The notes under the pieces are model-generated. The model saw only the letters and a list, made by a program, of their open reading frames with translations, ran no database searches and was not told where the DNA came from. From the sequence record SRR20825006_805: a stretch of 39,722 bases of DNA; one strand, written 5' to 3'. The position numbers were made by a program, and so were the translations under genes. Shown one piece after another: positions 1 to 39,722 of this stretch; positions within the stretch are counted from its first letter, which is position 1; each line of letters begins with the position of its first letter.

Positions 1-67
1 AGACCCCGGGGTCTCCTCCTCGCCGCTCCCAGGCGGGCCATATACGTGCCGTTTGGGGGCGGGAGCC

Positions 68-1789
68 TTATCCCCGCTGTTTGGCGACCCACTCGGTCAA
101 CTCTTCGCGGTGGATTTTTGCGTTGTGCCTGCGATCGACAGGGAACCCGGAGTGGAAATGCACTTCCTTGATCGCGCGCGTGATGTCATGCGAGGCGGCG
201 ATTTTTAGCACCTCTTCCTTGCTCGGTGGTGTGCGATCCTTGTAGCCCTCGATAAGAATCACGGGCACCTGCGAGCCCCTCTCTCCGACGCCGACCAGCG
301 CGGATCGGAAGATGTCCGGGTGCACGTTGAAGATCGCCTCGCACTGGATCGAGAACATCGTCTCTTCGCCTGTCTCTACGCGGTGTGCCTTGCGACCACA
401 GTACCAGAGTCTCCCCTGTTCATCGAGGTAGCCCACATCACCCATGCGGTGCCAGAAGGCGTCCTCGCCGAGCGAGGGGTCCTTGATCTTTGCCTTGCGC
501 GTGTGCTCGGGCTTGTTGTCGTAGGAGCGCGTGGCGACGAGCCCGTTCACGCAGATCTCGCCGATCTCTCCCGCGTCGAGCTCCCTGGCGTCGCTCATCT
601 GCTCGATCGCGTCATCGGTGATTTCGAGGATCTTGACCTGCATGCGATTCACCGGTTTGCCCACGCACAGTCCTTTCCCCTTTCGAGTCATCTGCGCGGT
701 CTCTCCCAGTACCTCCGCGCTCGAGATCGTGGCCACGGGCAAACACTCGGTCGCGCCATACGGCGTGTGGAAAGAGACCCCCTCCGATAGCACGCCGTCA
801 TACTTCTCCATCATCGCCGGGTTGATCGGTGCGCCCGCAGTGAGGATTCTCCGAAGCGTCGGGAGCTTGATCTTCTTCTCCTGACAAAACGGCGCCACGC
901 GCTCCCAGACAGCGGGGGAGCCAAACGCGGTCGTCGCGCCATGATCCACGATCGCCTCGATCACATTGGCGGGGTTGACCTCGGCGGGCTTTGTGGGGTC
1001 CATGTCAGGGATCACGACGCTCATCCCGAGCGCGATGGAGAACAGTGAGAACAGGGGAAAGAGCGGGACCTCGATCTCGCCAGGTTCGATCCCGTACATC
1101 TCGCCGATGGCGCGAACCTGGCCATCGAAGATCCCGTGAGTGTAGTGGACGCCCTTGGGGATGCCCGTCGAGCCGGACGTGAACAGGATCGCCGCCAGAT
1201 CATCTCTGTGCATATCCTCGCAAGCAAAGGCGCCCGCCGAGAAGTCTGCCATATCCGCGAGCGCGGTCGCGCCGCTCCACCACTTCTTCTCGGTGATAAA
1301 GGCGCGCGCGACGCTCTTGAACGGCGAGCGAAAGACGAGCTTTGCAAAGTGCGCCCTGGGGATGCCGATCATCGCCTCGGGTTCGCTCTCCTGGACGCAG
1401 GCCAGGAACGGCTCTCGCCCCATCCCGGGATCGATCATGATCGGCACCGCGCCCATCTTGAACAGGGCGAAGGTCAGCGCGATAAGTTCCATCCCCTGTG
1501 AGACGAGCATCAGGACGCGCTGCCCTCGCACCACGCCGCGAGCGCGCAGGCCATGAGCGTAGGCATCGCAGAGCGCGTCGAGCTGCGCATAGGTTAGGTG
1601 ACTGTAGAGGCGCTTCCCGAGGCGGTTGTAGCCCTCGGGTTGGATCAACGCGCGCTGGAAGGCGCGCTCGGCGACTCGCGCGGGCAACCAGGAGGCGACA
1701 TTGATCCTCTCGGGAGGATCGATCTCCCACGGAGGCACATCGTCGGCAGCTCTGGCAGGGTCAGGCAACATGGCGGTTATATCGAGCAT
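68..1789 (-). CDS. oleC: OleC-like AMP-dependent ligase (olefin beta-lactone synthetase / fatty acid-CoA ligase family)
   Basis: AMP-binding loop ILFTSGSTGIPKG, TPYGATE and WHRMGDVGY. N-terminal NVASWLP...YSHLTYAQLD and C-terminal FPVDRRHNAKIHRE are typical of OleC. Start placed at ATG 1789; the ORF extends to GTG 1840. Confidence 0.8.
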   Translation of the reverse strand: MLDITAMLPDPARAADDVPPWEIDPPERINVASWLPARVAERAFQRALIQPEGYNRLGKRLYSHLTYAQLDALCDAYAHGLRARGVVRGQRVLMLVSQGMELIALTFALFKMGAVPIMIDPGMGREPFLACVQESEPEAMIGIPRAHFAKLVFRSPFKSVARAFITEKKWWSGATALADMADFSAGAFACEDMHRDDLAAILFTSGSTGIPKGVHYTHGIFDGQVRAIGEMYGIEPGEIEVPLFPLFSLFSIALGMSVVIPDMDPTKPAEVNPANVIEAIVDHGATTAFGSPAVWERVAPFCQEKKIKLPTLRRILTAGAPINPAMMEKYDGVLSEGVSFHTPYGATECLPVATISSAEVLGETAQMTRKGKGLCVGKPVNRMQVKILEITDDAIEQMSDARELDAGEIGEICVNGLVATRSYDNKPEHTRKAKIKDPSLGEDAFWHRMGDVGYLDEQGRLWYCGRKAHRVETGEETMFSIQCEAIFNVHPDIFRSALVGVGERGSQVPVILIEGYKDRTPPSKEEVLKIAASHDITRAIKEVHFHSGFPVDRRHNAKIHREELTEWVAKQRG

Positions 1790-1960
1790 GGTCGACTCGT
1801 TGTATCTTTCGATGTTTCGCGCACGCGCGACTTGTATCACAGGTCATCACCCTGGCAGAAGAGCCCAGGTGTCCGCGTGGGTCTTCTCTACTCAGGAAGC
1901 TCCATGCAGGTTATAAAGATGGACCTGTCTGCCTCGTGCTGGCGAGCATCGAGATGCAGT

Positions 1961-3436
1961 ATGCAGGACACATCAGCGCGACGTCGGGGGAGACTTGTGA
2001 AGCGGAAATGGACAGCGATCATCGGCGACGCGATCCGAGATGGCTTCGGTCAAATTGGCATCGGGGCGCGAGATCGCTACACCACTGGCCTGAGCTCCAT
2101 TGTTCTGGAGCGTGACGTCGGGGGGACCCTCGCGCTGCTGCATTTGCGTGATCCATCGGGGACCAAGCTCGGGTTGTGTGAACTCACCGCGCCGATTCCC
2201 TGGATGTGGCCTCTCCACGACCGCCTTATTTATGGGACCTTCGATCATGACCTCGGCGACTTGATCGTCGGAGATCCTGCTTTCGACGAGTTCTTTCAAA
2301 TCGTGACAGAGGAACCACTGGGGTTGTTTCACGTCCTCTTTCGCGAGCGTCGCCTGGCGCTGCTCAGCCTGGTGCGGGAGCTTCGCCGCGAGAGCAAGCG
2401 TTTGCAGCTGGTCGTCGGTGGCGGGAAGGTCCACGCGACATTTTATATGGAGGACAAGAGGAAACTCAGTCCACATGCCGTATTCACGGCGCTCACCCAG
2501 TTTATGCAGCCTGCCCACGGGACCTTTTCCGATCGCTGGTCGTGTTTGCTCGATATCCTCACAGACCCTCGCGAGTCCGAGGGTTTCAAGGACGCCATCC
2601 TCGGCGCGCTTGCTCTCGAGCGCGCGCCTGTCCCTGACTCGTTTCGAGGTTGGTTGGAGGGCTCGATGTCTCCAGAGACGGAGTTGTCCGCCGCGCTTCA
2701 TGGCTTCTTCCCTGCGGGACGCACCTTTCATGTCATCCGCACACACGCGATGGCTGGCCACGAGCACCCACGCTTTCGGCAGATGGTCAGTTATTTCGCG
2801 AAGAGTTATCCCGCCAAGGCAACCTTCGACGAGGAGCTTCCGCTGGAGTTGAGGATCGAGGTCTTGAAGATGGCCTGGCAACAGCGCGTGGAGAAGACGC
2901 CAGGTTTGGAGAGGATGTTTTTGACGCTGTTGGACTCCAACGAGCGGTTGTGTGCGGCGTTGGTGCAGTGCATTCGAGAGTCGCTGACCGCGCGCCTCCA
3001 ACTCCCGGGAGAAAATTTGCGGGAGGTTCTCTTCTCGGCGCTGCCCGAGCTCCAGAAGAGGAGCGGCAAATTCTTGCGGCGAGAGCTCGTGGACGTGCTT
3101 TGTGCGCACGGCGAGGCGGAGGATACAGCGTCGATGCTCGCCGTACTCGAGCAACGTGTCGATGATAATAACGCGCTCCAGATCGTGCAGCGTCTGGGCG
3201 AGGTGGGAAACCTCTCGGCGCTCTCTCGCCTCGAGCAGCTCTCCATGCAGGAGCAACTCGGGCCGGTGAGCGAGGCGGCAGGGAGAGCGCACGCGGCGAT
3301 TCGCGCGCGTCACGCGGGCGCGACAGGCGGAGGGTTGACCCTCGCAGAACCTGGCGCAGGAGAGGAGGGGAGGCTCACGCTTGTCGCTGGAAACCAGGGC
3401 GGCATCTCGCTGGTGAAGGAAGACGAAGAGCCTTGA
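1961..3436 (+). CDS. HEAT-repeat-like hypothetical protein
   Basis: Helical C-terminus (LGEVGNLSALSRLEQL...AAGRAHAAIRAR) followed by a GGLTLAE..GRLTL tail. Start placed at ATG 1961 because the upstream part of the ORF overlaps oleC. Confidence 0.6.
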   Translation: MQDTSARRRGRLVKRKWTAIIGDAIRDGFGQIGIGARDRYTTGLSSIVLERDVGGTLALLHLRDPSGTKLGLCELTAPIPWMWPLHDRLIYGTFDHDLGDLIVGDPAFDEFFQIVTEEPLGLFHVLFRERRLALLSLVRELRRESKRLQLVVGGGKVHATFYMEDKRKLSPHAVFTALTQFMQPAHGTFSDRWSCLLDILTDPRESEGFKDAILGALALERAPVPDSFRGWLEGSMSPETELSAALHGFFPAGRTFHVIRTHAMAGHEHPRFRQMVSYFAKSYPAKATFDEELPLELRIEVLKMAWQQRVEKTPGLERMFLTLLDSNERLCAALVQCIRESLTARLQLPGENLREVLFSALPELQKRSGKFLRRELVDVLCAHGEAEDTASMLAVLEQRVDDNNALQIVQRLGEVGNLSALSRLEQLSMQEQLGPVSEAAGRAHAAIRARHAGATGGGLTLAEPGAGEEGRLTLVAGNQGGISLVKEDEEP

Positions 3437-3461
3437 TAAAAAAGAGATCGAGCAGGATCGG

Positions 3462-3490
3462 TTGCTAAGCAAGTCCGTGGGCCCTAGAAT
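3462..3490 (+). promoter_or_regulatory. candidate sigma70 promoter
   Basis: TTGCTA (3462-3467), 17-nt spacer, TAGAAT (3485-3490), intergenic and upstream of the CDS at 3624. Confidence 0.5.
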
Positions 3491-3623
3491 CAAAGAAGGT
3501 AGCGGGAAGATCCACGACTGCCGGCACGTTCGAGGCGAGTATGACCATTGTTCGGATGATTCATGCGCGCTCAGGCGTTCTCATCCATGGTAGATGGTCG
3601 AATGCCTCCACGAGAGTCTGAAA

Positions 3624-4769
3624 ATGACCTACGAAGAGTTTGAGTGGCACATATTGAGGATGGTGTACGAGGAAGGAGTGACCACGCTCCAACCTTCATA
3701 CCTGGCGTACACCTTCGAGCTCCCTCATGAGACCGTCTCGCGATATCTCGAGCAGGCGGTAGATGCGGGGCTGCTCGAGCTGAATGTCGTAGGTTCTGGT
3801 CGCCTGGAGTATTTCGTACCAGGCGCGGACAAGAACACGAAGCTCCCGACCCCTGTTTGGAAAAAGCAGGACGAGTTCGAGGCGCTCGACGACTCCCAAA
3901 AACAACCTCCGGTGGACAGCGACGTCGAACACTTGCGCGCGCTGGTCGTGCGAAAGAGCGATGTGCCTGCGCGCGCGGATGGATCTGATGGCGGCGTCTC
4001 GCGCGTCGAGGATGGCGCCGATGGGTCGGTGACAGGTGGCGAGCAAGGCAAAAGGCGCCCCTTCGCTCACGGAAAAACCCCCGAGCTCCCCCCAAACCTT
4101 CAGGCCTACATCAAGGAGCAGTACGGCGACACCGATGGTTCTCTCCATCGCGTCGTCGCGCAACGCGGCGCGGTGATCGAGCGACGCGCCGTGGTCGAGC
4201 ATGGCGCGAGCATCCTCGATGATGAGCCCACGCCCGCGATGGCAGGCGTCGGCGCTGGCGCCGCGAGCACCGCGCTCGTGCCCTACAACAATGGCGGACA
4301 GCTCCTGCGCGTGGAGACCTCGGAGGACGCCTTCTGCGATCCCTCTCAGACGATCTTCATGCGTCAGATTCGCGTCCACGGCGTACAGTCCGAGACCGCG
4401 CTCCGCGAGCAAATCCGGCGCCTCTTCGAGGGCTTTGGCTACAAGACCTTGAACACGAGCCCCGAACGACTCCGTTTCGAGCGTGGCAGCGTGACCTTCA
4501 TTCTGGCGCTCGTTCCACTGTTCGTGCTGATCCTTCCACTGTTCGTCTACCTGTTCCTCTATTGCATCGGTCGCTCGACGATCCACCAGGAGCCGCTCGA
4601 GCTCGATGTGCAAATCCGCAAGAACGGCGCAGACACCTCGAGCTATGACATCGACCTGACCTTTATCGGGTTGCACGGTGTCGTTTTGGGGGCCGCCGAT
4701 CAGCGCGTCCTCAACCAGGAGATCGACACGCTGCGCGATGAGCTGCGTTGGGCATTGACCGGCTCCTGA
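3624..4769 (+). CDS. hypothetical membrane protein with an N-terminal winged-helix-like segment
   Basis: N-terminus LAYTFELPHETVSRYLEQAVDAGLLELNV is HTH-like, followed by a disordered linker and a hydrophobic stretch FILALVPLFVLILPLFVYLFLYC. ATG 3624 follows GAGAG. Confidence 0.6.
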   Translation: MTYEEFEWHILRMVYEEGVTTLQPSYLAYTFELPHETVSRYLEQAVDAGLLELNVVGSGRLEYFVPGADKNTKLPTPVWKKQDEFEALDDSQKQPPVDSDVEHLRALVVRKSDVPARADGSDGGVSRVEDGADGSVTGGEQGKRRPFAHGKTPELPPNLQAYIKEQYGDTDGSLHRVVAQRGAVIERRAVVEHGASILDDEPTPAMAGVGAGAASTALVPYNNGGQLLRVETSEDAFCDPSQTIFMRQIRVHGVQSETALREQIRRLFEGFGYKTLNTSPERLRFERGSVTFILALVPLFVLILPLFVYLFLYCIGRSTIHQEPLELDVQIRKNGADTSSYDIDLTFIGLHGVVLGAADQRVLNQEIDTLRDELRWALTGS

Positions 4770-4803
4770 ACCTTTCTAAAATTTTCAGAACCCAGGGTTA
4801 GAC

Positions 4804-5565
4804 ATGCATGTGCTGGTGACGGGGGCTTCGAGTGGTATTGGCGAGGCCATGGCCCGTCACTGGGCAAGCCTTGGCGCGTCCTTGACCATCGCGGCGAGGC
4901 GCGAGGAGCGCTTGCGCGCGCTCGCCGAGGATCTCGATGTCGAGGTCTTCGTTCGCCCCACTGACCTGAGTGATCTGGAGCAGTGCGAGGCGCTTGTTCG
5001 GGAGTCGGTCGAGCAGCTCGGTCCGATCGATGTGCTGATCAACAACGCTGGCATCCAGTACGTCGAGGCCGCCGCTGGAGTCAGCCCCGAGCGCATCACC
5101 AGGTTGATGACGGTCGATTTGCTCGCGCCGCTTCATTTGATGCACTACGTGCTACAGGACATGCTCGAGCGCAAACAGGGCGCCATCGCCAACATCGCGA
5201 GCGTCGCGGGCATCGTGCACACGCCAGGGATGGCGCACTACAACAGCGCCAAGGCAGGTCTGGCGGCTGCATCCGAGAGCATGCGCGTCGAGCTCGCCAA
5301 CAGCGGCGTGCATATCCTGACCGTGTACCCTGGCCCCGTGCATTCTGATATGGAGGCCGCCGCCAGAGATCAGTTCGCGGACTCCTCGGCGGTCGAGCAT
5401 TTGCCGACCGGAAAACCTGGCGAGCTGGCGAAGCTCGTTGCCCTGGGGATCGAGAAGAAAAAAGCGCGTATCATTTACCCAAAGATCTACGCGTTCAACC
5501 GGAGCGCGCGAAACCTCTCGCAGTGGTTCACCGATCGCTTCGCGCCCCCTTTGAAGGACGAGTGA
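4804..5565 (+). CDS. short-chain dehydrogenase/reductase (SDR)
   Basis: TGASSGIG Rossmann motif, NNAG and catalytic YNSAK (YxxxK). Confidence 0.92.
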   Translation: MHVLVTGASSGIGEAMARHWASLGASLTIAARREERLRALAEDLDVEVFVRPTDLSDLEQCEALVRESVEQLGPIDVLINNAGIQYVEAAAGVSPERITRLMTVDLLAPLHLMHYVLQDMLERKQGAIANIASVAGIVHTPGMAHYNSAKAGLAAASESMRVELANSGVHILTVYPGPVHSDMEAAARDQFADSSAVEHLPTGKPGELAKLVALGIEKKKARIIYPKIYAFNRSARNLSQWFTDRFAPPLKDE

Positions 5566-5574
5566 TTTTCCCCT

Positions 5575-8500
5575 TCACGAGTCCAGATCATAGCGGTTGA
5601 TGTAGCGATAGAGCGTGCGCTCGCTCACGCCAAGAATCTCTGCCGCTGCTGCGTAGTCCTCCCCAGCTTCCTCCAACGCATCCAACACATCTTGCTTCTT
5701 CGCCTTGGGTTTTCGCCCGCGGCGAGAGGCGCGCTTCTTCTCCTTCGCTCGCCTCGCGGTTGTCGTGGTGTCGCTGCCCTCTGTTGTTGTGGCGTCGTCA
5801 TTCGTGCGGCTGCGTAGCTGGATCATCGTGGCGAGCTCGCGCTCGGTGATAAGATCCTCCTCACACATCACGCACGCCGCGCGCAGCGTGTTCTCGAGCT
5901 GGCGCACGTTACCTGGCCACTGACACTCGCCGAGCAGGTGCGCCGCCCCTGGCGAGAGCTTGAGCTCTCGCCCGATGGTCTCGGGCGCGATGCGCGCGAG
6001 GAGGCGATGCGCGATTAATGGGATATCCTCGCGACGCTCGCGCAACGCTGGGATCGTGACCGTGAACGCGGCGAGCCTGTAGAACAGATCCTCGCGAAAC
6101 GTCCCCTCGGTGATCATCGTGTCCAGGTTGCGGTTGGTCGCTGCCACGATACGCACATCGATCGGTTCGGCGCGTGTGGCGCCCACGGGGCGAACCTTGC
6201 GCTCCTGGAGCACACGCAACAGCTTGACCTGCATCGCCAGCGGCATCTCGCCAAGCTCGTCCAGAAAGATCGTCCCGCCATTGGCCGCCTTGAACAGCCC
6301 CTCCCGATCGCGGGTCGCGCCGGTGAAGGCCCCTTTGACGTGCCCGAACAACTCTGACTCGAAGAGGCTCTCCGGGATCGCGCCGCAGTTGACCGGGATA
6401 AAGGGGCCGGGGCTCCTGGGGCTGGCCGAGTGAATCGCGCTGGCGATCAACTCCTTGCCCACGCCCGATTCGCCGTGGATCACCACGGGGATATCACTGC
6501 GCGCGACGCGCTCGACGCGCTGGAGCAGCCGCTCCATCACCGAAGAGGTGTAGGCGATGTCCGGGAACGCAGCGCGGAGGCCGCTCACGCGGCTGTCGCG
6601 CTGGCGCTCGACCTCCTCACTCAACATCGCGACGCGCTCCTCCAGGCCCTCGAGCATCGCCTCTCGCTCGCCGAGCAGGGTGTCGAGCTCGCGCTTTGCT
6701 TCCTCCAGTTCCTTGACCGTGCCCTCGAGTTGTTCGAGGCGCCGAGTGTTGGTGATTCCGATGGCGAGCTGGTGTCCAAACGCCTCCATCATGCGCCGCG
6801 TTTCACCCTGGAAGATGCCAGGGTGAAAGCGATGATCGATATAGAGCGCGCCCAATAACCCGGAGGCATCCCGCACAGGGACACACAACACACTGGTCAG
6901 GTCGAGGTCGACGACCGAGAGCGCGGCGTTGAACCGCTCGTCCTCGCGGGCATTGACCGTGGCCACGGTGCGGCCCGTGCGCGCGGCCTCTTCCGCGATC
7001 GTGAGGCTGACCTTGAGGTGAGGTCTCGGGATAGGATCGCCGTCGATGTCCTGGCTGGCGGCGATCAGGAATCCGCCCACGCGTTGTCCGTCGCCCTCTT
7101 CCTCATCGAGGAGCAGGAAGCCACGCTCTGCGCCGCTCAAACTCAGCGCGATCTCGAGCGCGCGACGCCAGAGCTGCTCGGGATCACGCTGGTGGAGGAT
7201 GATCTCGTTTAGCGAGAGCATCCTGTAGAAGCGCTCGATGATTCCGCCTTCGCCCCCGTCTCCAGACGAAGGGGCACTCTGTTTCGTGCGGCGAGGCGAA
7301 CCTTCGCGCACGCCTCCTCGCCGCATCGGATCGGATGATACGAGCGCGGAGAGGTCGGGGTAGTTCGCGAAGAAGTCCTCTCGCAACTCCTTGCCAAGAC
7401 CGGATGCGACCGCGTTGCGCGCTTGTTGGTTGAGCGATGTGACCTCGTCGACGAGCTCGTCGAGTGATTCCTGCTGTACGCGCTCGAAGAGTACCGGGCT
7501 GTACTTGAGCACCAGGCTGTAGTTGGTGCTCTCGAGCGCGTGATGGAGCGCCTTGCGGAACTTCTCGATCCCCGTCATCACCTCCAGAGAGCCGCCTTCT
7601 CGCCAGCCGAGCATCGCCTCGAGGATGTCGTGATGATCCTCGAGCGCGGCGAGAGCGTGGGTATCGATGAGCGTCCTCGCCTCATCCAACTGCGTCGACG
7701 CCGTCGCGAGGTCATCGAGCGACAGGTGCGCCTCGGACATGGTCAGCAAGAGGTCCACGTGCGCCGCTGGTGGTGGCGCGCCTCCCATCGCGAAGCATTT
7801 CTCGAGCAACGAGATCGCCTCCTCGTGTTCGCCGCGCATCGCCGCGAGCGATGCCTGGTAGGAGCGCGTCATGAGCTCGTGGCTCTTCAAGTCGTGCGCC
7901 CTGGCGAGTTCGAGCGCGCGCTCGAGGAGCGCGCTCGCTTCATCGAAGCGCCCGAGTAAGACATCGATGGCGGCGCTGTTGCTCGACAACAGCAGCCGGG
8001 TAGTGGGGCGCGTGGTCTCTTGCGCGATGCGCATCCCGCGAGCGTAGTACTCGCGCGCCAACCCGAGCTTTCCCTGGCTGTGGTAAGCCGTGCCGACGTT
8101 GAGGAGATAGAGCGGGAGCTCCGCGTCTAGCCCCGCGCGCTCGATGTGCTCGAGCGCGCGCAGGTAGGCATCCGTGGACGCTTCGCGTTCGGCGTTGTAC
8201 TTGAGGCCGATGGCGATATAGGCGTTCGCGCGCGCTCGGAGCATCGCCGGGATCTCCTCGCTTTCGAGCACCGGCAGGAGCTTTTGGAGTGCGGTGACCG
8301 ACTTCATATCGCCGCGCAGCGCGCGCGCGCCATGTTTGATGATCGAGAGATGCGCGATATCACTGGTGAGCGCGACTCCTTTGTCCTCATCGCTCGCGCG
8401 CCCCGACACGCCGAGTTCGTCGAGGCCACGCTCCGCGTGCTCGATGGCGCCTTCGTAATCACCAGAGGAGAGCGTCAGCTGCGCGCGCCAGAGCGCGAGC

Positions 8501-10467
8501 TTGGTGAGCTGACTTCGCGATGGTTTATCCGCTGTCAGCGCGAGCGCGTCATCGCTCAAGAACGCCAGCCCCTGACGATGCAGTCCCCTTCCATGCTCTA
8601 ACCTCGCGCGCAGGAGCGCGATCTCGACGCGCTCATCGGTGTTCAGCTCATGCTGCGCGCTCGCGCTGGCGAGCGCGCTCGCCAGCAGGTCATGAGAGGT
8701 CGCATCGGCGCCAGCGCGCAAGGTCGCATCGAGCCAGAGCTCGAACGCCTCGATCGAAGGCGTGTCCTCGAGCACCGCGTCTCGAAGCTCGCATTGGATC
8801 AGCGCCTCCTGACATGCTCCCTGCGCCATGAGGGTCTTTATCTCTTCCAGGCTCGCGGGTTCGAGATCCGTCGAGGTCGTCGCGTGCGGGTTGTGGCGGA
8901 TGCCGAGCTCTTCCTCGAGCGCGCGAAGCATCTCGCCGATCGAGTGACCGTAACGGGCCAGCAGTGATTCCCAGCGCGCGAGCCCGATGTCGCGCAACTG
9001 CGCGCGCAGTGAGCGCGCGCGCCACCGCTGCCACTGGCGCGGATCGGGTTGCGCCAGGATCTGCTCGTCGATGTGGTGCGCCGAGAGGTTGAGCGTGCGA
9101 TCACGCCGCGTGGTGGCGATAAGAGAGAGCGGGAGCTGTTCGCGTCGCGCCGCCTGGAGCGCGTGCGAGAGCCAGGCGCGAACATCGGGGCTTGCCAGAT
9201 CGAGGTCATCCCAGAGCAGCGTGATCCCGGTCGATTGCGCGGACACGGCGCCCAGCAAGGCTCGCGTCAACAACTCGAAGGTGTGCAACTGGTCACCCTG
9301 GCCCAGCGTTGGAGGCGCAGCGCCAAGGCGCGAGATAAGATCGAGCACCACGGACCAGGGGCCTTCGTGCGCTGGCGCGGGCCCTGGCGAAAAGAAGGCC
9401 ACGGCGCGTTTGTCGAGGGCTTGCTCGAAGATCGCGATCGGCGCCTCGCCACGTAGCTCGAGGCGCGCGCACACCTGGCGAAGTGTCTCCGTCTTTCCAG
9501 CGCCTCGGATTCCCTTGAGGAGCAGGAATTTACCGTCCTGTGGGTCCCACGAGCGAACGATCTCCTCGACGCGCGCGCGCATCGAGGGGTCATCGAAGAA
9601 GAGCGGCGTCTCGTTCGCGCTGTCGTTATCCACCGCGAGCGCATCCAGGAGCTCCTGGATAAGCGGGCGAGTGTTCGGGTCCTTGCCGAGCATACGCCGG
9701 ACGATCCCGCCGAGCTTGCCCTTCAGGGATGCCGGGATTTTGGGAGCCTCCTCGCAGTGGGCCATGGCCCACTGCGTGAGGTTATCTCCTGTGAGCGGAT
9801 AGGCTCCCGAGACCATCCAGCAGATCAGGCAACCGAGCGCGTACATGTCCGCGGCGTGGCTCGGGGACGCGCCATTCCACAGCTCGGGCGCCATGCAAGG
9901 CGCGCTGCCGAGCACATGCCCCCGCTCGCTCTGGCGCATATCCAGCAGCGGAAAGTCGATGAGTGAGATCTCGTCCTCGGGCGTCACGAGCACGTTGTGA
10001 GGTTGGAGATCGCCGTGCACGAGCTGATCGTCGTGCAAGTCTCTGACGTGGAGCGCGATCGCCAGCGCGATCTCGCGCCAGCGCTCGCGCAGCAACTCGG
10101 TGGCCTCATCTGCCAGAGGTTTCCCTGGAATCCATGCCCTCGCGCTCAAAAACCACGCGCCCTCTTTCAGGCCAAGGTGTGCACGCGCTGGCTCGTCCAG
10201 CGCGTAAAACCAGTCCCATCGAGGGGAACCCTCCCGGCCAGGGAGTCTGGCGGCCAGGGCCAATTCGAGCGGCGAGGCGAAGCGCTCGGATTGTTTGCTC
10301 GCCTTGATAATCAGATCTCCCACGCGCCAGGTCTTCTCGGAGGGATGATCCCCGAGCTTCGCGGTTGCTGAGAGTTTGTCGGCCAAACGAGGCAGAGGAC
10401 GGGTCATGTCATTCGTCGGGTCAAGAGGCATGCGAAGTGAGGACAACATGTTCCTATTTTGTCGCAA
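5575..10467 (-). CDS. multidomain sigma54 enhancer-binding protein: kinase-like, P-loop NTPase, TPR, GAF, coiled coil, AAA+ and Fis-type HTH
   Basis: Kinase-like HGDLQPHN and GSAPCMAPE; Walker A GIRGAGKT and Walker B-like LLWDD; TPR-like helices; GAF ([15 protein letters not shown]); [23 protein letters not shown] and [30 protein letters not shown]. The start could be 10449, 10431 or 10407. Confidence 0.9.
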
Positions 10468-10471
10468 ATAT

Positions 10472-10485
10472 TGTCAATTATGACA
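10472..10485. promoter_or_regulatory. candidate upstream activator site (palindrome TGTCA-ATTA-TGACA)
   Basis: Perfect 5-bp inverted repeat about 120 bp upstream of the predicted sigma54 start site, next to a TTTTGTCGCA half-site. Confidence 0.55.
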
Positions 10486-10521
10486 TTGGATGTTCTGTGA
10501 GAAAGCTGGGTTTTTGTTTTG

Positions 10522-10534
10522 TTTCAGTTGGTTA
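10522..10534 (+). promoter_or_regulatory. IHF-like site
   Basis: TTTCAGTTGGTTA has one mismatch to WATCARNNNNTTR, is preceded by a T-tract, and lies between the activator site and the -24/-12 element. Confidence 0.4.
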
Positions 10535-10572
10535 TGCGGTGTTTTTGCGTCGCCGGGGCTGGCGCGAGGGGC

Positions 10573-10588
10573 TGGCACGTGGCTTGCT
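10573..10588 (+). promoter_or_regulatory. sigma54 (-24/-12) promoter
   Basis: TGGCACGTGGCTTGCT is an exact match to TGGCACG-N4-TTGCW and is divergent from a sigma54 activator gene. Confidence 0.85.
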
Positions 10589-10707
10589 ACAAAGCCATTG
10601 TGGTAGAAGACGACCTTTGTTTTTATGGTTCGAGAGACCAGAGACATGCATGACGCCCGATTTTTCGCATGAGAGGTGAAGCGGTGGCTCATCGTGATGG
10701 TGACGAT

Positions 10708-11811
10708 ATGAAGACGCGACATCGCCAGAGATCCTGGCTCCCGATATTGGTGTGTACCTTCGCAGGAGGATGGGCGCTCCTTGCCTGCGGTCCTGGGGTC
10801 TGGGAGCCCGTGCCCGATCCCCCGCAGCACATCAAGTACGACACTGTGCGGATCGAGTACGGTGAGGGGGATGATAGGCTCGACCCGACGCAGGAGGATT
10901 TCGAGCAAGTCCAGCAAACGCTCGTCGGCGAGCAATCCGAGATCGCGATGTTGACGCTCGATACGATCTCGGACACCAACAGGGCGATCTACTCGACGCT
11001 CGATCTGATCGACAGGATCAAGAAGCTCCCCTACTCCTACGACGAGGACTCGAAGACCTACGTGTGGGAAGGGCGCGGCGGGAAGCAGGACAACTACGTC
11101 CGCCTCGAGGTCCGCACGAGGGCGCTGGAGACGCGTCCGCGTGGGGATAATATCGATCAGTCGCACACCTTCGCGCTCTATTACGGCCTGTCGGTTTCGG
11201 ACAAGGAGCTGGTCGCTGACGGCGAGTTCGAGCGCTTCTCGAACGGCCTCGAGACAGGAAGCCGCCAGCAGGGCGAAGGGATCTTGAGGATCTACTTCGA
11301 TAACCGCCGCCTCTACGACAACACCTCGCCAAAAGGCGTGATGAGGATCGCGTTTCGCTCCAAAAATGGTGTGCGCCAGGTCAGGTCAGGCCTGTTCCGA
11401 ACGCACATCAACAGCCCCGAGCAGATGCTCAACGCGATCTATGAATACGAGCAATACGCCGACAAGCAAGGCCGCTTCCGCTTCTTCGGGAATCAGAACG
11501 TCGATGGCGAGCCAAAGCGCGAGTTCGTTTCGGTCAACGCGGCATGGACGGGAGCCCGCGACGGCATCGCGGCGGTACGCGCCACGGGAGGAAGCCTTGG
11601 CGAGCAACAGCTGCTCTTCAGGCAATGCTGGGACCCTGGTTCGATCACGACCTTTATGGCGACGCGCCCCTCGAATCCCGAGTTCGAAGGGGGAACCAAG
11701 GAGGATTGTGACGAGACCTTGCGAGACCTGGAGCTCGAGGCGCCCGAGTACAAAGACGCGCCCGAGCAAGACCCGGGAATCCCTGATCCTCACCCACGAG
11801 AGAGCCCCTGA
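10708..11811 (+). CDS. putative lipoprotein of unknown function
   Basis: Basic N-terminus, hydrophobic stretch and lipobox LLA-C; beta-rich mature part with a C-terminal Cys pair. Confidence 0.7.
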   Translation: MKTRHRQRSWLPILVCTFAGGWALLACGPGVWEPVPDPPQHIKYDTVRIEYGEGDDRLDPTQEDFEQVQQTLVGEQSEIAMLTLDTISDTNRAIYSTLDLIDRIKKLPYSYDEDSKTYVWEGRGGKQDNYVRLEVRTRALETRPRGDNIDQSHTFALYYGLSVSDKELVADGEFERFSNGLETGSRQQGEGILRIYFDNRRLYDNTSPKGVMRIAFRSKNGVRQVRSGLFRTHINSPEQMLNAIYEYEQYADKQGRFRFFGNQNVDGEPKREFVSVNAAWTGARDGIAAVRATGGSLGEQQLLFRQCWDPGSITTFMATRPSNPEFEGGTKEDCDETLRDLELEAPEYKDAPEQDPGIPDPHPRESP

Positions 11812-11964
11812 TCCGGGCAATGATTCCTGCGCGCAAGAAACAAATTGGGCCGCTGCGTTGCTTTCACGATGGGACATCTTGTAGGTTCAAGAAGAGCGCC
11901 TCTGGCAGCGCTCGGAACGTGAAGATACGAGGCGCCAAGCCTTCAAGCATTGCAGGGAACATCC

Positions 11965-13152
11965 ATGCTGAGTCGCAAGCGGGTCACACTCGCCATCGTG
12001 ATCGCGCTCACCGTCGTCCTATCGATCGGTGTCGGCGCGTTCGCTTATTTCTCGGGAAAAGGGAACGAATCCGAGATCAAGATCGTACCGGCCGAGGAGG
12101 CCGTGGAGTTTTCGCCTGCGCGCGTAGCGCCCACCGAGGCAAAGTCGGTCGAGCCCGCGCCAAAAGAGACAACACCTCCCACACCTCTCGCCAAAGAGGA
12201 GGCCGCCGATACGCTCGCGCCAGAGGATCAGCTCTCACCAGAAGCGCTCGAGCTCGCCTACCAGATCGATCAGCTCCATCAACAGGAGCACGCCATCGGT
12301 CAAAAGAAGATCGGCAAGGAGGACACCGAGTTCTCCGAGAAAGACTTCGAGGACAAGGTCAAGGTCACCATCCAGTCCAATCCCCCCGCCAAGATCCTCA
12401 TCGACGGCGAGGAGACCGATTACACCACGCCCAAGACGTTCCCGCTCGATCCTGGCAAGTACGACGTGACCGTGCGCTACGAGAACAAGAAGCTCTCGGA
12501 GAAGAAGGTCATCCAGGCGCGAAAGGGCTCCAACGTGAAGCTCAACTTCCGCCAGCCGATCACCGAGCGCTCCGACAAGGATAAGGACGCCAAGAAGAAG
12601 AAGGTTCGCACGCTCAAGCCCGCCTTGCTCGTGCTCGTCACCAACTTCGACAAGGCCGACATCACCGTCAACGGGCTCCCTTACCCCGAGTACTACGAGG
12701 AGCCCGAGGACGAGGGGATGTTGCTCCCCGCAGGCGGCCCCTACAACGTGCTCGTGAGCTATGATGGCAAGAGCAAGGCTTATGATATCTCGCTCAAGCC
12801 CTACGAGGCGCGCTACCTCGTCGTCGAGCTGACCGGTTTCAAGGGTGGCGGCGCGGCTCCTGCTCCTGCGCGTCCCGCGACGCCAAAGCCTCCTGTCAAA
12901 AAGGAAGAGCCCAAGGAAGAGAAGAAGGACGACGAGGGCTCTGGAAAGGTCACCGTCTACTCCAAACCTCGCGGCGATATCCTCCTCGATGGCAAGGAGG
13001 CTGGCAAGCGCACGCCGAACACCATCGACGCCGACGAGGGTCGCCACGAGGTGCAGGTGCGCTACGAGTCTGGCGAGACCTCCGAGCCTAAGATCGTGCG
13101 TGTTCGTAAGGGCTCGCGCATCAAGCTCTTCTTCCGAGAACCTGCCAAGTAA
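11965..13152 (+). CDS. membrane-anchored PEGA-domain protein
   Basis: N-terminal TM helix and three PEGA-like repeats (TIQSNPPAKILIDG..TPK, VTNFDKADITVNG, VYSKPRGDILLDG..TPN). Confidence 0.8.
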   Translation: MLSRKRVTLAIVIALTVVLSIGVGAFAYFSGKGNESEIKIVPAEEAVEFSPARVAPTEAKSVEPAPKETTPPTPLAKEEAADTLAPEDQLSPEALELAYQIDQLHQQEHAIGQKKIGKEDTEFSEKDFEDKVKVTIQSNPPAKILIDGEETDYTTPKTFPLDPGKYDVTVRYENKKLSEKKVIQARKGSNVKLNFRQPITERSDKDKDAKKKKVRTLKPALLVLVTNFDKADITVNGLPYPEYYEEPEDEGMLLPAGGPYNVLVSYDGKSKAYDISLKPYEARYLVVELTGFKGGGAAPAPARPATPKPPVKKEEPKEEKKDDEGSGKVTVYSKPRGDILLDGKEAGKRTPNTIDADEGRHEVQVRYESGETSEPKIVRVRKGSRIKLFFREPAK

Positions 13153-13168
13153 TCACTCGAGAAGAGCA

Positions 13169-13224
13169 GCAAGAAATGAGGCGAGGCGGACCTGCACACA
13201 GGTCCGCCTCGCCTCATTTCTTGC
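13169..13224. terminator. perfect 26-bp hairpin, probable bidirectional terminator, containing one GGCGAG-N22-CTCGCC copy
   Basis: GCAAGAAATGAGGCGAGGCGGACCTG-CACA-CAGGTCCGCCTCGCCTCATTTCTTGC between convergent genes. Confidence 0.8.
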
Positions 13225-13239
13225 CCGTTGTTTTCTCGA

Positions 13240-14709
13240 TCACTTGCTCTCGAAGAAGTCCAGCACGCGGCGCTTCGAGGACGCTGACCTGGCGCGGTTC
13301 TCTGCCCACTCACGCAGCGCTTTGATCTTCTCCTCGTAGGTCTGATACAGCGGCACCGTGTCTCGGATGGCGAACACGAGGTCATCCGGTGTGAGCTCTC
13401 GTCGCGCGGCAAAGGCCGAGTAGAGACCGCTGACGACGACCTGCTCGAGCTCGGAGCCCGAGAAGTTCTCGGTGCGTCTGGCCAACTCCTCGAGCACGTC
13501 TCCCTCCATCACACGGCGCCTCTTCTGGAGGTGAATCCGCAGGATCTCCTGACGATCCGAGTGGTCCGGGAGATCCACGAAGAAGATCTCGTCGAAGCGA
13601 CCCTTTCGCAAAAGCTCGGGCGGCAGATCCTCGACCTGGTTTGCCGTGGCCACCAGAAACACGGGCGCGCTCTTCTCCTGCAACCACGTGAGCAAGGAGC
13701 CGAGCACGCGCACGGCGCGCCCATCGTTATCGCGCGCGAACCCCTTCTCGATTTCGTCCATCCACAGCACGCACGGCGAGAGCGCCTCGCTCATCGAGAG
13801 CGCGTCGCGCAAGGTCTCATCGGGAGAGTTGCGACCATCGAACACGCGCCCCAGGTCGAGCCGCAACAATGGCAGGCCCCAGTAGCGTCCGATCGCCTTG
13901 GCTGAGAGGCTCTTCCCACAACCCTGGACACCGACCAGGAGCAACCCGCGTGGCGCGGGCAGTCCGAACGACCTGGCCTCCGATGAGAACGCGTCCTTGC
14001 GCTCGTCGAGCCAGTGCTTGAGCTCGGAGAGGCCGCCGATCTGATGCATTCCCTCTTTGAGCGGGTGGAACTCGAGCGCGTCGTTGTTCGAGATCAGGCG
14101 CTGCTTCTCTTCGAGCACGGAGGCTTCGAGATCGAATGGCGAGTTCCTGGTGAGCGCCTCTTCGAACTGCTGTCGCACGCGCACGAACGCGCGCTGTGCC
14201 TCCTTGAAGGTCAGGCCCATCGCGCCGGTCACGAGTGCTTCTGTGTCGATGCCATCGTCCTTGCCAAAGGACTCCTCGCACGCGGTGCGAATGGCCGCGC
14301 GACCTGGCAGCGGCATGACCTTGCGCGTGATCTCTTTCTGGAGCTCGAGGTGTGTGATGCGGTGAGGTCCGACAAAGACGAGCGTCTTGTGGGAGCCCGC
14401 GCAGATCGGCTCGAGCTCGCGCAATCTGCGACGCAATACCATATCCTCGAGCATGGGCGCGGCGTCCTTGAAGATAAAGATCCCCATCGCCTCGCTCTGC
14501 GCGATGGCGTCGAAAGCGTGCAGCAGGTTGGCCGATTCTTCCTGGCCATTGAACCCGCGCGTCGGGCTCCACTCCCAGACGGGGCGGTGGTCGGCTGCGG
14601 CGAGGCGGTGGAGAAGCTCCACGCACCTCGCCTCTTCGTGGGTTTCGATCTGGATGATCGAGTAGGGCGCGCGAAGCAGCGCGCGCAGGTCGCGTGTAAA
14701 GGATGACAT
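13240..14709 (-). CDS. AAA+ ATPase, Ycf46-like
   Basis: N-terminal IETHEE, Walker A GVQGCGKS, Walker B WMDEIEK, LLRKGRFDEIFFVDLP and C-terminal IKALREWA. Start placed at ATG 14709. Confidence 0.88.
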   Translation of the reverse strand: MSSFTRDLRALLRAPYSIIQIETHEEARCVELLHRLAAADHRPVWEWSPTRGFNGQEESANLLHAFDAIAQSEAMGIFIFKDAAPMLEDMVLRRRLRELEPICAGSHKTLVFVGPHRITHLELQKEITRKVMPLPGRAAIRTACEESFGKDDGIDTEALVTGAMGLTFKEAQRAFVRVRQQFEEALTRNSPFDLEASVLEEKQRLISNNDALEFHPLKEGMHQIGGLSELKHWLDERKDAFSSEARSFGLPAPRGLLLVGVQGCGKSLSAKAIGRYWGLPLLRLDLGRVFDGRNSPDETLRDALSMSEALSPCVLWMDEIEKGFARDNDGRAVRVLGSLLTWLQEKSAPVFLVATANQVEDLPPELLRKGRFDEIFFVDLPDHSDRQEILRIHLQKRRRVMEGDVLEELARRTENFSGSELEQVVVSGLYSAFAARRELTPDDLVFAIRDTVPLYQTYEEKIKALREWAENRARSASSKRRVLDFFESK

Positions 14710-14755
14710 CTCGCGAAGACCTCGAATGCTTTGAGTGCACGCGGCAAGAAATGCG

Positions 14756-14790
14756 TGTGGCGAGGTTGCTCGAAAGGCAACCTCGCCACA
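14756..14790. repeat. perfect 14-bp intergenic hairpin (GGCGAG-N17-CTCGCC variant)
   Basis: TGTGGCGAGGTTGC-TCGAAAG-GCAACCTCGCCACA, preceded by the same GCAAGAAATG found in the 13169 hairpin. Confidence 0.7.
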
Positions 14791-14825
14791 TCGTAGTTCC
14801 AAATGCTTCTCAGCGGTAGGTTCGC

Positions 14826-15749
14826 TCAGGCGGCTTCGTTCCCGAGGACCTCGTGGAGTTTATGGAGCAACGGGAGCTCGGGGGCGACATCCGAGAGCAT
14901 GATCGGAGTTTGCCCCTCCTCGACGCGGCGCGCGATGTTGGCGCGCAGAAGCTCGCGCCACTCGGCGGCCAGATCCTCGATGCGTTTTTTGGAGCTCGGG
15001 CTCGGCGCGGGGAGCGAGTGCCAGGTTTGTGTGGGCTTCATGAGCGTGGCGCGGCTTTTCCACTGCCCCTTTTGTTTGCCGGTTTCGTTGCAGTGGAGGT
15101 CGATCTTGGCGATGAGCTTGACCTCTCCTTGTGCGCGAAGGCCCGTCTTGAAGGCGAGCTCGGAGATGCTGATGCAGACGCGCTGCGAGCCGACCTCGAG
15201 GTGGAGCTCTTCCCTGTCCTCGAAGAGGAGCGTGGGGAGCTCTTCATCGAGCCAGAACGCGAGCGAATCTCGTTCCGGTGGTGGAACCAATGCGTTGAGC
15301 AATGGTTCGTACAGGCGCATCGGCGCGATGAAGTTGGTGATCAGGTTGTCGACGGGGTTTTCCTCGTCGAGTTCGAGCAGGGTATCGGTGATAATCCTGC
15401 GTACACGCGCCCCCGCGTGCTCGTCCATGGGGGCGTGCAGAACTTGAAGAATGTGCGCGGGGAAGAGCTCCTCGACGTGAAGGAGGTGCTCTTCATTGTC
15501 GCGCTCGACGCGCATGTCGAGCGCGATGCGTACTTTATCGATGTCGCGGTTGGTCGCGTTCGGGTTGCGGCAGGAGCAACGTTGGCATTCGAGGCGGATT
15601 CGGCTGCTCGCGACGCCGATGATGGCGTCGTCGAGGTTGGCCTGAAAGGTTGCTGGCCAACCGCTCTGTCCCGCCACCAGAAATGCCCCGAGAGTGCCTT
15701 CGGCGAACATCGGGTCTAGTGTATCCTGCGCTGTGGAAGGCGCTGTCAT
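14826..15749 (-). CDS. hypothetical protein with a CxxCxC motif
   Basis: 307-aa ORF, GAGGT ribosome-binding site upstream of ATG, CQRCSC motif, co-oriented upstream of the AAA ATPase. Confidence 0.65.
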   Translation of the reverse strand: MTAPSTAQDTLDPMFAEGTLGAFLVAGQSGWPATFQANLDDAIIGVASSRIRLECQRCSCRNPNATNRDIDKVRIALDMRVERDNEEHLLHVEELFPAHILQVLHAPMDEHAGARVRRIITDTLLELDEENPVDNLITNFIAPMRLYEPLLNALVPPPERDSLAFWLDEELPTLLFEDREELHLEVGSQRVCISISELAFKTGLRAQGEVKLIAKIDLHCNETGKQKGQWKSRATLMKPTQTWHSLPAPSPSSKKRIEDLAAEWRELLRANIARRVEEGQTPIMLSDVAPELPLLHKLHEVLGNEAA

Positions 15750-15828
15750 GGGTGGCTACCTCGATGGTTCGTGAACTTTGACTTTCCTCCTCGCCGACCT
15801 TGGCGAGGAAGCGAAGACCTAACAATCA

Positions 15829-15854
15829 TTGACGGTAAAAATTCCAACCGTCAA
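15829..15854. promoter_or_regulatory. candidate operator palindrome TTGACGGT-N10-ACCGTCAA
   Basis: Perfect 8-bp inverted repeat with an AT-rich spacer in a divergent intergenic region. Confidence 0.45.
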
Positions 15855-15944
15855 GAAGAGGGCTCGTTCGACCGACTCTATCGTGCTCTCTGAGAGTATG
15901 CGGAGAGGGGGCGGTGGCCTTCTCTCCTTTGTGATGAGGATAGC

Positions 15945-16913
15945 ATGCGACCCGTTTCAAAAACGTTTCCCCAGACGCCCGATGGTTGGCAGCTCGAGCT
16001 GCAATCTTTCATCGACCCGAAAGCGCACGATCCTCAAAAGAAACCGATACTTTTCATCCCTGGCTATGGGATGAACTCCTATATCCTGGCAAACCATCCA
16101 ACATCCGAGTCGATCATCGAGCATCTGTGCTCTCGAGGGTTCGCGGTGTGGGCCGCCAATTTGCGGGGGCAAGGCGGCGCGCGACGCGTAGGGGGGCCGC
16201 GTCGCATAAGCCTTAACGAGTTGGTCTGCGTCGACATTCCAACCGCCATCGACGCGGTCTTGAACGAAAGCGGAGCGTCCTCGCTGATTTACGCCGGGTG
16301 TAGCCTGGGCGCGGCGATCGGCTACGGTTATCTGGCGCATAACCCGAGGGGACATGGCCTCGATGCGATGGTCGCGTTGGGCGGGCCGTTTCGCTGGGAA
16401 GACCCTCACCCGATGGTCTCACTGCTCGCCAGGGCGCCAGGTCTGGTCGGCGCTCTGCCCATCAAGGGCACTCGTCAGATGGCCGCCGTGGGGTTGTCGC
16501 TCGCCAGGAAGATCCCCCAGGTGATCTCTCCCTACATGAACGCTCGCGCGGTCAACCTGACCAACCCCGCCGCGCTCGTTCCGGGCGTGGATGATCCGAC
16601 GCCGTATCTGAACAGGCAGCTCGCGCGCTGGATCGCGACAAAGGATCTGGTGGTCGGCGGGGTGCACGTGACCTCGGCCATAAAAGAGGTCGAGGATGTG
16701 GACCTGCTTTGCATCTTTGCCAACAAGGATGGCATCGTTCCTCCAGAGACGGCGCTCTCGGTGCTCGATTATATGGAGGCCGGGCGCAAGGACGTGATCA
16801 AGGCTGGCGATGATCACCTGTGGTTCGCGCACGCCGATCTGTTCGTCTCTGATCACGCGCGCACGATCGTCTTCGAGCCGATGGCCGAGTGGTTGATCGC
16901 GCGTCAGCGTTAA
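15945..16913 (+). CDS. alpha/beta-fold hydrolase
   Basis: PGYGMN oxyanion region, nucleophile elbow GCSLG, Asp in NKDGIVP and His in FAHADL. GAGGA ribosome-binding site. Confidence 0.85.
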   Translation: MRPVSKTFPQTPDGWQLELQSFIDPKAHDPQKKPILFIPGYGMNSYILANHPTSESIIEHLCSRGFAVWAANLRGQGGARRVGGPRRISLNELVCVDIPTAIDAVLNESGASSLIYAGCSLGAAIGYGYLAHNPRGHGLDAMVALGGPFRWEDPHPMVSLLARAPGLVGALPIKGTRQMAAVGLSLARKIPQVISPYMNARAVNLTNPAALVPGVDDPTPYLNRQLARWIATKDLVVGGVHVTSAIKEVEDVDLLCIFANKDGIVPPETALSVLDYMEAGRKDVIKAGDDHLWFAHADLFVSDHARTIVFEPMAEWLIARQR

Positions 16914-16958
16914 ACAAACCTCACTTTACCAATCATTGCCTGAAGCTGGAGCGTTGGG

Positions 16959-17765
16959 ATGCCCGAACTCTCTGAGGTCGAGGTCGCGCGAACGCGCGTC
17001 GAGTCCTGGTGGCGCGGTCGCGCCGCCGATGAAGTCCGCGTCGAGGATGACGAGGTCTTCGATAACCCCGCTGGCCTCGATGTCGAGGAGCTCTTCAAGC
17101 GCGAGGTCGTCTCTGTCCGCAGGCGCGGCAAGTACCTCGTGGTCGACTTCGAGGAGGACGCCGCCGCGATCTTTCATTTCCGCATGACCGGCAAGATCAC
17201 CCTGAGCGAAGCGCCGACACGTCGCTTCACGAGGCTCTCCTGGCATGTGCCCGATGTGGGGTGGCTCGTCTTCGACGACGCGCGCCGGTTGGGCGATGTG
17301 GTCTTGATGGAGGGTGATCCTCTCGAGGCGCATCCTCCGCTTATCGCGATGGGGCCAGAGCCTCACGATATCGAGGATGGCGCCGGGTTGGCCGACCTGC
17401 TCGGCGGGAGGAGGCGCAGGCTAAAGGATATGCTGCTCGACCAATCCGTGATCGCTGGCGTGGGAAACATCGCCATCAGCGAGCTCTACTGGCGCATCGG
17501 GCTCCACCCCAAGGTCCGCGCCAACGAACTCACCGAGGAGCAGCTCGAGGGCCTGGCGTCCGAGATGCCGATCTACTTCGACTGGCTCGTCGAGGATCAG
17601 ATGGCCGATGAGATCGTCTACCTCAACGAGGGCAAGGCCAAGAATCCATTCGACGTCTACGCGCGAGAAGATGAGCCATGCCCGCGCTGCAAGACGAGCA
17701 TCGAGAGGATGACCTTCGGTGGGAGGTCCACCTATTACTGCCCGACCTGTCAGCCTTCGTCCTGA
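16959..17765 (+). CDS. mutM: formamidopyrimidine-DNA glycosylase (Fpg/Nei family)
   Basis: N-terminal PELSEVE, RRGKYL, HFRMTG, H2TH IAGVGNI and C-terminal zinc finger CPRC...CPTCQ. Confidence 0.88.
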   Translation: MPELSEVEVARTRVESWWRGRAADEVRVEDDEVFDNPAGLDVEELFKREVVSVRRRGKYLVVDFEEDAAAIFHFRMTGKITLSEAPTRRFTRLSWHVPDVGWLVFDDARRLGDVVLMEGDPLEAHPPLIAMGPEPHDIEDGAGLADLLGGRRRRLKDMLLDQSVIAGVGNIAISELYWRIGLHPKVRANELTEEQLEGLASEMPIYFDWLVEDQMADEIVYLNEGKAKNPFDVYAREDEPCPRCKTSIERMTFGGRSTYYCPTCQPSS

Positions 17766-17924
17766 CTCCCCCAGGGCTTACACCAACTGATGTCCGCGTG
17801 GTAAACTCGCGCGGTGTCTGGAGAACGGGGAAGTGTCCGGCGCGCTCGTGCGTTTGCCACGTATCCTCACTGACGAGCACGCAGCCCCGCGCTGTGCTCG
17901 GTGCAAAGAATCAGGAGTTCGACC

Positions 17925-19772
17925 TTGAAGCGCCCTCATCTCATAAAGATCCTCGCGTTGGCGATGTTCGCCTCGCTGACATTCTCTGCTTCATCTGCGT
18001 TCGCTGGCGAAGCCGAATTCCAGACCATGCAACAGGCCAGGAGCGCCTATGATAGCGGGGAGTGGGACAAGGCGATCAAGATGTACAAGGGGGTCTACGA
18101 CGGCGTCGAAGACAACGATCCTCTCAAGGCCGAGGCCGCGCTCGAGTGGAGCAACATCCTCTGGGAGCGCGGCGAGTACAAGCAGGCCAAGAAGTTGGCC
18201 GAGGAGGCGCTCGAGCTCGCGCGAAAGTTCAAGCTCGATGCCGCCGTTGGGCGCTTGCTCGTGAACATCGGCCATATCGAGGCGAGCCAGGGGCAGTTCT
18301 CCAGAGCGCGCAAGACGTTCCAGCTTTGCGCCTCGATGAGCAATGAGAATCAGGACCCTGTCTTTGGCGCGGTGTGCAGGATGAACCTCTCGCTGCTCGA
18401 TCGCCTCAAGGGACGACCAGGGCAGACAAACGCCGAGCTGCAGCGCGACATCAAGCTGCTCGAAGGCGCCAACAGTCCTCTGGCGGCTGGCAGCGCGCTC
18501 GCGCGCACCGCCGATTTTTATGCGCGCAACAAGGACTACGCCAGCGCGTTGATGATGCTCCAGAAGGCGCAGAGTCAGTTTGCCTCCGCAGGGAGCGTCC
18601 CCGCGCAGGCAAGAAACCGCATTCGTCTGGCGCAGGTGCTCCAGGATAGCGGTGACTACGACGGCGCCAAAAAGCAGCTCGAGCTCGCGACCGGCGCCCT
18701 GCAGAAGATGAACAACCGCCCCGCGTTGGTGAACGCCTATGGCTTGTTTGGCCGGGATGCTCAACATCGAGGGCAGCGCGGTCAGGCCGTCGGGCACTAC
18801 AACAAATCCCTCAAGCTTTCGCAGAGCATCGGGAACCCACAACTGATCGCGCAGAGCAACCTGGCGTTGTGCGAGGTGCTGGCGAGTCCGACCCCGCTCG
18901 ACGGGGTCGATCATCACTGCGCGCAGGCAGATCAGCGCTTCGGGAAGCTCGGCGTCCCGGAGCTGCAAGTGCGCGCCAAGATCGTGCGCGGCAACATGGC
19001 GCAATCGCGAGGTTCATTGCAGGAGGCACGCACCATCTACAAGGAGGTGCTCGTGCTGATGGACAAGATCTCGCCGGCTGTGCGCGACGAGCCAACGATC
19101 GCTGTGCAACACGCGAACCTCTGTCAGATCGAGCGCGAGCTCAACATCACCGGCACCCTGAAGACGTGCAAGGCCGCGCTCGAGAAGCTCAAGGGGTTGG
19201 GGAACTCCGCCGCCTACACCGAGCATATCGCGGCGACGTATTACGCCGCCGGGTTCGCCGCGCAATCCGAGGAGCGCCTCAAGCAGTCGCTTCGCTACTT
19301 CGAGCAAGCATCACTGGCCTACATGAAACTCGATAACCCCGAGCCTGTGCGCGCCGCCGACGCGAGGTTGCGTATGGGGATCATCTACTCGGCGGTCCTG
19401 AAGGGCGAGGGCGAGGCGGAGAAGGCGATGCGCGCTGGCATCGACCTGTTGCAAGGGCAGGACGCGAGGCCAAACGCGGTGTTGGTCCGCACGCAGCTTC
19501 ATCAGCAGCTCGTGCAGTTGTTGGCTGATCAAAAGCAGTGGGACAAGGTCAGCACAGAGGCGCGCGCGCTGGTCGACTACGCGGCCAAGCACAACAACCG
19601 CGCCTCGCAAGGCTGGGCTTACAACTACATGGCGCAGGCGTTGCTCAAGAGCGGTGATAAGGCGGGCGCGATCGAGGCGCTCGAGGATGGTGTCGCGATC
19701 CTCGATGGGGTCGCTGGCGAAAAAGATCAGCGTCAGATGATGCAGAAGAGCCTGAAGAGCTTGAAGAAGTGA
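17925..19772 (+). CDS. exported TPR-repeat protein
   Basis: Signal peptide ending SSAFA, many TPR-like helices, TTG start after AGGAG. Confidence 0.78.
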   Translation: MKRPHLIKILALAMFASLTFSASSAFAGEAEFQTMQQARSAYDSGEWDKAIKMYKGVYDGVEDNDPLKAEAALEWSNILWERGEYKQAKKLAEEALELARKFKLDAAVGRLLVNIGHIEASQGQFSRARKTFQLCASMSNENQDPVFGAVCRMNLSLLDRLKGRPGQTNAELQRDIKLLEGANSPLAAGSALARTADFYARNKDYASALMMLQKAQSQFASAGSVPAQARNRIRLAQVLQDSGDYDGAKKQLELATGALQKMNNRPALVNAYGLFGRDAQHRGQRGQAVGHYNKSLKLSQSIGNPQLIAQSNLALCEVLASPTPLDGVDHHCAQADQRFGKLGVPELQVRAKIVRGNMAQSRGSLQEARTIYKEVLVLMDKISPAVRDEPTIAVQHANLCQIERELNITGTLKTCKAALEKLKGLGNSAAYTEHIAATYYAAGFAAQSEERLKQSLRYFEQASLAYMKLDNPEPVRAADARLRMGIIYSAVLKGEGEAEKAMRAGIDLLQGQDARPNAVLVRTQLHQQLVQLLADQKQWDKVSTEARALVDYAAKHNNRASQGWAYNYMAQALLKSGDKAGAIEALEDGVAILDGVAGEKDQRQMMQKSLKSLKK

Positions 19773-19778
19773 TGTCTG

Positions 19779-21824
19779 CTACTTCTTCTTCTCTCTAAAG
19801 CCACCCTCGACGTTGAAGACCTTCGCGCCATTCTGATCGTAGACGTTGTACTTGCAGGTGAGCGTGCCTTCGAGTTTGCGGTGTGGCGCGAGCTTCGGGA
19901 GCGCCTCCTCGATGCAAGGAGGTCCTTCGAGCAGGGTGGCTTTTCCTGCCTCGACCTGAATGCGTGCCTCCTGCTTTCCTGGCTGTCCCTGGACGCATGC
20001 GCCGATTCTGTTGCATCCGCCAAACCGCAGCTCCTGCGCGTTCTCGCGGAGCGTTTGCTCGAGCGCCTTTTGGTCGAGCCTCTCCTTGGTTGCAGTCTGG
20101 GCCTCCTTCAAGAACTCCTCGTAGCGCTTTTCGGTGTCCTCCTCTGGTTTGAGGATGAGGATATTTCGATCCTCGGGGAGTGGCCGTGAGAGGATGGGGT
20201 CTCTCAGCACCAGAACTCCTTCTTCGCTTATGTAGAGAGCTCGCGAGAGCTTGAGCGTCTCTGCGATCATTCGGGTTTTGTCCGAGACATAGAGCGAGTC
20301 CAGGATGCGGATCCTTTGGAGATGCGCGAACGCGGTTCCGTTCATGTGAATCCTCTCGATGTCAAAGTCATTGCCTTCTAATCTCGAGTTCTCCGAGAGG
20401 TAAAGCGTGTCTCCTTTCGTGTTCGAGAGGTTGATTCGGGAGTCCCCATTCGTGGTGATCGTGTCGAAGGAGCCACCGCGAAGGTCGAGCTCCGAGTCAT
20501 CCAGATTGAGCGATTTGATGGTGACACCGACAAGCTCGACCTTGGCCTTCTTGTTCATGGTTATCCCCTTGATATCGAACCCTTCGAGTATCAGGTGGCA
20601 GCCATCTGAGGCATAAATCGACTTGTAGCGCTGCGGCGCTCCATGTTCTCCCGCCTTCAGCTTCAAGGAGATGCTGCTCGTGCAACGGTAGGAGCCTCCC
20701 TCGCCGGGCATTCGCAGCGCCTGAGTACGCAGCAGGAGCGGCTTCATAAACGATGGCGCCATATCCGCCGGGATGCGCCACATGATCGGGGTGGAGACGG
20801 CGACCAAAATCACTGTCGCGATGGCGCCAAGGGTGATCCTCGACCTCCAACTCGATGGCTTTGACTGCTCGCCCGTCCATTGATCGAGCATCGGATTCTC
20901 AGCGCTCTTCGCGACCGCGACAGCGGAAGATTTCTGCGGCGAGGGGCGCTTGACCATCGCAGTGCTCGCCGCAGGTTTTGACTCCTTTGCAGTGACAGCG
21001 AGCGCCTCTTCGAGCGCGCTGCGTGCGGTGTGGGCATCATCGAAGCGCTCGCCTTTCTCCGGGCGCGTGAGCACCTCGAGCCAGTCGCGAAATGCCTCGG
21101 GGGTGTCTTCGGGGAGCTTGTCGAAGTTCAGGACAAAGGATGTGGAGACGTGCAGGCGCATGTCTTCTGTGCCGATGCCCGCGAGCAATGCGTAGAGCGT
21201 GGCGCCCAGGCCGTACAAATCAGTGCGCTCGTCGACGCCGGTGTTAAAGAACTGCTCGGGCGCCATGAACCCCGGCGTCCCCGCGGCGACCGTGGAGCTC
21301 GATCCTTCGCGTTGCGCGTCTCTCGCCAAACCGAAGTCGATCAGGTGAACCTCGCCATGTTCGTGGCGAAGGATGTTCTCGGGCTTGAGATCTCGGTGAA
21401 TGATCGGTGGGTTGCGGTTCTGCAAGTCGACCAGGATATCGAGCAAATCGCGCGCGATTTGCTCGACCTCTGCAAACTCCCAACGTCTGCGGTGTGACAG
21501 CGGTGGCGCCTGAACCCGCTCCTGCACGAGCCAGAAGCCGTCCTCGACCTGGAAGGCATCCAGAAACGCCGGGATAGAGGGGTGATCCAGGCTCTGCAAC
21601 GTCTCGAGCTCGCGCTGGTGCGCCTTGAACCCTGCCCAGTCCGCGTCCTCGCGCGCGAAGGAGAACTGCTTGATGATCACTTCTCGACCATCTGTGAGCC
21701 GCGTCGCAGCATAAGTCAGGCGACCGCCGCTTACATTCCGGCCAAGAACCTCACCCAACCGATAGCCATGCTTTTCCTCTCCGACACCCAAGGGAACCTC
21801 CTGCAAACGCTGCGAGTTCCACAA
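19779..21824 (-). CDS. membrane Ser/Thr protein kinase with a beta-helix-like extracytoplasmic domain
   Basis: VIIK, HRDLKPEN, DFG and GTPGFMAPE; TM helix ITLGAIATVILVAVS; about 19-aa beta-solenoid repeats in the C-terminal half. Confidence 0.88.
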   Translation of the reverse strand: MWNSQRLQEVPLGVGEEKHGYRLGEVLGRNVSGGRLTYAATRLTDGREVIIKQFSFAREDADWAGFKAHQRELETLQSLDHPSIPAFLDAFQVEDGFWLVQERVQAPPLSHRRRWEFAEVEQIARDLLDILVDLQNRNPPIIHRDLKPENILRHEHGEVHLIDFGLARDAQREGSSSTVAAGTPGFMAPEQFFNTGVDERTDLYGLGATLYALLAGIGTEDMRLHVSTSFVLNFDKLPEDTPEAFRDWLEVLTRPEKGERFDDAHTARSALEEALAVTAKESKPAASTAMVKRPSPQKSSAVAVAKSAENPMLDQWTGEQSKPSSWRSRITLGAIATVILVAVSTPIMWRIPADMAPSFMKPLLLRTQALRMPGEGGSYRCTSSISLKLKAGEHGAPQRYKSIYASDGCHLILEGFDIKGITMNKKAKVELVGVTIKSLNLDDSELDLRGGSFDTITTNGDSRINLSNTKGDTLYLSENSRLEGNDFDIERIHMNGTAFAHLQRIRILDSLYVSDKTRMIAETLKLSRALYISEEGVLVLRDPILSRPLPEDRNILILKPEEDTEKRYEEFLKEAQTATKERLDQKALEQTLRENAQELRFGGCNRIGACVQGQPGKQEARIQVEAGKATLLEGPPCIEEALPKLAPHRKLEGTLTCKYNVYDQNGAKVFNVEGGFREKKK

Positions 21825-21875
21825 AGATATACAGTGCCGTGCCGAATTGCACCTCGCGAACCACCCAAAGACACC

Positions 21876-21994
21876 CCAGCGATCCTGGCACGATTTTCGA
21901 GTTGTGCTTCGATACCCACCTTACGTTCGCACTCACAGTCAGTCGCGCTGCCTGAAGATATTAAAAAAATCGAAAATCGTGCCAGGATCGCTGG
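21876..21994. mobile_element. 119-bp MITE-like element with perfect 25-bp terminal inverted repeats
   Basis: CCAGCGATCCTGGCACGATTTTCGA (21876-21900) and its reverse complement (21970-21994) flank a 69-nt spacer. Flanks are ACACC and CCACC. Confidence 0.5.
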
Positions 21995-22050
21995 CCACCA
22001 GCCTTCGTGCTCGGGCGCTCCGAATGGGGCGAAGCGCGATGAAAGGAGAA

Positions 22051-23013
22051 TCACTGGGCGTTAAATATGGCGTTGGCGATGCTGCTCCATAGCGGGAGCA
22101 GCAACAGCGAGAGGATCGAGGACCAGACGATCGCTGCGCCCACGCGATCGGACCTCGCGCCCGCCTGGTGAGCCATCGAGAAGGTCGTGATCGCCACCGG
22201 CATCGAGGCGAGCACGACATGCAGCGCGGCGTACTCGCCGGAGATCCAGCCAAGGCGCCAGCCGAGCAGCATCACGCCGAGCATCAGCGCGGGCGTGATC
22301 GCCTGCCTTACGAGCAAGTGCCCCAAAAGCGGGAGATCGCGCGCGGCGAGTCGATCGCGTTGTCGATACAGGTAGAGTCCCAACAAAAACAGCGCCACGG
22401 GGGCTGCTGATGCGGCGAGGGGCTTGAGCCAGGTGATCGCCTCGCCGCGCGCTGCTTCGGGCAGCGCGCGCAACGCGAGCCCGACAGCGGGCGCCCAGAA
22501 GAGCGGTTGTTTGGCGACGCGCAGGATCAGCTCCCTGGCGCCCGGCTTATCCTCGCCGCCAGACCAGAGCGCGAGGACAGTGGGGCCTAACGTGACGGCG
22601 CCCGTGACGTGAATGGCGACGGCGAGCGCTGCGGCGCCGCCGATTTGCTCGCCGAAGGTGGCGCGCACGTAGGGGAGTCCTAAATAGGCGACGTTCCCGA
22701 AGACGACGACCAGCGAGAGGGTGCCCAGTGATTCTCGCCATGCTGGGATGATTCGCAGCGTGAGGAGCATGACCGCGAGGCAGATCGGCCAGGCCAGGTA
22801 GAAGAGCGGAGATGATGGGAGCGCGAGCCTCGCGTCGACCAACCCGAGCGCGATCAGCGCGGGGAAGCCGATGTTCAGGGCGTAGGTGTTGAGCGTGGTG
22901 ATCGCCTCTTCCGGGTCGCGAAATAGACCAGCCCTCCCGGCGATGGCGCCGAGGAATGCGGGGATAGCCAGTTGGAAGAGGCGCGGTGCGGTGTCGAGGG
23001 CTGCTTGCAGCAA
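22051..23013 (-). CDS. AEC (auxin efflux carrier) family transporter
   Basis: Multiple TM helices; motifs YALNIGFPAL, FGNVAYLGLP, APVALFLLG and SMPVAIT. TTG start 23013 chosen to avoid overlap with the upstream gene. Confidence 0.85.
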   Translation of the reverse strand: MLQAALDTAPRLFQLAIPAFLGAIAGRAGLFRDPEEAITTLNTYALNIGFPALIALGLVDARLALPSSPLFYLAWPICLAVMLLTLRIIPAWRESLGTLSLVVVFGNVAYLGLPYVRATFGEQIGGAAALAVAIHVTGAVTLGPTVLALWSGGEDKPGARELILRVAKQPLFWAPAVGLALRALPEAARGEAITWLKPLAASAAPVALFLLGLYLYRQRDRLAARDLPLLGHLLVRQAITPALMLGVMLLGWRLGWISGEYAALHVVLASMPVAITTFSMAHQAGARSDRVGAAIVWSSILSLLLLPLWSSIANAIFNAQ

Positions 23014-23035
23014 GGCTCTGAAGATCTCGAAAGGG

Positions 23036-23674
23036 TCAGAGGAAGTCCGTGATATCGAGGATGACGATCCCTGCGCCCACGGTCCCGGGGATGCGGATGA
23101 GGATGCCAGCGGTGAACCCCTGCTCCCAGCGCGTGGCGAGCAGAGTGTTGCTGACCTCAGCGTAGAAGCCAAAGCTCCCCTCGCCATAGGCATAACCTGC
23201 GCCGCAAAAGTCCGAGCTGCAAGCGTCGAAGGGGCCTTCTGAGAATTTATGCCATTCGTAGAAGACGCGCATGGCGGCGCGCCCTCCTTCGAGCGTGTAT
23301 TCGCTGCGGTTGCTCAGGAGCATGTGCATTTGCATCCCGACTCCGAGGCGACCTCTCATGCCGGGGTAGAGCAACGCGTAGCCCTCGAGGTAGGGGCCAT
23401 GCAGAACCAGTGGCGAATCTGGGAAGTGAAACCTCGCGCCATAACCGATGCCCACGTCAGCGCTGCGCCCTTCGAGCTCGGGGAAGAGTTGCAGCGGCGT
23501 GAGCGCGCCTCGCACGTCGAAGTTCCCTTGCGGGTAGGTTCGGGTGCTGACCTCGCTCGGCACCCTCGAGATGCCCACGCCGGTCTCCACACGAGCTGGA
23601 GGCGTCGCCCAGATCACAGGCAGGCAACCTGCGAGCAGCAGCACGAAGGGGCAGAGAAGCAGGATGCGTTGCAT
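23036..23674 (-). CDS. putative lipoprotein with a beta-strand-rich body
   Basis: MQRILLLCPFVLLLAG-C lipobox and amphipathic beta-strands. Start ATG 23674. Confidence 0.7.
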   Translation of the reverse strand: MQRILLLCPFVLLLAGCLPVIWATPPARVETGVGISRVPSEVSTRTYPQGNFDVRGALTPLQLFPELEGRSADVGIGYGARFHFPDSPLVLHGPYLEGYALLYPGMRGRLGVGMQMHMLLSNRSEYTLEGGRAAMRVFYEWHKFSEGPFDACSSDFCGAGYAYGEGSFGFYAEVSNTLLATRWEQGFTAGILIRIPGTVGAGIVILDITDFL

Positions 23675-23880
23675 GGATGACTCGGGGGCAAAGTTTGCGG
23701 CGAGGGAGGGGTGTAAGCGTGCTCCCCTCGCCGCACTTTTTTCAAGGTCAGTGACAATTTTTGGCCACTGCGACAAAAATGGCAGAGGAGTCCTGGGTAA
23801 AACAACAGATCTTTGAGAGCACTTCCACGTTAAGAACTCGCGCACCCGCATGGCACCGTCAATGAAATGACGGTCGTTAT

Positions 23881-23896
23881 TGGCACAGGTCTTGAA
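23881..23896 (+). promoter_or_regulatory. candidate sigma54 promoter
   Basis: TGGCACAGGTCTTGAA: canonical -24 element, and TTGA instead of TTGC at -12 with correct spacing. Confidence 0.5.
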
Positions 23897-23970
23897 GAAG
23901 ACATTTGTAGAGGCGAACAAGGACGTGTCCCTGCGAAGGTGCGAGGGAGTTTTTTGCAGGAGGTAGCAAA

Positions 23971-24189
23971 ATGAAGATCGCGAAATTTAAAGAGATTCGA
24001 CACGCGCTCGGGATGATTTTCTCGGTCCGCGAGGCCCCCATCGAGGAAGATGTGTTCGTGTACCTCGACGAGGATCTGATTTATGCGGCTTACCAAAAGG
24101 ATCGCACGGAAGTGATCCGGTTCTCGGACAGACATCAGGACGCATTAAAGCGAGCCTTCGCGCGTCGCCGCCCTGTGCCGGCTGGCTGA
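23971..24189 (+). CDS. small hypothetical protein (72 aa)
   Basis: Strong ribosome-binding site AGGAGGT 6 nt before ATG; the ORF fills the gap between flanking genes without overlap. Confidence 0.7.
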   Translation: MKIAKFKEIRHALGMIFSVREAPIEEDVFVYLDEDLIYAAYQKDRTEVIRFSDRHQDALKRAFARRRPVPAG

Positions 24190-24211
24190 ACGAGCACCTG
24201 TACTCGTCGCG

Positions 24212-25807
24212 TCAGCCATCGAGGCTGCGAAAACGCAACGTGTCACCGTCGCGCTCTGCGCGACCGACTTCGTGCAAGTGGATCAGGTGCGCGGTCAGGC
24301 TCATGGCCGCCAGAAACCAAACGGTCTCGGGCACATCTTTGTAAACGATCGGGACCAGATCCATCGGTTCTGCCCATACGTCACTCGCGGCCTGCGAGTG
24401 GTCCTCCAACGCCTGATAAACCTGTTCTTCTCGCGCCAACCTGTGCTGCTCGTACTCTTCGAGCTTTTGCCTCGGCGTGACGATCGTCCAACCATGCGAG
24501 GGATGGAGCGCGCCGAGGTTCATCGCTTTCACGCGCGCCAGACTCTCCAGGTAGTCGCCCATATGACCTTCCGGCGGCCTGACGAGAATTGTCCCTTTCG
24601 ATGCCACCAAATCGCCGCTGAACATCGTGTTCGAGCGTTTGTGCAACAGCGCGATGTGCCCTGGCGCGTGCCCCGGCGTGAACACGCACTCCAGGTCGTG
24701 CTCGCCGCCATCGAGCGTGATGATATCCCCATCCTCGAGCAACCTCGCCAGCTTCGGGTATTTGCTCCCGAGCAGCTCGCCAGTGATTTCATGCGCCCAT
24801 AATGGAACCTCGCCATATCTCTCGAGCAAGGCCGGGACGCCACACACATGATCGACGTGATGGTGCGTGAGCACGATCGCCTCGAACGCGGCGCCACGCG
24901 CGAGCAAGGTGTCTATGGCTGGGTAGAGCATCGCCAGTTGTTCTGGATCGTCAGTCCCAGGATCGACGACGACAAAGGTCTCCTTGCCGATGATGGCGCA
25001 GTTGGTGTGCGTCGCGGGTGGGATGGTCGGGCTCTCGAGCGAGATCATGTAAGTCCCGCCGATGTGCTCGATCAAGGTGAGCGGGTCCATCGCGTCCTGA
25101 TCCACGCGCGTGAGTGATTCATGCGCTGCGCCAGTGATTTGCGTGGCCATCTGCCTGAGGATCGCGATGGTCGGCGCGGAGAGCATGACCTCGCCATGCT
25201 CGTGCATTCTGACCGCTTCGGCTGGCGTGATCCACGCTGCATCCTGGAGCTCGCTCGCTTGCACATCTTCGCATATCGCGTCGCTCTGGACCTGCGCTGC
25301 TTCCTCTTCTGTGAGCACCGCCAGGAAGAACTCGGTCTCGAAGCGGATCGGTATCCACTCCGGCGTGGTCCATCGCCCGATCGGTCTGTAACGCTGCGCG
25401 TCGACAGGGGGTAATGATGAGGCGAGGAGCGCGTCCAGGAAGTGCTCCTCGCCGCTGTTCGTGTCCGAATCATTCGCGCTCGAACGCCTCATTTGCTCGA
25501 GCTGAGCTGATGTCAGCGACGAGCAGGACGACACGTTGTGTTTTGACAGCGGCCCTTCGCTCGAGAAGAGGACGCCGACCTCTTCGAACAGCTCGCGAGC
25601 AGCGCAACCGAGCAACGCGCGCATGCTGGCGTCCTCGACTTCACCGCTCATCGGGATCTCGTCATCACCATCCTCGAGCGATCCACCGGGGAAGGCGTGG
25701 AACCCACCGAGAAAGGCGAGCTCCGGGCGTCGCCTCGCCCAGAAGATTTCGAACTTGTCGTCGCGAACGCGGGCGAGGATGGCGCAAGAGGAGAGCCTCG
25801 GTTTCAT
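24212..25807 (-). CDS. NUDIX hydrolase / metallo-beta-lactamase-fold (LACTB2-like) fusion
   Basis: FPGG...AARELFEEVG NUDIX box and WTTP..RFETEFF; MBL motifs THHHVDH, TPGHAPGH, SGD and PSHG. Start ATG 25807. Confidence 0.88.
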   Translation of the reverse strand: MKPRLSSCAILARVRDDKFEIFWARRRPELAFLGGFHAFPGGSLEDGDDEIPMSGEVEDASMRALLGCAARELFEEVGVLFSSEGPLSKHNVSSCSSLTSAQLEQMRRSSANDSDTNSGEEHFLDALLASSLPPVDAQRYRPIGRWTTPEWIPIRFETEFFLAVLTEEEAAQVQSDAICEDVQASELQDAAWITPAEAVRMHEHGEVMLSAPTIAILRQMATQITGAAHESLTRVDQDAMDPLTLIEHIGGTYMISLESPTIPPATHTNCAIIGKETFVVVDPGTDDPEQLAMLYPAIDTLLARGAAFEAIVLTHHHVDHVCGVPALLERYGEVPLWAHEITGELLGSKYPKLARLLEDGDIITLDGGEHDLECVFTPGHAPGHIALLHKRSNTMFSGDLVASKGTILVRPPEGHMGDYLESLARVKAMNLGALHPSHGWTIVTPRQKLEEYEQHRLAREEQVYQALEDHSQAASDVWAEPMDLVPIVYKDVPETVWFLAAMSLTAHLIHLHEVGRAERDGDTLRFRSLDG

Positions 25808-25844
25808 GATCGTCCTGCAAAAAAGAGGATGCTGTGCAAAAAGT

Positions 25845-26801
25845 TTAGGCCCGCGCCGCGCTGAGCGCGGCCGCGCCGAGCATCCCGGCGATGTCCCCGA
25901 GCGTTGGCTCGGCCAACGCGAGGTCCTCGCGCGCGGCATGCAGAATCAATGGGGTCAATCGTGACAAGGTTTGCGCGCGAAAGCGACCGCAGTTCTCCCA
26001 GACGCCTCCACCCATCAGCAGCAAGGATGGGTTGAGCAGCGTGCACGCGTTGGCGATCACGAGCGCGAGCTTTTTCGAGGCATCTTCCCACATCGCTTCG
26101 AGCGCAGGCCACTGATCTGATGCCTGGTCTGCGGCGAGGAGGTCGACGTTTTTGCCGTCCTCGCCGCCAAGAATCGCGTCGCGCAGCTCCTGTGGTGCGT
26201 CGAGCAGTGCTTGTTTCGTGAGCGCTTCCAGGTGGATGCCGCCAGCGTAGGCTTCCAGGCAACCGTGTTCGCCACACCCGCAGATGCGGCCGCCAGGTTC
26301 GACCTTGGCGTGGCCGATTTCTCCGGCCTTTCCGCCACCTCCTTCGAGGAGCTTGTGACCAGCGATGATTCCTCCGCCGACGCCCGTGCCGACATACACG
26401 GCGAGGATGTCCGAGTGATTTTGTGCGGCGCCTGCTGTGTACTCGCCCCAGAGGAGGGCGTTGAGGTCATTGACCAACAACACGGGCGCCTCGACTGGCA
26501 AGGTCTCTTCCAAAACCTTCGCGAAGTCGAGGTTTCTCCAACCGAGGTTTGGCGCGTTGATGACGGTGCGACCGTCGAGCTCGAGCTGGGCGGCGATGCC
26601 GACGCCGACGGACTCGATGACGCTGGCGTCCTGCCAGAGCTCTTCCAGCAGTTCCTCGAGCAGGGCGCGCATGATGCCCGCGACGCCCGCCGGGGAGGTG
26701 TCATCGCGGAGCCTCGCGCGTCGTGTGGCCAACGTCGAGAAGGATGCATCGAAAGCGCAGATGCGGGCATTCGTCCCGCCGATATCATAGCCAATTCTCA
26801 A
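25845..26801 (-). CDS. ROK family sugar kinase (glucokinase-like)
   Basis: GYDIGGT, NDLNA, GTGVGGG, GEIGH and CGCGEHGCLE. TTG start after GAGG. Confidence 0.9.
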   Translation of the reverse strand: MRIGYDIGGTNARICAFDASFSTLATRRARLRDDTSPAGVAGIMRALLEELLEELWQDASVIESVGVGIAAQLELDGRTVINAPNLGWRNLDFAKVLEETLPVEAPVLLVNDLNALLWGEYTAGAAQNHSDILAVYVGTGVGGGIIAGHKLLEGGGGKAGEIGHAKVEPGGRICGCGEHGCLEAYAGGIHLEALTKQALLDAPQELRDAILGGEDGKNVDLLAADQASDQWPALEAMWEDASKKLALVIANACTLLNPSLLLMGGGVWENCGRFRAQTLSRLTPLILHAAREDLALAEPTLGDIAGMLGAAALSAARA

Positions 26802-26931
26802 GGTTGACCTCGTCGTGATGGAGCGGTTCTTGACTCGGGTATACCAGACGCATCGATCGGGGTGAAGAATCGTGGTATGACGCCGTGACAAGATGGCGAT
26901 GGTCGATGTTTCGAGCGAGACGAGGCGAGAG

Positions 26932-27807
26932 ATGACAGATGTCTTGAGAGTGTCCGTTTTAGGTTTGGCGGTGGTGTTGCTGTGTCCAGCAACGGCGCTG
27001 GCGCAGGAAGAGATTCAGGTCGATGGGAGCGGCAATGGTCCCGTCAACATCGAGGTCAATACGGGCGGCACCAAAAAAGACTCCGGCTTCAGGCTCGACC
27101 TGACCGCTGGCGTCAAGGGTGGCCTCAATGGCTCGTGGGCGCTCGAGGTTCCTGAAAGTACTGTTATGGGAGATCCCATCGACCAACAGACCAAGTCCTA
27201 TTACTCGCAGTTTGGTCTCGGCGGTGATGTGGGCCTGGCGGTCGATGTTCGTGCGCTGGGAATCGTCGGGTTGGAGACGGGCTTTCGCTTCTCCTTCGAC
27301 AACGGCGATGGCTACAACGAGCTGACACAAGCAGGTTCAGATGCGATCCTCGTCAGGATCAATCAGTACCAACGCACCAACTCGATGCGCATCCCCTTCC
27401 TGCTCAAGGTCGGGAAGCCAAACGGGATCGTCAAACCGACCTTTGGCCTGGGCGTCGAGCTCGTGCGTCAGCGCCAGTCGACGATCCGTTATGATGTCGA
27501 GGAGCTCAATGCGATGGAGCCAGATACCACGACCGCTGAACGTGAGGCTCGCAATCAGATCGAGACCTCCAATTACCCCGCAGGGACGCTCGCGTTGGGG
27601 ATCGAGATCGACACTGGCCCCATCAAGATCCCGATCGAACTGCGCGCTCAGTACAACCTGAAGTACGCAGGCGGCTCCTTTGACGAGCGCGTGCGCGTCG
27701 ATCGTTCGGGTTCCGACCCTGTGTATTACTACGATGGCGCTTACATGGGTCACTTTGGCGTGACGATCGGGCTGATGTACGACCACACGTTCTGGCTCGG
27801 AGACTGA
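26932..27807 (+). CDS. putative outer-membrane beta-barrel protein
   Basis: Signal peptide ending TALA, alternating beta-strands and an aromatic C-terminus. Confidence 0.7.
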   Translation: MTDVLRVSVLGLAVVLLCPATALAQEEIQVDGSGNGPVNIEVNTGGTKKDSGFRLDLTAGVKGGLNGSWALEVPESTVMGDPIDQQTKSYYSQFGLGGDVGLAVDVRALGIVGLETGFRFSFDNGDGYNELTQAGSDAILVRINQYQRTNSMRIPFLLKVGKPNGIVKPTFGLGVELVRQRQSTIRYDVEELNAMEPDTTTAEREARNQIETSNYPAGTLALGIEIDTGPIKIPIELRAQYNLKYAGGSFDERVRVDRSGSDPVYYYDGAYMGHFGVTIGLMYDHTFWLGD

Positions 27808-27979
27808 GGCGGAACTCTCGGCGTATCGCGCTTAACGCTGCGGCGAGCATCATGTATGCTCCCTGTGACTCGCCGCATGAAATTTAGGATGGGGGATGCC
27901 TGATAACCGAGTCGGTTGGACGGGGTCCTCCTTTCATGACTTTGTGGCAAGCTGACAAAACCAATAAAAGGAAAGAAAG

Positions 27980-28546
27980 ATGAGCATGGTCAAGCAGTTC
28001 AACGAGACGCCCGCAGACTACGTCCCAGGCACAGGCGAACTCCACGCGATTTTGCACACCACCATGGGCGCGATCGATGTCCTCCTGTTCGAGAATCGCG
28101 CGCCGAAGACGGTCGCGAACTTCGTCGGCCTCGCCACCGGCAAGCGCACCTGGACTGATCCCGACACCTTCGACACGAGCAATGATCCGTTCTACGACGG
28201 CGTCATCTTCCACCGCGTGATCCCAGGCTTTATGGTTCAGGGCGGCGACCGCCTCGGCATCGGCACCGGCGGCCCTGGCTACCGCTTCGCGGACGAGTTC
28301 CACCCCGAGCTCAAGCACACCAAGGCGGGCATCCTCTCGATGGCAAACGCTGGCCCCAACACCAACGGCTCGCAGTTCTTCATCACCGAAGGCCCCACGC
28401 CTCACCTCGATGGTCGCCACGCGGTCTTCGGCGAGGTCGTCGCTGGCCTCGATGTCGTCAACGCGATCGCGAACGTCGCGCGTGGCCCACGTGATCGTCC
28501 AAAGGTCGACGTGGTCATCGAGCGCGTCGAGGTCAAGCGAGTCTGA
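27980..28546 (+). CDS. cyclophilin-type peptidyl-prolyl cis-trans isomerase
   Basis: [39 protein letters not shown] and LDGRHAVFG. Confidence 0.95.
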
Positions 28547-28548
28547 GT

Positions 28549-29433
28549 GTGAAAGTGTTCAGAGAACAAGTCACAGCGAACATCATCGCGTCGACCGTGC
28601 TCGCGCTCGGCGCGGTGATGTTCTGGTCTCCTGACGTCCAGGCACAGGAAGAGGATCCCTTCGAGGACGAGTTTGGAGAGGTCTCCAAGCCCGCGCCCGA
28701 GGCGGAGCCCGAAGCCAAAGAGCCTGCGCGTCAAGAAGAGGCAAGCGTCGAGGAAGAGAGCGCCCCGCGCAAAAAGCTCGCTCCCGGTCGACTGCGCGTC
28801 GGTGGGCGGATCGGAGGCTCTTACAATCAGCTCTCTCGTCCGACTGATCCCGCTGGTGAGCCGACGCTGCTCTATGGGTCGGTGTTCAGCGGTCCAGGCT
28901 TTATGGTCGGCGCGCAGGCGAGTTTCCTGGCGACGAGCTCTGATTACCTGGACATCCTGCTCGAGCTCGGGTTGCTCTACGGGTTCTCACAGGGCACCGG
29001 TTATGCCGAGAGCATCGATGGGAGTCAGCGCCAGACGATCCAACTTCGCAGCCACGGCGTGCGCGTGCCGTTGCTCTTGCGCCTCGGTTCGCGCGGCGAG
29101 GGGCGCGTGCGTCTGTCGCTGCTCGCCGGACCTGAGTTGTTGTTGGGGCTCGCCAGTTCGGCGACCGTGACCAACGAGGGGATCGAGGATGAGCCGCAAC
29201 CGCTCTACACGAAACCTGTGACACACCTCGGGTTGAGCGCGGGGTTGGGGTTAAACTTCAACCTCGGGAAGGTTCGGGTGCCGCTCGACTTCAGGTTGAC
29301 CTGGGACCCGATGGTGCCAGGTTCCACGCGCGAGCGCTTCGAAGGTTTTCAGAGCCTCGATGATCCCGGCACCTACCAAGTCGGGTTCGACACCCAGTTG
29401 CTCTTTTTGCTGGGGGTAGAGTACGCGCTCTGA
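28549..29433 (+). CDS. putative outer-membrane beta-barrel protein, paralog of 26932..27807
   Basis: Signal peptide ending VQA, acidic linker, beta-strands and C-terminal LGVEYAL. Shares motifs with the upstream paralog. Confidence 0.7.
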   Translation: MKVFREQVTANIIASTVLALGAVMFWSPDVQAQEEDPFEDEFGEVSKPAPEAEPEAKEPARQEEASVEEESAPRKKLAPGRLRVGGRIGGSYNQLSRPTDPAGEPTLLYGSVFSGPGFMVGAQASFLATSSDYLDILLELGLLYGFSQGTGYAESIDGSQRQTIQLRSHGVRVPLLLRLGSRGEGRVRLSLLAGPELLLGLASSATVTNEGIEDEPQPLYTKPVTHLGLSAGLGLNFNLGKVRVPLDFRLTWDPMVPGSTRERFEGFQSLDDPGTYQVGFDTQLLFLLGVEYAL

Positions 29434-29490
29434 AGTTTGTGACCCCTCTTTTCGCGAACCCAAAGAACGATATTTTCAGCTGGTGGCACC

Positions 29491-32037
29491 ATGAGTTCTG
29501 AGACGCACGAACGATTCGAAGATGCAAACGAGCAAGATGCTCTCGAGGGGAAGCGTGAGGATGGCATGGGGACGGATGGCGAGGTGTCCTCCGAGTTCCG
29601 CGTCAAACCTGGCACCCAGGGCGAACACCCCGAGTTCGAGTCCGATTTGTTCGAGCTCGAGATGCTCTCGCCGCCAGCCTCATCTTCATCCTCATCCTCG
29701 GATTCTGACGACCAGTCCGCGTCGCAAATCCTCGAAGAGGTGGTCTTGCCTGCTCCGGAAGGGAGCGATGGCGCGATCGAGACCTCGGAACCGATCGAGC
29801 CTTTTCAGCAGCTCCACGAGGAGTTCGGTTTTGATGGCGGCCTGAGCTCCAACGTTCGCAGCGAGGCGCTCGAAGAGGACGAGACCGACCCGGCGGCTTA
29901 CTTGCTCGGCTTGCTCGGTGAGGCGAGGCACAAGACTTCTGTCCCGCTCTCGCCGATCGCGAGCGAAGAGCTCGACGTGTTCGATTACTACATCAACCGC
30001 GAGCTCTCCTGGCTCGAGTTCAACGCGCGGGTGCTCGCTCAGGCCACCGACGAGAGCATCCCGGCGCTCGAGCGCCTCAAGTTCCTGTGTATCTCGAGCA
30101 CGAACCTCGACGAGTTCTTCGAGGTTCGCGTCGCCAGGTTGATGCAACACATTCGCCTGGACTCTCCGAGGATCGGCCCCGATGGGCTGACGCCACAGGA
30201 GCAGCTCGAGCGCATCTACGAGTTCACGCATCGTTTCGTGGACGAGCAGTACAAGATCCTCAATGACGTGCTCTTGCCAAAGCTCGCCGAAGAAGGCATC
30301 CGCTTCGTGCGCCGCACCGAGTGGAACGAGGCGCAGGCTGAATGGGTCGCAGAATACTTCCGTCAGGAGGTCCTACCCGTGCTCAGTCCGTTGGGGTTAG
30401 ATCCTGCGCACCCGTTCCCACGCATCCTCAACAAGAGCCTGAACTTTATCGTGTCGCTGTCTGGCGAGGACGCCTTCGGGCGCGCGAGCGGCATCGCCGT
30501 GGTGCAAGCGCCGCGCTCGCTCCCCAGGCTCATCAAGATGTCTCCTGATGTCATCGAGGGGCCGAACAATTTCGTGTTCCTCTCCTCGATCATCCACGCC
30601 CACGTGAACTCGCTCTTCCCGGGCATGACCGTCAATGGGTGTTATCAGTTCCGCGTGACGCGTAACGCCGAGTTGTTCGTGGACGAGGAGGACGTCGAGG
30701 ATCTGATGATCGCGCTCGAGGACGAGCTCTACGGTCGTCACTACGGCGCAGCGGTACGACTCGAGGTCGCGGATAACTGTCCGATGAGCGCCGCGAGGTT
30801 CCTGCTCGATCAGTTCGAACTCACCGAGGACAACCTCTATCAGGTCAACGGCCCGGTGAATCTGAACCGCCTGATGATGATTCCGAGCGAGGTGGACAGG
30901 CCAGATCTCAAGTTCCCTTCGTTTGTGCCACGCGTGGTGCATAGCTCGGATCGTGGAAAGGGGGACATCTTCGACCGGTTGCGCGAGGAGGATATCTTCC
31001 TCCACCACCCGTTCGAGTCCTTCTCCACGGTGATCGATTTCATCCGCCAGGCTTCGCAAGATCCTGACGTGCTCGCCATCAAGCAGACGGTGTATCGCAC
31101 GATGAGCGATTCTGCGATCGTGGATGCGTTGGTCGAGGCGGCGCGCAGCGGCAAGGAGGTCACCGCAGTGATCGAGCTGCGGGCGCGCTTTGACGAGGAG
31201 CGAAACATCCAGATCGCGAGCCGTTTGCAAGAGGCAGGCGCGCACGTGGTGTATGGCGTCGTCGGGTACAAGACACACGCCAAGATGTTGCTCGTGGTGC
31301 GCCGCGAGAGCGGCGGGCTAAAGCGTTACGTCCACCTCGGGACGGGCAATTATCACCCGCGCACCACGAAGCTCTACACGGACTTCGGGCTCCTCACTGG
31401 CGATGATGATCTCGGTGAGGATGTCCACAAGATGTTCCAGCAGCTCACGGGCTTGGGTAAGGTGCTCGAGCTCAAGAAGGCGTTGCAGTCGCCGTTCTCG
31501 TTGCACAGCGCGTTGCTCGCCAAGATCGATCGCGAGGCGAGGTTTGCCAGAGCTGGACGGTCCGCTTACATCGTCGCCAAGATGAACTCCTTGACCGAGG
31601 TCGAGGTGATCAAGGCGCTGTATATGGCGAGTCGCGCGGGCGTCAAAATCGATCTTATCATTCGCGGCATCTGCCGCCTGCGCCCTGGGATTCCCGGCAT
31701 CTCCGATAATATTCGGGTGCGCTCGATCGTAGGTCGTTTCCTCGAGCACCCGCGCGTCTACAGTTTCTACAACGATGGCGATCCCGAGCTTTACTGCTCG
31801 AGCGCCGACTGGATGACGCGCAACCTCGTGCGGCGCGTCGAGGCGGCCTTCCCGATCGAAGCGGCGCATCTGAAGCGACGTGTGATCCGCGAGGGCTTCG
31901 AGGTCTACCTTTTGGATAATCAGCAAGCCTGGGAGCTCAACGCCGACGCGACTTACACACGCGTCGAGCGCGCGCCGGGCGAGCCTGCGCGAAGCGCGCA
32001 GGGGATGTTGCTCGCAGAACTCACGGAAGGAGCTTGA
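29491..32037 (+). CDS. ppk1: polyphosphate kinase 1 with a long acidic N-terminal extension
   Basis: YINRELSWLEFNARVL, NLDEFFEVRVA, HHPFESF, ELRARFDEERNI, KTHAK, GTGNY, GRFLEH and SSADWMTRN. Confidence 0.95.
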   Translation: MSSETHERFEDANEQDALEGKREDGMGTDGEVSSEFRVKPGTQGEHPEFESDLFELEMLSPPASSSSSSSDSDDQSASQILEEVVLPAPEGSDGAIETSEPIEPFQQLHEEFGFDGGLSSNVRSEALEEDETDPAAYLLGLLGEARHKTSVPLSPIASEELDVFDYYINRELSWLEFNARVLAQATDESIPALERLKFLCISSTNLDEFFEVRVARLMQHIRLDSPRIGPDGLTPQEQLERIYEFTHRFVDEQYKILNDVLLPKLAEEGIRFVRRTEWNEAQAEWVAEYFRQEVLPVLSPLGLDPAHPFPRILNKSLNFIVSLSGEDAFGRASGIAVVQAPRSLPRLIKMSPDVIEGPNNFVFLSSIIHAHVNSLFPGMTVNGCYQFRVTRNAELFVDEEDVEDLMIALEDELYGRHYGAAVRLEVADNCPMSAARFLLDQFELTEDNLYQVNGPVNLNRLMMIPSEVDRPDLKFPSFVPRVVHSSDRGKGDIFDRLREEDIFLHHPFESFSTVIDFIRQASQDPDVLAIKQTVYRTMSDSAIVDALVEAARSGKEVTAVIELRARFDEERNIQIASRLQEAGAHVVYGVVGYKTHAKMLLVVRRESGGLKRYVHLGTGNYHPRTTKLYTDFGLLTGDDDLGEDVHKMFQQLTGLGKVLELKKALQSPFSLHSALLAKIDREARFARAGRSAYIVAKMNSLTEVEVIKALYMASRAGVKIDLIIRGICRLRPGIPGISDNIRVRSIVGRFLEHPRVYSFYNDGDPELYCSSADWMTRNLVRRVEAAFPIEAAHLKRRVIREGFEVYLLDNQQAWELNADATYTRVERAPGEPARSAQGMLLAELTEGA

Positions 32038-32258
32038 CGCCATTGGAACTCGAGCTAACAGTCAACGGCGAAGCGCGCCATGTGGCGCGAGAAGATGCGG
32101 CGAGCGTCGAGGCACTGCTTCACGCTCTCGCCGTCACACAACGCCGCGGAGTCGCCGTGGCGGTCAATGACGCCGTGATCCCGAAGAGCCGCTGGGCCGA
32201 ACATGCCCTCGAGGATGGGGACCGCGTCGAGATCATCCAGGCGACCCAGGGAGGGTAG
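32034..32258 (+). CDS. thiS: sulfur carrier protein ThiS
   Basis: VNGE, VAVAVN and [10 protein letters not shown] with C-terminal GG, upstream of thiG. Start is TTG 32034 or 32043. Confidence 0.9.
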
Positions 32259-32311
32259 GGCGGCGTCGCTCTGAAACCCTCGATTTTCTGCAAAACAACA
32301 AGGAGCCATCC

Positions 32312-33103
32312 ATGAGCGTGTCTGGTGATGCACCGCTCGAAATCGGGCCTTACACCTTCTCGAGTCGACTTATCCTCGGCACGGCGCGCTATCCCAATTA
32401 CCAGGTGATGCTCGATGCGTTGCGCGCCTCGGGGACCGAGTTGGTGACCGTAGCGCTGCGCCGTCTCGATGTTCAGTCTTCGCAGGATGGTGGCATCCTC
32501 GAGCTGCTCGCCGAGGAAGGCTACGCGATCCTGCCAAACACCGCGGGTTGCTTTACCGCCAAGGATGCGATCCTCACCGCACAGCTCGCGCGCGAGGCGC
32601 TCGAGACGGACCTCCTCAAGCTCGAGGTCATCGGTGATGATGACACCCAGCTCCCCGATGGAGAGGAGCTGCTCAAGGCCGCCAGAGCCCTGGTCGCGGA
32701 TGGCTTCCACGTGATGGCTTATAGCAACGATGATCCGATCCTGTGCCGCAAGTTACAGGACTGCGGATGCGCGGCGGTGATGCCGCTCGGCTCGCCGATC
32801 GGCTCGGGGATGGGGATTCGCAACCCATACAACTTCCAGATCATTCGCGAGCAGCTCGAGGTTCCAATGCTCGTGGACGCTGGCGTGGGGACCGCCTCGG
32901 ACGCGGCGCTCGCGATGGAGCTCGGGTGTGACGGCGTATTGTTGAACACAGCCATCTCGGGCGCTCAACGCCCGGTGCTCATGGCCTCTTCGTTCAAGCA
33001 CGCTGTCTTTGCTGGGCGCGCCTCGTTCCTGGCAGGGCGCATCCCCAAGCGACTCTACGCCAACCCCTCTTCACCGCTCGAAGGACGCATCGAGACGGCT
33101 TGA
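32312..33103 (+). CDS. thiG: thiazole synthase
   Basis: [35 protein letters not shown] and [10 protein letters not shown]. Confidence 0.95.
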
Positions 33104-33120
33104 GGTGAGCTTACAAACAG

Positions 33121-33177
33121 AGCGGCGAGGCGCGGCGAGAAACGATGTTTCTCGCCGCGCCTCGCCGCTTATTTTTT
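33121..33177 (+). terminator. perfect 23-bp hairpin with a U-rich tail, containing two interleaved GGCGAG-N21-CTCGCC copies
   Basis: AGCGGCGAGGCGCGGCGAGAAAC-GAT-GTTTCTCGCCGCGCCTCGCCGCT followed by TATTTTTT. Confidence 0.75.
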
Positions 33178-33196
33178 ACACTCGTGAGAAGAAAAG

Positions 33197-33817
33197 ATGA
33201 AACTCCCAAGGTTGATGATCGTGCTCGATGGGTCGGTTTGTGAAGACGTGCTGCATGTCGCGCGCGAGGCGTGCGCTGCGGGTGGGCGTTTTTTCCAGTG
33301 GAGGCACAAGCAGGCGACGCCTCGCGAGTTCTACGAGACGGGCCGAACGCTCGCCATGATCGTCGCCTCTTACAATGGTGTCCTGGTGATCAATGATAGG
33401 CTAGATGTGGCGCGCGCGCTGGCCGCACAGGGCGTGCATTTGCCTGCCAACGGGCTCCCGCTGCGCGCGGTTCGTTCGACAGTGGGTCGAGATCGCGTCG
33501 TGGGGGTAAGTTGTCATGATGATGATGAGGTCGTCGGCACCAGGGGAGATGCGTCTTATATCACGTATAGCCCGGTGTTCGAGCCGAACTCGCCAAAGCC
33601 CGAGGATGCTGTGATTCAGGCGGTGGGGGTCGAGGGTTTGGCTGGCGCGGTGCGTCGAAGCGAGGCGCCTGTGTACGCGCTCGGTGGCATCACGCCAGAG
33701 CGCGTGAGCGCCTGCTTGGAGGCAGGCGCTCACGGTGTCGCGGTGCTCGGCGGTATCAACCTTGCCGAGGACCCTTTCGAGGCGACGCTCGCTTATCTGG
33801 AGGCGCTGGACGCGTAG
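33197..33817 (+). CDS. thiE: thiamine-phosphate synthase family protein (ThiE or TenI-like)
   Basis: QWRHK, INDRLDVA, GVHL, GVSCH, SPVF and YALGGIT, located next to thiS-thiG. Confidence 0.75.
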   Translation: MKLPRLMIVLDGSVCEDVLHVAREACAAGGRFFQWRHKQATPREFYETGRTLAMIVASYNGVLVINDRLDVARALAAQGVHLPANGLPLRAVRSTVGRDRVVGVSCHDDDEVVGTRGDASYITYSPVFEPNSPKPEDAVIQAVGVEGLAGAVRRSEAPVYALGGITPERVSACLEAGAHGVAVLGGINLAEDPFEATLAYLEALDA

Positions 33818-33846
33818 CGCGCTGGCATCATCCATTGTGCGTGTGT

Positions 33847-33868
33847 CTGTCAGGTAATGACCTGACAG
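33847..33868. terminator. 9-bp hairpin between convergent genes
   Basis: CTGTCAGGT-AATG-ACCTGACAG with no strong U-tract. Confidence 0.4.
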
Positions 33869-33869
33869 C

Positions 33870-34127
33870 TCACTTGCCCATGCCTGGACCGCCGCCCATG
33901 GCGCCGCGTCCGCCGACGCCGCGGGCACCCTGCCCGAAGCCGCCGCCGCTGTAGAAGATGAAGAAGTGGCCGCCATGACGTACGCTGTGGCCACGTTGTT
34001 CCTCGGGCTTTGGCGCGTCGGCGCCAGCGCCGTAAGCGCTGGCAGCGAAGCTCCCGATGAACAAAAAGATGGCAAGCGCGCACATCCCGATGACGAAGCT
34101 CTTATGTTCGGACATCAGCTCGCTCAT
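33870..34127 (-). CDS. small membrane protein with a Gly-rich tail ending GK
   Basis: One TM helix and C-terminus GGRGAMGGGPGMGK; GAGGAG ribosome-binding site at the end of the upstream gene. Confidence 0.7.
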   Translation of the reverse strand: MSELMSEHKSFVIGMCALAIFLFIGSFAASAYGAGADAPKPEEQRGHSVRHGGHFFIFYSGGGFGQGARGVGGRGAMGGGPGMGK

Positions 34128-34130
34128 AAC

Positions 34131-34562
34131 TTAGGACTCCTCTCTGTTTTCGGGGCGTTCGCCCCAAATATATTCGTCTTGATCGCTGTAACACGTGTTG
34201 TCGAAGGTCGGGATATCATCCTCGTTATCCGTCACGGTGACGGGGAATGTCGCCCTTCGATAACCTTCGGTCTCGTAGGAGATGTAAACCTCTAGAGTGA
34301 TCGTGGCGTCTCCTGGCGAGAGGCTGCGGATCTGAAAGTTCTGGAGGCTCGAATCTCCGATTTCGATGATCCCTGGTGCGCTGCTCGTGACGCTGATCAG
34401 GCGTGTGGGTTCGGGGCTGTCGGACTCGATGATCGGAGTCCATGTTTGCTCGACCCCTGTGGGCATGATCCGCTGACATCCCGCCAGCGAGACCCACTCG
34501 AGGTTCCCGCAACCCGCCGCACACAGAAAGAGCGGCGCCACGATGTACAGACGCTTCTTCAC
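34131..34562 (-). CDS. putative lipoprotein with an Ig-like domain
   Basis: MKKRLYIVAPLFLCAAG-C lipobox; VTSSAPGII...SPGDATITL resembles a bacterial Ig-like fold; GTGA overlap with the upstream stop. Confidence 0.65.
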   Translation of the reverse strand: MKKRLYIVAPLFLCAAGCGNLEWVSLAGCQRIMPTGVEQTWTPIIESDSPEPTRLISVTSSAPGIIEIGDSSLQNFQIRSLSPGDATITLEVYISYETEGYRRATFPVTVTDNEDDIPTFDNTCYSDQDEYIWGERPENREES

Positions 34563-35377
34563 CCTTTGTCCTCAGGATCCCTGCCCGCGGCCTGATCGGT
34601 CAGGTCGTAGGTTTGCCCCTGCGTATCATCGCTCCGGTATGCCGTGGGGCCGGTGGGGCCGCTCGGCGTGTAGTCGGTCGCCGCGTAAGGGTCGACGTAA
34701 CCACCCGCGCCATCGCCGCCGCTGTAGTCGTAGTAGACGGGGGTTTCGGTCTTGGAGCGCTCGCTGCGGATGTAGACGTAGCCCACAAACAGCGTCAGGA
34801 AGACGATGAACAACATCAGGAAGTAACGCGTGAGCATCACGTCCTTGGTGACCGTGACCTGGATCTTCTCGGAGCGATCGATGGTCGTGTAACCCGTGCT
34901 GTACATAGGGGCGTAAGCGCCTGATTTGGAGCCCACGCCAGCGGGGTTATCATCCTCGCCATAGATCACCACGCTGTACTTCCCCTTCGGGAGGATGAAG
35001 ACCTTGTAGTCATCCTTATCGCCTTCGGACCAGGACTCGCCGCCCTCGACGCCGTGGTAGTAAGAGAGGTCGAACTTGTAGTCGTGGACGGGGCGAGATT
35101 TCTCGTCGAGGATGAGCACCTTGACCCAGAGCCAGGACTGATTGAGCGTGAGGCCCTTGACGCGCACCATGCACACTTCGCGGCTATCGAGCTCGAAGTT
35201 TCCGACGAGCTTGTCGTCCATCGACTCGCTCTCGAACTGTGCCTCGTCATAGGTCTTGCTCCAGACCTTCGTGCCGTCGCCCATGGAGATGGCCGTCAAC
35301 ACCCCGAAGAGGAGCATCATCACGCCGAAGAAGCCGGCGTAGAATTTTTGTTTCGGTGTGCGGAACCAACTGCCCAT
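34559..35377 (-). CDS. two-TM membrane protein resembling the C-terminal part of DUF4178-associated proteins
   Basis: Two TM helices flank a domain with LNQSWLWV and YYHGVEGGESWSEG. The family resemblance is from memory and was not searched. Confidence 0.6.
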   Translation of the reverse strand: MGSWFRTPKQKFYAGFFGVMMLLFGVLTAISMGDGTKVWSKTYDEAQFESESMDDKLVGNFELDSREVCMVRVKGLTLNQSWLWVKVLILDEKSRPVHDYKFDLSYYHGVEGGESWSEGDKDDYKVFILPKGKYSVVIYGEDDNPAGVGSKSGAYAPMYSTGYTTIDRSEKIQVTVTKDVMLTRYFLMLFIVFLTLFVGYVYIRSERSKTETPVYYDYSGGDGAGGYVDPYAATDYTPSGPTGPTAYRSDDTQGQTYDLTDQAAGRDPEDKG

Positions 35378-35599
35378 CACGTCCTCACTGCAGCGATCTT
35401 GTTAACTAACAGCTGCCCTTGGCAACCTGGAGCGCGCTTCGAGTTTTATCGACTCGACGGTAAATGCTGCTCCAAACATCAGTATCAGGAAATCGAAAAG
35501 ACTCCCCTGTTTCTGTCTCGAAGAGTCAGAAAAGCGTATCAGGTCTGCCTGGTTTCAGCAATTCAGGCGCTTTTCTTTAGGCGATCGTAACACGATATG

Positions 35600-35645
35600 A
35601 AGCGGCGAGAGGGTGGAAAAGATTCCGCTCTCTCGCCGCTTTTTT
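35600..35645 (+). terminator. + strand intrinsic terminator containing one GGCGAG-N22-CTCGCC copy
   Basis: 19-bp stem whose two G-U pairs form only in + strand RNA, followed by TTTTTT. Confidence 0.7.
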
Positions 35646-35675
35646 CGGGGCCTGTCTGTTCGATGGGGTCGTGAG

Positions 35676-37526
35676 TTATTCGACCGTCACGCTCTTGGCG
35701 AGGTTGCGAGGTTGGTCGACGTCGGTCCCCTTGAAGTCAGCGATGTGGTAGGCCAGCAATTGCGCCACCACCACCGTGAGCAAGGGCTGCACGAACTCGT
35801 GCGTGTCCGGGATCTCGATCAGCACGTCCGCGAACCGCGCGACCTGCTCGTCTCCTTCGGTGACTACACCGATCACGCGCCCTCCGCGTGCCTTGACCTC
35901 TTCGAGGTTCGAGAGTGACTTCTCGTAGACGCGATCTTTGGGCGCGAGCACCACCACGGGGAGCTGCTCGTCGATCAGCGCGATCGGGCCATGCTTCATC
36001 TCGCCCGATGCGTAACCCTCCGCGTGAATGTAGCTGATCTCCTTGAGCTTGAGCGCACCCTCGCACGCGATCGGGTGCTGGACGCCTCGCCCGAGGTAGA
36101 GGAACGAGTGCGTGTCCGAGAAGTCGCGCGCCAGCTCCGCGTAGGTCGACTCTTCCTTTAAGACCTCTTCCATCGCCGTGGGGACCGCGCGCAGAGCGGC
36201 GATCAGCTCGCTCGCGGTCTTGGCGTCGAGCGTCTCGCGGCGCCTGCCAAGCCAGATGGCGATCATGGCCACCGCCGAGAGCTGCGTGGAGAATGCCTTG
36301 GTCGATGCGACGCCGATTTCAGGGCCTGCGTGGGTGTAGAAGACGCCGTCCGATTCTCTGGCGATGGTCGCCTCGACGACGTTGCAGATGCTCAGGCAGC
36401 GCGCGCCTTCTTCCTTGGCCATGCGCATCGCCGCGAGCGTGTCGGCGGTCTCGCCAGACTGGCTGATCGCCACGCACAGCGTCTTGTCTGTGATCACCGG
36501 GTCGCGGTAGCGGAACTCGCTGGCGAGGTCGCACTCGACCGGAACGCGCGCGTAACGCTCGATCATGTACTTGGCGACCTGAGATGCATAAAAGCTCGTG
36601 CCGCAGGCCACGAAGACGATCTTCTCGACGTCGCGAAGCCACGCGTCGTCGATGTCGACCTCGGAGAGGATCACGTCGTCGTGTTCTGGAGTGATTCGGC
36701 CGCGCAGGGTGTCGACGATGCGCGCGGGTTGCTCGAAGATCTCCTTGAGCATGAAGTGCTTGTAGCCTTGCTTCTCGGCCGAGATCGGGTCCCAGTTGAT
36801 GCGCTTACAATCGCGCTCGATGCTGTTGCCCTCGGCGTCGAACAGCTTGACGCCGCTGCGCTCGAGGACCGCCGTCTCGCCATCCTCAAGGAAGATGAAC
36901 TCGCGCGTGTGCTTGAGCACGGCGGGGATATCCGAGGCGGCGAACATCTCGCCATCGCCAACGCCCAGCACCATCGGCGATGCGTTGCGCGCCACGACGA
37001 GCTGATCCGGGCGATCCGTCAACATGATCACGAGCGCGTAGGAACCTCTCACCCTGGCCAGCGCGCGCTGCGTCGCGGCGTGGAGGTCGCGCTCGCCACC
37101 CTCGGCCTCGGCGTCGGCCAGCTCGCGATCGATCAGATGCGCGATGACCTCGGTGTCCGTGGCGCTCTCGAAGCTGTGGCCGAGCGCGATGAGCTCTTGC
37201 TTGAGCTCGGCGTAGTTCTCGATGATGCCGTTGTGCGCGATGATGACGCGACCGGCGCGGTGAGGGTGCGCGTTCTCTTCGGTCGGGCGTCCATGGGTGG
37301 CCCAACGAGTGTGCCCGAGGCCAACGACGCCATCGAACCCTTCCTTATCGTAGGCGCGCTCCAGGTTGCGCAGCTTGCCCTCTGCTCGCACGGTGCAGAC
37401 CTCGCCGCCCTCCACGCCGATGGCAATCCCTGCCGAGTCGTACCCCCTGTATTCGAGGCGCCTGAGGCCCTCGAGCAAGATTTCGCTGCATTCGCGAAAG
37501 CCTATATAACCGACAATTCCGCACAT
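35676..37526 (-). CDS. glmS: glutamine--fructose-6-phosphate transaminase
   Basis: MCGIVG, LEYRGYDSAG, HTRWATHG, SQSGETADT, EGALKLKEISYIHAEGY and PRNLAKSVTVE. AAGGAG ribosome-binding site. Confidence 0.97.
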   Translation of the reverse strand: MCGIVGYIGFRECSEILLEGLRRLEYRGYDSAGIAIGVEGGEVCTVRAEGKLRNLERAYDKEGFDGVVGLGHTRWATHGRPTEENAHPHRAGRVIIAHNGIIENYAELKQELIALGHSFESATDTEVIAHLIDRELADAEAEGGERDLHAATQRALARVRGSYALVIMLTDRPDQLVVARNASPMVLGVGDGEMFAASDIPAVLKHTREFIFLEDGETAVLERSGVKLFDAEGNSIERDCKRINWDPISAEKQGYKHFMLKEIFEQPARIVDTLRGRITPEHDDVILSEVDIDDAWLRDVEKIVFVACGTSFYASQVAKYMIERYARVPVECDLASEFRYRDPVITDKTLCVAISQSGETADTLAAMRMAKEEGARCLSICNVVEATIARESDGVFYTHAGPEIGVASTKAFSTQLSAVAMIAIWLGRRRETLDAKTASELIAALRAVPTAMEEVLKEESTYAELARDFSDTHSFLYLGRGVQHPIACEGALKLKEISYIHAEGYASGEMKHGPIALIDEQLPVVVLAPKDRVYEKSLSNLEEVKARGGRVIGVVTEGDEQVARFADVLIEIPDTHEFVQPLLTVVVAQLLAYHIADFKGTDVDQPRNLAKSVTVE

Positions 37527-37768
37527 GTCTGGATCACTCCTTGTCTGGGATGCCCACCGATCGTGGTGGCAGCATCTGTCTTCTTCATCCTTCTTAACAC
37601 GGCTTGTGTGAAAACCACAAAGCCGCGGCGTGCGGCGAGAAAGCCCCTGCTCCTATCTCCCCTCGCCGCGGCTTTCGCACTTGACCTGTTGGCAAGTCGC
37701 CGCACATTTTCTGCTGCTGTCATCTCGAACAGCAGACCTCGCCATAGACTCGATCACGGACCTGAAAC

Positions 37769-39580
37769 ATGAGCAGCGACGCGATATCTTCCTCGGCATC
37801 CTCGGTTGCCGCGGAATCTTCCTCTCTTTCGTCAGATGAGGAGTCGAGTAATTTTCGCCGGCTCTTCAAACTCGCCAGACCACACGCGGGGCCATTGACC
37901 CTGGCGACCCTGTCTCTGTTTATCGGATCGGGGATCGGGCTGCTCTACCCTCAAATGGCCAGGTTCACCATCGATGATGTGATCCAACAGGGTGGAACTG
38001 CGGGCATGGACATGCGAACGATCGGGCTGCTTTTGCTCGGTTTGTTCGCGGTTCAAGCGGTGTTCGTGAGTATTCGCTACTACCTCTTCACGGTGGTCGG
38101 CGATCGCATCGTGACCGATCTCCGCAACGATCTTTATCGCGCGATCATGTCTCAGGAGATGGGGTTCTTCGACGAGCGCAAGACCGGCGAACTCACCAGC
38201 CGACTCGCCAGTGATACGCAGGTGTTGCAGAGCGCTGTGACCGTGAACCTCTCGATGCTGCTGCGCTACGGCGCCCAGGCGGTGGGCGCGTTCGGGCTGA
38301 TGTTTATCACCTCGTGGAAGCTCTCGCTGGTGCTGCTCGTGTTGCTGCCGGTCGTCTTCGGCGTGGCGATCGTCTACGGCAGGATGGTCCGCAAGCTCTC
38401 GAGGAAGGTCCAGGATGCGATCGCTGCGTCGACCTCGATCGCCGAGGAGACGATCTCCGGCGTGCGCACTGTGCGAAGCTTCGCGCGCGAGGGGCAAGAG
38501 CGCGGTCGCTACATGGAGGCGACCGAGGAGTCCTTTAACCTCGCCAAAAAGCGCGCCGTGCTGGGCTCCTTCTTTGGCGGTGGGATGTCCTTCCTCGGCT
38601 ATGGCGCCATGGCTGTGGTCCTCTGGGTCGGCAGCACGATGGTGATGGAGAAGACGATCACGCCTGGTGATTTGACCGCGTTCATCCTCTACACGCTGAT
38701 GCTCTCGTTCTCACTCGGTGCCTTGAGTGGGTTGTATGGCGACCTGATGAAAGCTGTCGGTGCGAGCGAGCGCGTCTTCGGATTGCTCGACCGCCAACCC
38801 GCGTTGCCTGTGAAAGAAGACGCTCGCGTGCAACCCCCAGAGCGCGGCGAGGTGACCTTCGAGAACGTCAGGTTCGCCTACCCGACGCGGCCAGAGATCG
38901 ATGCGCTGGGTGGCGTCTCTTTCACGCTCGAGCCAGGAAAGAAGCTCGCGCTCGTCGGCCCATCGGGATCTGGCAAGTCCACCGTCGCTGCGCTCCTGTC
39001 GAGGTTTTACGATCCTCAACAGGGCGACATCGCCATCGATCACATCGATCTCAAGAACTGGGACCCCGATGCCTTGCGCGAGTCTGTCGGGATGGTCGCG
39101 CAGGAACCGATCCTGTTCTCGGGGACCATCCGCGAGAACGTCCTCTACGGGAAGCCCGGCGCCAGCGACGAGGAGGTCCTGGCGGCGCTCGAGGCCGCGA
39201 ACGCGCGCGGTTTTGTCGAGGACTTCCCTGAAGGAGTCGAGACCGTGATCGGCGAGCGTGGCGTGCGCCTGAGCGGCGGCCAGAAGCAACGCATCGCTAT
39301 CGCCAGAGCTGTGCTCAAGGACCCCGCGGTGTTGATCCTCGACGAGGCAACCAGCGCGCTCGATGTCGAGAGTGAGGCCGTGGTGCAGCGCGCGCTCGAG
39401 CGCTTGATGGAAGGGCGCACGACGCTGATCATCGCGCACAGGCTCTCGACGATCCGCAACGCGGACACTGTCGTCGTGCTCGATCGCGGTCAGGTGGTCG
39501 AAGCCGGGACACACCGCGAGCTCATGGCGCACCAATCCCTCTACTATCGCCTCGTCGAATCGCAGCAGCTCCTCGACTGA
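37769..39580 (+). CDS. ABC transporter, fused permease/ATP-binding (ABCB/MsbA-like half transporter)
   Basis: TM domain, GPSGSGKS, LSGGQKQR, ILDEATSALD and IAHRLST. Confidence 0.93.
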   Translation: MSSDAISSSASSVAAESSSLSSDEESSNFRRLFKLARPHAGPLTLATLSLFIGSGIGLLYPQMARFTIDDVIQQGGTAGMDMRTIGLLLLGLFAVQAVFVSIRYYLFTVVGDRIVTDLRNDLYRAIMSQEMGFFDERKTGELTSRLASDTQVLQSAVTVNLSMLLRYGAQAVGAFGLMFITSWKLSLVLLVLLPVVFGVAIVYGRMVRKLSRKVQDAIAASTSIAEETISGVRTVRSFAREGQERGRYMEATEESFNLAKKRAVLGSFFGGGMSFLGYGAMAVVLWVGSTMVMEKTITPGDLTAFILYTLMLSFSLGALSGLYGDLMKAVGASERVFGLLDRQPALPVKEDARVQPPERGEVTFENVRFAYPTRPEIDALGGVSFTLEPGKKLALVGPSGSGKSTVAALLSRFYDPQQGDIAIDHIDLKNWDPDALRESVGMVAQEPILFSGTIRENVLYGKPGASDEEVLAALEAANARGFVEDFPEGVETVIGERGVRLSGGQKQRIAIARAVLKDPAVLILDEATSALDVESEAVVQRALERLMEGRTTLIIAHRLSTIRNADTVVVLDRGQVVEAGTHRELMAHQSLYYRLVESQQLLD

Positions 39581-39722
39581 GCGTCATGGTTTGCGCGCAA
39601 GCCCCCTGTCACTCGCGACCTGTTCGAGAGGTCGCGATGTGGGGTCGTGGTGTGTTTTTGCATGCCAGGAGGGTGTAGAAGAGATGCGCGCCCCGGCCCC
39701 CCCGAAACACGCCTGCCATGGT

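Follow-up and report, generated by a model that had tools for sequence, protein, structure and literature searches.

The 39,722-nucleotide stretch of DNA analyzed here (the window) carries 24 copies of the gapped palindrome GGCGAG-N21/22-CTCGCC, and copies of this element appear to be concentrated, in patches, in the origin-proximal sector of the chromosome of one young marine lineage. We consider it possible, with a probability of roughly 45%, that they are sites for a candidate DNA-binding protein of two-fold symmetry that would organize the origin domain and would be functionally similar to ram/RacA or ricS/RicO.

RESULTS

A palindrome with a fixed gap

An exact pattern search located the pairs between positions 3110 and 37667 of the window (Table 1). 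Fifteen had a gap of 21 nt, nine a gap of 22 nt, and none a gap of 20 or 23 nt. Over gaps of 0 to 80 nt, every length other than 21 and 22 held 0 or 1 pair, and the spacing histogram for the reverse order (CTCGCC followed by GGCGAG) was flat in the window. The window contains 73 GGCGAG and 86 CTCGCC hexamers, and in 100 shuffles that preserved dinucleotides, pairs averaged 0.08 and never numbered more than 1. Indeed, the excess of N21/N22 pairs claimed in the original prediction was borne out; its count of 23 included nearly all pairs but missed one, in the nested pair at 33124/33134. The same prediction had named a synonymous-codon shuffle as the test that could refute it. In called ORFs, 16 pairs were observed, whereas 500 such shuffles averaged 0.42 and never exceeded 3; the excess survives and therefore is not explained by codon usage or protein sequence. 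Furthermore, the elements occupy all three codon phases, which places the signal at the level of the DNA sequence and not of the protein sequence, and no gapped hexamer palindrome other than GGCGAG/CTCGCC was enriched at any gap.

The pattern might be ascribed to chance, to a side effect of codon usage or protein motifs, or to an assembly artifact, since both hexamers are common in this G+C-rich genome and phase 0 copies read GE..LA, but this explanation is already refuted by the shuffles and its probability is negligible. An artifact is also contradicted by the finding of these sites in both an independent MAG and a metagenome contig and by near-identical DNA in 13 runs, each of which contains at least half of the sampled words (overall, 19 matching rows from 15 studies).

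Two-thirds of the copies are intragenic, i.e., 16 of the 24 in the window and 90 of 134 in a sample (62 contigs, 1.15 Mb) of the closest genome, the fragmented, incomplete MAG G001. DNA outside ORFs makes up 11% of the total but holds 33% of the copies, and the density of elements is about tenfold higher in low-GC3 than in high-GC3 genes. Unpaired single 8-mers are few, and the unit is an obligate pair.

Table 1. Elements in the window (no strand assigned) and their state at orthologous sites in G001
Position	Gap	Location	Observation
3110..3142	N21	Hypothetical ORF 1973-3580, strand uncertain	Intact in contig C160
3197..3230	N22	Hypothetical ORF 1973-3580	Intact in C160
4893..4926	N22	Short-chain dehydrogenase gene 4804-5565(+), adh_short domain	Intact in C160; spacer 20/22 identical
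5721..5753	N21	Kinase/sigma-54 activator gene 5575-10467(-), linker before C-terminal HTH	
7290..7322	N21	Kinase/sigma-54 activator gene 5575-10467(-)	Arms conserved; spacer 9/21 identical to ortholog
7648..7681	N22	Kinase/sigma-54 activator gene 5575-10467(-)	
10271..10303	N21	Near 5' end of kinase/sigma-54 activator gene 5575-10467(-)	
13180..13213	N22	Intergenic, convergent genes	Whole unit a perfect hairpin; fold z -5.7
14599..14632	N22	5' part of AAA ATPase gene 13240-14802(-)	Spacer identical in ortholog
20938..20970	N21	Ser/Thr kinase gene 19779-21824(-)	Diverged stretch (spacer 8/21) in which the arms stand out as a conserved island
22207..22239	N21	Mem_trans transporter gene 22051-23193(-)	Phase 0, reads GE..LA
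22414..22446	N21	Mem_trans transporter gene 22051-23193(-)	207 nt from element 22207
22621..22653	N21	Mem_trans transporter gene 22051-23193(-)	Window only; ortholog has one mismatch per arm
23699..23732	N22	Intergenic, followed by T-run	Stem extension differs from ortholog but still pairs (compensatory changes)
25421..25453	N21	NUDIX/metallo-beta-lactamase gene 24212-25939(-)	Window only; left arm lies inside a 12-bp deletion in G001
26133..26165	N21	ROK-family kinase gene 25845-26891(-)	
27842..27874	N21	Intergenic, upstream of cyclophilin gene	Element and flanks 100% identical in G001
29095..29127	N21	Outer-membrane beta-barrel gene 28549-29433(+)	
29922..29954	N21	Polyphosphate kinase ORF 29491-32037(+), N-terminal extension	May precede true start
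32099..32132	N22	Intergenic, 3' of ppk	Identical in G001
33124..33156	N21	Nested double unit after thiG	Outer-left/inner-right pairing
33134..33166	N21	Nested double unit after thiG	Inner-left/outer-right pairing, then T-run
35604..35637	N22	Intergenic	Full hairpin, z -5.1; T-run on + strand
37634..37667	N22	Divergent intergenic, glmS (start 37526, -)/ABC transporter gene (37769, +)	

Two symmetric half-sites without a conserved fold

Each element consists of two inverted copies of a half-site of about 13 bp with the approximate consensus T-G-C/A-GGCGAG-R-R-S-S, and the logo is two-fold symmetric. The base just outside the hexamer is C or A in 47 of the 48 window arms and the next position is G in 37 of 48, a recount that upholds the arm extension GMGGCGAG proposed earlier (45/46 and 36/46). 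At the four bases inside each arm, T occurs at only 2 to 9%, in intergenic and coding copies alike. Sequence is free in the middle of the spacer, and spacers are unrelated between copies. Such a symmetric pair with a fixed gap would fit a symmetric dimer or a two-site enzyme on head-to-head half-sites.

The element could also act as a folded single strand, with a G+C stem of 8 to 9 bp and a loop of 21/22 nt, either as an RNA terminator, stabilizer, or processing site or as single-stranded DNA at the fork. Some copies do form full hairpins, several of them with T-runs (13180, 23699, 33124/33134, and 35604); the changes at 23699 relative to the ortholog are compensatory; and the bases immediately flanking the arms, on the inner and outer sides, show modestly more complementarity than expected. 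However, the median folding z score of 65 elements was only -0.3 relative to shuffled spacers, with values below -2 in 14%, which agrees with the earlier claim that spacers mostly do not self-pair. T-runs followed 7 of the 42 intergenic copies and 4 of the 90 coding ones, only 4 of the 42 intergenic copies were placed between convergent genes, and Rfam 15 at the gathering score had no match in the window. No covarying arm variants were enriched, and the association between arms was weak and located at position -1, the arms varying nearly independently. Arm-arm pairing is therefore not the conserved property; each arm is constrained for its own sequence, and structure is not constrained. Moreover, an RNA role would explain neither a loop length fixed within one base nor the confinement to a single sector described below, and we regard a folded strand as quite improbable. 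Intrinsic terminators were also rejected as the general identity of the element, since a hairpin plus a T-run holds for a minority of copies only.

Constraint on arms and gap and origin in place

Of 20 testable window elements, 18 were intact at the orthologous sites in G001 contig C160, at an overall identity of 83.6%. The two bases outside the hexamers, which are independent positions that played no part in selecting the elements, were identical in 69 of 72 cases; identity was 78% in the flanks and 74% in the spacers. The gap length was unchanged in 18 of 18 orthologous pairs, and the earlier claim that spacer length is conserved while spacer sequence varies thus holds. From these comparisons, arms and gap length are strongly constrained, and spacers drift at a rate like that of the flanks. 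Likewise, a metagenome locus (L126) had 8 of 8 elements at the positions seen in G001 contig C6, and the element-poor side was poor in both. The two comparisons, window with C160 and L126 with C6, thus have elements sharing orthologous sites at about 84 to 85% identity. Turnover since the species split was very low, with 3 differences among about 21 sites. Copies are either perfect or missing: the element-bearing stretches of G001 that were covered contained 80 exact pairs, and pairs with one mismatch (22 and 7) barely exceeded those at neighboring gaps.

In the MurF-Alr fusion of G001, three of four elements lie at alignable positions without insertion, replacing no sequence and adding no length. 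The residues encoded by their spacers are homologous to those of outgroups, and substitutions, V/I to L among them, formed the arms; in one outgroup, 6+5 arm bases already match. The alignments indicate that elements arose by point substitutions in place, some of them amino acid changing and in conserved enzymes, and not by insertion. Transposase-driven spread of a very small mobile element (MITE, REP, or REPIN), which the short inverted termini, hundreds of copies, and intergenic enrichment might suggest, is contradicted by this and is very improbable. In addition, the spacers are unrelated between copies, N22 units (34 or 38 bp) would break the reading frame on insertion, copies occupy orthologous sites in diverged genomes, and the Y1/RAYT transposase (PF01797) had no match in G001, which is an incomplete MAG.

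Apparent concentration in an origin-proximal sector of one lineage

The G001 sample was bimodal: 43 of 62 contigs were empty, elements were missing from about half of the sampled 1.15 Mb, and 297 kb of empty stretches had no excess of pairs even when 1 to 2 mismatches were allowed. The tetranucleotide signature was alike in element-bearing and empty parts (r = 0.99), and GlmS, DnaA, and ParB are each single copy, so that G001 is one genome. The original description of a genome-wide signal along the chromosome therefore has to be given up in favor of an origin-proximal concentration. By synteny with a complete relative (G019, 50 to 75% protein identity), orthologs in the sector from 3.9 to 5.04 and 0 to 0.27 Mb were found for 14 of 19 element-bearing versus 7 of 43 empty contigs (Fisher P = 2e-5); the comparison covered 1.36 Mb of G019, with 4.64 to 4.84 Mb and most of the remaining sequence outside it. 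Within this sector, GC skew switches from minus to plus at about 4.5 Mb, all five rRNA operons are oriented away from it, and parS words in the sampled G019 sequence occur only at 4.545 to 4.562 Mb. In the G001 sample, parS was found only on the element-rich contig C6, with five words. The elements thus appear to be concentrated near the origin, as marked by parS and the GC-skew switch, and to be patchy there: seven empty contigs also map to this sector, including the 30-kb C8, which lies beside glmS in two relatives, and this patchiness is beyond the reach of an origin-domain model. Regional restriction points to a role at the level of DNA or the chromosome, since one would not expect a role in RNA or protein to depend on chromosomal position.

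The signal was found in 1 of 48 species-level genomes of the order. G001 has 446 copies, versus at most 52 in each of 40 relatives, and 168 copies of the 16-nt form, versus at most 1 in each of the 47 other genomes. It is therefore specific to a single lineage, marine and young, within the order of Bradymonas and Lujinxingia. No candidate reader protein tracked the signal. The protein with a wHTH and a membrane helix encoded at 3594 to 4769 of the window was rejected as the reader, since it is conserved across the order, is thus not lineage specific, and does not track the signal.

Weakly constrained DNA is where the element would build up, as DUS/USS do, if it were a self-propagating drive signal and did not serve the cell, for example, as an uptake or recombination signal with a dimeric receptor or as the outcome of biased gene conversion. 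The origin in place in coding DNA with amino acid changes, the bias toward non-ORF DNA and low-GC3 genes, the positions conserved between species, and the scarcity of degenerate copies are all in line with this, and DUS/USS show the same features as well as inverted pairs in terminators. However, uptake signals have a fairly even distribution across the core genome, whereas most of this genome is without elements. The very low turnover, without new copies on the side of C6/L126 that is poor in elements, fits poorly with ongoing drive, and the obligate pairing likewise speaks against it. We consider a drive signal unlikely.

Alternatively, a two-site enzyme of the DNA-modifying or restriction type might target the arms, such as an adenine methyltransferase (type IIG/IIL, type III, or BREX-like) that reads GGCGAG. 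Each head-to-head pair would in that case form an epigenetic unit: replication would leave every daughter duplex with one marked arm, and a reader near the origin might use marked arms, for example, in sequestration or timing. As an asymmetric 6-mer with A at position 5, GGCGAG has the form usual for type IIL and BREX sites, and cleavage by some MmeI-family enzymes falls 20 to 21 nt away, near the gap length of the element. The perfect-or-absent pattern also suits enzyme specificity, and G001 contig C224 carries a 5'-truncated Eco57I/N6_Mtase/TaqI_C ORF. However, this ORF is a weak match to the MmeI model (30 to 33 bits), which also matches 7 of 14 control genomes. Restriction sites are normally avoided or neutral instead of being enriched in pairs with a fixed gap, GGCGAG occurs commonly as a single word throughout, empty contigs included, and a modification system gives no cause for restriction to the origin sector. 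We consider an enzyme target unlikely, and about as probable as a drive signal.

DISCUSSION

According to the origin-domain model that we prefer, the element is a bipartite site of two inverted half-sites whose hexamer cores lie exactly 21 or 22 bp apart. Sites arose by point substitutions in the one marine lineage and are kept letter-perfect by purifying selection, within and between genes, and a few hundred copies lie in patches, about one per 1 to 2 kb, over the chromosome quarter around the parS cluster and the replication origin. A putative lineage-specific dimer or dimer of dimers would dock on both half-sites and may mark, compact, bridge, or anchor the origin domain, so that the dense field of sites would act beside the ordinary parS/ParB centromere. 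Other points also count against this model. About 450 mostly intragenic copies are 20 to 50 times the number of any known macrodomain motif, perfect-or-absent copies are more typical of enzymes or uptake receptors, and hundreds of sites of 12 to 18 nt would have had to build up rapidly, with amino acid changes in essential enzymes.

Comparison with known systems

The ram motif of Bacillus subtilis, which is read by RacA, is a 14-bp inverted repeat. In Staphylococcus aureus, ricS occurs at nine sites over about 700 kb around oriC, about 25% of the genome, as given in excerpts of PMC6593407 and preprint 10.64898/2026.03.06.710092, a sector close in size to that deduced for the element; the excerpted preprint describes ricS as an 18-bp non-palindrome. 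In both ram/RacA and ricS/RicO, the motifs lie in the origin-proximal quarter to third, apart from parS, and a dedicated DNA-binding protein organizes or anchors the origin region. They differ from the element in being 9 to about 25 single short motifs, whereas the element occurs as about 450 split pairs with a fixed gap, two-thirds intragenic and all letter-perfect. The macrodomain motifs as a class (ram, ricS, and matS) share with it the confinement to a single domain, as judged by synteny in our case, but comprise tens of mostly mismatch-tolerant sites and not hundreds of perfect-or-absent ones. Likewise, matS is a palindromic motif of one macrodomain, bound by a dimer, MatP, that can bridge DNA (abstract of PMC11564523). 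However, matS/MatP of enterobacteria and vibrios acts at the terminus and not at the origin, with about 23 sites of a contiguous, mostly degeneracy-tolerant 13-bp palindrome.

parS/ParB also has an origin-proximal palindromic site, which nucleates the partition complex. The parS consensus is a 16-bp palindrome of the TGTTNCACGTGAAACA type, to which the arms of the element are unrelated, and the element outnumbers parS about 100-fold and extends over about 1.2 to 1.4 Mb. Since parS is present separately in both G019 and G001, the gapped palindrome is an additional system. DUS of Neisseria and USS of Pasteurellaceae are long exact words that evolved in place, also within genes, in hundreds to thousands of copies; they resemble the element in this origin, in their bias toward weakly constrained and intergenic DNA, and in conservation at orthologous sites. 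Yet they are single asymmetric words of the whole core genome, whereas the element is a pair that is absent from most of the genome. REP/REPIN-RAYT systems share with it short palindromic units in hundreds of copies but differ in being extragenic, in a shared inner sequence, in the GTAG/CGTC tags that REPs carry (abstract of PMC3733652), and in a RAYT gene, all four of which the element lacks. In line with the original claim that the motif is undescribed, no fixed-gap inverted pair of this kind was found in the literature searched. If the origin-domain model is true, the element would seem to be a landing pad, as yet undescribed, for a chromosome-organizing protein near the origin.

A hexamer pair with a fixed gap

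A pattern search of the window found 24 GGCGAG-N21/22-CTCGCC units between 3110 and 37667, compared with 0.08 in dinucleotide-preserving shuffles. The single hexamers occur 73 (GGCGAG) and 86 (CTCGCC) times. In a histogram of gaps from 0 to 80, N21 had 15 pairs, N22 had 9, N20 and N23 had none, and all others had 0 or 1; the reverse arrangement of the hexamers gave no peak, and no other hexamer produced a similar spike in the window or in 310 kb of G001, the Myxococcota MAG of the closest relative. Synonymous-codon shuffling, which the original prediction had named as its own refutation test, left the excess standing, with 16 in-ORF pairs against a mean of 0.42 and a maximum of 3 in 500 shuffles of the called ORFs. 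The flank counts given in that prediction were right to within one or two: C or A was found at -1 in 47/48 arms and G at -2 in 37/48. Chance as the source of the pairs has a negligible probability.

Of the 24 units, 8 lie between ORFs, and Pfam puts several of the others firmly within known domains or genes (short-chain dehydrogenase, kinase/sigma-54 activator, Mem_trans transporter, ROK kinase and beta-barrel protein). All three codon phases are used. The coding N21 copies of G001 prefer phase 0 (GE..LA; 40/54), and among its intergenic copies N22 is commoner than N21 (27 versus 17). In 1.15 Mb of G001, the 11% of the DNA not covered by stop-to-stop ORFs contains 44/134 copies (33%). In the same DNA, element density fell with gene GC3, from 2.4 per 10 kb at 0.65 to 0.70 to 0.2 to 0.3 above 0.80.

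The elements at 22207, 22414 and 22621, all within the Mem_trans gene, are spaced by exactly 207 nt; a repeat behind this spacing was ruled out and none was found, since the 207-nt units are only ~33% identical to each other. Identity to G001 is 100% for the element at 27842 together with 60 nt or more of its surroundings (27800-27900), in a region that averages 84%. This stretch lies upstream of the cyclophilin gene (27980-28546) and may be a regulatory RNA or a promoter; Rfam gave no match at 27800-27900. The polyphosphate kinase ORF has an N-terminal extension of ~160 aa (29491-29990) for which the closest relative alone has a match, and alignments with the enzyme of other taxa begin at residue ~141 to 189. 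Translation may in fact start downstream of the element at 29922. In this clade, as seen in the window and in samples of G019, the complete chromosome of a relative, coding strands are C-rich, and a local GC skew opposing the gene strand is superimposed on the replication skew.

Sequence and gap are constrained, pairing is not

When the window was aligned with contig C160 of G001 (33 kb, 83.6% identity), 18/20 testable units were intact, where survival of only ~5 to 12% was expected at flank-like divergence. Of the two window-only units, one has a mismatch in each arm in C160, and a 12-bp deletion there has removed an arm of the other; a single unit is found in C160 only. The two bases flanking each hexamer on the outside played no part in selecting the units and were identical in 69/72 cases (flanks, 78%; spacers, 74%). 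The gap length was unchanged in 18/18 orthologous pairs, and none of the 18 had an inverted spacer. On L126, an element-bearing metagenome contig with 94% protein identity to G001, 8/8 units lie, by coordinates, at the places of units on contig C6 of G001, including the single one on its element-poor side. The element-bearing stretches of G001 that were sampled hold 80 exact pairs, and pairs with one mismatch (22 at N21, 7 at N22) are barely above neighboring gaps; empty stretches had no excess at 0, 1, or 2 mismatches. Among four sequencing runs, 0 variants fell in arms, versus ~0.4 expected, among the 40 listed of 1846 differences, too few to bear on constraint.

The anatomy of the element was derived from the window pooled with stretches of G001 (65 to 139 elements, varying by analysis). 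The half-site reads T-G-C/A-GGCGAG-R-R-S-S, and T makes up only 2 to 9% at each of the four positions that adjoin the hexamer on its spacer side, whether the copies lie in genes or between them. The sequence logo has two-fold symmetry, and the central 13 to 14 spacer bases carry no signal. True hairpins, some with T-runs, are a minority (13180, 23699, 33124/33134, and 35604 in the window), and a folded single strand as the active form is improbable. Compared with shuffled spacers, spacers fold with a median z of -0.3, and z is below -2 in 14% of 65 elements; the two arms vary nearly independently of one another. In G001, a T-run follows 7/42 intergenic and 4/90 coding copies, only 4/42 intergenic copies lie between convergent genes, and an Rfam search of the window returned 0 matches.

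Units arose in place

The MurF-Alr fusion protein of G001 is encoded with four units, three of them within Pfam domains of normal length and without insertion relative to four outgroup orthologues (52 to 54% identity). The residues encoded by the spacers are homologous to those of the outgroups, as in GE-RFDGHAF-LA versus GE-HFDGHQF-VA, and substitutions, some of which alter amino acids, created the arms. At one site 6+5 arm bases were already present in one outgroup; at another, the outgroups match only 1 to 4 per arm. The left arm of the fourth unit lies within a 9-nt lineage-specific insertion. An origin from a mobile element is very improbable: the other three units came without insertion, the spacers of different copies are unrelated to each other, an inserted N22 unit would break the reading frame, and no Y1/RAYT transposase was found in G001, an incomplete MAG.

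The element is confined to one lineage and to patches of its genome

Statements beyond the window rest on relatives of its source, mainly G001, whose polyphosphate kinase shares 93% identity with the window enzyme (next relatives, at most 72%). G001 has 446 units, with a control count of 1, and each of 40 other relatives searched has at most 52, with controls of up to 10. The 16-nt form occurs 168 times in G001 and 0 or 1 time in each of 47 other species-level genomes of the order. DNA nearly identical to the window was detected in 13 runs that each contained at least half of the sampled words; all runs with a habitat label were marine.

The genome-wide spread proposed in the original prediction did not hold. 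The distribution in G001 is bimodal: 43/62 sampled contigs had no units, and C1, the first half of C6, C17, C33, C52, C59, and C160 had one per 1 to 2 kb. Rich and empty contigs belong to one genome; a chimeric MAG was rejected as the cause of the patchiness (tetranucleotide r of 0.99, rich versus empty; single GlmS, DnaA, and ParB orthologues). Foreign composition was likewise rejected, with a GC3 of 0.771 in patch genes lacking elements versus 0.774 elsewhere. The genes in the patches have unrelated functions, and no second arm family was found in the empty contigs. A drive-type signal like DUS/USS would fit the origin in place and the bias toward weakly constrained sequence, but it does not fit the patchiness and the low turnover, and we consider it unlikely.

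The patches appear to surround the replication origin

The chromosome of G019 (5,045,683 bp) has GC skew switches at ~4.5 Mb (minus to plus) and 2.1 to 2.25 Mb (plus to minus), all five rRNA operons are directed away from the 4.14-0.09 Mb arc, and in the 1.36 Mb examined, parS words occur only at 4.545, 4.555, and 4.562 Mb. Therefore, its origin is near 4.5 Mb. Single proteins of G001 contigs were mapped onto this chromosome (table).

Positions on the G019 chromosome matched by single proteins of G001 contigs
Contig	Query	Elements	Position in G019 (Mb)
C223	DnaA	element-bearing	0.0
C82	window GlmS	element-bearing	4.956
C59	contig ORF	element-bearing	4.586
C6	MurF-Alr	element-bearing	4.552
C29	contig ORF	element-bearing	4.509
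C17	contig ORF	element-bearing	4.178
C3	ParB	empty	2.247
C2	contig ORF	empty	2.622
C38	contig ORF	empty	2.826
C8	contig ORF	empty	5.010

The polyphosphate kinase query had no match in G019, and other queries were ambiguous (C28, only a 34% paralogue; C14, two equal paralogues; C52 and C1, paralogue-prone). Every ORF on the 62 sampled contigs was also compared with sampled G019 DNA by tblastn (minimum identity, 50%; minimum cover, 60%). The 3.9-5.04/0-0.27 Mb sector was matched by 14/19 element-bearing versus 7/43 empty contigs (Fisher p = 2e-5), and 15 samples outside it were matched by 0 element-bearing and 5 empty contigs. In the G001 sample, parS words were found on C6 only. From the sector mapping and the parS words on C6, therefore, the element field appears to extend around the origin over about a quarter of the chromosome and to be patchy inside, as judged by synteny of a fragmented genome with a reference at 50 to 75% protein identity, of which 4.64-4.84 Mb, 0.02-0.25 Mb, and most other DNA lay outside the sample.

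The ParABS layout of G019 is unusual. Its only ParB_N gene lies at 2.247 Mb, at the plus-to-minus skew switch on the terminus side and ~45% of the chromosome from dnaA; dnaA (at position 491 bp) is ~0.5 Mb from the minus-to-plus switch, where the parS words cluster (4.545-4.562 Mb). ParB_N, parS, and dnaA are arranged likewise in another relative, G016, whose layout is also unusual. No convincing DnaA-box clusters were found near dnaA or parB. In L130 (from the relative G004) and in G019 (4554572), the murF-alr fusion gene has a parS-like word within it or at its end, and the centromere sites of the order appear to be tied to this gene. On C6, the 38- to 58-kb region contains three of five parS words (45.6, 47.7, and 53.3 kb) and is poor in gapped palindromes, with none from 36.6 to 53.8 kb. 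This may be chance, or the ParB zone may exclude the element field and vice versa.

Candidate reader and enzyme

The window ORF at 3594-4769 (+) encodes 391 aa with a weak MarR-like winged-helix N terminus (E = 0.007, below the cutoff), a low-complexity central part, and a membrane helix at the C terminus, an architecture that suggests a DNA-membrane tether. As reader of the element it was rejected: it belongs to an unnamed family with homologues 44 to 63% identical, including those of Bradymonas and Lujinxingia, and does not track the signal. The 2.5-kb contig C224 of G001 (L084 2-1930) carries a 5'-truncated ORF with Eco57I, N6_Mtase, and TaqI_C domains, a type IIG-like methyltransferase/restriction enzyme. 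It is the only lead for a two-site modifying enzyme or an epigenetic mark, a reading to which we give a small probability.

Discussion

We read the element as a symmetric recognition site in duplex DNA that would serve a chromosome-level purpose, of the type of origin-domain motifs, with a putative reader. Five features lead to this view: constraint acts on the sequence and not on pairing, the site has two-fold symmetry, the gap length is held, as by a ruler, to within one base pair, neither reading frame nor strand matters to the unit, and the units are confined to one chromosomal sector. We put the probability of this reading at about 0.45; what the listed readings leave over belongs to mechanisms we have not thought of. 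More tentatively, the sites may form a new and recently acquired chromosome-domain code of hundreds of split, fixed-gap protein sites. Selection would write them into genes and spacers of the origin-proximal quarter; their reader, a putative symmetric protein, would construct the origin domain or anchor it. The field would then be a dense "centromere field" beside parS, acquired recently enough for its birth to be reconstructed site by site.

Beyond a few model species, little is known of the way in which bacteria mark and fold the origin region, and the known marks number only a handful of sites. Here, ~450 letter-perfect bipartite sites were built in place in a young lineage despite amino acid changes in essential enzymes, and close relatives without them provide natural controls. 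Should there be a reader protein, the lineage would offer a tractable system for learning how a macrodomain code originates, to what extent signals at the DNA level can prevail over protein coding, and how a fixed 21/22-bp ruler is read. Material should be obtainable, because near-identical DNA is present in many marine data sets.

No description of the element was found in a literature search on the hexamers with the palindrome, Bradymonadales repeats, and origin-domain motifs (subscription journals and supplements were outside its scope). In kind it would be a macrodomain-specific DNA motif, with a function that we infer and a form that has no described counterpart in the literature searched. 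The closest known functions are those of the origin-domain motifs ram/RacA and ricS/RicO (PMC6593407; preprint 10.64898/2026.03.06.710092); matS/MatP is a further parallel but acts at the terminus. The differences from ram/RacA and ricS/RicO are large, since the element has ~450 copies, is a split site, is mostly intragenic, and occurs in letter-perfect copies.

Follow-up and report, generated by a model that had tools for sequence, protein, structure and literature searches.

A gapped palindrome with fixed spacing is hugely over-represented in both the coding and the intergenic DNA of the 39,722-nucleotide stretch analysed here (sequence record SRR20825006_805, hereafter the window). The element has the form (t)GCGGCGAG(RR)-N21/22-(YY)CTCGCCGC(a)—that is, two inverted half-sites (consensus t-G-C-GGCGAG-R-R) with 21 or 22 unconstrained bp between their inner edges, for a total length of 37-38 bp. 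We are highly confident in four statements taken jointly: that the element is over-represented, that it occurs in coding and intergenic DNA, that its half-sites are constrained at the nucleotide level, and that its coding copies were created in place. The carrier is a marine Myxococcota lineage with hundreds of copies, and the element is genus-specific—besides the window's organism, one of the 113 species genomes searched in the class shows enrichment, while the remaining 112 genomes, of similar make-up, hold 0-3 copies each.

Form, spacing and constraint of the element

Exact matches to GCGGCGAG-N15..30-CTCGCCGC number 10 in the window, against 0.01 expected and a maximum of one in 100 shuffles; seven have a gap of 21 and three a gap of 22. 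Scanning gaps of 0-60 across the window revealed an excess at 21 and 22 only. Allowing up to two mismatches, we found 15 copies at gap 21 and eight at gap 22 (23 copies), compared with one match at gap 20, none at gap 23, and 56 matches in total for the other 59 gaps (largest single gap, six). The 23 copies amount to 22 places, the pair at 33122-33168 being nested (Table 1). Copies have the arms alone in common, their spacers being unrelated. Outside the core, the half-site extension is asymmetric, with T at -3 in 45%, G at -2 in 63-73%, and C at -1 in 83-84%, and its inner edge carries a purine at +6 and +7 in 68-84%, T reaching only 3-9% at +6 to +9.

Table 1. Places in the window occupied by the gapped palindrome, with the evidence for each and its state in the relative G001
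Position	Gap (bp)	Location and features	Evidence and comparison
3108..3144	21	612-aa ORF, GEAEDTASMLA; 1+1 mismatches (symmetric A...T)	also in G001
4891..4928	22	SDR gene (AARREERLRALAE); Arg codons AGG/AGA	indel-free in 14/15 distant homologues
5719..5755	21	sigma-54 activator near aa 1571, linker before HTH	≤2-mismatch scan, G001 comparison
7288..7324	21	activator linker between TPR and GAF; 10-bp arms	exact match
7646..7683	22	activator TPR region	≤2-mismatch scan, G001 comparison
10269..10305	21	activator kinase N-lobe; 0+2 mismatches	≤2-mismatch scan
13178..13215	22	intergenic, between convergent genes; full 17-bp hairpin	MFE -38.1, z -5.7; loop altered, stem retained in G001
14597..14634	22	AAA ATPase (EEARCVELLHRLAAAD)	indel-free in 12/12 located orthologues
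20936..20972	21	Ser/Thr kinase linker (AASTAMVKRPSP)	exact match; spacer strongly diverged, spacing unchanged in G001
22205..22241	21	AEC transporter, GEYAALHVVLA	≤2-mismatch scan
22412..22448	21	AEC transporter, GEAITWLKPLA	exact match
22619..22655	21	AEC transporter, GEQIGGAAALA	≤2-mismatch scan; decayed through point changes in G001
23697..23734	22	intergenic	exact match; inner stem rebuilt from different bases in G001
25419..25455	21	MBL-domain ORF, GEEHFLDALLA	≤2-mismatch scan; one arm gone in G001 via 12-bp deletion
26131..26167	21	ROK kinase variable loop, GEDGKNVDLLA	exact match
27840..27876	21	intergenic, 33 nt past stop of 304-aa ORF	exact match; same in G001 down to spacer
29093..29129	21	OMP beta-barrel gene, GEGRVRLSLLA	≤2-mismatch scan
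29920..29956	21	lineage-specific N-terminal extension of ppk1 (EARHKTSVPLSP)	≤2-mismatch scan
32097..32134	22	thiS (ORF 32034-32258)	≤2-mismatch scan
33122..33168		two nested sites (33122-33158, 33132-33168), one long hairpin, 19 nt past thiG stop	exact match
35602..35639	22	intergenic, 37 nt past glmS stop	exact match; z -5.1; A-T to G-C compensatory change in extended stem in G001
37632..37669	22	intergenic, between divergent glmS and ABC transporter genes; inner pairing absent	exact match

We compared the window with G001, a colinear relative of 84-87% nucleotide identity represented by a metagenome-assembled genome (MAG). G001 holds 168 exact 8+8 sites against none for a reversed control, and 446 core sites against one for the control. 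Density is patchy, from 0 to 0.6 per kb; the extremes among its (unordered) MAG contigs are 0 in 96 kb and 19 in 33 kb. Arms standing alone show no enrichment: with arms belonging to sites subtracted by hand, the window has ~0.2 lone 8-mers/kb, compared with 0.23-0.44/kb in site-free stretches of G001.

Strong purifying constraint acts on the nucleotides of the half-sites, whereas spacers and flanks evolve freely. Sites are common to the window and G001 in 19 of 21 alignable cases, and differences fell at 4/336 positions in arms, 122/464 (26%) in spacers, 184/851 in flanks, and 5677/35423 (16%) in the rest. For arms ascertained in the window alone, third codon positions had changed in 2/72 cases compared with 3515/10867 (32%) elsewhere (p = 8e-10), and non-coding arm bases in 0/104 compared with 561/2810 for other non-coding bases (p = 3e-10). 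Synonymous-codon shuffles (n = 200), which preserve every protein plus its codon usage, yielded 2.06 ± 1.2 coding sites (maximum six) against 16 observed. These shuffles, and the near-invariant third positions of the arms, bear out the proposal of the initial annotation that the signal operates at DNA level, and place it in the DNA rather than in the peptide.

Proposed reading on duplex DNA and the case for a hairpin

Overall, the element is best explained as a genus-level 'genomic signature' site, an account that, from sequence evidence, we consider somewhat probable. As to mechanism, a serious but tentative candidate is that a dimeric protein of two-fold symmetry recognises each half-site independently on double-stranded DNA and by its reach fixes the 21/22-bp spacing. 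Selection for binding (e.g., in organising the nucleoid or chromosome domains) could then keep the sites, as could a drive like that of DUS/USS, and a minority of intergenic copies, mostly just past stop codons and with a fully paired interior, probably double as transcript-end hairpins. Our confidence in any particular cellular role is low, and we are aware of no described protein that recognises half-sites of 8-12 bp with centres about 27-30 bp apart.

An unlikely but substantial alternative is that the functional form is a hairpin of single-stranded nucleic acid—either a stem-loop in mRNA (serving to stabilise, terminate, or process the transcript) or one formed by DNA in replication, uptake, or transfer—with the conserved arms as the stem base. 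The arms are perfectly complementary and G+C-rich, and even with shuffled spacers they form a stable 8-bp G+C stem (mean MFE about -18 kcal/mol), which makes a hairpin plausible in energetic terms. Four of the six intergenic places in the window fall 19-37 nt past a stop codon, and in a wider sample of 71 sites, taken from a single MAG with crude ORF calls, 18 are intergenic though stop-to-stop ORFs cover ~90% of the sequence. Some intergenic hairpins are strong; the T runs that follow them are weak or unconserved, and most copies are intragenic. Folding better than the same arms with shuffled spacers (z < -2) was observed for 5/18 intergenic and 6/53 coding sites of the wider sample, but in most cases the spacer adds nothing to the fold (mean z for coding sites, -0.57). 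Nor does a stem-loop need a loop fixed at 21-22 nt, yet total length is the same 37-38 bp in copies with a fully paired interior and in those without.

Covariation could be assessed at flanking positions only, because site selection fixed the core 6-mers. Across 70 sites, the semi-conserved mirrored bases at -4 to -1 and +6 to +8 pair no more than in right-arm shuffles (for example, 52 vs 49.9 expected at -1 and 36 vs 34.6 at -2), and pairing at +9 exceeds them (31 vs 20.7). Mirrored positions that break Watson-Crick pairing number 51 in the 38 imperfect coding sites; on the sense strand three of them are G·T, 10 are A·C, and the other 38 are unpairable, so that wobble bias is absent. An Rfam search returned no family matching the element. 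The lack of covariation and of G·U bias, together with the fixed length, favours half-sites read on the duplex by a symmetric protein. On the other hand, compensatory changes between the two genomes, by which 13178, 23697, and 35602 retain extended stems, and the excess pairing at +9 indicate that strand folding matters in at least a subset of sites.

We regard as improbable a third account, in which the element is a restriction-modification or orphan methyltransferase-type site of long bipartite specificity, abundant in the way of HIP1. The bipartite symmetric form with a non-specific spacer recalls half-HsdS type I specificities, and HIP1 is reported to be recognised by two methylases. Described spacers of bipartite restriction or methylation enzymes are, however, shorter than 10 bp and rigid, whereas the element tolerates a gap difference of ±1 bp, with gaps of 21 and 22 used about equally in G001 loci (24 and 23). 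Restriction targets are, moreover, normally avoided rather than enriched and conserved.

Coding copies and their origin in place

Sixteen of the 23 copies in the window are coding—15 inside Pfam-mapped genes (Pfam at E ≤ 1e-5) and one in a ThiS-like ORF of 74 aa that ends in GG—as are 53/71 sites (~75%) in the wider sample. The initial annotation had counted 16 coding copies in all three reading frames, and we reproduced both the count and every peptide it quoted. All frames are occupied: the 12 gap-21 coding copies in the window use them seven, three, and two times, and the four gap-22 copies lie in the SDR, activator, AAA, and thiS genes. The 10-bp perfect arms that the annotation had listed at 7287-7325, 20934-20974, and 26131-26167 read as described, and glmS, thiG, the AMP-binding gene that it called oleC, and the ppk1 catalytic domains, in which it had found no exact copy, hold none at ≤2 mismatches. 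Three of its gene names fared less well. The 612-aa 'HEAT' ORF has no Pfam family at E ≤ 1e-5, the 'NUDIX' ORF has metallo-beta-lactamase (MBL) domains only, and Pfam identifies 'oleC' merely as an AMP-binding enzyme.

Comparison with orthologues shows that the coding copies arose where they now stand, through base substitutions that in part changed amino acids, in protein segments that tolerate change; no element was inserted. Alignments across the site showed no length change at the SDR and AAA sites (Table 1) or at the three AEC sites (indel-free in 6/6, 5/6, and 6/6 orthologues, respectively), in agreement with the earlier proposal of substitution rather than insertion. Inserted residues were found at none of seven sites examined against distant orthologues, and indels were absent at 5/5 sites in length-conserved protein segments. 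None of the distant orthologues searched carries a site, the best having three mismatches at the right spacing. Neither confinement to one frame nor equal presence in distant orthologues, either of which would have counted against the initial annotation, was thus observed. Orthologues often hold one arm already (e.g., CTC GCC GCA in PLAAS), the second being gained via amino-acid changes such as P to G. The expectation that sites lie where the protein tolerates change also held: spacer codon positions 1 and 2 differ from G001 at 23% and 22%, compared with 9% and 5% elsewhere in these genes, and the ROK and MBL sites sit in loops of variable length.

Spread by insertion of a miniature mobile element (REP/REPIN with RAYT, MITE, or an RPE-like in-frame insert) is accordingly very improbable. 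A length of 37-38 bp would suit a REP, the element ends in inverted repeats, and there are fully palindromic copies in intergenic DNA; yet the missing indels, free spacers, and mostly coding placement largely refute this account. Furthermore, neither 37 nor 38 bp is divisible by three, orthologous copies are conserved in their arms only, and the Y1 transposase (PF01797) had no matches in G001 (a MAG) but was present in 4/4 motif-free relatives searched. Finally, the idea that the element simply reflects codon usage and frequent peptides (G-E ... L-A) in a genome of high G+C content, a view for which the commonness of GGC, GAG, CTC, and GCC codons here and the preference for frame 0 (22/32 gap-21 coding sites in the wider sample) might speak, has a negligible chance of being right, refuted as it is by the lack of excess at other in-frame gaps, the protein- and codon-preserving shuffles, the existence and conservation of intergenic copies, and the near-absence of sites from class genomes of similar make-up.

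Comparison with known repeats and binding sites

The likeness to DUS and HIP1 is one of behaviour only, with a two-part form that seems to be new. Inverted pairs of DUS (Neisseria) and USS (Pasteurellaceae) are also found behind genes. Like these words, the element is lineage-specific, reaches high copy number (hundreds to thousands), and occupies both coding and non-coding DNA, with coding copies at poorly conserved residues, in preferred-codon frames, and made in place. DUS/USS are described as lying within coding DNA in several frames, biased to preferred-codon frames and poorly conserved residues, and as accumulating in place, not through insertion (PMC2817400). DUS and USS differ, however, in being single asymmetric words of 9-12 bp, whereas the element is an obligate inverted pair with a 21/22-bp gap, its lone arms at background and only gap-21/22 pairs enriched. 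Its density is patchy, and biased uptake is the defining property of DUS/USS.

HIP1 (GCGATCGC) of cyanobacteria is likewise a hyper-abundant palindrome with sites conserved beyond neutral expectation. Its conservation between genomes, within and between ORFs, is taken as evidence of selection rather than of a peptide or RNA function, and its uneven distribution, periodic at 10-90 kb, suggested a role in chromosome structure (PMC5861425). HIP1 is nevertheless a contiguous 8-bp palindrome with methylase sites, found phylum-wide, while the element is bipartite, gapped, 37-38 bp long, and confined, within the class, to one of 113 genomes and the window's organism.

REP/BIME units resemble the element as high-copy palindromes of similar length (20-40 bp), some behind genes as hairpins (PMC3733652); some element copies are hairpins behind genes too. 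REPs differ in being extragenic, conserved over their full length, headed by GTAG or CGTC, and accompanied by a RAYT gene, whereas the element is 75% coding with a free interior and no Y1 transposase was found in the G001 MAG. RPEs of Rickettsia are inserts of 100-150 bp that add residues; they share with the element the placement of palindromic repeats inside protein-coding genes, but the element shows no length change relative to orthologues. The matS, parS, and Noc/SlmA sites of chromosome-organising proteins are palindromes that dimers bind on duplex DNA; they are tolerated in genes and regionally distributed, features that the element shares or, for reading by a dimer, may share. They are contiguous palindromes of 13-16 bp in tens of copies, whereas the element is gapped and present in hundreds.

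Paired arms at a fixed spacing

The gapped palindrome described in the initial annotation was confirmed, and at the three places for which it claimed perfect arms the sequence reads as stated (TGCGGCGAGG...CCTCGCCGCA, CTGCGGCGAG...CTCGCCGCAG, and GCGGCGAGGA...TCCTCGCCGC). Across the 39,722-base window, we found 10 matches to GCGGCGAG-N15..30-CTCGCCGC, against 0.01 expected from dinucleotide-preserving shuffles. When every gap from 0 to 60 was scanned, the motif was in excess only at gaps 21 and 22, with seven and three exact copies, respectively. Allowing up to two mismatches yielded 15 and 8 sites at these gaps versus 56 over the 59 other gaps, and the 6-base cores alone (GGCGAG and CTCGCC) formed 15 and 9 pairs versus 0.58 per gap elsewhere; single arms without a partner showed no enrichment. 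The 23 rows at gap 21 or 22 amount to 22 places because two exact sites are nested at 33122-33168, where, offset by 10 bases, they form one long perfect hairpin 19 nt past the thiG stop and before thiE. The sole near-site at gap 20 (24673-24708), with two mismatches that both fall in the left arm, is probably a chance or decayed copy.

Mapping the genes of the window with Pfam (see the table) placed 15 of the 16 claimed coding copies inside mapped genes and the remaining one in a 74-aa ThiS ORF. All of the quoted peptides were reproduced, and the gene names HEAT, NUDIX, and oleC found no Pfam confirmation.

Genes and gene parts of the window as mapped with Pfam, with position and strand where available
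Feature	Position	Strand	Basis
AMP-binding enzyme			Pfam
SDR			Pfam
1630-aa Ser/Thr-kinase-AAA16-TPR-GAF-sigma-54 activator	5575-10467	-	Pfam
PEGA protein			Pfam
AAA ATPase			Pfam
Alpha/beta hydrolase and Fpg			Pfam
TPR protein			Pfam
681-aa kinase			Pfam
AEC-type transporter			Pfam
Metallo-beta-lactamase-domain (MBL) protein			Pfam
ROK kinase			Pfam
Cyclophilin			Pfam
OMP barrel			Pfam
ppk1, thiG and thiE			Pfam
ppk1 residues 1-165	29491-29985		
glmS			Pfam
ABC transporter			Pfam

The use of all three reading frames, also claimed initially, was borne out, with a preference for the frame built of common codons. Among the 12 gap-21 coding copies of the window, seven have the frame GGC-GAG...CTC-GCC, and the remaining frames account for three and two copies; the four further coding copies have gap 22, so that their left and right arms do not share a frame. 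A wider sample of 71 core-exact sites, drawn from the window and 20 stretches of G001 (the genome of a relative, a Myxococcota MAG), contained 53 coding sites. Gap 21 outnumbered gap 22 in coding DNA (32 vs 21), and gap 22 outnumbered gap 21 in intergenic DNA (11 vs 7). Here the gap-21 coding copies divided by frame into 22, 2, and 8—every frame is thus used, with a bias to the common-codon frame. Arm codons are mostly common, with few rare ones (CGA 2, CGG 1, and AGG 1 of 60), and arm codon usage is by itself not decisive.

Three of the host genes have peculiarities of their own. The activator is a single ORF fusing Ser/Thr kinase, AAA16, TPR, GAF, sigma-54 AAA+ activator, and HTH, and carries four motif copies. 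In the AEC transporter, the sites at 22205, 22412, and 22619 are spaced by exactly 207 bp (69 codons), which may be chance or an echo of the protein's repeated helix layout. The product of ppk1 begins with an acidic, Ser-rich N-terminal extension of ~165 residues that holds one motif copy; this extension is matched only by the 93%-identical relative, and 40 other ppk1 loci match from residue 141 at the earliest, most of them from 165-167.

Constraint on the DNA and formation of sites in place

We compared the coding sites with shuffles of synonymous codons within each of the 26 CDS, which preserve every protein and its codon usage. The 16 observed sites stand against 2.06 ± 1.2 in 200 shuffles (maximum 6); the signal resides in the DNA, not in the peptide.

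A search with ppk1 returned a contig of a Myxococcota MAG (L001) at 93% protein identity, followed by Bradymonadales-type matches at 63-72%. The genome to which this contig belongs, G001 (5.6 Mb), is colinear with positions 71-33140 and 35582-39580 of the window at 84-87% nucleotide identity, and of the 21 window sites within these aligned blocks, 19 have a counterpart in the same position in G001. When only the window was used to define the sites and the G001 bases were then compared, differences affected 4/336 arm positions (1.2%), versus 122/464 in spacers (26%), 184/851 in 20-bp flanks (22%), and 5677/35423 in the rest of the alignment (16%). The same held for third codon positions (2/72 in arms vs 3515/10867 elsewhere; Fisher p 8e-10) and for non-coding DNA (0/104 vs 561/2810; p 3e-10). 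At 20936 and 23697, the spacing was retained despite a spacer almost wholly rewritten. Codon positions 1 and 2 within spacers differed at 23% and 22%, compared with 9% and 5% elsewhere in the genes, and the sites are therefore located in fast-evolving parts of proteins. Turnover comprised two window-only and two G001-only sites and proceeded via point changes (at 22619, and at a G001-only site in AEC) and one 12-bp deletion. Among the 40 variant places listed (775 in total) from four compared runs, all of them contigs, none was an arm variant, but with ~0.5 expected by chance this has no weight as a population test. A 9.9-kb stretch had half or more of its words in 13 public runs, mostly marine metagenomes.

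One intergenic site (27834-27882), lying 33 nt past one gene and ~100 nt ahead of the cyclophilin gene, matches G001 at every one of 49 bases, spacer included, compared with 26% difference in other spacers, and may have an additional function. On C160, the G001 contig that corresponds to the window, the matches to the AEC, AAA, and MBL genes each contain one in-frame stop (TGA, TGA, and TAA), which may reflect matches overrunning the true starts or assembly errors.

Five site-bearing proteins were aligned with homologues (at most ~65% identical) drawn from the nearest 40 species genomes, in all of which motif enrichment is absent. In segments of conserved length, the site spans were free of indels: in 14 of 15 distant homologues for SDR, in 6/6, 5/6, and 6/6 orthologues for the three AEC sites, and in all 12 located orthologues for the AAA ATPase. 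The codon alignments show the sites being written in place. In SDR, the peptide A-A-R-R-x3-L-x-A-L-A is conserved; the window lineage encodes it with GCG GCG AGR ... CTC GCC, and in most homologues this Arg is encoded by CGN and the codons CTG/GCN are used. AEC orthologues often already possess one arm (GGC GAG in Y-G-E, or CTC GCC GCA in P-L-A-A), the other having come from a change of amino acid, as in CCC GAG to GGC GAG. The ROK and MBL sites fall within length-variable loops—the ROK loop has the same length in 9 of 18 located orthologues, and at the MBL site most orthologues are one residue shorter, with one arm in G001 MBL lost via the 12-bp deletion. No distant homologue carried a site; the best had the right spacing with three mismatches, and in one there were two mismatches at the wrong spacing.

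Origin by insertion was not borne out: no insertion footprint was found at the sites, and a Y1/RAYT transposase, present in all four motif-free relatives searched, was not found in G001 (a MAG). The absence of indels from the SDR, AEC, and AAA spans, in alignments with orthologues lacking the motif, instead argues for origin by substitution, as the initial annotation had proposed. Together with the synonymous shuffles and the constraint on arms relative to G001, it supports that annotation's overall interpretation of a DNA-level signal.

Proposed reading of half-sites on duplex DNA, and intergenic hairpins

No Rfam family matched the window at the gathering threshold. Beyond the core, the half-site extends asymmetrically, with T at -3 in 45%, G at -2 in 63-73%, and C at -1 in 83-84%; on its inner side, purines occupy +6 and +7 in 68-84%, and T makes up just 3-9% at +6 to +9. 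Over 70 sites, mirrored bases at semi-conserved positions paired no more often than with shuffled right arms, except at +9, where the excess is due to full hairpins. Symmetric arm variants at 3108 (A...T) and 13178 (GAG...CTC) initially suggested covariation, of which this 70-site test gave no sign. On the sense strand of 38 imperfect coding sites, the mirrored positions that fail to pair are unpairable in 38 cases, A·C in 10, and G·T in 3, and hence do not point to a preserved mRNA stem. Most spacers add no folding energy (coding mean z -0.57, with z < -2 in 6 of 53), and the total length is 37-38 bp with or without interior pairing.

Strong full hairpins were formed by 5 of the 18 intergenic copies. 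The stems of three strong intergenic hairpins in the window are kept by compensatory changes between the window and G001, and four of the six intergenic places in the window lie 19-37 nt past a stop codon. In our reading, the conserved unit is a pair of half-sites that would be read on duplex DNA by a putative symmetric protein, with the gap set by the reach of this protein. Some intergenic copies may have developed into hairpins at transcript ends, or may have been recruited from such hairpins.

A lineage-restricted signal word with uneven density

Genome-wide figures were all obtained from the relative G001, a MAG, which contains 168 exact 8+8 sites (both 8-base arms perfect) versus 0 in a reversed control and 446 core sites versus 1. 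Core pairs number 1-52 in the 40 nearest genomes (controls 0-10), the 112 other species genomes of the class hold 0-3 exact sites each, and enrichment was seen in only 1 of 113 species genomes of the class. The motif thus belongs only to the lineage that comprises the window and G001, and given this very narrow phylogenetic range it is recent; it predates the split of the window and G001 and postdates the split from the next sampled relatives. Among the 80 viral loci listed, 77 had one core site and 3 had two, which is the chance level and thus provides no lineage phage for comparison. A de novo search for gapped palindromes, which recovers the motif in the window and G001, found no other conspicuous one in the relatives G014, G017, G020, G015, and L002-4, a weak null since the samples were small (only 40-140 kb each) and the motif is patchy.

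Density along the G001 contigs, which are unordered, is very uneven. C160 has 19 core sites in 33 kb, and C6 has 18 in its first 40 kb and 0 in the next 13 kb; C6, C14, C29, C35, and C60 were picked for having listed sites. By comparison, C2, C3, C4, C5, C7, and C104 (96 kb), picked by number alone or through an unrelated match, have 0 core sites, where the mean density of the genome, 0.08 per kb, predicts 7.7. The sampled contigs share the same G+C and tetranucleotide make-up (r at least 0.915, and at least 0.96 for stretches over 5 kb) and carry core genes—the nuo operon, parAB, methylmalonyl-CoA mutase (mcm), and biotin carboxylase—with nuo, parAB, and mcm in the site-free 96 kb, and are thus not foreign islands. 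A dif-like recombinase site, as a marker of the terminus, was not found in the window or the G001 loci.

DUS, USS, Chi, and HIP1 are rare views of DNA-level processes that shape whole genomes and proteomes, and the function of HIP1, an abundant cyanobacterial palindrome, is still debated after decades. The element described here is a new bipartite member of such hyper-abundant genomic signal words. Like them, it is specific to a lineage, is conserved as DNA, and has been written into proteins at amino-acid cost. It behaves as Findlay and Redfield report for uptake sequences (DUS/USS), which accumulate in place, in preferred-codon frames and where residues are poorly conserved, and change the frequencies of peptides (PMC2817400). 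Its behaviour likewise matches HIP1 as reported by Xu et al.: conserved within and between ORFs, without a peptide or RNA role, and unevenly spaced on a scale of tens of kb (PMC5861425). Unlike these words, the motif is an obligate inverted pair held by a molecular-ruler gap of 21-22 bp of free sequence, and its range is far narrower. Among the titles listed by full-text searches of the open literature, none was of a paper describing it.

The fullest reading is one we hold to be unlikely as a whole: a previously undescribed kind of signal spread over the genome, namely a two-fold symmetric "bar code" of 37-38 bp with a dimeric reader, written in hundreds of copies by molecular drive in one young marine Myxococcota (Bradymonadales-like) genus. 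A candidate drive would be that a predatory bacterium, exposed to prey DNA, takes up or recombines self DNA preferentially; alternatively, the motif might be a chromosome-domain organiser acting in certain regions only. If true, the bar-code reading would provide the first bipartite fixed-gap counterpart of DUS/USS/HIP1, with a birth recent enough to trace. The narrow range and ruler architecture could allow the putative reader protein to be fished with a 37-bp duplex, and the dynamics of origin are tractable with two species ~15% apart and motif-free relatives. For annotation, the recurrent peptides (G-E-x7-L-A and others) and stable in-gene stems risk being mistaken for protein motifs or RNA elements.

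Two oddities of G001 were also recorded. A 2025-aa ORF on contig C7 (L086, 8205-14279) combines SpvB, TcdB-middle, FG-GAP, and RHS-repeat domains and is thus a large protein of Tc/Rhs type. Beside the nuo operon on contig C2 (L082, 92-622), a 177-aa ORF in this non-cyanobacterial genome matches the phycobilisome family PF00502 (E 2.5e-11).
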